The position numbers were made by a program, and so were the translations under genes. A model generated the notes under the pieces. The model did no database searches. It saw only the letters and a list, made by a program, of their open reading frames with translations, and had not been told where the DNA came from. A stretch of DNA of 23,399 nt from a virus. Lineage: Duplodnaviria; Heunggongvirae; Uroviricota; Caudoviricetes. Position 1 is the first letter of the stretch, and each line of letters opens with the position of its first letter. This document shows positions 1 through 23,399 of the stretch, piece after piece. The stretch is taken from IMG/VR virus record IMGVR_UViG_3300043313_001192, positions 153,598-176,996 of that record; one strand, written 5' to 3'.

Positions 1-1
1 G

Positions 2-265
2 GCCGCTGCACTGGGTGGTCTCCAGGGGCACCTCCGCGGTGCCGAGGAACATCTGCTGGATCGCCAGCACCATCTGTTCGCAGTCGTGCGCGGTTGAGCC
101 AGTGGTCCAGTAGCGACGCGCCGGGAGCGGTACGTTGACCTTGGTCTCGTAGTGCTCGACGATGTCGCGCATCGCTTGATCGACGAACACCGGGATCCGG
201 AAGTCCGCTGCTTCGGGAGGCCACTCAGGGCGCCAGTCGGGAGGCGGCTCTTCAATGATGGTCAT
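2..265 (-). CDS. 3'-truncated neck/tail-completion (tail terminator-like) protein; first 88 aa; not in the ORF track
   Basis: ATG at 265 after GGAG (CTGGAGTGAGCCCATG). Read by hand, the frame is open to the window edge: MTIIEEPPPDWRPEWPPE...PARRYWTTGSTAHDCEQMVLAIQQMFLG. Product is inferred from position and a recalled G..A.DC.Q pattern. Confidence 0.6.
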   Translation of the reverse strand, partial: MTIIEEPPPDWRPEWPPEAADFRIPVFVDQAMRDIVEHYETKVNVPLPARRYWTTGSTAHDCEQMVLAIQQMFLGTAEVPLETTQCSG

Positions 266-269
266 GGGC

Positions 270-704
270 TCACTCCAGGACCTTCTTCAGCTCGCCAGTC
301 AGCCCGTGGCGCGGCCGGTCATCGGCCTGTTCCTTGTCCAGGGCAGCCTGGGCGCGCTTCTTGTCACCGCCGACCCAGCGCAGGATCTCAGCAGTCGTCC
401 CGTCCGGTACGGGCTCGGCGTCATCGGAGGAATCGTCGTCCTCGTCCTCGTCTCCGTCCGAGGTCTGCTGCTCGTCGGAAGTCTGCTCGTTGGTCTGCGC
501 CGGAGGCTGCCCGGACTCCTGCCCCGACTGCTGAGCACTGGTCTGCTGCCTCGCTGCCTGCTCTGAGGACTGATCCTTGGCCGACTTGTGCTGGGTCTGG
601 CTGTCCTTGGCGTGTACGACCTCCACGTCGTCTCCTTCCGTGGTCTCCTGCGTGCTCTCCTGCTTGCTCTTCTTGCCCTTCTTGTCCTTGTTCCTGAAGC
701 TCAT
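270..704 (-). CDS. 144-aa largely disordered protein with a short C-terminal helical module; start revised from 806 to 704
   Basis: GGAG 6 nt before ATG 704 (MSFRNKDKK); this start removes a 65-nt overlap with the adaptor gene. K-rich N-terminus, Q/S/E/D-rich middle, C-terminal ILRWVGGDKKRAQAALDKEQADDRPRHGL. Confidence 0.75.
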   Translation of the reverse strand: MSFRNKDKKGKKSKQESTQETTEGDDVEVVHAKDSQTQHKSAKDQSSEQAARQQTSAQQSGQESGQPPAQTNEQTSDEQQTSDGDEDEDDDSSDDAEPVPDGTTAEILRWVGGDKKRAQAALDKEQADDRPRHGLTGELKKVLE

Positions 705-741
705 GGTGCTCTCCGTTCGAGTAGGTGGCTGGTCCTGGACT

Positions 742-1509
742 TCATCCGCGTCGTGTGCGCGCACGAGGGATGTCTGGGCTGAACACGCGCGGTCGCAACC
801 GGGCACCGTCCGGGTTGACCGCAGCCAGGAACAGGTCGACCTGGTAGATCCCGGTGCGTCCCTTGTCCAGGAACTCCTGCGGGTCCAGCAACGTCCAGGA
901 CACGCCCTGGCGGGAGACCTGGGTGACCCGCTGGGGCAGCTCGCACTCCTCGCTGTCGGTCATCGCCAAGACGTACTGGTCGGCCAGTGCCTTGGCCGCC
1001 ATCTGGCCCATCACCGGCGCAGCCGTTCCGTAGCGGTAGGTCACCTCGACGTCGTCGCAGGTGTTCCAGCACTCGTTCGGCGAGGCGATGAAGCTGGTGT
1101 CGTAGATGGCGTACGCGTCCGATCCCAGCTCACCGCCACCAACCTTGACCGAGGTCACCTCCAGCACCGGGGCACCGCGCAGCCGCAGCAGGTGGGTGCA
1201 GCCGCAGGTGCTGCACATTCCCCCGATCCGGTTGGTGATCACCCCGTGGCGCAGTTCGGGATACATGATCGAGTAGCCGCTGGGGCCGGGCAGCGGTGGG
1301 CGCTGGTGCGGACCGTAGTAGCTGCTCAGCCCGATCTGGTCGAGGCCGACTTGGCAGTACTCCTCGGTGGTGGTGCGCACGCCGCCGTACTTCCGGCCGG
1401 ACAGGTGAAAGAGCACGAACGACGCTGCGTCGATCGCGTCCTGGGCGAGGATGGGGTCGAGCGTGGCGCCATCATGCAGCTGATCAGTGGTGATCCACGC
1501 GGCGACCAT
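742..1509 (-). CDS. Head-to-tail adaptor (connector) protein, 255 aa
   Basis: RBS GGGAGAGG. Motifs AS..LF.LSGR, CGC, C.LPQRVTQVSRQGVS, G.TGI..VDLF...VNP, VFSPD recalled from actinophage adaptors; syntenic with the major tail gene. Confidence 0.75.
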   Translation of the reverse strand: MVAAWITTDQLHDGATLDPILAQDAIDAASFVLFHLSGRKYGGVRTTTEEYCQVGLDQIGLSSYYGPHQRPPLPGPSGYSIMYPELRHGVITNRIGGMCSTCGCTHLLRLRGAPVLEVTSVKVGGGELGSDAYAIYDTSFIASPNECWNTCDDVEVTYRYGTAAPVMGQMAAKALADQYVLAMTDSEECELPQRVTQVSRQGVSWTLLDPQEFLDKGRTGIYQVDLFLAAVNPDGARLRPRVFSPDIPRARTRRG

Positions 1510-1531
1510 GCTCTCATCCTCTCCCTTGACC

Positions 1532-1568
1532 TCGTGGGGCGGCGGCTACGCTCACGCCGCCCCCACGA
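1532..1568 (-). terminator. GC-rich stem-loop after the major tail gene, no U-tract
   Basis: + strand tcgtggggcggcg (1532-1544), 10-nt loop, then cgccgcccccacga (1555-1568): 13-bp stem with one bulged base, in the 71-nt gap after the TAG. Confidence 0.6.
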
Positions 1569-1580
1569 AGTTGACGAGGA

Positions 1581-2336
1581 CTACGGCGTCGTGTCCTCGG
1601 CGATGATGTCGTCCGAGTCACCTGCCGCGTCGGAGAAGGGCACCGCCGTCGGAGTTCCGGTGGTCCAGTTCCACATGCCGCGCGCCACGTCGGGGAACCC
1701 ATCGGTGCGTGCGTACATGTAGGGACGGTCGGTGACCGAAGGCCACGACCACTGGGTGTTCGGCGTGGTGGAACCAGACGTGTCCGGCCCTTCGCCGAAC
1801 GCAGCGTTGCCGACGCCGAATCCCTCGTAGGTGTTGGCCAGCAGCCCGTTCTCGATCACCCGGTCACCACTGAGGCGGGTCTTCACGTAGGGGAAGACCC
1901 AGTGGAAGTACGGGTTCGGGTTGGCGGGCTTGCCTGCCACGATCGCCCGGCTCCAGACCTCGACGGCAACACCGTCACCGGACGGGTCCTCACCGACCTG
2001 GGCCGAGGCCCAGCCGAGTGGCTCCGTGTTCGGTGCGGTACCCCCGGCGAGCACTACACCACCGGAGAGCATCTGGGACAGGATGGGGTCGGGGTCACAG
2101 ACCGCGACCTCCATCGTGACGCGCTTCAGGGTGTCGGGTGCCTTGAAGGTGACGCAGACGGTGCCGTCTGCGTTCTTCTCGGTGATCTCGTCGCCCTCTT
2201 CGTACTCAGGGGTGAACGAGACGCGGATGAACGACTTCGAGGTGTAGGACTCAGCTGCTACGAGTCCGCCCGTGTTGTTCAGCTTGGTAACGCGAATGGC
2301 CACACCCTGCACTGATGCGGCGTAGTCCTCTGCCAT
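1581..2336 (-). CDS. Major tail (tube) protein, 251 aa
   Basis: RBS GAGGAG. IRVTKL...FIRV...EYEEGDEI.EKNA.G.VC....LKR...VC..DP pattern recalled from actinophage major tail proteins; position after the capsid genes. Confidence 0.8.
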   Translation of the reverse strand: MAEDYAASVQGVAIRVTKLNNTGGLVAAESYTSKSFIRVSFTPEYEEGDEITEKNADGTVCVTFKAPDTLKRVTMEVAVCDPDPILSQMLSGGVVLAGGTAPNTEPLGWASAQVGEDPSGDGVAVEVWSRAIVAGKPANPNPYFHWVFPYVKTRLSGDRVIENGLLANTYEGFGVGNAAFGEGPDTSGSTTPNTQWSWPSVTDRPYMYARTDGFPDVARGMWNWTTGTPTAVPFSDAAGDSDDIIAEDTTP

Positions 2337-2351
2337 TTTCTAGCTCCTCAG

Positions 2352-3221
2352 CTATGTCAGTGAGACCGTGGCTCCGACGTGGCAACAGCCGTCGAACGTG
2401 ACTGCCACCAGTCGCTCGGCTCGCAGGTGGAACTCGTTGCGTTGGACGTTGGCCATCTGGGCAAGTTCGTCGGTGATCATCGACGTCGGACCGAGATGCA
2501 CCACCACCGGACCAGTGCCGTAGATCGCCGACTCGGTGGGGTCACTCGACTGCCCCGCATAACCCGCACCGACCACGACGCGCGAGCCTGCGAACGTCCA
2601 CAGCTCGCCGTTGACGTCTTGCAGGCTGGAGTCGAGCAGAGACGCCACCGCGGGTGCGATGTGGATCGTCCCCTGGACGCCCGGCAGACAAGCCGCCATC
2701 GCGTCTTCGACCATCCCCAGTGCCGCCTTGGCAGGCACACCCTGGTTGCCCGTCACCATTTCGGCGTCTCGGTTCAGTGCCTTGGAATCCTGGTTCGAGC
2801 CGCCGACCCACAGCTCCCGCTCGGCACCCTTGATGGAGAGGAACTCCAGGACGTCGAGCAGGTGCTGCTTGGACTCTGGCCGCTTGGCGTGCAGCGTGTT
2901 CGTGCACGTGTCTTCGGCCTGCACCAGGAATGGGTAGACCTGCTCCCAGCGGTCGGCCATATCCTCCTGGCCGTCAGTCAGCTCGGTGACGCCCTGCTGG
3001 GCGTCGGAGTCGACTGGTGCTGGAGGCTGCCCGTTGGCGTTGGCCACGATCCCGCACCACACCCAGGTCTCACCCCGGATGCCACACAGCCCGTTCTCCT
3101 GCTCGAACCCGGCACCCCAGGTCTGCTCGTTCTCGCCGTGCCGGATGACCGTGGCCCCAGCCTCCAAGCCGTAGCGAGGCGCGACGAGATCCACTGCGGG
3201 CATTACTCCGGTGAACGCCAT
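2352..3221 (-). CDS. Probable second capsid protein (pentamer/vertex-type, degenerate HK97 fold), 289 aa
   Basis: GGAGG 4 nt before ATG 3221 (the track GTG at 3224 is 1 nt from the RBS). Directly follows MCP. Contains IH..P, VVVGAGY, IYGTGPV, RNE....AERLVAV motifs. Confidence 0.6.
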   Translation of the reverse strand: MAFTGVMPAVDLVAPRYGLEAGATVIRHGENEQTWGAGFEQENGLCGIRGETWVWCGIVANANGQPPAPVDSDAQQGVTELTDGQEDMADRWEQVYPFLVQAEDTCTNTLHAKRPESKQHLLDVLEFLSIKGAERELWVGGSNQDSKALNRDAEMVTGNQGVPAKAALGMVEDAMAACLPGVQGTIHIAPAVASLLDSSLQDVNGELWTFAGSRVVVGAGYAGQSSDPTESAIYGTGPVVVHLGPTSMITDELAQMANVQRNEFHLRAERLVAVTFDGCCHVGATVSLT

Positions 3222-3271
3222 CACGCCTCCCTTCGACTTCCTCGACTTGTCACGTCAGCTCGCAGCGCGGG

Positions 3272-5320
3272 CTACGGCGTGACCTCGGTCAGGTCGGACG
3301 CCGATCCGGTCGGGACCAGGTTGGAGGTGATGTGCACCGACTCCCCGCCGACGTGCGCGAGGTTGTAGAACGACTCGGTGAACTCGCAGTAGGTGTTGTT
3401 CGCGACGTGAGCGCTGTCGCGAATGACACCGAGATCGAGCGTGCCGCCGTCCAGCACCAGCCAGGTGCCCTCGGCGAACATGTCCCACTCGACCGTCTCG
3501 GGGAACCCGGTCGTGGTCTCCAGGACCCAGTCGTTGCCTGCGCCTCCGGCGTTGCTGTCCTCCCAGTCAGGGAAGGGCGAGCCCCACGCGGCCTCCATCG
3601 ACCAGGTGATGTTGATGTTGCGCGCGCTGAACCACTGGTTCAGTCGCGCGTCGGTCAGCGCCATCACCTCGTTGAGTCCGTCGCCAGGCATCTGGTAGGA
3701 GATGTCGGCGCGGATCAGGTCGTGGATCCAGTACGGCATGACCACGCGGAAGGACTGCGTGGGCGAGATCCGGTTGCGGTACCGCAGCACCGACGCGACC
3801 TTGTCGACCTGGCCGAGGATCTCCCGAGCAGCGCCGAGCGTCTGGTTGGCGGTGACCGTCTGGGTCGCGCCCGCCTTCAGCTTGGACAGGAAGAACTGCT
3901 CGGTGGACCGGGCGTGCTGCACCAGGGCCAGCTCGTTGTGCGCCTTGACCAGCTCGGGGAAGACCCGGCCGGTGAGGTTGTCGAAGCACAGGCAGACCGA
4001 GACCGCTTCGAGCACGGCCTCCTCGAACGGCAGGCACTGGACCGGGAGACAGGGCTTCTCGCCTCGCGGGTTGGAGCCGTCCAGGTCGGTGACGTTGCTG
4101 GCCGGGTCACCCAGGGGGTCCCAGACACCGATGGCGCCGTCGTAGTCGGCCTCGGGAAGCAGCGGGCTCGGGTAGAACCGGATGCCACCTCGGTCGGCGG
4201 TGAACCGGGGGAGAGAGTCCTGCACCGGGGTGTCGGTGGAACCGATGCCGTCGATGTCGTAGCGGATCTCCAGCGGGATGCAGGCCCCAGCGGCGGCCGT
4301 GATGGCCTCGATACCGGCGACCTTCTGGATCTTGTCCCAGTTGCCTTCGGTGTCGCCGGGGTTGAGTACCCGGTCCTCGGGGTAGCTCGCCGTGAGCGTC
4401 GCAACGGTGTACTGCTGACCGTTGGGAGACGAGACACGGGAGAGGTTCTGCAGACGCTTCATGAAAGCGTTGGTGACCTGCGAAGAGCTGGTCAGCTCGG
4501 TACCGGCACTGATGCCGGGGATGTCAGCCCCTGCCGTGATGGCCACGCTCGCGTGTTCGCGCGGAACAGGCCGGTTCTCGGCGGGCGGCGTGACGACCAC
4601 GTCGGATGCGGAGGCTGCCACTGGGATCTCCTCGGGTAGGGCAGGTGGGTTGGTGGACTCTGCTGCGGGCTCGGCGGGCACCTCGGCCGGAGGTGCTTCC
4701 GTGCTCACTTCGGCCGTGACCTCGTTGCTCGGAGGGTCAGGCACGTTCTCGGGGCCGGTCGGCTCGTTCTCTGGCGTCGACGGCTCGTTGTCGGGCGTCG
4801 GGTCAGATGCGGGCGCGGGCGTGGGAGTCGAGTCCTCGACCTCGGCGAAGGTTCCAGCCGGTACGGCCTTCTTCTTCTTCTCCTCCTCGGTCTCCTCCGG
4901 AGCCTCGCCCGCGGGATCGGGATCGGGGGTAGGTGGAGCGCCCTCGGGGGGCGGGACGTCCGTGGGTGCCTCGGCCGGAACATCGGAGGGATCCGCGGTC
5001 GGCTCGGCGTCGACGGGGGCGCTGTCATCGGCAGGCGGGTTCTCCCCGTCGGCGGGGTCCTCGTCCTGCTTGGGCTTGACGCGGGAGGCGGCCTCGGCGG
5101 CACGCTGCTCCAGGTCCTTCGCTGCGGCGACCCTGTTGTGCTGCTCGCCTCGTACTGCGTCGAGGGCGTCAGCCAGAGCCGTCATGGAATCGACTACCTG
5201 AGCCGTTGGCTCCTGCTTCTCGACCGTCTCGAACTCGGAGATGATCTTGCTTTCCAGATCGGAAAGCTGTCCCTCGTCGAGGTCGGAGAGCCGGTCGAGC
5301 ATCTCCTTGATGCCATCCAC
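3272..5320 (-). CDS. Major capsid protein (HK97 fold) with about 340-aa N-terminal scaffold region, 682 aa
   Basis: GTG start, GGAG 6 nt upstream. Helical N-terminus, acidic Pro-rich linker, then AGACIP..IRYD, LP.F.A.RGGIRF, C..FDN...R.FPE, GG.LDLGVIRDS....N.Y..F.E capsid-type motifs. Confidence 0.9.
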   Translation of the reverse strand: MDGIKEMLDRLSDLDEGQLSDLESKIISEFETVEKQEPTAQVVDSMTALADALDAVRGEQHNRVAAAKDLEQRAAEAASRVKPKQDEDPADGENPPADDSAPVDAEPTADPSDVPAEAPTDVPPPEGAPPTPDPDPAGEAPEETEEEKKKKAVPAGTFAEVEDSTPTPAPASDPTPDNEPSTPENEPTGPENVPDPPSNEVTAEVSTEAPPAEVPAEPAAESTNPPALPEEIPVAASASDVVVTPPAENRPVPREHASVAITAGADIPGISAGTELTSSSQVTNAFMKRLQNLSRVSSPNGQQYTVATLTASYPEDRVLNPGDTEGNWDKIQKVAGIEAITAAAGACIPLEIRYDIDGIGSTDTPVQDSLPRFTADRGGIRFYPSPLLPEADYDGAIGVWDPLGDPASNVTDLDGSNPRGEKPCLPVQCLPFEEAVLEAVSVCLCFDNLTGRVFPELVKAHNELALVQHARSTEQFFLSKLKAGATQTVTANQTLGAAREILGQVDKVASVLRYRNRISPTQSFRVVMPYWIHDLIRADISYQMPGDGLNEVMALTDARLNQWFSARNINITWSMEAAWGSPFPDWEDSNAGGAGNDWVLETTTGFPETVEWDMFAEGTWLVLDGGTLDLGVIRDSAHVANNTYCEFTESFYNLAHVGGESVHITSNLVPTGSASDLTEVTP
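4271..4295. repeat. 25-bp direct repeat, copy 1 (in MCP); copy 2 at 6539..6563
   Basis: cagcgggatgcaggcccca-g-cggcg versus cagcgggatgcaggcccca-c-cggcg: 19 bp exact, 24/25 overall, same frame. Confidence 0.9.
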
Positions 5321-5399
5321 TGCTGACTCCAGGGTCAGATGGGGACTCTCATGACGGTCGTGCGACGTGGGCTCTCAACCGGCCCCAGTGGGTGTTGGG

Positions 5400-5408
5400 A
5401 CTGTACCA
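5400..5408 (-). promoter_or_regulatory. Putative extended -10 element (TGGTACAGT) upstream of MCP
   Basis: Matches TGnTAnnnT in an 88-nt intergenic gap; no clear -35. Confidence 0.45.
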
Positions 5409-5414
5409 CTAAAC
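5402..5414. repeat. 13-bp AT-rich motif TGTACnnCTAAAC, copy 1; inverted copy at 11430..11442
   Basis: TGTACCACTAAAC (+) versus TGTACACCTAAAC (reverse complement of 11430-11442); 11/13 identical. Confidence 0.6.
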
Positions 5415-5573
5415 ACCGGGCGTGCCGCTGGGTGGCGGAGACTCCTGTGCAGCAGGGGGATTCGGCTGAACGGTGCCCATGTTCCGCAGTCCACGCATCC
5501 TGATCCAGGCGATCGAGATGGTGGAGATGGTCGTGATCGCCAGGATCAGCACTTCTCTGGTGTTGTCGTCCAT
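5409..5573 (-). CDS. 54-aa single-TM protein (below the ORF-track cutoff)
   Basis: TGATG overlap with the upstream stop; AAGGAG upstream. MDDNTREVLILAITTISTISIAWIRMRGLRNMGTVQPNPPAAQESPPPSGTPGV*: hydrophobic segment followed by basic residues. Confidence 0.7.
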   Translation of the reverse strand: MDDNTREVLILAITTISTISIAWIRMRGLRNMGTVQPNPPAAQESPPPSGTPGV

Positions 5574-5932
5574 CAGCGTCGCCGCTCCTTGGTCTGGTCC
5601 TGGACCAGGAACGCGCCGTAGCCGGTGAACATCCCGGCCAGCAGGAACAGCGCGATCCCCGCGCGTCGAGTCGGATCGTCGGCGGTGTCGACCAGGTAGA
5701 ACAGCAGCGTCGTGAACCCGGCCCAGCCGACGAGCAGGAAGGCGAACTCCTCACCAGGAACCTTCACGCTCGGCACGCTGTAGATGATCAGGCCGAGTAT
5801 CGCGAGGCCCGCGACAACCACCACGAACCACTCGCCCCATTGGATGGTGTCAGTCGGGTACACGGCGAAGAAGATGATCCCGACGCAGTAGAGGAAGGAC
5901 GCAACCGTCAGCACCGTCCGCCACCTGGTCAT
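5573..5932 (-). CDS. 119-aa four-TM membrane protein (holin-like by topology only)
   Basis: RBS GGGGAG 5 nt before ATG; four hydrophobic segments; charged C-terminus KERRR. Confidence 0.8.
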   Translation of the reverse strand: MTRWRTVLTVASFLYCVGIIFFAVYPTDTIQWGEWFVVVVAGLAILGLIIYSVPSVKVPGEEFAFLLVGWAGFTTLLFYLVDTADDPTRRAGIALFLLAGMFTGYGAFLVQDQTKERRR

Positions 5933-5953
5933 GCCTGCTCCCCTACCCGTCGA

Positions 5954-8900
5954 CTAGATCAAGAACCGCAGAATGCGCGACAGCTCGGCCGAGATCTGGG
6001 GCTGGGAGAGGACGTCACCTCCGGCCATGAACTCAGAGATCTTGCCCCCGGCTTCGGCTAGATGCTCAGGGTCGAGACGCTGCTCGGCGCGCTTGTACAA
6101 GTCCTGCATCAGGCCCTGGAGGTCGGGGGGCAGGTCGGAGAACTTGTACTTCTCGTTGAGGTCACCGAAGACCAGCGGCAGGTTGGCCACCGCCTCAGCC
6201 AGGTTGCCGTAGCCCTCGCGCAGAGTCTTGACCGCACCCTCGTCCTCGGTGTTCTTCGCGATCTGGTCGACCAGGTCGAGCACACCCTTGGCTGCCTGCT
6301 GGGCGGCCTCGGTGTCACCCTGGTTGGCCGCCTGCTGGACCTCGTCGAGTCCTTCGACCGCTTGCTGGGTCCCGGCCTCACCCTGCAGATCCTTCTTCAG
6401 CTCGGCGATCACCATCCGGAACCGACCCTTCTCATCGCGCGGGTGGTTGCCGGGGTCCCACGGCGAGCCGTCGGGGTAACGGCCACCGGCGGCGAGCAGA
6501 CTGATCCCGTCCAGGGTCTCGTCCGAGGCGCGCAGGATCAGCGGGATGCAGGCCCCACCGGCGATCAGCGCCATCCGTGCGGCGAGATCCTCGACCTCAC
6601 CGGCCACGTCCTGGACCGGGGTGCTCAGCGCGGCCCACGACTCCGGGATCAGGTCGGTCTTGCCGAGCGCGCGGGCGCGCTTCTTGATGTGGCGGCGGAC
6701 CTTGGCCTTGTCGCCCTCCTTGGCCCGGCCGTAGGCACGGATGGCGTTCTTCAGGTCGCCCACCGTGGCGATCGGGTAAGAGCCGTCCGGCAGCGCCTGG
6801 CCCTTCTTGGACATCTCCTTGCGCTTGTCGGTGCCGATGTCGCGGAACAGCTCCTCCCCACCGCTCATCAGTGCTGCCATCCGCTCGCGTGCGGCAGCAG
6901 CCTCCGGCGAGCGCAGCGTGACGAACTTGTTCAGCGCCGCCGCGCGAGCCGCGTCCAGCCGGGCCTGGTACTCCGCACGGACCGGGTCCATCCGGGCCAG
7001 CGCGGCGGCGCGGGCCTGAGACAGTGCTTCGCGCTGCGGGGTCTCCAAGGCGTCGACCCGCTCGATCAACCTGTCCAGCGGCGCCGCGTCGGCATCGCTG
7101 CGGATCCGGGCCAACACCGACGTGCCCGCCGCGACCAACGCGTAGACATGTCCGGAGGCCACCCGAGCACGCACGGTGGGGAAGCCGGGCACGTTGACCT
7201 GGCAGATCGCGACCATCTCCAACCGCCCGTTGATTGGACGCCAGTCTCCGGACGGCGCCGCGGCGCGGACCGCCCGGACCTGCTCGGCGTTGATGCTGGG
7301 GCGCATCGCACCGGCCACCCAGATGCCGTAGGCGTCCTCACCGGCGTGCACGTCGCAGAACGCCGAGGCGGTGTCGTCGTAGTGCTTGACCGCCATCGCC
7401 GCGTCGGACTCCAGCGGAGCGTGTCCACCGGCCAGGGTGATCTGCCCGACCGGGACGTCCTTGCCCTCCTCGGTGCGCAGTAGCCCGGTGTGGAAGTAGG
7501 CGTAGTTCGACCGGCTCCGGGGCGGCCGGGTGGAGAACGGGAGCCCGATGTGCTCGGTGTCCCAGGTCGCCACGTGTCCGTAGACCCGACCGTCGTCGAG
7601 CACGGTCAGCGGCGTCTCCTGCTTCAGTCCCGGATCCTCGAACCACTCCTGGGGCGGGTGAATGGGGATGCCCGCTGCGGTCAACGCCGAGCGAACCATC
7701 TCCTCGGTCTCGGCCTCCGTGACGGGAGTTCCGATGTAGGTTCCGTCGGCAACCATGGGCTCTTCCTCCTCCTGGCCTTCCTCTAGCTCGATGCGTACTT
7801 CCTGGAATGCGGGCTTGGCGACGAGCGTCGCGCCCATCACCCGCCCATTGGTGACAGTCATGTCGTCGGCGACGATCCGCACGATGTCGGGGCTCTCGCC
7901 CTCGCCCGGCTCACGCTCGACCGACTCAGGGCTGCGAGCCTCGGCCTCGAAGTTGTCGAGGTCCACCGAGACGCCGCGCAGGAACTTGTGCCGGACCAGC
8001 CGCTCGGCCTCCTGGCCGTACGGCCCGACGTCGAAGACACCACGGGCGTTGACCAGCGAACCGTCCTCGGAGCGCTCCATCGAGTCGATCCGGCCGACGA
8101 TCACCGAGTCGTCGTGGCCCTCGGCGGTCTTGATCTGCCACATCAGCGGCAGCGGCAGGTCGCGAGTGGTCAGCGAGAGCGGTGCGAAGCTGCGCCCGTC
8201 GCCAGACTTGATCCCGATCGGGGCCAGCACCGGGATCACGAACGGCGAGCCGGACAGCTCGGTGGGGACCTGGTCGGCCCGCTCGGGTGCCTCGACACCG
8301 GCGATCAGCGTGTTCGCACCGGCCAACAGCGCCGAGTAGGCGATCACCTCGTCAGTGCTCAGCAGGTGCACGTCGAAGAGCTGGCTGCGCTCGGACGCCG
8401 AGCCGCGCCGCCCGACGTTGCGCCGGTCACCGGGCCACTCGCCGGTCATCAGGTGGTGCAGGCTGGCGCAGTAGCCCTCGCTCATTCCTGGCTTGGGCAT
8501 GTACTTCTTCAGGTGCCGGTTGCACCGGGTCCAGTCGCCAGGGGTGTTCCAGCGGACCTTGGCGGTACCGCCGGTGCCGACCGTCCAGTACTTCTTCAGC
8601 CGGTCCACGTTGGCGACATCGTTGGGGGTGTCGGCGATGCCGGGGATGCCTGCGGCGAGGATCTCGACGACTTCGCCGTACTCGCCCCAGATGGCGGCGG
8701 CCGACGCGGCCACTGACGCTGCGGCGTCCTTGGCCTCCTGCTCGGCCTCGGCCTTGCCCTCGGGCGTCTGGTAGAACGCCTGCACCTGCGTCATCGTGTC
8801 GTTGAAGGTGGCCTCGTCGAGGGAGACGATCGCGGGTGGTGAGCTGGACTGCAGCTGACGCAGCACCTTGGGATCGTTGACCCAGCCGGTCGCGGTGTAG

Positions 8901-11422
8901 CGCAGCACCTGGGCCTGGTTGCCGGTGGTGCTGGCCGGGATCATCGCCAGCAGCTCCAGCACCGCTTCCTGGTTGGCCTCATCCACCTCGGCCATGTAGA
9001 CCGGCGCGACGTCGGACTGGGCAGGGTCTGTGATGGGCTGACCAGTGCCTCCTGCGTCCGGCAGCACCGGCACCTCGGCCGGTTCGTCCTTCTTCTTCCG
9101 GGCCGCAGCGGTCAGCGAGCCGCGCTTGTAGCCAGGCAGGATCTTGCGGTAGATCCGGTCGATGGCGTCGCGCGCGCTCTTGCCACCGGCATGGATCTTC
9201 TCCAGCCGACGCTTGTAGTCGGCATCGGCCTTGGCCTGCTCACGCTCCCACCGCGCCTTGGACTCCTTGTCGAGCGCCTTCTGGGCCTGGTCACGCGCCT
9301 TCTTCCCGGCGCGCTCTTTCTCGATGAAGTTGGGGTAGTTCGCGATGACCGCCTTGATCGCCTCGGCGTCCATCGGTGGCAGCAGCGACTTCAGCAGCGC
9401 CTTGGGCGTGTGCGCAGTAGCGCGCGGAATGGCCTGGATCTTGTCGAGGTCGACCACACCCGGCTGCACCCTGGTGCTCTTGGCCGGGACCCACTCGGAG
9501 GATCCGTCGTCGTCGTAGGTGACCTGGACCTTCTGGGTGGCCGGGTCGATCTTGGCCACGGTGCCGGTCCGGGCCTGCGGACCGACGGCGATCTTGGAGC
9601 CGGACCTGGCGAACCGGCCGCCAGCGTCACGGACCTGCTTCTTGGCGTTGGCCGCGCGCTCCTCAGGGGTGTAGCCGTCGTCCTCGGCGAAGACCTGGGG
9701 GCGGTAGTCGAAGGTGACCCCGGAGGCGGTGACCACCGCGACCCGGTTCAGCATCTCGTTGTCGAGACCAGGGATGGCCTCGGCCATCACCAGAGCCTCA
9801 CCAGGGTCGACCTCGCGCAGGTCGACCGGCTGGTCGGGAAAGATCGACTGTGCCCGGACCACTTCGCGGGCGGTGTCATCGTCCAGCTCGATGATCTGGG
9901 CAGGGGAGCCGAGGTGGGTCTGCTCCCAGGTTCGGGTGCTCGGCTCGAAGCGGTAGAACATCGCGCCGTCACTGACGTAGAGCTGGTCCACGGTCAGCGA
10001 GTCGTCGCCGGTGTAGGCGGCGTAGTAGGTCAGCGGGTCGTCTTCCTCGGTGCCGCGCCGCTCCCAGAACGCCGTCTTGAGGTCGTCGTCCGCGATCAGC
10101 TCCTCCAGCGGGTCGCTGAGGTCGAACTCCTCCCAGTCGACACCGTGGATCTCAGCTGCTGCCTGGACCGGGGACGGGGGCGCCTCGCCGCCGTCGGCGA
10201 CCTGGGCGTCCCAGTACTGCTTGGTCTCCGCGATCTTGGCGTCGATCTCGGTCTTGTTCGCGTAGTAGTCGGCCAGCGCCGCCTGCTTGTGCAGGGTGTC
10301 GTCGACGGCCTTGCCGCAGATCTCGCACGTGTCCGGGTCATCGACGGTCTCGGAGAAGTAGTGCGCGTCGTCGGGCGTGATGTCGGCCTGGTCGTAGTCG
10401 ACGGCGTCGGGCTGGTGCCGCTCGTCCATCTCGCCGGTGCCGCAGTAGGTGCAGACCTCAGGGTTGCTGGTCACCGGGGAGTACACGTGCGGAGCCTCAC
10501 CGTCGAAGCTCTCTCCCTCGGGAACCTCCTCTTCCTCGACGTCCACGTTGGCGTCGGGGTCGTAGCCCGCGGCGACCAGCGCTTCCGCCTCCACCCGACG
10601 GATGGTCCGGGTGGCCCAGTCACGTCCGGCGTCACCGCCTAGTGCTGAGTAGGTCAGGGCGCGCGCCGAGGGGTACCGAGCCGAGGACTTCGAGCCGCCA
10701 CAGCTGCACGACCCGTTGCCGTCGCACTCGGAGGTGTGCGGGCCGTTGATCACCGAGAACGCGCGTGGCAGCAGCCGCAGCGTGTCGTAGTCGACCTCCT
10801 CGTCCTCGGCCAGCTTCTGCCCGATCGTGGTCGCGGCGGTCGTCGAGTCCTGGGTCTCGGTGGCCTGGGCGACCTTGGCGGCCCAGACCTTCCCGGCGTC
10901 ACCGCCCCAGGAGGCCCAGACCGTGGGGTCGACCTTCTCCTTGGGGTGCCGAGAGAAGTAGGTGTGCATCTGCTGGACGACCTGCGGGTGGATGGCAGCA
11001 CCGCTGGCCAGGTGCTCAGCACGGGCAATGTCGGTGCGGTCGAGGTCAGCCTCGACGCTGCTGCGTGCTGCCTCTCGCACCGTGGCCGGTGGCACCAGGC
11101 TGGTTCCGGCGGCGATCACCGGCAGTTCGATCTCACGCTGGTAGGTGGTGGTCCAGCGCAGTGCCTGTCGGGCGCTGGCCCGGACCGGCTCGGGGACGGT
11201 GAAGGTGCGCAGCGGATCGACGTCGACCGCCAGCGCCGAGCGAGCGAGCAGGGTGGCGCGGCGCTCTTCGGTGCTGCGCCCGGAAGGGACGAAGCCGCCA
11301 TGGCTGGTCAGCTCAGCAGCGCTGAAGACGTCGGTGACGTCACCACTCTTGAGATCGACGGCGACTGCTGACCCGGCGTGCTCGAAGAACATCCAGCCAC
11401 TGCTCGCACCCAGCGTTCGCAT
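5954..11422 (-). CDS. 1822-aa capsid maturation protease polyprotein (two protease-like domains plus accessory modules)
   Basis: Uninterrupted ORF between cargo genes and MCP, carrying GHD/GVSVD/LVAKPAF and GH/SGDWR/VNVPGFP motif sets. Confidence 0.88.
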   Translation of the reverse strand: MRTLGASSGWMFFEHAGSAVAVDLKSGDVTDVFSAAELTSHGGFVPSGRSTEERRATLLARSALAVDVDPLRTFTVPEPVRASARQALRWTTTYQREIELPVIAAGTSLVPPATVREAARSSVEADLDRTDIARAEHLASGAAIHPQVVQQMHTYFSRHPKEKVDPTVWASWGGDAGKVWAAKVAQATETQDSTTAATTIGQKLAEDEEVDYDTLRLLPRAFSVINGPHTSECDGNGSCSCGGSKSSARYPSARALTYSALGGDAGRDWATRTIRRVEAEALVAAGYDPDANVDVEEEEVPEGESFDGEAPHVYSPVTSNPEVCTYCGTGEMDERHQPDAVDYDQADITPDDAHYFSETVDDPDTCEICGKAVDDTLHKQAALADYYANKTEIDAKIAETKQYWDAQVADGGEAPPSPVQAAAEIHGVDWEEFDLSDPLEELIADDDLKTAFWERRGTEEDDPLTYYAAYTGDDSLTVDQLYVSDGAMFYRFEPSTRTWEQTHLGSPAQIIELDDDTAREVVRAQSIFPDQPVDLREVDPGEALVMAEAIPGLDNEMLNRVAVVTASGVTFDYRPQVFAEDDGYTPEERAANAKKQVRDAGGRFARSGSKIAVGPQARTGTVAKIDPATQKVQVTYDDDGSSEWVPAKSTRVQPGVVDLDKIQAIPRATAHTPKALLKSLLPPMDAEAIKAVIANYPNFIEKERAGKKARDQAQKALDKESKARWEREQAKADADYKRRLEKIHAGGKSARDAIDRIYRKILPGYKRGSLTAAARKKKDEPAEVPVLPDAGGTGQPITDPAQSDVAPVYMAEVDEANQEAVLELLAMIPASTTGNQAQVLRYTATGWVNDPKVLRQLQSSSPPAIVSLDEATFNDTMTQVQAFYQTPEGKAEAEQEAKDAAASVAASAAAIWGEYGEVVEILAAGIPGIADTPNDVANVDRLKKYWTVGTGGTAKVRWNTPGDWTRCNRHLKKYMPKPGMSEGYCASLHHLMTGEWPGDRRNVGRRGSASERSQLFDVHLLSTDEVIAYSALLAGANTLIAGVEAPERADQVPTELSGSPFVIPVLAPIGIKSGDGRSFAPLSLTTRDLPLPLMWQIKTAEGHDDSVIVGRIDSMERSEDGSLVNARGVFDVGPYGQEAERLVRHKFLRGVSVDLDNFEAEARSPESVEREPGEGESPDIVRIVADDMTVTNGRVMGATLVAKPAFQEVRIELEEGQEEEEPMVADGTYIGTPVTEAETEEMVRSALTAAGIPIHPPQEWFEDPGLKQETPLTVLDDGRVYGHVATWDTEHIGLPFSTRPPRSRSNYAYFHTGLLRTEEGKDVPVGQITLAGGHAPLESDAAMAVKHYDDTASAFCDVHAGEDAYGIWVAGAMRPSINAEQVRAVRAAAPSGDWRPINGRLEMVAICQVNVPGFPTVRARVASGHVYALVAAGTSVLARIRSDADAAPLDRLIERVDALETPQREALSQARAAALARMDPVRAEYQARLDAARAAALNKFVTLRSPEAAAARERMAALMSGGEELFRDIGTDKRKEMSKKGQALPDGSYPIATVGDLKNAIRAYGRAKEGDKAKVRRHIKKRARALGKTDLIPESWAALSTPVQDVAGEVEDLAARMALIAGGACIPLILRASDETLDGISLLAAGGRYPDGSPWDPGNHPRDEKGRFRMVIAELKKDLQGEAGTQQAVEGLDEVQQAANQGDTEAAQQAAKGVLDLVDQIAKNTEDEGAVKTLREGYGNLAEAVANLPLVFGDLNEKYKFSDLPPDLQGLMQDLYKRAEQRLDPEHLAEAGGKISEFMAGGDVLSQPQISAELSRILRFLI
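6539..6563. repeat. 25-bp direct repeat, copy 2 (in protease polyprotein)
   Basis: 24/25 identical to 4271..4295; encodes AGGACIPL. Confidence 0.9.
7150..7665 (-). other. Second prohead-protease-like domain of the 1822-aa protein (approximate bounds)
   Basis: GHVATWD (His1283, 7574-7576), SGDWR (Ser1391, 7250-7252), closing VNVPGFP analogous to the V..PA motif. Confidence 0.55.
7795..8245 (-). other. HK97/assemblin-fold prohead protease domain of the 1822-aa protein (approximate bounds)
   Basis: LPLM.Q...GHD...VGRI (His1103, 8114-8116), GVSVD (Ser1152, 7967-7969), GATLVAKPAF. Confidence 0.85.
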
Positions 11423-11428
11423 GCCAGC

Positions 11429-11434
11429 AGTTTA
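11429..11434 (-). promoter_or_regulatory. Putative -10 (TAAACT) for a leaderless transcript of the protease polyprotein
   Basis: TAAACT-GCTGGC-ATG: TAnnnT exactly 6 nt before ATG 11422, with no Shine-Dalgarno. Confidence 0.5.
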
Positions 11435-11442
11435 GGTGTACA
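11430..11442. repeat. 13-bp motif, copy 2 (inverted relative to 5402..5414)
   Basis: + strand GTTTAGGTGTACA. Confidence 0.6.
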
Positions 11443-11613
11443 TCAGGCCGAAGGAGCGGGCTCCTTCGGCTCGGTGCCTGCGGTTTCGTCAGTAGGCGCC
11501 GCGGCAGCGCCCGTGGACTCGCCGAAGAACGAGGTCACCTGCCCGGAGACACGGGCGGCGAACTGTTCGGGTGACTCACCAGGCTTCTGCGTCATGGTCA
11601 GCACTTGTGGCAT
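11443..11613 (-). CDS. 56-aa hypothetical protein; start revised to 11613
   Basis: GGAGATTCCTCATG gives MPQVLTMTQKPGESPEQFAARV...; overlaps the upstream gene by 38 nt. Confidence 0.6.
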   Translation of the reverse strand: MPQVLTMTQKPGESPEQFAARVSGQVTSFFGESTGAAAAPTDETAGTEPKEPAPSA

Positions 11614-11893
11614 GAGGAATCTCCAATCCTGCATAGTCGAAGTAGGGCAGCAGGTCATCGAGGAACCGGCCGTACTGGGGGTCGCCGGGCGGGACCACGG
11701 ACAGGTCCCCGACCTTGGCCACCGCGGGCAGCAGGTCGTGCGGCACCCAGGTCAGGTAGATGGTGCCGTCGGTCTCGCGCCACGAGTCCGGCGACGCTCC
11801 GGCCAGATAGGTCAGGTAGGAGGCGTAGCCCTCCTGGGTCAGGTGCTGCGGGCAGGGCAGGTCAGTCCGTGGGGGCGGCGGTGGGTGCGGCAT
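11576..11893 (-). CDS. 105-aa hypothetical protein, paralog of 11862..12242; start revised to 11893
   Basis: GGGAGGTGCCCGATG; 30/80 ungapped identity with the upstream paralog. Confidence 0.8.
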   Translation of the reverse strand: MPHPPPPPRTDLPCPQHLTQEGYASYLTYLAGASPDSWRETDGTIYLTWVPHDLLPAVAKVGDLSVVPPGDPQYGRFLDDLLPYFDYAGLEIPHATSADHDAEAW

Positions 11894-12242
11894 CGGGCAC
11901 CTCCCTGGTCGGGCGTGGCTCGGGTGCCACCGGCGTCGGCTCCATGAAGTCATACTCCGGCACGACGTGGTTCAGCCAGCGCGCGTAGGTCGGGCTGTCC
12001 TGGGTGATGTAGGTGGGTGAGTCCACCATCCCCACGTCGGGCGCCATCGAGGCAGGCATCCGGCTCAGGTAGATCGTCCCGTCCTGGTCACGCCAGGCAT
12101 CGACCGGGTCCGCGGCCAGGAACTCCAGCCATTCGGCGTGCTCCTCCGGGGTCCCACCCTCGGGCGGCTGCAGGTCAGACCGGGGCTTCGGTGGCGGCGG
12201 GATCTTGGTCGGCGGCTGGGGCTGCTGGGGCTGCTCCGTCAT
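11862..12242 (-). CDS. 126-aa hypothetical protein, paralog of 11576..11893
   Basis: GAGGAGGTGCCAGATG; shared PR.DL and D.WR..DGTIYL motifs. Confidence 0.8.
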   Translation of the reverse strand: MTEQPQQPQPPTKIPPPPKPRSDLQPPEGGTPEEHAEWLEFLAADPVDAWRDQDGTIYLSRMPASMAPDVGMVDSPTYITQDSPTYARWLNHVVPEYDFMEPTPVAPEPRPTREVPDAAPTAAPTD

Positions 12243-12405
12243 CTGGCACCTCCTCGGTACTCACGACTGCGCTGGGGAACATGGCGCGCCATTCCTCGGG
12301 CGTCATCCTGATCTTGTCGAACGCCGGGTCGTTGGGCGGGTTGCCCTCGTAGTTCAGCATCATCAAGAACTCGACCGCAGTCAGCGACTCCACATCGACA
12401 GCCAT
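12175..12405 (-). CDS. 76-aa hypothetical protein; ATG at 12405
   Basis: TGATG overlap with the giant-gene stop; GGAG/GAGG upstream; overlaps the next gene by 68 nt. Confidence 0.6.
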   Translation of the reverse strand: MAVDVESLTAVEFLMMLNYEGNPPNDPAFDKIRMTPEEWRAMFPSAVVSTEEVPDDGAAPAAPAADQDPAATEAPV

Positions 12406-15400
12406 CACTCATCCTCATCTCCAGGAGGGATTGCACCAGGGGGCAGTGGCGGCGGCGGAGCCTCCGGGGACACTCCCGCCCACTCGAACGAGTCGTAGAA
12501 CTCATCGCGCTCCCGTACGGCCTCGGCGCTGTAGTCGATCTGCTCCGGGCGAGAGACGAGGTCAGGCTCGGTCTCGTCGACCACGTCGGCGGCAGCGGCG
12601 ATCGGGGCAGCAGGAGCAGGAGGCAGCGTGGGGCCAGGGTGCTCGGGGACGCCGGTGTACTCGACCAGCTCGTCGAAGGAGTGCGGCAGGTCCAGCTCGT
12701 TCTCCAGGTCCCACCAGACCGAGGGCGAGACGTAGTGGTCCCTGGCGGTGCCCCACCCGTCGTTGATGCGCTGGCCCGCCGCCTTCCAGACGCTGATCTT
12801 GAACTTGTCGAACTCCGCCTGGCTCATGCCCTTCTTCGGACGCACCGGGCGGGTGCCCTTGCTGCTCTTCTTCTTGTAGGCCACCAGCGTGCCCAGGAAC
12901 TGCCGCGCCGCGTTGGTGGCCACGTAGGTGCGCAGGTCGTGGTTGATCAGGTCGGGGATGCCCGTCGACTCACGCAGGTAGTTGATCGACTGGTCGGCGG
13001 TGACGTCGCCGAAGATGAACTCGTTGCGCCCCTTGCCCTTGCTCCACTTCTCCAACGCCGCCTGCAGCCGGGGCTCCTTGATCGTGTAGTCGTTGTCGAT
13101 CCCGGACTTGCCCATGAAGTCGAACCGCACCGAGTTCTGGTTGAACCGCAGGTGCTTGGGCATCAGCGACGTCCCGCCGATCACCTGCTCCAGCTTCTTG
13201 CGCTTCTGGCTCTTGGTGCGGTTCTTCCCCTTCGCGTTGTCCACCCGCATGCCGGTCTCGATCAGGGTGGCCACCAGCGCCGCGACCGGGTCGTCCATCG
13301 CCTCGTTCAGCGCCTTCTCGCGCAGATCCGCGTGCACCTTGTGCAGCGCCTTCTCGCGCTGGAACTTCTGGGCGTTGCCGGTCTTGCTGTGCTTGTAGTC
13401 GTAGATGTTCGTGGGTGTGTCGTTGCCCGGCATGATGACCTTCATCAGCAGGGTGCCGTCCTGAGAGGCCCAGTTGCGGTTGTACCAGACCCCGATGGCG
13501 TCCTTGGACGGGCCGGTGAAGTCGGGGTTCGCCTCCTTCATCGCCGCCATCACCGAGTCCCAGTTCTGGTCGCCCGGTCTGATCTCGGTCATGTCGAGCT
13601 GGCCGTGGGCCTCGCTCTTGTGCTTGCTGGCCCGCTCGATCTGAACCACGTTCGGCAGCGGCTGCTCCTGCTTGGGTGCTGGTGCTCCCAGCGCCGAGGA
13701 GATCTGGTTCTGGACAGGTACCCGCTTCTTGACGACGACCGGGCTCTTCATCATCTCGGGCAGCGTGTGGTTCTCGAAGTTGTCGAAGAACTCGAAGATC
13801 GCCTGCCCGGCTTCGGTCTTCCTGTCTCCCATTTCCCGCAGCGTGATCCCGTCAGCACGAGCCGGACCCCAGTGCCCGTGCAGCAGGGCGCTTCCACCCT
13901 TGGTGTAGACAGACTGCTTCCAGTTCTCCCCGTCGCGCCCCTCCTCGGGCTCCGCCAGCATCCGGCGCATCGCGGCGTACGCGGCGTACCCCTGTGCCCA
14001 CATCTCGGTGGTCCCGGCAGCGCCGTTGTGGGTAGTTGCCCCCTCGTCCTGGTTGCGGTAGTACCAGTTCAGCAAGGTCGCGTCCGGGGCATCACCGTAG
14101 GAGGCGATCTCCTGCAGCTTGGCGCGCAGCGCCAGGAACTCAGGGTCGCCGTCGCTGTAGAACCCGCGCCTGCCCTGGGAAACAGAGACCTCACCGATCA
14201 TCGAGTCCAGCGCGTGACCCAGCTCGTGGCTGACCACGTTGGTGACGCCGTCACCCCACTGGAAGGTCGAGTCGGCGACCACGACGTTGTTCTCGTGAGG
14301 GATGTAGTGCCCGGTGGTCTGCTCAGGTGTGCGGTCGTCAGCTCCATCGTGAGGAGGGTTGACCCAATCTGGCGACGTCACGATCGAGGCGTAGTTCGTG
14401 CTGGCCTCGGTGACGTTGCTGCGCGTGCGGTGGATCCCGCCGCCGTAGGCGGCGTACATCGAGTTCAGCGCAGCGGCGACGTTGGGGGTGATCTCCGAGA
14501 CGCCTTCGTTGAACGCCATGTCGGCCACGACCGTCTGGTCGGTGCCCTCACCAGTGCGATCGTCGACAGTCAGGTTGGACGAGAGCGTGTTCTCCCCATC
14601 CCAGGTGAGCAGAGTCTTCTTGCCGCCGGTCAGGTCGGAGACCAGCTCGGCGTCCCCGTTCTTGACCGCCTCGTCAAGATCCAGGTCAGTCAGGGTGCTG
14701 TTCAGGAACCCGAAGCGATCCTGGTCTGAAGCCGCGCGGATCGCGTCAGCGAGTGCGGGGGAGACGCCGCCGTGTGCACGCTGGTACTCCGCAGCCTGGT
14801 TGACGATGTGGGCGTAGACACCGTGCCCGGCGGCACTGCTGCTGTTCGCCAGCTGGAGGGCGATCTGGTCGACCAGTGCGATCGACTCTTTCTCAGCAGG
14901 CTTGCCGGTGTCCTGAACCAGACGGAAGTCCATCATCGACTTGTCGGCCTTCTGCCGCATCTCGACCGGTGGATAGGCGTCCATGCTGAGCAGGTCGCCC
15001 ATCTCGTGCTTGTCGAGCTGCTCACGCAGCACGTCTTCCAGAGGTGCTGGGTCGAGGCCCGCACTGCGGAGCTGGTCGAACATCGTCTTGGCTGCGGTGA
15101 TGTCGTCGGTCAGCCGCCGAGCGGACTCGGTGGCCGCCACCACCTCGAAGTCGTGCATCTTGCTGCGGACCTCCGGGTCGCGCAGTGACATCGCATGCTC
15201 CGCGGTCGAGGCGACCTCGGGCATCATGTCGATGAACTCGTCGGTGTTCTCGATCGTGTTGCCCGGACGCATCGCGCGTTCAAGGTTGCTGCCCTGGATC
15301 TTGGCTGATCCGGCACGCTCCATGGGTGTGGACAACCAGTCGCTGGCGTAGAGCTTGTCCACCTCGGCCTTGCCCTCGGAGGCGGCCGAGACGACCTGCT

Positions 15401-18400
15401 CACCGAGGATCTGGTTGATGTCACCGCTGGCCAGATCCGGGTCCACCTGGGCGTCGAAGTTGGCCCACAGATCGAGCACGTCCTGGACGGCCTCGTCGTT
15501 GTAGCGACCCAGCACCGTGCTGACGTGCTCGGGTGTGAGCTGGTCGAAGCCGCCACGCCTCATCGAGAACATCATCCGGGTCTCGTCGGCGAACTTCGTC
15601 TCGGCTTCCAGCAACCGGTTGTTGAGCAGCTGGTCAGCGATGCTGCCCTTCTCGACGTTCTTGGAGAGCTTCTCGTTGATCTGGTGCAGCGACTCGAAGT
15701 AGTCGGTGATGGCCTGACTGCGCTTGTCCTGGAACTCGGGGCTGACTACCAGGTCGCGGATGGCAGCGGGGTCGGAGGCACTGAGGCGAAAGGGCGCGTC
15801 GCCACCACCTGCCTCTCCAGGGGTCTCACCCTGTGACGGGCCTTGCCCGCCGTCCAGCTCGTCAGCCACTCGACGCAGTTCGTCGACGGCCGAGCTGGGA
15901 TCGCTGAGTCCGAAGTTGCCTTCGAGGTAGTCGGCCAGCCTGCGCAGATCCTCCGACAGCTCGGTGTAGGGACCCTCGCTGGTGATCCGGCCGCGGATCA
16001 GGCCGAGCTGGGCGTTGGCCTCGTCGGTCAGCTCGGTCCAGCCGACCGGGCCGTTGTCGCCCTCGGTCTCGTTCTCGGTCTCGATCGCGCTCTCCACGTC
16101 GGAGAGAGCGCTCTGGACCTCGGCTACTTGGGCGGCTTCTGGCCCGCTGCCTGCTGGCCCTTCGGGCGCTTGCTCTTCGGGAGGAACACCGGGTTCGGCT
16201 TCTCCACCTTCCGGGCTTGGGCTCTCCAGTCGCCTGGCCCCCGGAACTCCTTCTTCTGGTCCTGTGCCACCGGCTTGCTCCTCTGCCACGTGTGGGGGCC
16301 AGTATCCCAGCCCGTCCTTGAAGTTGTACGCGCCACCCTCGGATCCGGAGTACGCACCGACCGCCTCGACGTCGTCGAGGTTGTCGAAGACCAGCACCGG
16401 GTCGATCTCGTAGTTGCCGGTGTCGTCGTTGCGGAACACGCCGAGGTGGGCCTGCTCCGCCCACAGGGGGCTGTCCTCGTCGGCGCCGAACTGGGCCAGC
16501 GCCTGCTCCATGCCAGCGTCGAAGTCCTCCTGGCTGGACCCGATCGGGACATTGACGGTGTCAGTACCGGGCGGGCGGAAGGTGATCGCGTAGGCGTCCT
16601 CGTCGCCGGTGATCGCCTGCCCGGTGTGGGCGTCGATGGTGACGCCGCCCCACTCCTCCTGGACCGAGTCCCAGGCGGTGCTCTTGACCTCGTCCCAGGT
16701 CTGGCCCTGCAGCGCGTCGGGTGCTGCGGTGTTCTCCAGGATGCCGTCCAACCGGTCGCGGCCCTTGAGCGCCAGCGCGGTGTACTCCTCCGGGGAGACC
16801 TCGCGGGTACGCGGGGTCTCGGGGTTGGAGAACTGGCTCGGGGTGAGCGGCTCCACCTCGGGCATCCCGGCAGCGTCCAGTGCCTCACGCGCGGTGCCCG
16901 CTCCCTGCTGCGGAGCCTCCGCGACGGCAGGAGCCTGCTCGGGTGCTCCCTCGGGAGCCGTGGCCGGACCGGTGACACCACCCATGGCGTCGAGCCGGTC
17001 GGCGTGCTCGCGGGCTCGGGCGGAGGGAGCGTCGGTGGGTGTGTCGGCCCCGTCGTAGGCGTCCGCGGCGTCGCGGAACTTCTGCGCCGCGGCGGCGTTG
17101 TCGCCGTTCTTGATGTCGGCGCGGGCGCCGTCGACCAGGCTGCGGACCTCGTCGCTGCGGGACAGACCGCTCAGGAGGTTGCCGACGTCACTGGTCCGGC
17201 GGAGCGCAGTGTTCTGGCTGGAGTAGCCGCGCGCGCCCTCTTCCCCGGCGGCGCGTGCGAGTCGGTGCGCCATCTGGCTGGCGACACCCTTGTCCGAAGG
17301 CTTCTCGAACTGGTCTGCTCCCAGGCCATCGACGTGGTCCGCCAGCCGTGAGGCGTCCGCACCATTGATCTCCTCGCCGTTCTTGACCGCCTCGGTGATC
17401 CGGCTGATCTCCGGGTCGGCCCCTTCGACTCCCGCCACGTGGTCGAGCATCTTCTTCTGCTTCGACGTCGAGCGGGCAGCGACCCTGCCGGTCCCGGCAG
17501 TGCGGACTGCGCGCTCCTCGGAGCGGGGGTCCTCGACCGCCTCGGCGGGCATGTCCTTGTCACTGTCGAGCGCGACGTTCATCATCGCGCCGTCGGCGAC
17601 GTTCACGTACTGGTTGGTGCCTGCGGTCCTCGCCGCGTCGCTGGCGTCCTGCTCCTCGTCGAAGACACCGACCCGCGCCATCCGGTAGCGGCCGTCGTCC
17701 TCGTCGTGCCAGATCGAGACGCCGTCGAAGCTGCTGCCCTCGGTCTCGGCCAGGAAGTCGGTGATCTCCTCGGCAGTGGGCTCGGCGTCATACTCCGAGA
17801 CGGTGGCGTGGTCCACCACGTAGAAGCCCTCGTCCACCTGCTGGTCACCCTGCATCACCAGCGCCGAGCCGTCATCAGCCTGGACCGCATCGGAGACCGC
17901 GTCGTCGACCTTGTCGACCACCGGGTCCACACCTTCCGGCGTCACGTCCGGAGCGCCCTCGGGACGCTCCTGGCGGGAGACCGGCTGCGACGCGCCACCG
18001 AAGAGGTCAGTGCCCGCGTCGACCTTGGCCTGCAGCACCTGCAGCAACGGTGGCCTGTTCTGGCCACGCCCACCCTGGGGGTTGATGCCGGTGAGCATCG
18101 CGTGCAGCTTGCTGCCCTTCAGGTTCGCGTTGACGTTGGTGTTGACGACCCTGGACAGCTCGCCCACCGCGCTGAGCAGTGCCTGGGCGTCCTCGGCCTC
18201 TACTGCGGCGGTGACACCGTCCAGGTACTTGCGCAGCTGCCTGCGCTGGGTGGGGTCCTTGGCCGCAGCCATCGCCTCCTCGCCGAACCCCTGCAGGATC
18301 TTGTTCATCTGCTGTGCTTCGGACACCGCGGCAGGCGTCTCTTCAGGCGGCACCTCAGCCCCCTGCTCCGGGCCGGTCCCGGTCTCCTGAACGGCCTGCT

Positions 18401-20576
18401 CGACGGCCTGGGTGTCGTTGGAGGGGATCGGGTCCTCGGTGTTGTCGTTGACGATGGTCTGGCCGTCCTCCTCACGGACGGTGGCTCCCTCGGGCGTGAT
18501 CTTCTCGCTCGGATTGTCCGGGTTCTGCGGTGCCTCGCCGCCCATCTCCGGATCCGGTGTGGGTGCCTCGGGCGGCTCGGGTGCCGGGTCGCTGGGCTCG
18601 CGGAAGTACCCGGCCGAGGCCATGAACAGCTGGTCCCGCTTGTCCAGCAGGTCCTGGTCCTCGGCACTGAGTTCCTGCCCGGCGGCCCTGGTCTGGTCGC
18701 GCTTGTTGTAGAGCGCGTCGATGTCGAACAGCTGGTCCTGGAAGGCGGCGTCGGTGGACATCGCGGCCTGGATGGCGTTCGCGTCGCCGTCGTCGCGGAT
18801 CACCTGGGAGACCGAGGTGGCGCCCATCTCATCGGTGAGCAGGGCGGCCTGCTCGCGGGTCGGCACGTAGTTGTTGGTGTTGGACTCCGACTCACCGGGA
18901 TAGACCTCGCTGGTCGGGCCGTGGTGACGCCTCAGCTTGTTCGCGGTGACGCGGGAGGACTTGCCGTTGTACCAGTACACCTTGGTGGTGTTCGCGTTCG
19001 GCTCCATGTAGGAGATGTAGCCCTCTTCGCCGTTGGGTCCCTGCACGGCGTCGCCGATCCCCAGCCTCTGGCCGTTGGCGTCCTTCTTCTGGCGCAGGTG
19101 GATGGGGACGACGTCGAAGAGCCCGGCCCCGCCACCGGTCCGCGAGCGCCTCAGCGCTCCTGGGGTGGCGTACCGCTCGCGCACGGCGGTGATGTACTCC
19201 TCGGTGAACGACTTCACCAAGGACTTGCTGGCCTCGTCCTGCCCCTCCAGCGCGAGCCGCTGGAACAGTGTGCTCTGCTGGTCCTCGCTGGCCATCTCGA
19301 TCGACTTGGCGTCCACCGGATGGTCGTAGTAGGGGACCGGGACCTTGCTCTTGGTCCCGTCGGCGTTCTTGACGGTCTTGGTGTAACCCTTCTCCATCAG
19401 CGGGTCGAGGTCGCGGACGTAGATGTGCTTCTTCTGGGCGCTGTCGGTGTAGAGACGGACGATCGGACCGGTGAACGCGGCCCGTCCCCTCTTGGTCGCG
19501 TCGACGTCCACGATGTGGCCGACCCGGACCACGGTCTCCCCGGTCTTGTCGACGTGGTGTCGGTCACCGGGAGCGACCTGCTGGGCCTGCTTGGAGCCGA
19601 CCAGTCGATCCCGTGCAGCGCCGAGCTTCGCGTAGGCCGAGCGCCAGTACTCGGGCAGCCCTTCGGTCTGGGGCTCGGCGACGGTGTCGCGGACCTCGGC
19701 CTTGACCGGCTGCTCCAGCTGGCCCTCGACCAGCGAGCCGGAGGTGATGTCCCAGACCTTGGCGTCCTCGGCGTAGCTCTTGGCCAGCTCGTTCTGCGCC
19801 GCCTCCTCACGGACCTCGGGCTGGTTGCCCTGCATCCGCCCCTGACTGGTCTCGATGTCCTCGACGGTCTTGTCCCCGAGGGAGTGCCGGGCGGTGTAGC
19901 TGTTCTTGATGACGTCGTCGAGGTTCGCCAGCCGGGTGGCCTCCTCCTTGGGCAGGTTGGCCTTGGCCTCCTCGTAGTCCTCACCGTCGGCGAACCCCTT
20001 GCCGCGCTCGTCCCCGACTGCCTCGCCGACCTCGCGGAACAGGTCGATCGCCTTCTGCTTGTCGGCGACCGACTTCGGGTCGCGCGGGTTGGGCGGCAGC
20101 ATCGCCAGCCGCTGGGCCTCGGCCATCTTCTTGGCCTCTTTGCCCATGCCCATCTTCTTCAGGGAGTTGATGGCGGTGGTGACACCGACGTTCTCCTGGT
20201 TCTGCAAGATGCCGACGTGGCTGCCCTTGCCCGCGAGCTGAGCCTTGACGGTGCGGACCTGGACCTTGTCGTGGGGCACCTTGACGTAGCCGTTCGCGTC
20301 GACCCGTGGGTCAGCACCAGGGGTGGTGCCTTGGATCTTGACCAGCAGGTTGCCGTCCCGGTCGATGCCCGCGACCCGGCCCGACGCAGTCCCGCCACCG
20401 GGCAGGTCGAAGGTGACGAAGGAGAAGGTCCGGATGAACCGCCCGTTCTCGTCGCGGGGGTGCTTGAGCGGGTTCCACTTCCGGCCCATGGAGTCGATGA
20501 CGACGATGAACTCGTCGCGGTGCCCCAGGTTCATGAACTCGGTGTTGGCGTACCGAAAGATCTGCGGGGTGGTCAT
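12405..20576 (-). CDS. 2723-aa polyvalent protein: HPRD-GRF/SH3-like N-terminus, repeated alpha/beta domain, HEXXH zincin, C-terminal topoisomerase IB-like domain
   Basis: 8.2-kb uninterrupted ORF; ATGA overlap upstream and TGATG overlap downstream; recognisable catalytic motifs. Confidence 0.9.
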   Translation of the reverse strand: MTTPQIFRYANTEFMNLGHRDEFIVVIDSMGRKWNPLKHPRDENGRFIRTFSFVTFDLPGGGTASGRVAGIDRDGNLLVKIQGTTPGADPRVDANGYVKVPHDKVQVRTVKAQLAGKGSHVGILQNQENVGVTTAINSLKKMGMGKEAKKMAEAQRLAMLPPNPRDPKSVADKQKAIDLFREVGEAVGDERGKGFADGEDYEEAKANLPKEEATRLANLDDVIKNSYTARHSLGDKTVEDIETSQGRMQGNQPEVREEAAQNELAKSYAEDAKVWDITSGSLVEGQLEQPVKAEVRDTVAEPQTEGLPEYWRSAYAKLGAARDRLVGSKQAQQVAPGDRHHVDKTGETVVRVGHIVDVDATKRGRAAFTGPIVRLYTDSAQKKHIYVRDLDPLMEKGYTKTVKNADGTKSKVPVPYYDHPVDAKSIEMASEDQQSTLFQRLALEGQDEASKSLVKSFTEEYITAVRERYATPGALRRSRTGGGAGLFDVVPIHLRQKKDANGQRLGIGDAVQGPNGEEGYISYMEPNANTTKVYWYNGKSSRVTANKLRRHHGPTSEVYPGESESNTNNYVPTREQAALLTDEMGATSVSQVIRDDGDANAIQAAMSTDAAFQDQLFDIDALYNKRDQTRAAGQELSAEDQDLLDKRDQLFMASAGYFREPSDPAPEPPEAPTPDPEMGGEAPQNPDNPSEKITPEGATVREEDGQTIVNDNTEDPIPSNDTQAVEQAVQETGTGPEQGAEVPPEETPAAVSEAQQMNKILQGFGEEAMAAAKDPTQRRQLRKYLDGVTAAVEAEDAQALLSAVGELSRVVNTNVNANLKGSKLHAMLTGINPQGGRGQNRPPLLQVLQAKVDAGTDLFGGASQPVSRQERPEGAPDVTPEGVDPVVDKVDDAVSDAVQADDGSALVMQGDQQVDEGFYVVDHATVSEYDAEPTAEEITDFLAETEGSSFDGVSIWHDEDDGRYRMARVGVFDEEQDASDAARTAGTNQYVNVADGAMMNVALDSDKDMPAEAVEDPRSEERAVRTAGTGRVAARSTSKQKKMLDHVAGVEGADPEISRITEAVKNGEEINGADASRLADHVDGLGADQFEKPSDKGVASQMAHRLARAAGEEGARGYSSQNTALRRTSDVGNLLSGLSRSDEVRSLVDGARADIKNGDNAAAAQKFRDAADAYDGADTPTDAPSARAREHADRLDAMGGVTGPATAPEGAPEQAPAVAEAPQQGAGTAREALDAAGMPEVEPLTPSQFSNPETPRTREVSPEEYTALALKGRDRLDGILENTAAPDALQGQTWDEVKSTAWDSVQEEWGGVTIDAHTGQAITGDEDAYAITFRPPGTDTVNVPIGSSQEDFDAGMEQALAQFGADEDSPLWAEQAHLGVFRNDDTGNYEIDPVLVFDNLDDVEAVGAYSGSEGGAYNFKDGLGYWPPHVAEEQAGGTGPEEGVPGARRLESPSPEGGEAEPGVPPEEQAPEGPAGSGPEAAQVAEVQSALSDVESAIETENETEGDNGPVGWTELTDEANAQLGLIRGRITSEGPYTELSEDLRRLADYLEGNFGLSDPSSAVDELRRVADELDGGQGPSQGETPGEAGGGDAPFRLSASDPAAIRDLVVSPEFQDKRSQAITDYFESLHQINEKLSKNVEKGSIADQLLNNRLLEAETKFADETRMMFSMRRGGFDQLTPEHVSTVLGRYNDEAVQDVLDLWANFDAQVDPDLASGDINQILGEQVVSAASEGKAEVDKLYASDWLSTPMERAGSAKIQGSNLERAMRPGNTIENTDEFIDMMPEVASTAEHAMSLRDPEVRSKMHDFEVVAATESARRLTDDITAAKTMFDQLRSAGLDPAPLEDVLREQLDKHEMGDLLSMDAYPPVEMRQKADKSMMDFRLVQDTGKPAEKESIALVDQIALQLANSSSAAGHGVYAHIVNQAAEYQRAHGGVSPALADAIRAASDQDRFGFLNSTLTDLDLDEAVKNGDAELVSDLTGGKKTLLTWDGENTLSSNLTVDDRTGEGTDQTVVADMAFNEGVSEITPNVAAALNSMYAAYGGGIHRTRSNVTEASTNYASIVTSPDWVNPPHDGADDRTPEQTTGHYIPHENNVVVADSTFQWGDGVTNVVSHELGHALDSMIGEVSVSQGRRGFYSDGDPEFLALRAKLQEIASYGDAPDATLLNWYYRNQDEGATTHNGAAGTTEMWAQGYAAYAAMRRMLAEPEEGRDGENWKQSVYTKGGSALLHGHWGPARADGITLREMGDRKTEAGQAIFEFFDNFENHTLPEMMKSPVVVKKRVPVQNQISSALGAPAPKQEQPLPNVVQIERASKHKSEAHGQLDMTEIRPGDQNWDSVMAAMKEANPDFTGPSKDAIGVWYNRNWASQDGTLLMKVIMPGNDTPTNIYDYKHSKTGNAQKFQREKALHKVHADLREKALNEAMDDPVAALVATLIETGMRVDNAKGKNRTKSQKRKKLEQVIGGTSLMPKHLRFNQNSVRFDFMGKSGIDNDYTIKEPRLQAALEKWSKGKGRNEFIFGDVTADQSINYLRESTGIPDLINHDLRTYVATNAARQFLGTLVAYKKKSSKGTRPVRPKKGMSQAEFDKFKISVWKAAGQRINDGWGTARDHYVSPSVWWDLENELDLPHSFDELVEYTGVPEHPGPTLPPAPAAPIAAAADVVDETEPDLVSRPEQIDYSAEAVRERDEFYDSFEWAGVSPEAPPPPLPPGAIPPGDEDE
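12690..13560 (-). other. Type IB DNA topoisomerase-like domain (approximate bounds)
   Basis: VW...Y...H....KFQR leader; TGMRVDN (R2444, 13245-13247); FDFMGKSG (K2490, 13107-13109); HDLRTYVAT (R2549, 12930-12932); ARDHYVSP (Y2615, 12732-12734). Confidence 0.82.
13900..14450 (-). other. Zincin metallopeptidase domain, lethal-factor/Pro-Pro-endopeptidase-like (approximate bounds)
   Basis: G.Y......VVV...HELGHALD (aa 2117-2121, 14214-14228), SDGDPEF, and TEMWAQGYAAY (Glu2191, 14004-14006). Confidence 0.78.
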
Positions 20577-22162
20577 GGCAGCAGGTCCCGGTCGTCGGTG
20601 CGCGCGGAGAGGTCGCCCTGGGCCAGCCGGATCAGGCTGTTCACCCGCGCCTGGGCGATCAGGTCGCGCGGCAAGGGTGGGCGGCTCTGCGGCGCGGTCA
20701 TGGTGTACTCCCTGACCCCGCGCACATAGGCCGCGCGCAGGGCGGTGTCGGAGATGGTGGAGAGCTGGGTCTTGAGGGCGAAGAGGTCCGGAACGTCATT
20801 GCCGTTCTGGGCTGGGACCGCAGTGACGTCTTGAGCTGGCGCAGCTGCCTGAGCTGCCTGCGCAGCTGTGGCCGATGTCGACTGACGCAGCCAGTGCTGC
20901 GGGATCATGTGCTGCAGGCTCAGCTCGCGGGCGCGCTTGGCCAGCCGACGCCGGGTGAAGACCCGCGACAACTCGGCTTCGATCTGGTCGGCGGCCTCGC
21001 AGGCGGTGGCCAGCGACTCAGCATCGTCGACGGCGAGCCGAGGCGCGGTGCCGAAGACGTCGATGAGCAGGTGGTCGCCCTCCAGCGGAGGGTCCTCGAT
21101 CGCCTCGGTCATCGCCTTGGTGAGTGCGGCCACAAACTCCGCGTCGAGTCCCATGTCATCGCCGGTGAGCAGGTTGGGCTCGGTACCAGACGCTGGCCCA
21201 GTCACCAGGTAGCCGAAGTGCGCGGAACCATCGCCGTTGAGCTCGATTATCGGAGCGTCGGCGTCGTCGGTCGCGTGAGACATGATCGAAGCGTCGGAGT
21301 CGATGTTCGCGTGGGACCGTGCCTTCTTCTCCTCCCACTCAGCTACCGCGGCGCACGCTTTGGCTCGTGATCCCGCGTTCTCGTGCTGAACGCCAGGGAA
21401 GTTCAGGTCACCGGTCGCGCACGCCTTCTTCACGGCGTTGACTGCCGTGGCGATCGCGTGTCCTTGCTTCATGCCCTTCTCTTGGAGGTGCTTGGCGATC
21501 CGCTTGATGTACTTGGGCAGACCGCCGACCTTCTCGACCCAGTTGAACTCGTTGTCGTCGATGGCCATGACGTCAGAGAACTCGACGTCGGGAAGGTCTT
21601 CGTCCGAGTCAGGACCCTCGGGGATGGTCGACTCGGCGGACGGTCCGAGCGGGTACTCGGTGTGCTCCTCACCGTCCCAGACCGCGAGTCGGTCGAAGAT
21701 GACCTCCTCGGGGAGGTCGTCGTCGGGGACCGGCTCCTCCAGGTCGTAGCCGAGGGTGACGTGCGGGGTGTAGCCGGGGAACTGCTGGACGGCCCCGGTG
21801 CCCTCGCGCAACTCCGGGGCCGCCAGCAGGTTCTCGCGGAGGGCAGGCAGCTCGTCACCGCCGAGGTGCACCACCTGGGCGTTCTCGTCGCCGAGCAGCC
21901 CCTGGGACTCGACCTGGCTGGTGACCGGCCCCGTGCTGCTCTCCGCTACGCCGCGCACTGCGTCCTGGACCGCCTCCATGTCCAGAGCCGGGTTCTCCTC
22001 AGGCTTGCCCAGCCAGAGCACCGTGGCGTGCTTGGGCTCGGAGACGTCCCCGATGTGGTGGATCGGCTCGGTGGCGGTGGGGATCGCCACGATGCAGCGC
22101 CCGGAGTTCTTGCGCTCCTCGAAGTCGTCGGGCTCATCAGGAGTGATCGGGATCTCGGTCAT
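20573..22162 (-). CDS. 529-aa protein: N-terminal 2H phosphoesterase (LigT/Acb1-like) plus two small helical modules
   Basis: HxT motifs HATV (22022-22030) and PHVTL (21755-21763); ATGA overlaps at both ends. Confidence 0.85.
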   Translation of the reverse strand: MTEIPITPDEPDDFEERKNSGRCIVAIPTATEPIHHIGDVSEPKHATVLWLGKPEENPALDMEAVQDAVRGVAESSTGPVTSQVESQGLLGDENAQVVHLGGDELPALRENLLAAPELREGTGAVQQFPGYTPHVTLGYDLEEPVPDDDLPEEVIFDRLAVWDGEEHTEYPLGPSAESTIPEGPDSDEDLPDVEFSDVMAIDDNEFNWVEKVGGLPKYIKRIAKHLQEKGMKQGHAIATAVNAVKKACATGDLNFPGVQHENAGSRAKACAAVAEWEEKKARSHANIDSDASIMSHATDDADAPIIELNGDGSAHFGYLVTGPASGTEPNLLTGDDMGLDAEFVAALTKAMTEAIEDPPLEGDHLLIDVFGTAPRLAVDDAESLATACEAADQIEAELSRVFTRRRLAKRARELSLQHMIPQHWLRQSTSATAAQAAQAAAPAQDVTAVPAQNGNDVPDLFALKTQLSTISDTALRAAYVRGVREYTMTAPQSRPPLPRDLIAQARVNSLIRLAQGDLSARTDDRDLLP

Positions 22163-23399
22163 GCGGTGGCCTGTTCAGGGGCAGGAGGAGGTGCAGCACC
22201 AGGCTCGGGCGGCGCGGCTGGCGGAGGTGTGGCGGGTGACGACGACGGAAGTCCGCCACCGGGGGGCGGGGGTGGTGCGGCGTCGCTGGGTGGTACCCCG
22301 AGGGCCTGCTGCACCTCGGGCGGCAGCGGGGACCCGGTCTGCTCCTGGTGGACGGCGCGCATGGTGCCGAACAGCTCGGGGGCGACCTGCTGCAGCACTG
22401 CCTCGGTCAGCTCGGGGGAGAGCACGCCCTTCTCGATGACCATCCGGCGGGCCAGTTCCTCGCCCTCGGGCTTGTCGTCCTCGGTGAAGCCGTGCGCGCG
22501 ACGCCAGGCGGCGGCCGAGATCAGGTTCCGGTCGAAGCCGTCGTCGGCCAGCGTCTCGGGGTCGGCCTGGATGACGATGTCGGAGGGGTCGTACCAGATC
22601 GTGGTCTTGCGGATCAGCTCCTCGTCCTGGCCCATCGCGAGCAGCGCCTGGCGGAAGTAGACCATCGTCATGGCGTCGACGATCATCAGCAGCAGCGGCT
22701 CGACGTGCGCCTTGTAGAGGCTCTTGTCGATCTGCACCGCGTTGGAGTACTTCACGTTCGCCAGCCCGGTGACGACGTCCTTGGGGACGTCGATGCCCTG
22801 CATGATCCGATCCAGGGCGCGGTCGGCCCGCTCGGCGAGGGCGGGGTCGAAGGAACGCTCAAACTTGAAGAGCTTAATCGCCTCACCCAGCTCTTTGGGA
22901 CCCCTGATCAGCAACGGGACGACGGCAGCGGCGGAGTCCTGGTCGGAGATGGGAGTAGTCATCGCCGCGATCAGTTCTTCCTCGAACTCGTCGTGGTCCT
23001 CGATCGGGGGCTCGGGTTCACCCAGGGGCAGAGCTGGGTCGGGCTCGGCGGGCATCGCCGAGGCGGAGAGCCCGTCGGGGATGAACATGGCGCCTGCGTT
23101 CAGCCGGGACTGGGCCGTAGCTCGTGCGGCGTGGCTGAACAGCAGCAGGTCTTCGCAGGGCTGCAGCACGCCGATCATCGAGGAGTCGGCCTGCAGGCTC
23201 CAGCGCGGGTGGCTGCGCCAGATCCGGCCGACGAACGCGGTGGGCGGCAGCTCGATGTACTCGTGCTGGCGCGCGTCCATCCGCTGCTTGAGCCGGACCT
23301 TGCCGTCCGGGGAGACGATGACCTCGTCGACGCTCTTGATGTCCCAGGTTTCCGGCTCCCCACTGCCGAGCCGCTCGGGTACCTGGACCAAGTAGCACT
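22159..23399 (-). CDS. Portal protein, 5'-truncated at the window edge
   Basis: Frame stays open past the track start (…CYLVQVPE). SRLNAG..FIP, A.VVPLLIRGP, L.RI..GID.P..V.TGL motifs recalled from actinophage portals; first gene of the head module. Confidence 0.82.
   Translation of the reverse strand, partial: CYLVQVPERLGSGEPETWDIKSVDEVIVSPDGKVRLKQRMDARQHEYIELPPTAFVGRIWRSHPRWSLQADSSMIGVLQPCEDLLLFSHAARATAQSRLNAGAMFIPDGLSASAMPAEPDPALPLGEPEPPIEDHDEFEEELIAAMTTPISDQDSAAAVVPLLIRGPKELGEAIKLFKFERSFDPALAERADRALDRIMQGIDVPKDVVTGLANVKYSNAVQIDKSLYKAHVEPLLLMIVDAMTMVYFRQALLAMGQDEELIRKTTIWYDPSDIVIQADPETLADDGFDRNLISAAAWRRAHGFTEDDKPEGEELARRMVIEKGVLSPELTEAVLQQVAPELFGTMRAVHQEQTGSPLPPEVQQALGVPPSDAAPPPPPGGGLPSSSPATPPPAAPPEPGAAPPPAPEQATA

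Follow-up and report, generated by a model that had tools for sequence, protein, structure and literature searches.

A predicted cleavage motif and a probable 25-nt copy link the capsid and protease polyprotein genes of an actinophage

Why does the peptide predicted to open the mature major capsid protein (MCP) recur inside the protease polyprotein (PP) of the same phage? In the window (the whole 23,399-nt stretch of DNA that was analysed), the minus strand of the MCP gene at 4262-4303 gives ITAAAGACIPLEIR, and that of the PP gene at 6530-6568 gives LIAGGACIPLILR. In local alignment, the two tracts at their core are identical in frame at 24 of 25 bases, and both encode GACIPL, from residue 345 in MCP and from residue 1623 in PP. 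A sequence-only reading had reported the same coordinates and peptides and the same DNA identity, third positions included, and all of this was recovered exactly. The genes and tracts are as follows.

3272..5320, minus strand: MCP gene, 682 aa (phrog_777 major head protein, E 1.8e-81)
5954..11422, minus strand: gene of PP, with a predicted head-maturation protease, 1822 aa (PHROG matches)
4271..4295, strand unassigned: MCP tract matching the PP tract, predicted donor copy (repeat search and local alignment)
6539..6563, strand unassigned: PP tract matching the MCP tract, predicted recipient copy (repeat search and local alignment)

The MCP comprises an N-terminal scaffold-like part of ~345 residues, made of coiled-coil and a Pro-rich tract, followed by the capsid body. 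The AF2 model of residues 324-682 (pLDDT 72) was matched by Foldseek to the capsid proteins of T5, T1, FCWL1 and Che8, among others (probability 1.0, E about 1e-9), which indicates that the body has the HK97 fold. The shared peptide straddles the junction of the two parts.

4286..4306, minus strand: MCP cleavage-type motif AITAAAG, residues 339-345 (gapless alignment to A[LI]VA[AS]G-G)
4262..4285, minus strand: MCP P' peptide ACIPLEIR, residues 346-353, predicted start of the N-arm of the mature capsid protein

In the model, AITAAAG forms the C-terminal end of the last helix in the N-terminal part, and the P' region is a low-pLDDT coil, as expected of an N-arm. It is therefore reasonable to predict, as the earlier proposal did, that this peptide is the mature N-terminus, since it is found where the scaffold-like part is predicted to give way to the HK97-fold body. 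The sequence G-x-C-x-P-L-E-x-[RK]-Y-D is conserved family-wide in MCPs, with the Pro invariant and the Cys, Leu and Glu at least 90% conserved (alignment A2), and G-x-C-x-P-L-E is kept down to 44% identity. This conservation indicates that the downstream half of the match, ACIPL, is ancestral in MCP.

The PP, whose public gene call begins 10 codons later (1812 aa), is matched at residues 1241-1441 by phrog_18402, head maturation protease (E 2.9e-57), and also by phrog_859 and phrog_21470, so that a predicted head-maturation protease is encoded next to the MCP. A Pfam search gave no match, and sequence comparison with solved structures gave no match and no solved homologue. The MCP/PP gene order is the same in Microbacterium, Arthrobacter, Gordonia and freshwater actinophages. 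The predicted parts of PP, in the order of the protein, are the following.

10565..10582, minus strand: N-terminal PP motif ALVAAG, residues 281-286 (one of six proteome-wide motif matches)
7670-7687, minus strand: ALTAAG before the protease domain (position conserved across relatives)
7142..7669, minus strand: predicted protease domain, about residues 1252-1427 (PHROG matches; bounded by two motifs)
7124-7141, minus strand: ALVAAG after the protease domain (position conserved across relatives)
6554..6571, minus strand: PP linker motif 1, ALIAGG, residues 1618-1623 (present in all close relatives)
6482..6553, minus strand: 24-residue spacer from ACIPLILR to SLLAAGG, residues 1624-1647 (between two motifs; MCP-like start)
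6482-6502, minus strand: PP linker motif 2, SLLAAGG, at the end of the spacer (motif match)
5957..6481, minus strand: PP C-terminal helical domain, residues 1648-1822 (conserved across the family)

As the sequence-only reading had noted, the copy in PP lies between two AAG-type sites, ALIAGG and SLLAAGG. The AF2 model of PP predicts a helix (1602-1621), whose C-terminal end is capped by linker motif 1, and then a disordered stretch; pLDDT is 30-49 over residues 1612-1650, below 50 over residues 1414-1433 and lowest in the spacer (30-36). The C-terminal domain opens with RYPDG..HPRDEKGRF immediately after motif 2. In L108, L109 and phage DSL-LC01 this domain is a separate gene that starts in the same linker, so that in these three a gene boundary falls at the PP linker.

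A first answer to the question is that the upstream half of the match consists of a motif found throughout the family, A-[LI]-[VT]-A-[ASG]-G. The motif column was checked in 9 cultured phages, 70 IMG/VR loci and 120 metagenomic MCPs (about 200 sequences), and the motif was found at the same alignment column, the junction of the scaffold-like part with the HK97-fold body, in every MCP examined. In the cluster B mycobacteriophage Haleema, for example, the MCP has SLIAAGG followed by W-C-A-P-S-E. On the PP side, all 37 sequences of alignment A3 (36-82% identity) have LVAAG after the protease domain, and the spot homologous to linker motif 1 has ALVAS or VVAAG in distant relatives. A scan of the approximately 52,800 coding residues of the 177-kb phage gave six motif matches, five of them in PP and one in MCP, against 1.55 expected from composition overall and 0.054 in PP, a count that is only partly independent because the motif was defined from the same proteins. 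The motif is thus enriched in PP and MCP and rare elsewhere; looser matches in the tape measure protein are Gly-initial and lie within Ala/Gly-rich stretches. In divergent relatives the motifs keep their positions, which lie at domain boundaries; in the AF2 models, those of PP fall in low-confidence linker segments and that of MCP just ahead of the HK97-fold body. We read the motif as a predicted cleavage signal of the maturation protease, and infer both the cutting and the exact scissile bond from these sequence patterns. In the literature, no paper describing the motif and no proteomics on removal of the N-terminal domain were found. The earlier reading had treated the whole resemblance as a copied peptide; that description suits the downstream ACIPL, whereas the upstream half, which it had not separated out, belongs to the family-wide predicted cleavage motif, the main cause of the resemblance.

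The downstream half calls for a second answer. The 25-nt pair is the top repeat of the window and contains a 19-nt exact run. A coincidence, arising from the shared Ala/Gly-rich motif and strong codon bias in a 67% GC genome, would be in keeping with other exact repeats of 17-18 nt in the window, with chance PP-MCP matches of 6-7 residues in low-complexity regions of relatives, and with the exact run, which taken alone is weakly significant (p ~0.03; the longest exact repeat reached at least 19 nt in 6 of 200 codon-shuffled windows). However, a 25-mer with at most one mismatch appeared in 0 of 300 codon shuffles, and the match adds five residues, a rare Cys among them, which follow the motif immediately and in register in both proteins. 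Furthermore, no other copy of an ACIPL-like peptide is present in the 177-kb genome, and nothing similar is seen in 78 other, more distant lineages, in which the best score of the MCP P' 8-mer against the phage's own PP is 9-21, compared with 32 in the studied phage and its 92% relative. Coincidence is hence considered quite unlikely.

The identity could also have arisen by convergent selection without DNA copying, if the protease of this clade preferred A-C-[IV]-P-L after the cut and the processing of PP was thereby kinetically coupled with that of MCP. Compatible with such a preference are the A-x-I-P that sister spacers have in common with MCP, the Ile-Pro that occurs soon after other PP sites too (e.g., ALTAAG-IPIHPP), and the P1' preference of the SPN3US protease (PMC10052503). 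In contrast, the residues after the other four PP motifs (YDPD, IPIH, TSVL and RYPD) are unrelated to ACIPL, which argues that the ACIPL residues are not required, and two to three base substitutions lie between an Ala and a Cys codon. The DNA identity of the tracts is above that expected from shared amino acids and codon bias, and all seven identical residues have the same codon in both genes, with a chance of 0.006 under the phage's codon usage. Preferred codons occupy five of the shared positions, while the minority Gly codon GGG (19% usage) is identical in both tracts and a rare T-ending codon is common to both genes at the adjoining mismatched position (GCT/GGT); neither would be explained by selection on the protein. 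Convergence is accordingly judged improbable.

DNA-level copying, as the sequence-only reading had proposed, is the best explanation of the 24/25 identity, given the shuffles, the codon identity, the sharp bounds and the conservation in MCP. Local alignment found no further DNA similarity in the flanks of the 25-nt tract, and the similarity between MCP and spacer ends within the first 8 residues (p 0.27 beyond them). Donor and recipient can be told apart, as the sequence is conserved family-wide in MCP, which therefore would be the donor given that G-x-C-x-P-L-E persists down to 44% identity, and derived in the PP spacer. The identity thus most likely originated in a templated copy (micro gene conversion).

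The distribution of the spacer among relatives bears on when the copy was made. The spacer was gained once on the tree, within a sub-clade: it is absent from the basal relatives L107, L099 and L104 and from proteins P0134 and P0135, and present with a divergent sequence in L101, L102, L098, L105, P0129 and P0130. The MCP-like ACIPL or ACVPL is limited to one shallow clade, the studied phage and those relatives whose PP is at least about 83% identical to its own. The spacer is identical between the studied phage and its 92% relatives, and that of the 83% relative differs at three residues, including an I-to-V change inside ACIPL; this conservation is compatible with some function. The event had been called recent, a dating that does not fit the MCP-like state of the relatives with 92% and 83% PP identity, in which synonymous sites have drifted independently, so that it must predate their split. 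Against the sister type of L101 and L102, 10 of 25 positions differ in the tract and about 19% nearby, a modest clustering with another cluster close by. Because the sister spacers AAIPSILS and AAIPVILS already have A-x-I-P in common with MCP, part of the resemblance could predate the patch, or a slight preference in the residues that follow the cut could account for it.

The same relatives bear on whether the copy does anything. It had been proposed that it mimics the mature capsid N-terminus and serves either as a docking arm, which would place the protease on the capsid, or as an optimal substrate co-adapted with the capsid, possibly cross-linked through its Cys. The identity beyond chance, the near-constancy of the spacer within the clade and the position of the copy, which follows a predicted cleavage motif directly and in the register seen in MCP, would all suit such a role. 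However, a check for co-variation among relatives was negative, and largely gave the outcome that the sequence-only reading had itself named as a refutation. The spacer is missing from L107, L104 and P0135 (paired with P0021), though the MCP arm is the same or nearly so, and other relatives have AAIPSILS, STVPIILH or RTFPLIIH beside the same or nearly the same arm. L101 thus pairs GACIPLEIK in MCP with AAIPSILS in PP, and the spacers of L101, L102 (AAIPVILS) and L105 (RTFPLIIH) show no significant similarity to their own MCP arm (p 0.31-0.76). The Cys of the PP copy is Ala or Thr in sister lineages, which leaves the cross-link unsupported, and the confinement of the similarity to eight residues of a spacer predicted to be disordered also speaks against a mimic. 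We give functional mimicry a slim chance. Still slimmer is that of a cleavable decoy of the capsid maturation site, which occasional gene conversion with the MCP gene would keep alike and which would time the release of the C-terminal anchor domain with capsid maturation, or, alternatively, of a freed 24-residue peptide that would fill N-arm pockets in the shell. Since relatives that share the MCP arm have either no spacer or an unlike one, the two copies do not co-vary and the one in PP appears dispensable; the extra ACIPL identity looks like one without an essential role, a lack of function that we infer from these comparisons.

In the account that we favour, and hold to be rather probable as a whole, a cleavage signal is combined with a copy of ACIPL from MCP into an unconstrained spacer. 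Both peptides would carry the recognition motif of the head-maturation protease, A-[LI]-[VTI]-A-[ASG](1-2)-G. The MCP motif would mark the point at which the ~345-residue scaffold-like part is removed from the HK97-fold body, and the PP motifs would mark flexible linkers at which the protease releases itself along with adjacent modules; the linker at 1618-1647 is predicted to lie between a small helical module and the helical domain at the C-terminus. Similar motif-coding DNA may then have seeded the short templated transfer of some 25 nt of MCP sequence to the PP linker. That the spacer is cleavable and under no constraint probably explains why the copy was tolerated.

A large actinophage family, ranging from soil and freshwater phages to ~190-kb Microbacterium and Arthrobacter phages, Gordonia phages and cluster B mycobacteriophages, hence appears to mark its head-protein processing sites with A-[LI]-[VT]-A-[AS]-G, which is a testable rule. 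The rule predicts the mature N-terminus of the MCP and the fragments of the giant polyprotein, and should aid annotation and the interpretation of cryo-EM and mass spectrometry data. The 25-nt copy offers a small, clean case in which two genes of one phage have exchanged sequence at a motif that both carry, and the PP linker appears to take inserted modules between two cut sites. The understanding of capsid maturation is unchanged by these results.

Among known systems, SPN3US gp245 (PMC10052503), T4 gp21 and phiKZ gp175 are each a single prohead protease that cuts many head proteins at a consensus motif. As in these phages, one short motif would stand at the MCP propeptide boundary, at the protease self-cleavage site and in other head proteins, and the motifs cluster in propeptides and linkers. 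Unlike in these phages, the motif is hydrophobic and small (A-L-V-A-A/S-G) rather than x-x-Glu, most sites lie in one giant protease-bearing polyprotein, and cleavage is predicted from sequence. In Staphylococcus phage 80alpha, the Prp cleavage sequence is common to the capsid protein, the scaffolding protein and ribosomal protein L27 (PMC5744158). The presence of the same extended cleavage peptide on capsid and assembly proteins is similar, whereas 80alpha relies on a host-encoded protease and mimicry of a host substrate, while the studied phage would use its own protease and its extended identity is limited to one shallow clade. Unlike capsid-targeting or docking peptides, such as encapsulin cargo peptides and the C-terminus of the HK97 protease, the PP spacer is neither conserved nor co-varying with the MCP arm in relatives.

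Like the HK97 gp5 delta domain with the gp4 protease, and T5 pb8 with pb11, the locus combines an HK97-fold MCP, a predicted removable N-terminal scaffold-like domain and a phage protease gene just upstream, with the differences that the N-terminal part is about 345 residues long with a long Pro-rich tract and that the protease forms one part of a multi-domain protein of 1822 aa. A further parallel is with the proteins annotated by SEA-PHAGES as 'capsid maturation protease and MuF-like fusion protein' and 'major capsid hexamer protein' in cluster B mycobacteriophages and ~190-kb Microbacterium phages. Unlike the studied phage, the cultured relatives all lack both the 24-residue spacer and the ACIPL copy, but these proteins are homologues in the same gene order, and they carry the same motif both at the boundary in MCP and downstream of the protease domain.

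The window (GC ~67%) carries the genes of the major capsid protein (MCP) and the protease polyprotein (PP). Its 23.4 kb form the end of an IMG/VR virus record, 176,996 bp long, that has direct terminal repeats.

3272-5320, minus strand: MCP gene, 682 aa; phrog_777, E 1.8e-81
5954-11422, minus strand: PP gene, 1822 aa; residues 1241-1441 match head-maturation protease families (phrog_18402, E 2.9e-57)

A Pfam search of MCP and PP gave no match, and sequence searches against solved structures with MCP, the C-terminal part of PP, the MCP profile A2 and the MCP of the mycobacteriophage Haleema gave no meaningful one, the sole match, dynactin (E 0.36), being noise. The AF2 model of MCP residues 324-682 has an HK97 fold, with a Foldseek probability of 1.0 to the capsid proteins of T5, T1 and FCWL1. 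The order giant protein, small protein, protease polyprotein, MCP is also found in Actinomycetia phage DSL-LC01 and is identical in the ~190-kb Microbacterium phages Big4, Zooman, A3Wally, Cece and Pumpernickel and in the Arthrobacter phages Atuin and Mimi. Gordonia phage GodonK keeps it with the polyprotein divided over several genes, while in the more remote cluster B mycobacteriophages MCP is adjoined by a protease-MuF fusion protein. The stretch between PP and MCP (5335-5932) holds one or two small ORFs; relatives have genes of 86-125 residues there, sometimes two, of unknown function. The tape measure protein (1979 aa, minus strand) is encoded outside the window, at 143296-149235 of the genome (97-6036 of locus L111), and its C-terminal region is metallopeptidase-like (PHROG peptidase and endolysin families).

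In an alignment of MCPs from 9 cultured phages, 70 IMG/VR loci and 120 metagenomic proteins, AITAAAG-ACIPLEIRYDI of the window aligns without gaps with A[LI]VA[AS]G-G-x-x-x-P-x-E-x-[KR]-Y-D-I. The modelled motif is a helix end followed by low-confidence coil, as expected of an N-arm. Similar hexamers flank the protease domain in the PPs of relatives, ALVAAG-YIADAIPVVPP just before it (ALTAAG-IPIHPP in the window) and ALVAAG-ASxLA just after it (ALVAAG-TSVLA); the latter motif copy does not vary among 37 sequences whose identity is 36-82%. In the cluster B phage Haleema, MCP contains SLIAAGG-W-C-A-P-S-E, and AALVAS follows the protease. The pattern [AS][LIVM][LIVT]A[ASG](1-2)G has six matches in the ~52,800 coding residues of this phage, five in PP and one in MCP, against 1.55 expected from composition overall and 0.054 in PP. 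Both this count and the conservation over the family fit AAG-type PP domain-boundary sites at residues 282, 1247, 1429 and 1619, each of six residues, and at 1642, the seven-residue SLLAAGG. From this conserved placement and the match count we take the motif to be what the maturation protease recognises, and infer cleavage itself. Three looser matches in the tape measure protein start with Gly, lie in Ala/Gly-rich stretches and are attributed to chance.

The repeat described by the sequence-only reading proved correct on re-check in its coordinates, peptides and DNA identity. The MCP tract (4271-4295) and the PP tract (6539-6563) are identical at 24 of 25 nt, read C-GCC-G[C/G]T-GGG-GCC-TGC-ATC-CCG-CTG on the coding strand and encode GACIPL. 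A 19-nt exact repeat was reached window-wide in 6 of 200 codon shuffles and is only mildly unusual; none of 300 shuffles gave a 25-mer with one mismatch or fewer, and the probability of the same codon at all seven shared residues is 0.006. Both ends of the tract are sharp: its flanks are no more similar than shuffled sequence, and their alignment revealed no extended DNA homology around it. Two other exact direct repeats of 18 nt, one between the PP and giant genes (8746-8763 and 15362-15379) and one inside the giant gene (14656-14673 and 17377-17394), have a length inside the codon-shuffle range.

In the MCPs, G-x-C-x-P-L-E is kept down to 44% identity, with the Pro invariant and the Cys at least 90% conserved, and by sequence comparison the MCP version of the arm is the ancestral one. 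When the MCP 8-mer following the motif is matched anywhere in the PP of its own phage, the best score is 32 here and in the relative with 92% PP identity, against 9-21 in 78 more distant relatives. In PP, the copy begins a 24-residue spacer (residues 1624-1647) between the motifs ALIAGG and SLLAAGG, whose counterparts were compared in closer relatives drawn from metagenomes and assemblies.

Start of the PP spacer in the window and in relatives (L, loci; P, proteins)
ACIPLILR: window, L010, L096
ACVPLILR: L097
AAIPSILS: L101
AAIPVILS: L102
S/G-TVPIILH: L098, P0129
RTFPLIIH: L105
ATLPVVLQ, then an extra ~150-residue domain before the second motif: P0130
Without spacer, single site MALISAGG-RYPDG: L107, L099, L104, P0134, P0135

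Whatever the spacer type, the paired MCP arms read GACIPLEI[KR], GSCIPLEIR, GSCVPLEIR, GACVPLEIR or GACVPYEYR; the PPs of L097 (ACVPL), L098 and L099 stand outside this pairing, as their contigs stop too soon and the N-terminal 90 residues that they share do not discriminate. The similarity of the spacer to the phage's own MCP arm is not significant in L101, L102 and L105. One relative combines an identical ACIPL arm with a different spacer, and others have near-identical arms without any. Across these relatives, the PP copy apparently neither belongs to the conserved functional elements of the family nor co-varies with MCP. The proposals that the PP peptide acts as a docking arm, that it keeps protease and capsid co-adapted, or that its Cys forms a cross-link are thus improbable and fail the comparative check suggested with them, since the spacer differs or is absent beside the same or near-identical arms and its type is independent of the MCP arm. 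The protease may mildly favour some residues over others after the cut; the sister spacers have A-x-I-P in common with MCP. The MCP-like state may also give a small advantage, because it is retained in three sampled lineages.

Among 43 diverse relatives, four MCP Cys (residues 347, 424, 429 and 443; window 3992-4051 and 4280-4282), spanning the body and the N-arm, are at least 90% conserved: C-x-P-L-E and C-L-C-F hold one each and K-P-C-L-x-V-x-C holds two. Four such conserved Cys are unusual for HK97-fold capsids, and they could form a disulfide or metal site stabilising the shell.

Multi-base changes separate the sister state (GCA-GCG-ATC-CCG-AGC) from the MCP-like state (GCC-TGC-ATC-CCG-CTG). 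Because of these, the excess DNA identity, the sharp boundaries and the clear donor, the favoured origin of the PP tract is a single, short, templated copying of MCP-gene sequence; similar motif-coding DNA probably seeded the copying. The suggested duplication or gene conversion is retained in this form, but the copying cannot be called recent: it preceded the divergence from the relative with 83% PP identity, and independent drift followed in the Gly, Ala and Cys codons. Where residues are identical in this phage and the 92% relative, their codons differ in 15-22% of cases, so seven codons without a difference between the copies are unremarkable for an old event. The MCP arm is unsupported as the source of the entire spacer, similarity past the first 8 residues being not significant (p 0.27), and so, in any lineage, is a tandem duplication of the preceding PP segment (p 0.17-0.76).

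The tree of the C-terminal 860 residues of PP indicates one spacer gain (7-row clade, support 92/94), with basal lineages lacking the spacer. L098 adjoins the window clade, yet its linker is L105-like, therefore the linker has recombined inside the PP gene. L098 and P0129 have a linker (..SDPFSELAGEIND.., TVPIILH) similar to that of the basal L105 lineage, in a protein that otherwise groups with the window clade. L101 is 83% identical to this phage in MCP versus 70% in PP, and MCP and PP evidently have different histories.

In the AF2 model of PP residues 1407-1822, confidence is lowest (pLDDT 30-49) at 1612-1650, between helical modules. The C-terminal domain is a separate gene beginning in the same linker in two relatives and in DSL-LC01.

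L108 5242-5886, L109 5126-5833 (~46%-identical relatives) and L001 13172-13723 (DSL-LC01): separate gene of the C-terminal helical domain

Fusion or splitting of this domain varies over the family. The linker between the two putative cut motifs (6482-6571) seems to be an insertion slot; the ~150-residue insert of P0130 is of a 'KIRWG-PGDF-RC' type also present earlier in PP, and P0138 has a far larger one. Directly after the second putative cut motif lies W-D-P-G-N-H-P-R-D-E-K-G-R-F (6419-6460), which cleavage may expose as a head-targeting peptide; [HQ]-P-R-D-x-x-G-x-F at the start of the C-terminal domain is conserved family-wide.

A literature search with the motif strings and actinophage capsid processing found no proteomic data or paper on the motif. 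Inferred here from sequence, the motif as a protease signal is analogous to the consensus cleavage motifs of T4, phiKZ and SPN3US (PMC10052503), and its putative role in both MCP and PP is analogous to the Prp site that the capsid and scaffolding proteins of 80alpha have in common (PMC5744158).

Follow-up and report, generated by a model that had tools for sequence, protein, structure and literature searches.

We analysed a 23,399-nucleotide stretch of DNA (the window) from the complete 177-kb (176,996-bp) genome of an uncultured phage. The phage is of the siphovirus type and related to large Microbacterium, Arthrobacter and Gordonia phages, and its hosts are high-GC Gram-positive bacteria; a literature search for this lineage found no paper. 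The window holds a head-morphogenesis operon, encoded throughout the module on the minus strand:

22159..23397, minus strand: portal protein, C-terminal 412 aa, the N-terminus lying beyond the contig end (phrog_776 portal, 3e-71)
20573..22162, minus strand: 529-aa protein with a predicted 2H phosphoesterase domain (about residues 20-175, nt 21638-22105) and a 350-aa C-terminal part
12405..20576, minus strand: 2723-aa polyvalent protein, comprising a tag module, a stretch of about 2000 aa, a zincin and a topoisomerase IB
11443..12408, minus strand: four small ORFs (77, 126, 125 and 71 aa)
5954..11422, minus strand: 1822-aa protease-scaffold polyprotein
5573..5932, minus strand: 119-aa protein, predicted to be a four-pass membrane protein, between polyprotein and major capsid protein (MCP)
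3272..5320, minus strand: MCP, 682 aa, with a long N-terminal scaffold/delta region (phrog_777, 2e-81)

The portal gene ends at 22159 and the MCP gene starts at 5320, so that 16.8 kb separate the two, in agreement with the roughly 16 kb given by an initial annotation of this DNA. Reading frames overlap by 4 nucleotides at the portal/529-aa, 529-aa/2723-aa and 2723-aa/77-aa borders, and a scan of the module interior for promoter and terminator signals gave none above chance; together with the gene order, this ties the genes to portal and MCP. The synteny search that the initial annotation had proposed recovered the same order (portal, tagged giant, protease polyprotein, MCP) in all loci inspected, namely DSL-LC01, Microbacterium phage A3Wally, Gordonia phage GodonK and the loci L005, L007, L009, L012 and L013. 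In every one the giants are encoded between portal and MCP, in relatives down to 38% identity and with changing cargo, and they are non-homologous outside the tag. The portal of L013 is 53% identical to that of the window, L009 contains the same small-gene set (in which the 126-aa and 125-aa products are paralogs of each other), and L005 has an ortholog of the 119-aa membrane protein. GodonK carries a metallophosphoesterase gene before its MCP gene, an unrelated head-operon insert like the four-pass protein of the window.

Enzymatic domains and the N-terminal tag of the giant proteins

A 2H phosphoesterase, a zincin and a topoisomerase IB-like domain had been read in the interval, and all three were found by motifs and by Pfam, PHROG or PDB profile matches. 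The 2H profile match is marginal, since the isolated domain reaches 27.7 bits with Pfam 2_5_RNA_ligase2 (PF13563; cut-off 27) and the whole 529-aa protein 26.4 bits. Both H-x-T motifs were found (HATV at residue 45, HVTL at residue 134), and two such H-x-T/S motifs plus a profile match, here a marginal one, are what places a predicted domain in the 2H superfamily. The protein also gave an Acb1 match (1.7e-4). Homologs of the 2H domain lie inside the 'capsid maturation protease' genes of 132 cultured actinophages. A motif scan of the 529-aa sequence found neither the tag nor an AAG-type site (both described below), so that packaging is suggested only by where its gene lies and by the fusions seen in other phages.

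The features of the 2723-aa protein are as follows:

20241..20522, minus strand: tag module, residues 19-112 (HPRDENGRF, nt 20436-20462, then a Tudor/SH3-like barrel)
13959..14342, minus strand: zincin-like metallopeptidase domain (phrog_4415 'peptidase', 7e-9)
14205-14228, minus strand: zincin motif HELGHALD, residue 2117
13986-14009, minus strand: candidate third zincin ligand, in TEMWAQGY
12702..13376, minus strand: type IB topoisomerase catalytic domain, residues 2401-2625, with GMRV, FMGKSG, HDLRTY and INDGWGTARDHY (Pfam PF01028, 6e-14)

The HExxH of the zincin, with a D at +3, agrees with the phage-type MPTase (PMC5512222); Pfam MPTase-PolyVal (PF18818) gave no match to this domain, and another tag carrier scores 3.6e-45 with the same family. 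The topoisomerase domain scores 52.3 bits with PF01028 against a curated cut-off of 23.7, and its profile matched archaeal, Leishmania, Deinococcus and poxvirus enzymes in the PDB (6z01, 1e-11; 2f4q, 1e-7; variola 2h7f, 1.5e-4). In the HMMER alignment, the Lys of FMGKSG and the Arg of HDLRTY match FVGKD and DLRTY of variola; the candidate first Arg (GMRV) and the candidate Asn and Tyr (INDGWGTARDHY) lie outside this alignment and were placed by eye. Topoisomerase IB is nearly absent among 50,697 phage records. Judged by its sequence, the 2723-aa protein combines several unrelated enzymatic domains (zincin and topoisomerase IB), as polyvalent proteins do. In close relatives the tag is 73-86% identical and the cargo is exchanged after residue 1022, with NUDIX in place of zincin and topoisomerase IB. 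A protein of 300 kDa in the head would compete with DNA for space, which would limit its copy number.

The HPRDxxGRF motif reported for both giants is indeed confined to them. A six-frame translation of the 176,996-bp genome contains exactly two copies of HPR[D]xxG[RK]F, one per giant, and three of the looser RDxxGRF, all inside the giants. The motif belongs to a module of about 90 aa, consisting of a basic stretch, RDxxGR[FW] and, according to the structural model, a Tudor/SH3-like barrel (AF2 core pLDDT about 80; Foldseek matches to Tudor, Sm and BPL_C). Searches of Pfam and PHROG returned no family for this previously unnamed module, which is new here. Its profile matched 557 protein clusters (50% identity), 181 of them at E<=1e-10; the carriers are 76-7004 aa long (median 2156 aa), with the module starting at about residue 10-30 or 165-200. 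Fifteen diverse carriers contain UvrD, RNase_T, PI3_PI4_kinase, MPTase-PolyVal, ArdcN, ADPrib_exo_Tox, Tc-38, 2H and GNAT domains, a predicted cargo that is the polyvalent-protein repertoire of Iyer et al. The description of the giants as tagged is borne out by these hundreds of relatives, in which a conserved module forms the N-terminal part of huge proteins whose cargo is not homologous, an arrangement that calls for a shared partner. We consider loading into the capsid through this shared N-terminal tag the most likely fate of the giants.

The protease-scaffold polyprotein and its AAG-type sites

The 1822-aa polyprotein contains AAG-type sites at residues 102, 282, 564, (770), 921, (1032), 1247, 1429, 1619 and 1642. 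Its domains, and the candidate cleavage sites of the MCP (a slash marks the junction), are:

9458..9655, minus strand: second copy of the tag module, residues 590-655 (VRDAGGRF, nt 9611-9634, then the barrel), aligned with the giants' tags and kept in all orthologs examined
8402..8647, minus strand: conserved 'YWxxGxGG...W' domain (phrog_6439, 1e-25), with the AAG site at residue 921 ahead of it
7778..8230, minus strand: protease domain 1, residues 1065-1215, a putative assemblin/HK97 (S78)-type prohead serine protease (AF2 and Foldseek)
7124..7669, minus strand: protease domain 2, residues 1252-1433, a putative actinophage 'capsid maturation protease' domain (phrog_18402, 3e-57) flanked by the AAG sites 1247 and 1429
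5957..6484, minus strand: C-terminal fragment, residues 1647-1822, with a third motif (HPRDEKGRF, nt 6419-6445) followed by a conserved helical domain
4514-4540, minus strand: candidate MCP cleavage site ITAG/ADIPG (MCP ortholog alignment)
4262-4303, minus strand: candidate MCP cleavage site ITAAAG/ACIPLE (MCP ortholog alignment)

Two protease domains had been proposed in this protein. Structure prediction, suggested in the initial annotation for parsing the domains, gave domain 1 an assemblin fold (AF2 pLDDT about 88), with herpesvirus assemblins as top Foldseek matches (probability 1.0) and T4 gp21 at rank 48. H1103 and S1152 are invariant in an alignment of 32 sequences, and they were tentatively equated with the catalytic pair on sequence context rather than by superposition. 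The model supports an assemblin-type protease built into the 1822-aa protein. A search of this protein with PF04586 gave no match at E<=1, and we therefore file domain 1 as assemblin-fold and S78-like rather than as a proven member; the family is present, as a precomputed match, in P0103, a 57%-identical homolog. For domain 2 the proposal holds as far as homology goes: it is a putative protease by its similarity to the 'capsid maturation protease' of cultured actinophages, and its homolog is the only protease-annotated domain in the head module of Gordonia phage Fireball (gp17). Its fold and catalytic residues did not emerge, the AF2 model having a pLDDT of about 35 and a PDB search finding no relative. 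The YW domain occurs also in the protease genes of Fireball and Phinky. The C-terminal fragment has 41 invariant columns among orthologs that are 36-97% identical, its HPRDEKGRF stands 20 residues downstream of AAG site 1642, and its helical domain is a candidate scaffold. One relative's polyprotein contains a ferritin domain, which we note as a curiosity.

The 1822-aa protein had further been described as punctuated by motifs resembling the scaffold junction of the MCP, and the statistics bear this out: [LIVM][LIVMT]A[AGS]G occurs eight times where shuffled sequences give 0.26 (about 30-fold enrichment; 0/3000 shuffles reach 8). Over the 3664 aa of its neighbours (the portal, the 529-aa and the 2723-aa protein), whose composition is the same, there is no copy. 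The sites fall at the domain borders of the polyprotein, their positions are kept in orthologs of different GC content, and related sites (ITAG/A and ITAAAG/A) are found in the MCP of the window, the equivalent site being LVAAG/G in the MCPs of Fireball, Phinky and GodonK. These data support AAG-type sites as the predicted borders of both the polyprotein domains and the MCP scaffold junction.

The further proposal that the protease cuts the cargo into units found no such backing. With no AAG-type site in the 2723-aa and 529-aa proteins, nothing indicates that they are cut in this way, and in the giants of relatives the interiors are near chance, with essentially one site, about 20 residues upstream of the tag. 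About half of the relatives have this site ahead of the tag; its absence from the 2723-aa protein means that the tag of this protein may behave differently.

Comparison with known systems

Giant multi-enzyme polyvalent proteins, packaged and injected and encoded beside portal and head genes, were predicted by Iyer, Burroughs, Anand, de Souza and Aravind in 2017, with zincin, 2H and a C-terminal assemblin-like peptidase among their domains (PMC5512222). The window resembles these in its giant multi-enzyme proteins near portal and head genes, its zincin, a candidate for the MPTase type (HExxH with D at +3), the linkage of 2H to head proteins and the assemblin-like peptidase (C-terminal in some polyvalent proteins), and the cargo repertoire equals that of the tag carriers. 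The giant of the window also lies among the virion genes of a portal-terminase phage, as polyvalent proteins do. It differs in its head link, which is a MuF or portal domain in polyvalent proteins and here a module outside the Pfam and PHROG families; in its topoisomerase IB, which is not among the domains of PMC5512222 (the word stands in the reference list only); and in its zincin, which falls short of the hub domain MPTase-PolyVal.

The combination had been called unrecognised from characterised phages, a view that does not hold: beyond the 2017 prediction and the 132 cultured phages, portal-MuF/2H/protease-MCP loci are common in sequenced actinophages. In Microbacterium phage Phinky, gp29 fuses MuF, 2H and both protease domains. 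This 'capsid maturation protease and MuF-like fusion protein' (Phinky gp29; Gordonia phages Fireball gp15-18 and Tiamoceli gp16-18) shares with the window 2H, protease domains 1 and 2, the YW domain and AAG-type sites, and these phages likewise have an MCP with an LxAAG/G junction. There, a single protein of about 1000 aa unites all parts with MuF, and the usual cargo is an ADP-ribosyltransferase, whereas here they are spread over 16.8 kb, with RD-tagged giants and no MuF (Phage_Mu_F, PF04233, matched none of the module proteins).

In T4, internal proteins enter the prohead by an N-terminal signal, are cut at a short consensus by the assemblin-fold gp21 and are injected with the DNA. Our scheme shares the N-terminal signal, the protease fold, the short consensus and, as proposed here, injection. 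The T4 signal, however, is a peptide of about 10 aa that is cut off, and that of the window is a folded domain of about 90 aa downstream of a putative cut; with the AAG site of the relatives upstream of the tag, the tag would stay on the cargo. The giant of the window, unlike T4 internal proteins, has no cut site. This absence and the position of the relatives' site speak against a removable targeting sequence of the T4 type. In the giant phages phiKZ, 201phi2-1 and SPN3US, ejection or inner-body proteins are reported to be processed by the prohead protease (PMC7411985, PMC5694885). Comparably to our proposal, many large head proteins there carry a short motif at which the protease cleaves them, and a bulk of the protein enters the cell by ejection. 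These phages are of an unrelated lineage (myoviruses of Proteobacteria) and have no tag in common with the window. Their prohead protease motif is S/A/G-X-E, which differs from the AAG type.

Poxviruses carry a type IB topoisomerase in the virus particle and use it on entry. By Pfam and PDB profile, its catalytic domain is of the same family as that of the window; the poxvirus enzyme is a free 314-aa protein, and that of the window is the C-terminus of a 2723-aa protein that would be packaged. Encapsulins are also comparable, in that a short conserved tag brings enzymes into an HK97-fold shell. That tag is C-terminal, a peptide that attaches to the shell protein, and it has no similarity to the RDxxGR[FW] module.

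Proposed loading route and alternative explanations

From the domain identities, motif statistics, conservation, synteny and N-terminal position of the tag on variable polyvalent-type cargo, we infer docking, AAG-site cleavage, packaging, ejection and intracellular roles, in the following way. Portal, 2H protein, 2723-aa protein, 1822-aa polyprotein and MCP would be produced together late in infection. The tag of about 90 aa, internal in the polyprotein and N-terminal in the cargo giant, would attach its carrier to some component of the prohead during assembly. The built-in protease would cut after h-h-A-[AGS]-G, freeing the polyprotein domains and removing the MCP scaffold region; the 2723-aa protein, having no such site, would remain whole or be processed by its own zincin. 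Cargo retained in the head with the DNA would be ejected into the host, where topoisomerase IB, zincin and 2H phosphoesterase may act ahead of phage gene expression; examples of targets would be DNA topology or end-joining, host proteins and defence signals of the cyclic or 2'-5' nucleotide type. Taken as a whole, this is our best explanation, and we lean slightly towards its being correct.

The giants could instead be prohead-internal assembly proteins rather than delivered effectors. The tag would then be a scaffold-core element or a docking exosite for the protease, and the giants would be degraded and expelled before or during DNA packaging, or be kept bound in the head with the topoisomerase acting on DNA as it is packaged. 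The presence of the same module inside the protease-scaffold polyprotein fits this reading, as does the tendency of Sm/Tudor-like barrels to oligomerise. The RD motif is fixed 20 residues downstream of an AAG site in many giants and in the polyprotein (1642/1662), a spacing expected of a protease exosite, but an RD motif is missing downstream of the majority of AAG sites. Several of the cargo domains (ArdC-N, ADP-ribosyltransferase toxin, UvrD, RNase T) have a meaningful role only within the host cytoplasm, and the free exchange of cargo among close relatives is atypical of assembly proteins. We regard this explanation as unlikely.

The 2H protein, the 2723-aa protein and the N-terminal part of the polyprotein may, in another reading, be passengers of a late operon, that is, cytoplasmic enzymes for DNA processing before packaging, RNA repair or removal of defence signals, absent from the virion. 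Packaging is, after all, deduced; the 529-aa protein is untagged; and the four-pass protein (5573-5932) and the GodonK metallophosphoesterase exemplify unrelated inserts in phage head operons. Against this, the portal-MCP position persists to 38% identity despite the changing cargo, the N-terminal module common to non-homologous giants calls for a common partner, and cultured phages have 2H in covalent fusion with MuF and protease. We give the passenger reading a low probability. A chance or compositional origin of the motifs, conceivable because the genome has 67% GC, Ala and Gly are abundant and AAG-like strings are short, is refuted by the shuffle statistics and the zero count in the neighbouring proteins, by the conservation of AAG positions in orthologs differing in GC content and by the genome-wide count, which finds the RD motif in no other open frame.

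The loading of tagged giants has a broader form, which we advance tentatively and hold to be somewhat less probable than its opposite. The RDxxGR[FW] and Tudor/SH3-like module might be a widespread, undescribed capsid-loading domain (at least 557 clusters at 50% identity) through which large actinophage-type siphoviruses load and deliver effector polyproteins; these would be freely exchangeable, reach about 7000 aa and include a type IB topoisomerase. Together with a simple h-h-A-A-G code at which the actinophage capsid maturation protease would cleave, it would amount to a programmable protein-delivery system in cultured, tractable phages (A3Wally, GodonK).

The general principle of packaged, proteolytically matured effector proteins is already known. 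If the module is a head-loading domain, it would give a sequence handle to the packaged effectors of a large, mostly uncultured phage lineage, among them anti-defence enzymes such as ArdC-N, 2H phosphoesterases, ADP-ribosyltransferases and nucleases, and would explain the 10-17 kb of 'dark' coding sequence kept between portal and capsid genes. Tag and cleavage code may also offer a route for loading foreign proteins into the capsids of laboratory actinophages. A virion-borne topoisomerase IB, if confirmed, would be a bacterial-virus parallel to the poxviruses.

Genes between the portal and the capsid protein

The window forms the final 23.4 kb of a complete virus record of 176,996 bp with direct terminal repeats, has a GC content of 64-70% and carries all genes of interest on its minus strand. 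The portal protein (phrog_776, 3e-71) and the major capsid protein (MCP; phrog_777, 2e-81) were identified with PHROG, and the end of the portal gene (22159) is separated from the start of the MCP gene (5320) by 16.8 kb, which include two giants, a polyvalent protein of 2723 aa and a protease-scaffold polyprotein of 1822 aa. ORFs overlap by 4 nt at each of the portal/529-aa, 529-aa/2723-aa and 2723-aa/77-aa junctions, and inside the module no signal for a promoter or a terminator exceeded the chance level; the genes from portal to MCP look like one late transcription unit. In its MCP and protease this phage is closest, among cultured phages, to large siphoviruses of Actinomycetota, on which no paper was found in the literature.

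Relatives by MCP and protease similarity
Cultured: Microbacterium phages A3Wally, Big4 and Zooman (~190 kb)
Cultured: Arthrobacter phages Mimi, Racecar and Atuin
Cultured: Gordonia phages GodonK, Phendrix and Sixama
Metagenomic: Actinomycetia phage DSL-LC01

The 529-aa protein contains a 2H phosphoesterase domain (Pfam, 27.7 bits against a cut-off of 27) in which the two H-x-T motifs are present, and no family was found for its C-terminal 350 aa (20573-21620). Within this part, the NWVEKVGGLPKYIKRIAKHL region weakly resembles the YW domain of the polyprotein (YWxxGxGG...W, phrog_6439); with E = 0.04 in one comparison of the C-terminus of this protein (P0002), the resemblance was judged too weak to rely on. 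Between the giants, two adjacent ORFs of 125 and 126 aa (11576-11953 and 11862-12242) encode paralogous products whose N-terminus is proline-rich and which have a DxWR(D/E)xDGTIYL core in common, and for which there was no family match; the same small-gene set is carried by L009, a relative's locus. Between the polyprotein and MCP genes, an odd location for such a product, lies an ORF (5573-5932) for a 119-aa protein predicted to cross the membrane four times; it has an ortholog in L005, another relative's locus.

The N-terminal module and its cargo

HPRDxxGRF occurs twice in the six-frame translation of the genome, once in each giant, and the shorter RDxxGRF three times, always within the giants. 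The positional counterparts of the 2723-aa protein (proteins of 3289 and 466 aa in DSL-LC01, gp85 of A3Wally and a 1855-aa protein of the related locus L007) align with it only at RDxxG(R/K)(F/W) and the ensuing beta-rich segment; in direct BLASTP against the DSL-LC01 and A3Wally counterparts, this tag alone aligned. No family in Pfam or PHROG matched the RD module. Its AF2 model (103-row alignment) is a five-stranded small barrel with a core pLDDT of ~80, the nearest solved folds being Tudor, Sm and BPL_C, and its best matches in BFVD were large uncharacterised proteins of the Gordonia phages Sixama and GodonK. GodonK gp67 (1479 aa) immediately follows the portal and begins ...LTAAF...HPRGADGRW.

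A profile built from 12 tag segments (alignment A3) matched 557 of 1.84 billion cluster representatives at E<=1e-3, 181 of them at E<=1e-10. Among the 135 carriers examined of the 150 best-scoring matches listed, the module starts at or before residue 60 in 73, at residues 150-230 in 54 and elsewhere in 8, and the carriers have a median length of 2156 aa, the longest being 7004 aa. Domains found in 15 diverse carriers were UvrD helicase (4), RNase_T (3) and PI3_PI4_kinase (3), with MPTase-PolyVal, ArdcN, ADPrib_exo_Tox, Tc-38, 2H, KTSC, WYL and GNAT in addition. Judged by such predicted domains, tag carriers bear the cargo repertoire that Iyer et al. 2017 (PMC5512222) gave for polyvalent proteins. 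Two distant carriers with UvrD cargo, in L012 (3359 aa) and L013 (4706 aa), were looked up for synteny, and each had a portal homolog on one side and homologs of the polyprotein and MCP on the other.

In the window's 2723-aa protein, HELGHALD (phrog_4415 'peptidase', 7e-9) fits 'HExxH with Asp at +3', the form given for phage polyvalent proteins (Iyer et al. 2017, PMC5512222). Its C-terminus is a type IB topoisomerase domain (Pfam, 52 bits against a cut-off of 23.7), the profile of which matched 6z01 (1e-11), Deinococcus TopIB (1e-7) and the variola enzyme (1.5e-4) in the PDB; the catalytic Lys and second Arg were aligned by HMMER, and the first Arg, Asn and Tyr were placed by eye. This domain is nearly absent from 50,697 phage records, in which tblastn with the full 2723-aa protein found nothing at 1e-5. 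Pfam and PHROG scans of segments of the giants gave no new assignment for ~2000 aa of this protein or for polyprotein residues 1-900, and ESM Atlas searches with two segments, whose scores were all <0.9, were not used.

Proteins with tags 73-86% identical to that of the window carry differing cargo. The metagenomic protein P0011 shares only residues 1-1022 with the window protein (63% identity), followed by 1700 unrelated residues including NUDIX, and the point of divergence marks a clean cargo-swap breakpoint. Four relatives within the same range of tag identity end near residue 1600.

In L009 and in the contig of the protein P0009, the giant is split at a point matching 15735-15836 of the window (residues ~1581-1614 of the 2723-aa protein; L009:14660-14890). 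The first ORF ends ...SATW before its stop codon and the conserved peptide goes on in the -1 frame, whose open stretch starts two codons ahead of C_CCT_TTC, a canonical heptamer of the X_XXY_YYZ form; this heptamer is also present in the window, which nevertheless reads through in a single frame. Sequencing error is less likely because the two contigs agree, and the split is a candidate programmed -1 frameshift that would give short and long (zincin-TopoIB) forms in these relatives.

Protease domains and candidate cleavage sites

The two-domain protease core of the 1822-aa polyprotein (residues 1065-1433) has >1895 homologs, which are mostly stand-alone proteins of ~520 aa. Domain 1 folds confidently in the model, with herpesvirus assemblins and T4 gp21 among its structural matches. 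Domain 2 is the domain annotated as 'capsid maturation protease' in cultured Gordonia phages, whose head module has no other protease-annotated domain. Its AF2 model was unusable (pLDDT ~35), hhalign gave no match to domain 1 and its profile had no match in the PDB, so that the description of the core as two proteases derives solely from homology to annotated phage proteases.

The motif [LIVM][LIVMT]A[AGS]G (AAG site), a candidate cut site, occurs 8 times in the polyprotein (0.26 expected from shuffled sequences; a count of 8 was reached in none of 3000 shuffles) and 0 times in the 2723-aa, 529-aa and portal proteins. Site positions are conserved in alignment with orthologs of 38-86% identity and differing GC, the conserved sites lying ahead of the YW domain, on both flanks of each protease domain and ahead of the C-terminal domain. 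At the end of their N-terminal scaffold region, MCPs of the family have in common VAITAG-ADIPG and (A/I)(L/T)(V/A)A(S/A)G-G (hyphens marking the junction). The second site is also present in the MCPs of Fireball, Phinky and GodonK, in whose proteases domain 2 is flanked by LVAAG-type sites. No published cleavage site was found in the literature for the actinophage capsid maturation protease family; N-terminal data from cluster J were rejected as evidence on this point, as they concern an unrelated MCP.

A G-ACIPL-x-(I/L)-R peptide stands right after an AAG site in both the MCP (4262-4303) and the polyprotein (6530-6568), with ~25/26 bases identical. Among the sequences compared, it was present only in this phage and the 86%-identical L005, in both genes of each; this pattern points to a recent copying event, or to gene conversion, involving the MCP junction and the polyprotein.

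The conserved N-terminal domain of the polyprotein holds a Cys-rich insertion (residues ~225-375, ~10300-10750; CDGNGSCSCGG, CTYCGTGE, CEICGKAV), seen only in this phage and L005, that looks like zinc-ribbon pairs. The Cys-rich insert of the L007 polyprotein is a different one, and the YW domain is duplicated there. In L013, the C-terminal half of the polyprotein contains a Pfam Ferritin domain (L013:20469-23354), which recalls encapsulin cargo, and GodonK gp75, a 'metallophosphoesterase', is encoded immediately upstream of the MCP (L015:15259-16404).

Proposed processing and delivery of the giants

The initial annotation had proposed that the built-in protease cuts the loaded proteins into units. 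This is supported only for the polyprotein itself and the MCP, and is without motif evidence for the cargo, the processing enzyme of which is more likely, by analogy, to be its own zincin. Self-processing by a zincin was proposed for the polyvalent-protein class (Iyer et al. 2017, PMC5512222). In the giants' interiors the cut motif is no more frequent than chance predicts. Roughly half of the carriers have the site h-h-A-[AGS]-x ahead of the RD motif, at a distance of 18-30 residues (mode 20), the consensus being ALVAAxxGGNSxAARSARAKLQWRDRYGRW; the last site of the polyprotein has the same 20-residue spacing (LLAAG at 1642, RD at 1662), and the window's 2723-aa protein has no such site anywhere. 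Wherever a cut is predicted, it precedes the tag, which would thus stay on the product.

This fixed spacing is the best argument for taking the RD module as an assembly or protease-docking element of giants that are not delivered; we consider this unlikely, the best counter-argument being the host-directed cargo repertoire. Ranked second, and somewhat less probable still, is that the giants are not packaged at all. That the motifs arose by chance comes last and is refuted by the six-frame motif count, the conserved ortholog positions and the shuffle statistics: the motifs first noted are real, with HPRDxxGRF confined to the giants and AAG sites at 8 versus 0.26. Our preferred reading is that the giants are packaged, and their delivery with the DNA is what we infer, by analogy and in view of the kinds of cargo domain present.

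Packaged, protease-matured effector proteins are known in principle from T4, phiKZ-like phages, P1 and N4. The principle is also found in the polyvalent-protein survey (Iyer et al. 2017, PMC5512222), and the Microbacterium podovirus Burro has a virion protein of >4400 aa (PMC7302621), a parallel to the giants rather than a relative. The combination of genes, which the initial annotation had not recognised, has precedents: in 132 cultured actinophages, homologs of the 2H domain form part of genes annotated as 'capsid maturation protease'. Phinky gp29 (1052 aa) fuses MuF, 2H, domain 1, the YW domain and domain 2 in a single protein; compared with it, the window locus is an unbundled, expanded version from which MuF is absent and in which it is the RD module that stands at the N-terminus of the cargo. 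The core proposal, that tagged giants belong to a head module which includes its own protease, was supported and gained strength from the comparative data. Four elements appear to be new: a defined, widespread, unannotated N-terminal module on these giants; a candidate cleavage code, simple and conserved, for the capsid protease of actinophages; topoisomerase IB as putative cargo; and lineage-wide cargo swapping behind a constant tag.

Follow-up and report, generated by a model that had tools for sequence, protein, structure and literature searches.

Two giant genes lie between the portal and capsid genes

We analysed a window of 23,399 nucleotides, positions 153,598 to 176,996 of IMG/VR virus record IMGVR_UViG_3300043313_001192, a tailed phage with a 177-kb genome. 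All features described here lie on the minus strand, and coordinates are those of the window. The genes run in the order portal, 2H protein, P0001, P0002 (protease), capsid, adaptor and tail, an arrangement syntenic with annotated phages. The portal gene (22159..23397; phrog_776 portal, E 3.1e-71) is cut where both the window and the contig end; the full gene crosses the circular junction, and joining the contig ends yields a 579-aa open frame. In the interval between portal and P0001 lies a 529-aa 2H phosphoesterase/Acb1-like protein (20573..22162; Pfam 2_5_RNA_ligase2 E 7.9e-6, Acb1 E 6e-4). The 682-aa major capsid protein (3272..5320; phrog_777, E 1.8e-81) has a conserved helical segment, delta-like, at its N-terminus, and also an acidic stretch (alignments A6, A7).

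The first giant, P0001 (12405..20576; 2,723 aa), starts at an ATGA overlap with the stop codon of the gene upstream. Near its C-terminus it holds a zincin-like metallopeptidase region (13959..14342, aa 2079-2206; HELGH at aa 2117; phrog_4415 'peptidase', E 2.5e-7) and a topoisomerase IB catalytic core (12873..13376, aa 2401-2568; PF01028, E 1.5e-12; 47.8 bits, cut-off 23.7). P0001 is a polyvalent-type protein, and a putative cargo, both by content, with these two unrelated domains, and by location among the late portal-terminase head-packaging genes. The ~2,000 aa between its N-terminal barrel, described below, and the zincin-like region matched no family.

The second giant, P0002 (5954..11422; 1,822 aa), is identified as a head-maturation-protease giant by its PHROGs matches, its homologues and its synteny with the genes annotated 'capsid maturation protease' in phages Cece and DSL-LC01. 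Its prohead protease region (6869..8230, aa about 1065-1518) matches phrog_18402, phrog_21470 and phrog_859; the phrog_18402 'head maturation protease' match spans aa 1241-1441 (E 2.9e-57) in a gene placed between portal and capsid, and a Pfam search of P0002 returned no protease family. We found 24 homologues of 1,100-2,200 aa, some of which contain ferritin domains. The protein ends in a helical domain (5957..6418, aa 1669-1822), directly upstream of the capsid gene. Because this domain matched no family in PHROGs, we only infer that it is scaffold-like. In phage DSL-LC01 the corresponding domain is a separate gene of 183 aa. PHROGs searches of the unassigned parts of both giants gave nothing informative.

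A short peptide recurs three times in the two giants

A preliminary description of this DNA had pointed to three related peptides in these genes, and all three are present there when the minus strand is read. We refer to the peptide as the header. Copy 1, WNPLKHPRDENGRF (20436..20477, P0001 aa 34-47), is of type A, W[ND]PxxHPRDxxGRF, and was recovered by translation, regular expression and profile A3 (E 1.6e-13). Copy 3, WDPGNHPRDEKGRF (6419..6460, P0002 aa 1655-1668), is also of type A, was found by the same three routes, and heads the scaffold-like C-terminal domain. Copy 2 is of type B and consists of a helix, YTPEERAANAKK, followed by QVRDAGGRF (together 9611..9673, P0002 aa 584-604); QVRDAGGRF itself occupies 9611-9637 (aa 596-604) by translation and regular expression. 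A search of all six-frame open reading frames of the 177-kb genome, with the regular expression and four profile HMMs, returned these three sites only, both carriers being the giants between portal and capsid genes. The 2H/Acb1-like protein carries no header detectable by the module HMMs.

Chance does not explain the copies. From composition, all long open reading frames of the genome together are expected to yield ~0.17 matches to RD..GRF, 5e-4 to HPRD..GRF and 5e-8 to W[ND]P..HPRD..GRF, and just 51 of 20,000 shuffles of P0001 plus P0002 contained at least one RD..GRF. The sites are also conserved. At copy 2, 20 homologues agree without exception on Y, T, P, E, E, R, A, Q, R, G and F, and the AlphaFold2 (AF2) model places a helix at model residues 14-22 with the motif after it. 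The copy 3 site is kept in 18 of 23 homologues as [WFY]xPxx[HQ]PRDxxG[RKQ]F followed by RxV[IL]A, and in DSL-LC01 the separate C-terminal gene has its header at residues 15-32.

Copies 1 and 2 precede SH3-like barrels

The sequence after copies 1 and 2 had been read as continuing in parallel into an SH3-like barrel. Structure prediction bears this out and suggests, more precisely, a KOW/Tudor-like fold. Barrel 1 (20253..20420, P0001 aa 53-108) is a five-stranded domain, apparently of KOW/Tudor type, supported by AF2, Pfam BPL_C, Foldseek and the Atlas; barrel 2 (9467..9595, P0002 aa 610-652) is KOW-like, with five strands in AF2 and an hhalign match to barrel 1. The model of P0001 residues 22-125 has a mean pLDDT of 75, reaching 85-90 over most of the barrel, with strands at model residues 32-87; that of P0002 residues 573-700 has a mean of 70, with 77-82 in the barrel. 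Two independent models therefore show a five-stranded SH3-like small barrel at pLDDT 77-90.

The parallel continuation reflects real homology, visible at the profile level only: profiles of the P0001-type and P0002 site-2 modules align over 62 columns spanning motif and barrel (hhalign probability 92.8%, E 3.9e-7), whereas direct BLASTP of one module against the other was not significant (E 0.19-0.4). Outside the phage, all matches are weak. Foldseek against the PDB gave a best E of 0.009, with Spt5 KOW, LIN9 and PHF Tudor, Hva1 and BPL_C on top; the Atlas fold search gave TM values of about 0.5-0.6, led by Spt5 KOW, Tudor and BPL_C. Barrel 1 matches Pfam BPL_C (PF02237) over 27 residues (E 5.5e-5, 23.4 bits, cut-off 21), and the top PDB profile match of barrel 2, NusG KOW 1nz9, is weak (E 0.032). 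We tentatively group both barrels with the KOW, Tudor and BPL_C small barrels. These families (NusG/Spt5 KOW, the Hva1 Tudor, the biotin ligase C-terminal domain) share the five-stranded topology but have no counterpart of the header in front of the barrel.

The header is widespread among phage proteins

Across phages, the header follows the consensus [WF]-[DN]-[EP]-x-x-H-P-R-[DG]-x-x-G-[RK]-[FW], often continued by x-[ED]-x-G-G; in the type B flavour, a basic helix leads into Q-x-R-D-x-x-G-[RK]-[FW]. An exhaustive profile search of 1.84 billion proteins (E <= 1e-3) recovered 864 protein clusters with the header, and a DNA-pattern scan recovered 116 IMG/VR viral loci, every one with the motif in frame within a long open reading frame. 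The earlier statement that peptides of the HPRxxxGRF kind are found repeatedly in phage proteins of head-associated and toxin-like character thus holds. Among the companion domains are ADP-ribosyltransferase (ART), Zeta toxin, NUDIX, portal and MuF. The loci span 47-77% G+C with the motif kept at the amino-acid level, and therefore the peptide, not the DNA alone, is under selection.

The header tends to sit early in its protein. The motif lies at most 100 aa from the upstream stop in 90 of the 116 loci; in a set of 179 proteins, the first copy falls within 100 aa in 129 and within 25 aa in 44. It is N-terminal in about 72-78% of carriers, as in P0001, and internal in P0002. Some carriers begin MAWNPSLHPRG... 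or MGWNSELHPR..., and in many the motif starts at residue 3-15. Carrier genes usually lie just downstream of portal or MuF genes: the upstream open reading frame was a portal or portal-MuF gene in 7 of 10 cases, and further contexts read terminase-portal-MuF-giant or portal-...-giant. In fusion proteins the motif falls between portal and ART or NUDIX domains, or 15-20 aa behind MuF domains.

The header also behaves as part of a cassette. In giant polyvalent proteins, up to ~16 copies stand at the junctions between such domains as ART, Zeta toxin and NUDIX, the median distance from one copy to the next being 281 aa; the header with ART-PolyVal occurs both stand-alone and embedded in larger proteins; and at loci L012/L042, L067 and L120 adjacent genes carry one header each. 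A six-copy protein, P0043, had no Pfam match at all. Close to our phage, the giants syntenic with P0001 in Cece, Zooman, Pumpernickel, Mimi, DSL-LC01 and Gilgamesh each have header and barrel near the N-terminus, and outside the header BLASTP detected no similarity of P0001 to any of the six. Among these giants, the header is conserved and the cargo is variable.

The motif lies outside every Pfam and PHROGs family, literature string searches returned nothing relevant to it, and an ESM Atlas feature search gave no usable match. In tblastn against 50,697 named phages, the type A header matched only in Gilgamesh, and site 2 matched in the Microbacterium, Arthrobacter and DSL-LC01 group. Cultured carriers include Streptomyces phage Gilgamesh (gp48) and the Microbacterium phages Cece (gp68, gp70) and Zooman (gp70, gp72). 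The header is, then, widespread and apparently undescribed. Phage Milano has a similar peptide in its baseplate hub (8fqc; E 0.058-0.26).

The header may mark proteins for loading into the prohead

The data show the motif with its conservation, its placement, the genes around it, the domains that accompany it and the barrel fold; loading, a docking partner and any cleavage are what we infer. We consider it about an even chance that the motif works as a portable header by which head cargo is designated for loading and processing. On this proposal, an element of about 14-20 residues would belong to the domain downstream of it and label that domain as a component of the prohead interior. A cassette would comprise the header and a variable domain, with or without a KOW-like barrel in between, and this phage would have three: P0001, the internal segment of P0002, and its scaffold-like C-terminal domain. 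The header would dock its carriers to a common partner during prohead assembly, after which the P0002 prohead protease and the P0001 zincin could process the loaded proteins, much as in the 'tag, load, clip' scheme of T4. Giants with many headers may be successive tagged cargo genes fused in frame.

The confinement of all copies in 177 kb to the two giants, the breadth of carriers elsewhere, the N-terminal bias, the portal-adjacent genes, the fusions, the conserved header before variable cargo, the cassette behaviour and the absence of MuF would all fit such a header. Residence in the prohead is probably the sole property common to a protease, a scaffold-like domain and effectors, which supports the proposal. 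The information content of the header, with eight near-invariant positions across 14 residues, also seems closer to that of a docking epitope than to that of a simple cleavage site.

The preliminary description had proposed a prohead- or portal-targeting tag that takes the place of MuF. Its observation that no MuF domain is visible is true of both giants and of the entire genome: Phage_Mu_F (PF04233) is absent from P0001 and P0002 at E <= 0.1 and from the 177-kb genome at E <= 1. Here, the header may do for loading what fusion to MuF or portal does in cis elsewhere. N-terminal bias and gene position agree with such a possible targeting role. The motif often lies right behind a MuF or portal domain and therefore accompanies MuF rather than replaces it.

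Several observations weigh against a loading tag. With MuF or portal already fused in cis, such a tag would be redundant. A near-invariant header is awkward for lineage-specific docking, given that the Mu-type, HK97-type and SPP1-type portals are unrelated in sequence. The Milano baseplate-hub peptide, if real, sits outside the head. Complex prediction for the P0001 header-barrel module and the major capsid protein, both supplied as alignments, gave no answer (score 0.00), which speaks neither for nor against binding.

A broader form of the proposal is less likely: the header would be a universal, transferable capsid-loading signal in a large group of tailed phages, mostly high-G+C and actinophage-type, whose carriers are taken into the prohead, the many-header giants being held at many points, and later released and injected.

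Alternative readings of the header

The regular spacing of many copies looks polyprotein-like and, together with an enrichment of HExxH, fits a processing site equally well. The motif could then serve chiefly to be recognised or cut by the head-maturation protease or by polyvalent-protein zincins; the giants would be polyproteins that are divided at every header into individual enzymes, and the copies flanking parts of P0002 autoprocessing sites, for which the R and M sites of herpesvirus assemblin offer a parallel. We regard this main rival as unlikely. Several points favour it. The multiple copies sit exactly within interdomain linkers, the ART-PolyVal domain of protein P0044 has motifs on both sides, and HExxH occurs in 16 of 33 proteins with at least four copies (0.38 per 1,000 aa). 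P0001 has a zincin and P0002 a prohead protease; copy 3, between the protease and the scaffold-like domain, occupies the position expected of a release site. The semi-conserved [ED]-x-G-G behind GRF also suits this reading, since Glu is the residue after which known T4- and phiKZ-type prohead proteases cleave. Polyvalent proteins are, moreover, predicted to be processed by zincins and C-terminal assemblin-like peptidases (PMC5512222). Other features tell against cleavage. Where the header stands at the very N-terminus, from residue 3-15, there is nothing upstream to remove, and eight invariant positions far exceed the needs of known prohead-protease sites. In barrel-linked copies, AF2 models the motif at pLDDT 81-90, which fits an ordered element better than a floppy one. 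Throughout the protease family, type A keeps to one position and type B to another, for which a single specificity is no explanation.

Much less probable is a nucleic-acid-binding module of header and KOW-like barrel that tethers cargo to the packaged genome or its end, so that it leaves with the DNA, a role proposed for SPP1 gp7 (MuF). DNA as a universal ligand would explain invariance across unrelated head architectures, a basic helix precedes type B headers, and the nearest folds to the barrels are NusG, Spt5 and L24. These likenesses to nucleic-acid binders are fold-level or, as in the resemblance of the core RDGRFIE to the rRNA-binding hairpin of bS16 (E 0.36), not significant. The type A header and its flanks are near neutral or acidic, for instance WDESKHPRGEHGRW then AE...; the barrel stands behind only ~21% of header copies, about a fifth; and head proteins reach the prohead before DNA does.

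Equally improbable in our estimate is a header that acts after injection in the host, for example as a handle for a conserved host chaperone or protease, or that mainly eases the recombinational swapping of cargo modules as a conserved junction akin to VENN or PxxxxDPxGL of polymorphic toxins. A conserved header before hypervariable cargo and the mosaic, cassette-like architectures are consistent with it, and near-invariance in diverse phages suggests a conserved, possibly host-side, partner; conservation at the peptide level over so wide a G+C range argues against a DNA junction, and the protease and scaffold-like domain that also carry the header have no obvious host role.

Four lesser candidates were rejected: bS16 (RDGRFIEKLG), the sole PDB profile match of the motif alone, as non-significant; AT-hook-like DNA binding, because the net charge of the motif is about zero; metal binding, because the number of histidines is not conserved; and an acid-labile Asp-Pro bond, because WDE or WNP stands in many copies.

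Relation to known head-cargo systems

Phages inject proteins alongside their DNA and, outside T4, P1 and N4, we know of no simple sequence-based way to tell which proteins the head carries. The loading header would offer such a rule, being common to a head protease, a scaffold-like domain and hundreds of effectors, among them ADP-ribosyltransferases, Zeta kinases, NUDIX hydrolases, 2H/Acb1-like phosphoesterases and topoisomerase IB. If the broader form of the proposal holds, reading headers in a genome would list the whole injected 'cargo-ome' of a phage, and the header could serve as a small portable tag with which to fill phage heads with foreign proteins. A loading header would likewise account for the uptake of giant cargo in phages that lack MuF, and the beads-on-a-string polyvalent giants would be fused tagged cassettes.

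The T4 capsid-targeting sequence (CTS) is usually N-terminal on head-internal proteins and linked to processing by the prohead protease. Like the header, it is a short peptide common to otherwise unrelated proteins (IPI, IPII, IPIII and Alt). The two have no sequence likeness; the header is the longer of the two and varies far less among unrelated phages, occurs also internally, C-terminally and in multiple copies, and heads a protease and a scaffold-like domain.

The cargo and context match those that Iyer, Burroughs, Anand, de Souza and Aravind (2017; PMC5512222) give for polyvalent proteins in phages and conjugative elements, which include ART-PolyVal, ADP-ribosyltransferases, Zeta toxin, NUDIX, 2H phosphoesterase, zincin and, at the C-terminus, an assemblin-like protease beside portal-terminase packaging genes. 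A text search of that paper found no HPR- or GRF-type motif, and its discussion does not include the topoisomerase IB domain that P0001 has; the header adds a shared punctuation, or N-terminal mark, not defined there. A head-associated N-terminal part joined to a variable toxin is likewise seen in the MuF-fused polymorphic toxins that temperate phages encode (Jamet et al. 2017; PMC5576092) and in actinophage MuF/VIP2 fusions (PMC7302621). In MuF systems the header often follows 15-20 aa behind MuF or in the next gene, whereas the present genome is MuF-less; a term search of PMC5576092 returned no junction motif. Among published cases the nearest is a giant protein of a Microbacterium phage that was inferred to belong to the virion (PMC7302621).

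The proposed role also resembles that of encapsulin cargo-loading peptides, short conserved peptides for diverse cargo. These peptides are C-terminal and unrelated to the header in sequence, and the capsid protein is only a candidate partner of the header. Encapsulin peptides dock diverse cargo, ferritin-like proteins included, inside an HK97-fold shell, and the ferritin domains in P0002 homologues recall that cargo.

Results

The window closes a single viral contig of 176,996 bases (66.6% G+C), of which it forms the final 23.4 kb. The contig ends (C1 1-69 and 176928-176996) overlap by 69 bases, leaving 176,927 bases of unique sequence, which makes the genome either circular or terminally redundant; in IMG/VR the contig is rated complete, with direct terminal repeats. 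The portal gene (window 22159-23397, minus strand) crosses the junction, and joining the ends restores a complete 579-aa open frame. All window genes lie on the minus strand, in the order portal, a 529-aa 2H-phosphoesterase/Acb1-like protein (20573-22162), the 2,723-aa giant P0001, small ORFs, the 1,822-aa giant P0002, a 682-aa major capsid protein (3272-5320), a conserved unknown, the major tail protein, and the head-tail adaptor. The same portal-giant-protease giant-capsid order recurs in six annotated phages: Microbacterium phages Cece, Zooman and Pumpernickel, Arthrobacter phage Mimi, Actinomycetia phage DSL-LC01, and Streptomyces phage Gilgamesh. P0002 matches a head-maturation protease (phrog_18402, E 2.9e-57). 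The C-terminal part of P0001 carries a zincin-like peptidase (phrog_4415, HELGH at aa 2117) and, after it, a topoisomerase IB catalytic core (PF01028, E 1.5e-12; aa 2401-2568, window 12873-13376, minus).

Translation and regular-expression search recovered the three related peptides of the preliminary description exactly, at 20436-20477, 9611-9637 and 6419-6460 on the minus strand. Composition and shuffle statistics place these peptides, here called headers, far from chance expectation, and no further copy was found among 1,683 six-frame ORFs of the genome with regular expressions and four profile HMMs. Two are type A, W[ND]PxxHPRDxxGRF (P0001 aa 34-47 and P0002 aa 1655-1668); the other, type B, consists of a short helix, YTPEERAANAKK, followed by QVRDAGGRF (P0002 aa 584-604). 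All 23 homologous protease giants carry type B at site 2, where YTPEER, Q, R, G and F never vary, and 18 of the 23 carry a type A-like header at site 3, followed by the conserved helix start RxV[IL]A. Both positions within P0002 are old and fixed. The N-terminal header of the post-portal giant is of either type, depending on the phage: type A in the window's lineage and Streptomyces phages, type B in Microbacterium, Arthrobacter and DSL-LC01 phages; this exchange suggests that both serve the same job.

Parallel continuation of copies 1 and 2 into an SH3-like barrel had also been proposed, and this was borne out. Profiles of the two modules aligned across motif and barrel (hhalign probability 92.8%, E 3.9e-7), while plain BLASTP between them returned nothing significant. 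AlphaFold2 predicted a five-stranded barrel after each copy, with mean pLDDT 75 for copy 1 (85-90 across most of the barrel) and 70 for copy 2 (77-82 across the barrel). The nearest folds are the KOW domains of Spt5 and NusG, the Tudor domains of LIN9, PHF and Hva1, and the biotin-ligase C-terminal domain; further matches are small uncharacterised viral proteins. No fold or profile match was strong enough for family membership. The modelled barrels are best described as KOW-like, "SH3-like" being correct as a fold class. Elsewhere a barrel follows only 87 of 417 header copies (about 21%), so the header is what stays constant, and the barrel is an optional partner.

A codon-degenerate DNA pattern for W[ND]PxxHPRxxxGRF matched 116 stretches of IMG/VR, every one in frame within a long ORF (median about 900 aa, maximum >4,200 aa), and G+C of the header loci ranged from 47 to 77% (median 69%). 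A profile of 49 headers, searched against 1.84 billion representative proteins, retrieved 864 at E <= 1e-3. The consensus of 414 copies is [WF][DN][EP]xxHPR[DG]xxG[RK][FW], in many cases with x[ED]xGG directly after it. Companion domains include ADP-ribosyltransferases (ADPrib_exo_Tox, ART-PolyVal), Zeta toxin, NUDIX, FtsK, Acb1 and a PI3/4-kinase, as well as MuF and portal domains. In stand-alone carriers the header is N-terminal, in some proteins from residue 3; it lies within 100 aa of the upstream stop in 90 of 116 loci, and the first copy falls inside the first 100 aa of 129 of 179 proteins. The immediate upstream gene encoded a portal or portal-MuF protein in 7 of 10 cases tested, and other neighbourhoods run terminase, portal, MuF, giant. 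ORFs upstream of the header genes at two viral loci (L008 487-2880, L028 1032-3086) match DUF6582 (E 1e-18 to 8e-21) with no recognisable portal domain, and could represent diverged portals or some other head protein.

Some giants carry many headers: 16 in P0054 (5,313 aa), at least 14 in P0046 (7,334 aa), eight in P0053, seven in P0044 and six in P0043, located in inter-domain linkers at a median spacing of 281 aa. A header precedes every ART-PolyVal unit, in giants and stand-alone proteins alike, and at several loci adjacent genes carry one header each. In DSL-LC01 (L002 13954-18873) the protease giant is divided over three genes, each bearing the annotation "capsid maturation protease"; the third, directly before the capsid gene, encodes a 183-aa helical protein beginning with header 3. 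With only header and helical domain, this protein is probably scaffold-like rather than a protease. The syntenic giants of related phages retain the header, while no similarity between them and the body of P0001 could be detected. Taken together, these arrangements describe a cassette in which a header, with or without a barrel, precedes a variable domain. Such cassettes can occur alone, follow a portal or MuF domain, or be strung together.

Discussion

We consider the chances about even that a header identifies the domain behind it as belonging to the prohead interior. It would label the domain for loading, and the loaded protein would then probably be processed by proteolysis, in the style of the T4 capsid-targeting sequence. 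Arguing for a loading tag are the N-terminal bias, including proteins whose first residues are the header, the adjoining portal genes, and the motif's high information content; moreover, protease, scaffold-like domain and unrelated effectors share the header, with prohead residence their sole common property. The preliminary description had likewise proposed a prohead/portal-targeting tag, an interpretation that is supported in part: N-terminal bias and portal adjacency are consistent with it. It was right that MuF is absent, with no match anywhere in the 177-kb genome, which also favours loading; elsewhere the header accompanies MuF rather than replacing it, since fusions of a portal or MuF domain to an effector have it between the structural domain and the effector, 15-20 aa past MuF. 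Any docking model faces the difficulty that the header hardly varies between phages whose portal families are unrelated, which leaves no obvious receptor.

The main alternative, which we think unlikely, sees the header chiefly as the place where proteases recognise polyproteins. Headers do lie at domain junctions, zincin motifs are enriched in many-copy proteins, and Iyer et al. predicted proteolytic processing of polyvalent proteins (PMC5512222); as a sole role, however, cleavage fits poorly with headers at the extreme N-terminus and with so long a conserved pattern. Nucleic-acid tethering through the KOW-like module is improbable, and a host-side or recombinational role about equally so.

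Among known systems, the closest are the T4 capsid-targeting sequence, the loading peptides of encapsulins, polymorphic-toxin junction motifs, MuF-fused toxins and the polyvalent proteins that Iyer et al. described. Head-cargo tags and polyvalent proteins are already known in kind. What appears undescribed so far is this particular conserved header in two flavours, its presence in protease giants and the optional KOW-like barrel: the motif is not covered by Pfam or PHROGs, and text searches across about 8.4 million papers, and within the polyvalent-protein (PMC5512222) and MuF-toxin (PMC5576092) papers, yielded no account of it. Profile searches of the PDB yielded no solved structure containing the header, only marginal site 2-like matches (E 0.058 and 0.26) to phages Milano (8fqc) and 7-7-1 (9rku). 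In the Milano baseplate hub gp26 (8fqc chain C1 residues 73-100), KRRGKSVKKQNRDASGRFAFSGG closely resembles KKQVRDAGGRFARSGS of P0002 site 2; if real, the match would place type B in a tail protein too.

Several further features of these loci were observed. The closest P0001 relatives (P0003, P0004, P0006) match only its first ~1,600 aa, marking the last ~1,100 aa as an added block. The topoisomerase IB core is of eukaryote/poxvirus type, in a giant presumed to be head-packaged. Ferritin-like domains (PF00210), reminiscent of encapsulin cargo, are fused to protease giants homologous to P0002 (P0202, P0203, P0209, P0211) and occur in a 1,400-aa post-portal protein whose gene adjoins that of P0044. 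The 2H-phosphoesterase gene directly after the portal has a weak Acb1 (anti-CBASS) match and lacks a header; Acb1 or LigT/2H domains lie inside header-bearing and protease giants elsewhere (P0062, P0200, P0201). The major capsid protein, with >500 relatives in IMG/VR, has a conserved, helical, delta-like N-terminal ~80 aa, separated from the HK97-type core by a long acidic E/A/P-rich stretch.

Follow-up and report, generated by a model that had tools for sequence, protein, structure and literature searches.

A complete type IB topoisomerase domain at the end of a giant protein encoded among the head genes of an uncultured soil phage

The closest described systems and the locus

Type IB topoisomerases (TopIB) are known as free enzymes in eukaryotes, in poxviruses and giant viruses, and in some bacteria and a few jumbo phages. 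Programmed -1 frameshift extension of a phage structural gene is exemplified by the lambda G/GT tail chaperone, in which a heptamer of the X_XXY_YYZ type yields mainly a short protein and, as the minor product, a longer one whose C-terminal extension adds a function. The vaccinia topoisomerase H6R is among the known virion enzymes (PMC1540416), and the stand-alone TopIBs of jumbo phages (PaBG gp84, Achromobacter phage Motura) were noted by Iyer et al. 2021 (PMC7824862). The latter are encoded by separate genes for 541-562 aa, with neither a fusion to a head giant nor a zincin neighbour, and the PaBG gene adjoins nucleotide and DNA-repair genes. A further group comprises the polyvalent and portal-MuF effectors, which join several unrelated enzyme domains in one giant protein next to portal or head genes. 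Such architectures were read as packaged, injected proteins by Iyer et al. 2017, who proposed that the zincin peptidase is a self-processing module (PMC5512222); 2H, NUDIX, GNAT and ADP-ribosyltransferase (ART) domains are fellow travellers. In the main text of that paper, "topoisomerase" occurs only in the reference list, in the title of an article about the Toprim domain, which is found in type IA and type II enzymes; the literature that we searched, including the main text of PMC5512222, contained no description of TopIB with polyvalent, MuF or virion phage proteins.

The stretch analysed here (23,399 nucleotides, hereafter the window) belongs to a 177-kb record, that of an uncultured phage from soil whose hosts are high-GC bacteria. 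What the record gives as a "direct terminal repeat" is an overlap of exactly matching 69 bp and is therefore uninformative on the physical ends of the genome. The window carries a giant open reading frame of 2723 aa (P0001; 12405..20576, (-)), the start codon of which overlaps with the stop codon of the gene upstream (as ATGA) and the GC3 of which is 0.82-0.95 over the full length, TopIB part included. The genes of the head module are arranged in the order portal, 2H protein, giant, 1822-aa protease-like protein and major capsid protein, and the same order was found in two related loci (L005 and L006). The portal protein (22159..23397, (-); PHROG 776, E 3e-71) has its N-terminus outside the window end. 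It is followed by a 529-aa protein (20573..22162, (-)) with an N-terminal 2H phosphoesterase domain of the 2'-5' RNA ligase / Acb1-like type, which matched Pfam PF13563 (E 7.9e-6) and PF23474 (E 6e-4) as well as PHROG 24711. Downstream of the giant lies a small acidic ORF (76 aa, pI 4.1; 12175..12405, (-)), which overlaps the giant's stop with its own start (TGATG) and is kept in L005, L003 and L006. This 76-aa ORF is the true downstream gene; an 88-aa ORF that had been listed for 12239-12505 is an artefact, being out of frame, with a pI of 10.8 and without relatives.

The giant unites domains of disparate activity (a zincin-like peptidase and TopIB) and is encoded between the portal and major capsid genes, which corresponds to two criteria for polyvalent proteins. 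In contrast to the described polyvalent proteins, no LPD, MuF, portal, ArdC-N or ART-PolyVal domains were detected in it with Pfam, PHROG or NCBIfam, and its cargo is joined by fusion, or in relatives by frameshift, to a carrier of no known family. NCBIfam gave no matches for the giant, 529-aa, 1822-aa and 76-aa proteins. Neither megablast of the giant's gene against GenBank phages nor tblastn of the whole giant protein against 50,697 phage records from GenBank (at E 1e-5) gave a match.

Identity, fold and active site of the topoisomerase domain

Amino acids 2340-2640 of the giant (12657..13559, (-)) are a complete two-domain type IB topoisomerase, consisting of a small N-terminal beta domain (~2340-2400) and a catalytic domain (~2401-2640). 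The Pfam family PF01028 (Topoisom_I) matched with 47.8-52 bits (E 1.5e-12 to 8e-14), well over its gathering cut-off of 23.7. A phmmer search against the PDB returned TopIB chains only above noise (6z01, 2b9s, 1a41, 2h7f), and a 60-sequence family profile matched Deinococcus TopIB 2f4q (E 1.2e-50, profile positions 20-277). For aa 2330-2640, AlphaFold2 gave a model (pLDDT 92.4, pTM 0.89) with the two-domain C-clamp fold of a type IB topoisomerase, and the first 22 ranks of a Foldseek search of the PDB with this model were all TopIB (E 1e-11, TM up to 0.69). An earlier note, written from the sequence alone, had claimed a full TopIB-like domain at the end of a 2723-aa head-module protein; Pfam, AlphaFold and Foldseek all agree with it. 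The motifs on which that claim was based were all recovered (GVWY 2362-2365, KFQR 2404-2407, GMR 2442-2444, FMGKSG 2487-2492, DLRT 2547-2550 and RDHYVSP with Tyr2615), and the structure search, which the note had named as a possible source of refutation, favours TopIB and not another fold.

Comparison with known enzymes places the domain closest to the bacterial and poxvirus branch. Deinococcus radiodurans TopIB (2f4q, 3m4a) is the best sequence-profile match and has in common with the giant's domain the two-domain layout, the Arg-Lys-Arg-Tyr residues and a Tyr located 9 residues after the Asn column. It is, however, a stand-alone cellular protein of ~346 aa that has a Lys at position K220 as well as Asn280, whereas the giant's domain has His2546 and Asp2606 in these places and, ahead of its last helices, a basic insertion of ~16 residues. 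The best full-length superposition was obtained with the poxvirus enzymes (vaccinia H6R, variola; 1a41, 2h7f, 3igc): variola 2h7f was superposed on the model over 310 columns (310 of the 314 residues of variola TopIB) with TM 0.69/0.69. At ~14-16% identity, Lys2490 aligned with vaccinia K167 and the DLRT region with K220-R223; the pox enzyme differs in being a free 314-aa protein with His265, and its virion residence is known, whereas that of the phage protein is proposed. Among viral predicted structures, the jumbo-phage TopIBs were the closest (E 9e-14, TM 0.70), and PaBG was the only tblastn match of the TopIB piece among the 50,697 phage records (27% identity).

The active-site positions were assessed by alignment with relatives. 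Arg2444 (13245..13247, (-)) occupies the vaccinia R130 position and is Arg in 59/59 relatives; Lys2490 (13107..13109, (-)) was assigned to the K167 position by residue-level alignment to 1a41 and is Lys in 60/60. In the segment His2546-Asp-Leu-Arg2549 (12930..12941, (-)), Arg2549 corresponds to R223 and is Arg in 59 of the 60 relatives, and His2546 stands at the K220 position, where the relatives have His (41), Lys (18) or Tyr (1). In the pair Asn2605-Asp2606 (12759..12764, (-)), Asp2606 falls in the column of poxvirus H265 and Deinococcus N280, which is occupied by Asn in 37 relatives, Asp in 22 and His in 1; Asn2605, directly before it, is one residue off this His/Asn column, which lies nine residues before the Tyr. 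The predicted nucleophile Tyr2615 (12732..12734, (-)) lies in the segment GTARDHYVSP, which is of the C-terminal S-K-x-x-Y type and comparable to GTSKLNYLDP of human TopIB, and its aligned counterparts are Y289 in 2f4q and Y274 in variola; its assignment to the nucleophile position by the earlier note is supported by Tyr in 60/60 relatives.

Of the R-K-K-R-H/N-Y set that the note had named for poxvirus and bacterial TopIB, Arg2444, Lys2490, Arg2549 and Tyr2615 are in place, but the K220 position holds His2546 and the H265/N280 position holds Asp2606. Asp in the latter column is always paired with His in the former (22/22), and, judged from this alignment, the coupled substitution defines a TopIB variant with co-varying positions. 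The conserved residues indicate that the domain is most likely catalytically active, although catalysis could be slower or altered because two active-site-proximal positions, His2546 and Asp2606, are non-canonical.

Carrier, cargo and the junction between them

Comparison with relatives shows that the giant joins two units, a carrier of ~1600 aa and an optional cargo of ~1100 aa comprising the zincin, TopIB and an acidic tail. The carrier (aa 1-~1597; 15786..20576, (-)) was delimited with a blastp map and exists as a separate protein of 1570-1717 aa in relatives (P0155-P0158, P0161). It has no Pfam, PHROG or NCBIfam family, apart from a weak SH3-like BPL_C match, and aa 1-330 had no usable match in the ESM Atlas. 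Near its N-terminus, the motif HPRDENGRF (aa 39-47; 20436..20462, (-)) is a candidate capsid-targeting tag. The pattern PR[DGNSE]xxG[RK][FWY] occurs in 10 of 152 TopIB-bearing proteins, mostly near the N-terminus, against 0.06 expected from shuffles. A second copy (PRDEKGRF) is present at aa 1661-1668 of the 1822-aa neighbour.

The cargo (aa ~1598-2723; 12408..15785, (-)) corresponds to a separate or frameshift-linked unit of ~1060-1100 aa in P0005, P0007 and the L005 gene, and it would be made up of a helical region, an M34-like zincin, TopIB and the acidic tail. The zincin-like metallopeptidase domain (aa ~1990-2285; 13722..14609, (-)) contains HELGH at 2117-2121 (14214-14228), which, together with a downstream Glu (...TEMWAQGYAAY), is invariant in 9 relatives. 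It matched PHROG 4415, "peptidase", with E 2.5e-7, and no Pfam peptidase family was found on the giant at the reporting threshold of E <= 1. Its AF2 model (pLDDT 80) had moderate best fits to M34 gluzincins (the lethal-factor catalytic domain and Pro-Pro endopeptidases; E 2e-4, TM 0.41), and its language-model neighbours were ATLF, M90 and Mx1 peptidases. A Pro-rich linker and an acidic/aromatic C-terminal tail (aa 2641-2723, ...RERDEFYDSFEW...GDEDE; 12408..12656, (-)) follow TopIB, and the tail is kept in all close relatives. Small acidic ORFs overlap the TopIB stop codon both in the giant's family and in the unrelated L008 and L011; the giant's tail resembles those of L008 and L011. For the TopIB domain and the 76-aa acidic ORF, complex prediction gave a score of 0.47 (best control 0.00), rated as weak support, with runs that shared 0% of contacts and a partner pLDDT down to 36; we conclude nothing about binding from it. 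In the benchmark, 58 of the 80 solved complexes reached that mark, as did 2 of the 110 mismatched pairs, and among these it was 7 solved complexes and both mismatched pairs that scored <=0.60.

How are the two units connected in different genomes? A locus search with a 13-sequence alignment identified 10 related loci, and one with the single TopIB domain found nothing. The fusion to the giant, claimed in the earlier note, is borne out in the window but is one of two states, since relatives use a -1-frame extension or do not have the module. In-frame fusions of carrier and cargo were found in P0154, P0159, P0006 and L006, and carrier with frameshifted cargo in L005, L003/L004 and L016; P0156 and P0158 have the carrier alone, the cargo being missing, and P0160 has a NUDIX cargo in place of zincin and TopIB. 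In the window, the junction is the heptamer CCCTTTC (15788..15794, (-)), read in frame as Pro1596-Phe1597. Two soil-metagenome runs have contigs (X1 record 4, X2 record 8) that span it with 0 differing bases and 0 gaps; X1 may be the source sample.

In L005, L003/L004 and L016, three divergent relatives, the identical heptamer has the form of a -1 slippery site (C_CCT_TTC) at which homology switches frame: tblastn homology begins at the heptamer, the cargo lies behind it in the -1 frame, and the zero frame ends 13-17 codons after it. In the -1 frame of these relatives, the 54-73 codons after the site include no ATG, GTG or TTG, and the post-slip stretch is conserved as protein, matching aa 1596-1668 of the window. 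The conserved heptamer, combined with a -1 frame that has no start codon yet is conserved, makes it likely that the cargo in these relatives is attached by programmed -1 frameshifting. The codon-position test of the post-slip stretch gave 9, 7 and 13 differences for the window-L005 pair; in the other pairs, a one-codon indel spoils this test, and we therefore relied on start-codon absence and protein conservation. The 90 nt downstream gave no sign of a stimulatory RNA structure: folded in a model that excludes pseudoknots, they are no more stable than shuffled sequences (z of the minimum free energy, 0.04 to 0.34). Compared with lambda G/GT, the heptamer type and the long, C-terminally extended product are similar, but the extension here is ~1100 aa with two enzymes and not a chaperone, the gene belongs to the head module, and some lineages, that of the window included, have the fusion fixed in frame.

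Fusion of TopIB is not restricted to this family. The statement of the earlier note that these enzymes are normally stand-alone fails for the phage relatives, given that 50 of the best 150 matches (a third) are at least 700 aa long. Partner domains in 38 long metagenomic TopIB proteins included portal and MuF families (Portal_Mu in 3, Phage_portal_3 in 1, Phage_portal in 1, Phage_Mu_F in 3), LPD37 (3), LPD38, LPD3, ART-PolyVal (2), NUDIX (4) and 2H (3), as well as InPase, GNAT and a methylase. One protein combines GNAT, PemK and TopIB (P0010) and another LPD37 and TopIB (P0002). In the unrelated small phages L008 and L010, TopIB follows a portal, a MuF-like protein and a large protein of the ADP-ribosyltransferase type.

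Possible role of a head-encoded topoisomerase

These data raise the question of where and when the enzyme acts. The complete 177-kb record contains no type IA or type II topoisomerase and no tyrosine integrase, and the giant's TopIB is thus the only topoisomerase of the phage. The gene context and the fusions of homologues support virion delivery, which the earlier note had inferred, short of proof. Being encoded as the tail end of a giant among capsid-assembly genes, TopIB is probably packed in the particle, and we infer from the gene position and the fusions of homologues to virion proteins that the giant as a whole is probably packed in the virion and delivered with the DNA. The explanation that we consider fairly probable is that a complete TopIB, as the last enzymatic module of an optional cargo on a head carrier, is packed, delivered with the DNA and relaxes the entering genome. 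According to this explanation, the cargo would be tethered to the ~1600-aa carrier, by in-frame fusion in the window phage, and in relatives the -1 frameshift at C_CCU_UUC would load only a fraction of the carriers. The giant would be synthesised late along with the head proteins, end up inside the capsid and be released with the DNA into the next host, where the zincin may cut the cargo free. TopIB would then cut one strand via Tyr2615, hold the 3'-phosphotyrosyl end while the duplex swivels, and reseal it without ATP, relaxing torsion on the entering 177-kb genome in early transcription and replication, as the poxvirus virion topoisomerase does. Against this explanation stand the lack of any GenBank phage match to the whole giant, the absence of detected MuF, portal and LPD domains from the giant itself, the two non-canonical active-site positions, the missing stable RNA structure behind the heptamer of the relatives and the neutral frequency of CCCTT, the classical TopIB target, in the genome.

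The same enzyme might instead be an intracellular, non-packaged swivelase made late and acting on replication intermediates, concatemers or the torsion of the packaging motor, its place in the operon reflecting timing only. The absence of any other topoisomerase from the genome fits this possibility, as do the known jumbo-phage TopIBs such as PaBG gp84, which stand alone beside DNA-metabolism genes; but a tether to a 1600-aa head-module protein would have no evident purpose for a soluble replication enzyme, the close relatives P0156 and P0158 do without the module, and homologues of the domain occur in fusion with portal and MuF proteins, themselves virion components, which makes it unlikely. 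Still less probable is a host-directed, DNA-damaging effector (nicking or poisoned, in the style of MuF polymorphic toxins), inhibited until delivery by the acidic tail, the 76-aa protein or both. Such a role is suggested by polyvalent proteins that combine the domain with others of toxin type (PemK, ADP-ribosyltransferases, NUDIX), by the overlapping small acidic ORFs and by the variation of cargo content among relatives, as in polymorphic toxin systems. It is opposed by the full conservation of the religation residues Arg-Lys-Arg-Tyr, as in a true topoisomerase, by the ordinary CCCTT content of the phage genome (observed/expected 0.93-1.03 for CCCTT/TCCTT, mid-rank among pentamers, neither enriched nor depleted) and by the simpler use that a phage with no other topoisomerase has for the enzyme.

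An equally small chance is given to an enzyme of altered chemistry, serving not to relax DNA catalytically but as a long-lived clamp or as a covalent 3'-phosphotyrosyl anchor that ties the giant to the genome and, for instance, pilots or protects the DNA at ejection. The replacement of the His/Asn that contacts the scissile phosphate by Asp, coupled to His at the K220 column and conserved across the subfamily, is consistent with such an anchor, and the model resembles a closed, DNA-bound clamp, with its best full-length fit to variola-DNA complexes. However, loss of H265 in vaccinia slows the enzyme and does not abolish its activity, 37 of the 60 relatives keep the canonical Asn, and the sequence indicates no specific site at a genome end. 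The last alternative, a site-specific tyrosine recombinase, integrase or telomere resolvase, shares the catalytic fold, and from rank 23 onwards the Foldseek matches do include recombinases and protelomerases. These matches, with E >= 1e-3 and TM of about 0.3-0.38, are far behind those of TopIB; the tyrosine-recombinase profile PF00589, which the earlier note had set beside Topoisom_I as a check, has no match anywhere in the genome; and the N-terminal domain, like the motifs KFxR, FxGK and DLRT, is specific to TopIB. This identity is very improbable.

Returning to delivery with the particle, a wider proposal can be made more tentatively, as a possibility that we hold at slightly less than even: a family of large actinobacterial phages may load exchangeable cargo (zincin and TopIB, NUDIX or none) via a capsid-internal carrier, with the dose set by the C_CCU_UUC frameshift and some lineages, that of the window included, hard-wired in frame; the sole topoisomerase of the window phage, a His/Asp variant, would be carried in the virion and work on the DNA during its entry. 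The coupled substitution at two active-site-proximal positions offers a testable variant of the TopIB mechanism, and the series of fusion, frameshift and absence is a natural experiment on optional cargo attachment to a capsid carrier and on the setting of copy number. If the proposed role is true, a DNA-topology activity would join the catalogue of polyvalent and injected phage proteins, and a TopIB in the capsid module would extend the poxvirus strategy of a particle-borne topoisomerase to bacterial viruses.

Identity and active site of the topoisomerase domain

The giant ORF (12405-20576, minus strand) is uninterrupted over 2723 codons, and its third-position GC of 0.82-0.95, TopIB part included, is typical for the real genes of this genome. 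An earlier note, made from the sequence alone, had claimed a full type IB topoisomerase (TopIB)-like domain at the C-terminal end of the protein, and the whole motif set that it named was found in place. The domain (aa 2340-2640) matched Pfam Topoisom_I with 52 bits (cut-off 23.7), and type IB topoisomerases were the sole matches above noise in a PDB sequence search. The 60-sequence TopIB family alignment matched Deinococcus TopIB over nearly the full length (E 1.2e-50). The AlphaFold2 model of aa 2330-2640 was confident (pLDDT 92.4, pTM 0.89); its 22 best PDB neighbours are TopIBs from human, variola, Deinococcus, an archaeon and Leishmania, and it aligns with variola-DNA complexes over its full length (TM 0.69). 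Among predicted structures of viruses, the stand-alone TopIBs of jumbo phages PaBG and Motura come closest, ahead of the enzymes of giant viruses and poxviruses. Tyrosine recombinases appeared among the PDB neighbours only after the 22 TopIBs, at E values of at least 1e-3, which speaks against this identity, and the check for another fold favoured TopIB. The observation in the earlier note is thus confirmed, and its reading of the giant ORF is supported. In two smaller phages, PHROG 23460 ('unknown function') spans the TopIB catalytic domain (L008:8672-10678 and L010:9533-10666), indicating that this library under-annotates phage TopIBs.

Active-site equivalences were taken from residue-level alignments to known TopIBs, and conservation from column counts over the 60 relatives. 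Four positions are nearly or fully invariant: Arg2444 (vaccinia R130; 59/59), Lys2490 (K167; 60/60), Arg2549 (R223; 59/60) and Tyr2615 (vaccinia Y274, Deinococcus Y289; 60/60). The other two depart from the textbook catalytic set: His2546 occupies the vaccinia K220 column (His 41, Lys 18, Tyr 1), and Asp2606, directly preceded by Asn2605, occupies that of vaccinia H265 and Deinococcus N280 (Asn 37, Asp 22, His 1). All 22 sequences with Asp in the latter column have His in the former, and the combination is retained across the window's own subfamily. In the alignment, this co-variation reads as a coupled change and suggests a compensating pair in a TopIB subfamily. In mutational work on vaccinia TopIB, catalysis is slowed but not abolished when H265 or K220 is lost, and for this reason the domain is probably active.

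Carrier and cargo units and their junction

A search with aa 1-2330 of the giant ORF yielded eleven relatives, which were sorted together with the TopIB-domain matches by a local BLAST map. The metagenomic proteins P0154, P0159 and P0006 and the locus L006 are fused, full-length relatives with TopIB. Matches of P0155-P0158 and P0161 (1570-1717 aa) are confined to aa 1 to ~1598, and those of P0005 and P0007 (~1070-1100 aa) to aa ~1650-2712. In L005, a 175-kb relative, the two units are adjoining genes, flanked by the portal and a 1782-aa protein, and the contigs of P0156 and P0158 contain no second unit. With the units separate or fused, or the second one missing, in relatives, the giant protein is a carrier of ~1600 aa with an optional cargo of ~1100 aa. 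P0160 (2724 aa, JGI metagenome) has the first ~1020 residues of the carrier (aa 1-1022) at 63% identity but lacks TopIB and bears a NUDIX domain (aa 1614-1716) in its place; the cargo is exchangeable.

Within the cargo, a zincin-like peptidase (aa ~1990-2285) precedes TopIB, with HELGH and a downstream Glu invariant in nine relatives. This region matches PHROG 4415 'peptidase', and its model (pLDDT 80) has M34 gluzincins as best fold neighbours, at moderate strength (E 2e-4, TM 0.41); the language-model neighbours are ATLF, M90 and Mx1 peptidases. C-terminal of TopIB, the protein ends with a linker rich in proline and an acidic/aromatic tail that is conserved.

At the junction, three relatives (L005, L003/L004 and L016), whose carriers are 47-64% identical to that of the window, share one point where homology to the giant moves from the carrier frame to the -1 frame. 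This point is a C_CCT_TTC heptamer, a canonical X_XXY_YYZ slippery sequence (L005:14665-14671; L003:3528-3534, equal to L004:3124-3130; L016:6608-6614). The carrier frame stops 13-17 codons past the heptamer, and the -1 frame contains no ATG, GTG or TTG for 54-73 codons past it, yet the peptide encoded by this stretch shows clear homology to window aa 1596-1668. Being start-less but conserved, the stretch is translatable only by ribosomes coming from the carrier frame. A stable hairpin downstream of the heptamer was looked for in the relatives, and none was found. The sequences make a programmed -1 frameshift in this head-module gene of the relatives likely. In-frame fusion occurs in the window and four other relatives; the window's counterpart of the heptamer (15788-15794, minus strand) is read in frame, and the fused relatives have the same Pro-Phe dipeptide at the junction, encoded by in-frame CCC TTT. 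Cargo-less carriers have neither the Pro-Phe site nor the overlap tail. A homopolymer slip was rejected as the origin of the window's in-frame state: the region differs from L005 by several bases, and contigs of two soil runs span the junction without any indel.

Gene neighbourhood and possible virion association

A complete virus record of 176,996 bp ends with the window, a stretch of 23.4 kb with a GC content of ~67%. The record's 'direct terminal repeat' (G000:C1:1-69 and 176928-176996) consists of an exact overlap of 69 bp, as a circular or permuted assembly typically gives. Minus-strand gene order begins with the portal (22159-23397), interrupted by the record end. Next come a 529-aa protein with a 2H phosphoesterase domain at its N-terminus (20573-22162), the giant ORF, several small ORFs and an 1822-aa protein (5954-11422) with matches to PHROGs of head proteases and virion proteins. 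They are followed by the major capsid protein (3272-5320), a major-tail-like protein and a head-tail adaptor. The capsid protein shares 46% identity with its counterpart in Actinomycetia phage DSL-LC01, in which a giant ORF (3289 aa) likewise lies between the portal and capsid genes, and ~40% with its counterparts in Microbacterium and Arthrobacter phages of ~190 kb. Soil metagenomes contain near-identical DNA.

The 2H domain of the 529-aa protein belongs to the 2'-5' RNA ligase family and also gives a weak Acb1-like match. The position of the protein directly after the portal is kept in relatives; this protein is a candidate virion-delivered enzyme degrading nucleotide signals. Two small acidic proteins of 126 and 125 aa (11862-12242 and 11576-11953, minus strand) are overlapping paralogues with a common ...D.WR[DE].DGTIYL... 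core after a poly-Pro N-terminus, and have counterparts in L005 (18232-18612 and 18581-18898).

This TopIB is present in 632 proteins recovered by an exhaustive search at E <= 1e-3, and 50 of the best 150 are at least 700 aa long. A Pfam scan of 38 of these 50 revealed portal domains, Mu-type and other (five proteins), MuF (three), NUDIX (four) and 2H phosphoesterase (three), along with LPD37, LPD38, LPD3, ART-PolyVal, InPase, GNAT, PemK and DNA methylase domains. In L008 (GC 0.52) and L010 (GC 0.60), which are unrelated smaller phages, the portal, a MuF-like protein and a large ADP-ribosyltransferase-type protein are followed by TopIB and then by another large multi-enzyme protein. In a temperate phage, P0044 (2882 aa) comes last in the structural module, and P0011 is flanked by GNAT-bearing and DRAT-like giants. 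Iyer et al. 2017 (PMC5512222) read exactly such domains and contexts as signs of head-packaged proteins that are injected along with the DNA, and propose that zincin peptidases are self-processing modules. The giant is consistent with a virion protein by these comparisons. The motif HPRDENGRF near the carrier N-terminus (20436-20462, minus strand) recurs as (H)PRDxxGRF at aa 1661-1668 of the 1822-aa neighbour, and a relaxed form occurs, mostly near the N-terminus, in 10 of 152 TopIB-bearing metagenomic proteins versus 0.06 expected from shuffles; we hypothesize that it may serve as a loading tag.

Possible roles of the enzyme

A recombinase is highly improbable given the structural neighbours, and the 177-kb genome lacks tyrosine integrases as well as topoisomerases of types IA and II. 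It is doubtful that TopIB serves as a late enzyme inside the cell, and a covalent DNA anchor is less probable still. Equally improbable is a host-damaging effector with an acidic inhibitor. Acidic ORFs do accompany the gene: one of 76 aa (12175-12405, minus strand; pI 4.1) has its start on the stop codon of the giant (TGATG), with conserved counterparts in L005, L003 and L006, and in L008 and L011, which are unrelated small phages, ORFs of 49-53 aa (L008:10660-10821 and L011:10663-10812; pI 4.1) overlap the TopIB stop, their DxFF...PEPDF-type motif resembling the giant's acidic tail (aa ~2680-2723). An 88-aa ORF (12239-12505) overlapping the 76-aa one is an artefact. CCCTT frequency in the genome was uninformative on the role.

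An enzyme made late is usable at the start of infection only if the particle carries it over, and vaccinia TopIB is a virion enzyme (PMC1540416). Together with the lack of any other topoisomerase, this makes virion delivery the most economical mechanism, and we consider it rather probable on genomic grounds. The carrier-cargo protein would enter the prohead during assembly, and its own zincin or the head protease may trim the cargo. Released together with the DNA, the cargo would then relax the entering genome through its TopIB in early transcription and replication. Stand-alone TopIB is already known in some jumbo phages (PMC7824862). In the main text of Iyer et al. 2017 (PMC5512222), 'topoisomerase' occurs in the reference list only, and our literature search found no other paper tying TopIB to MuF, portal or polyvalent proteins.
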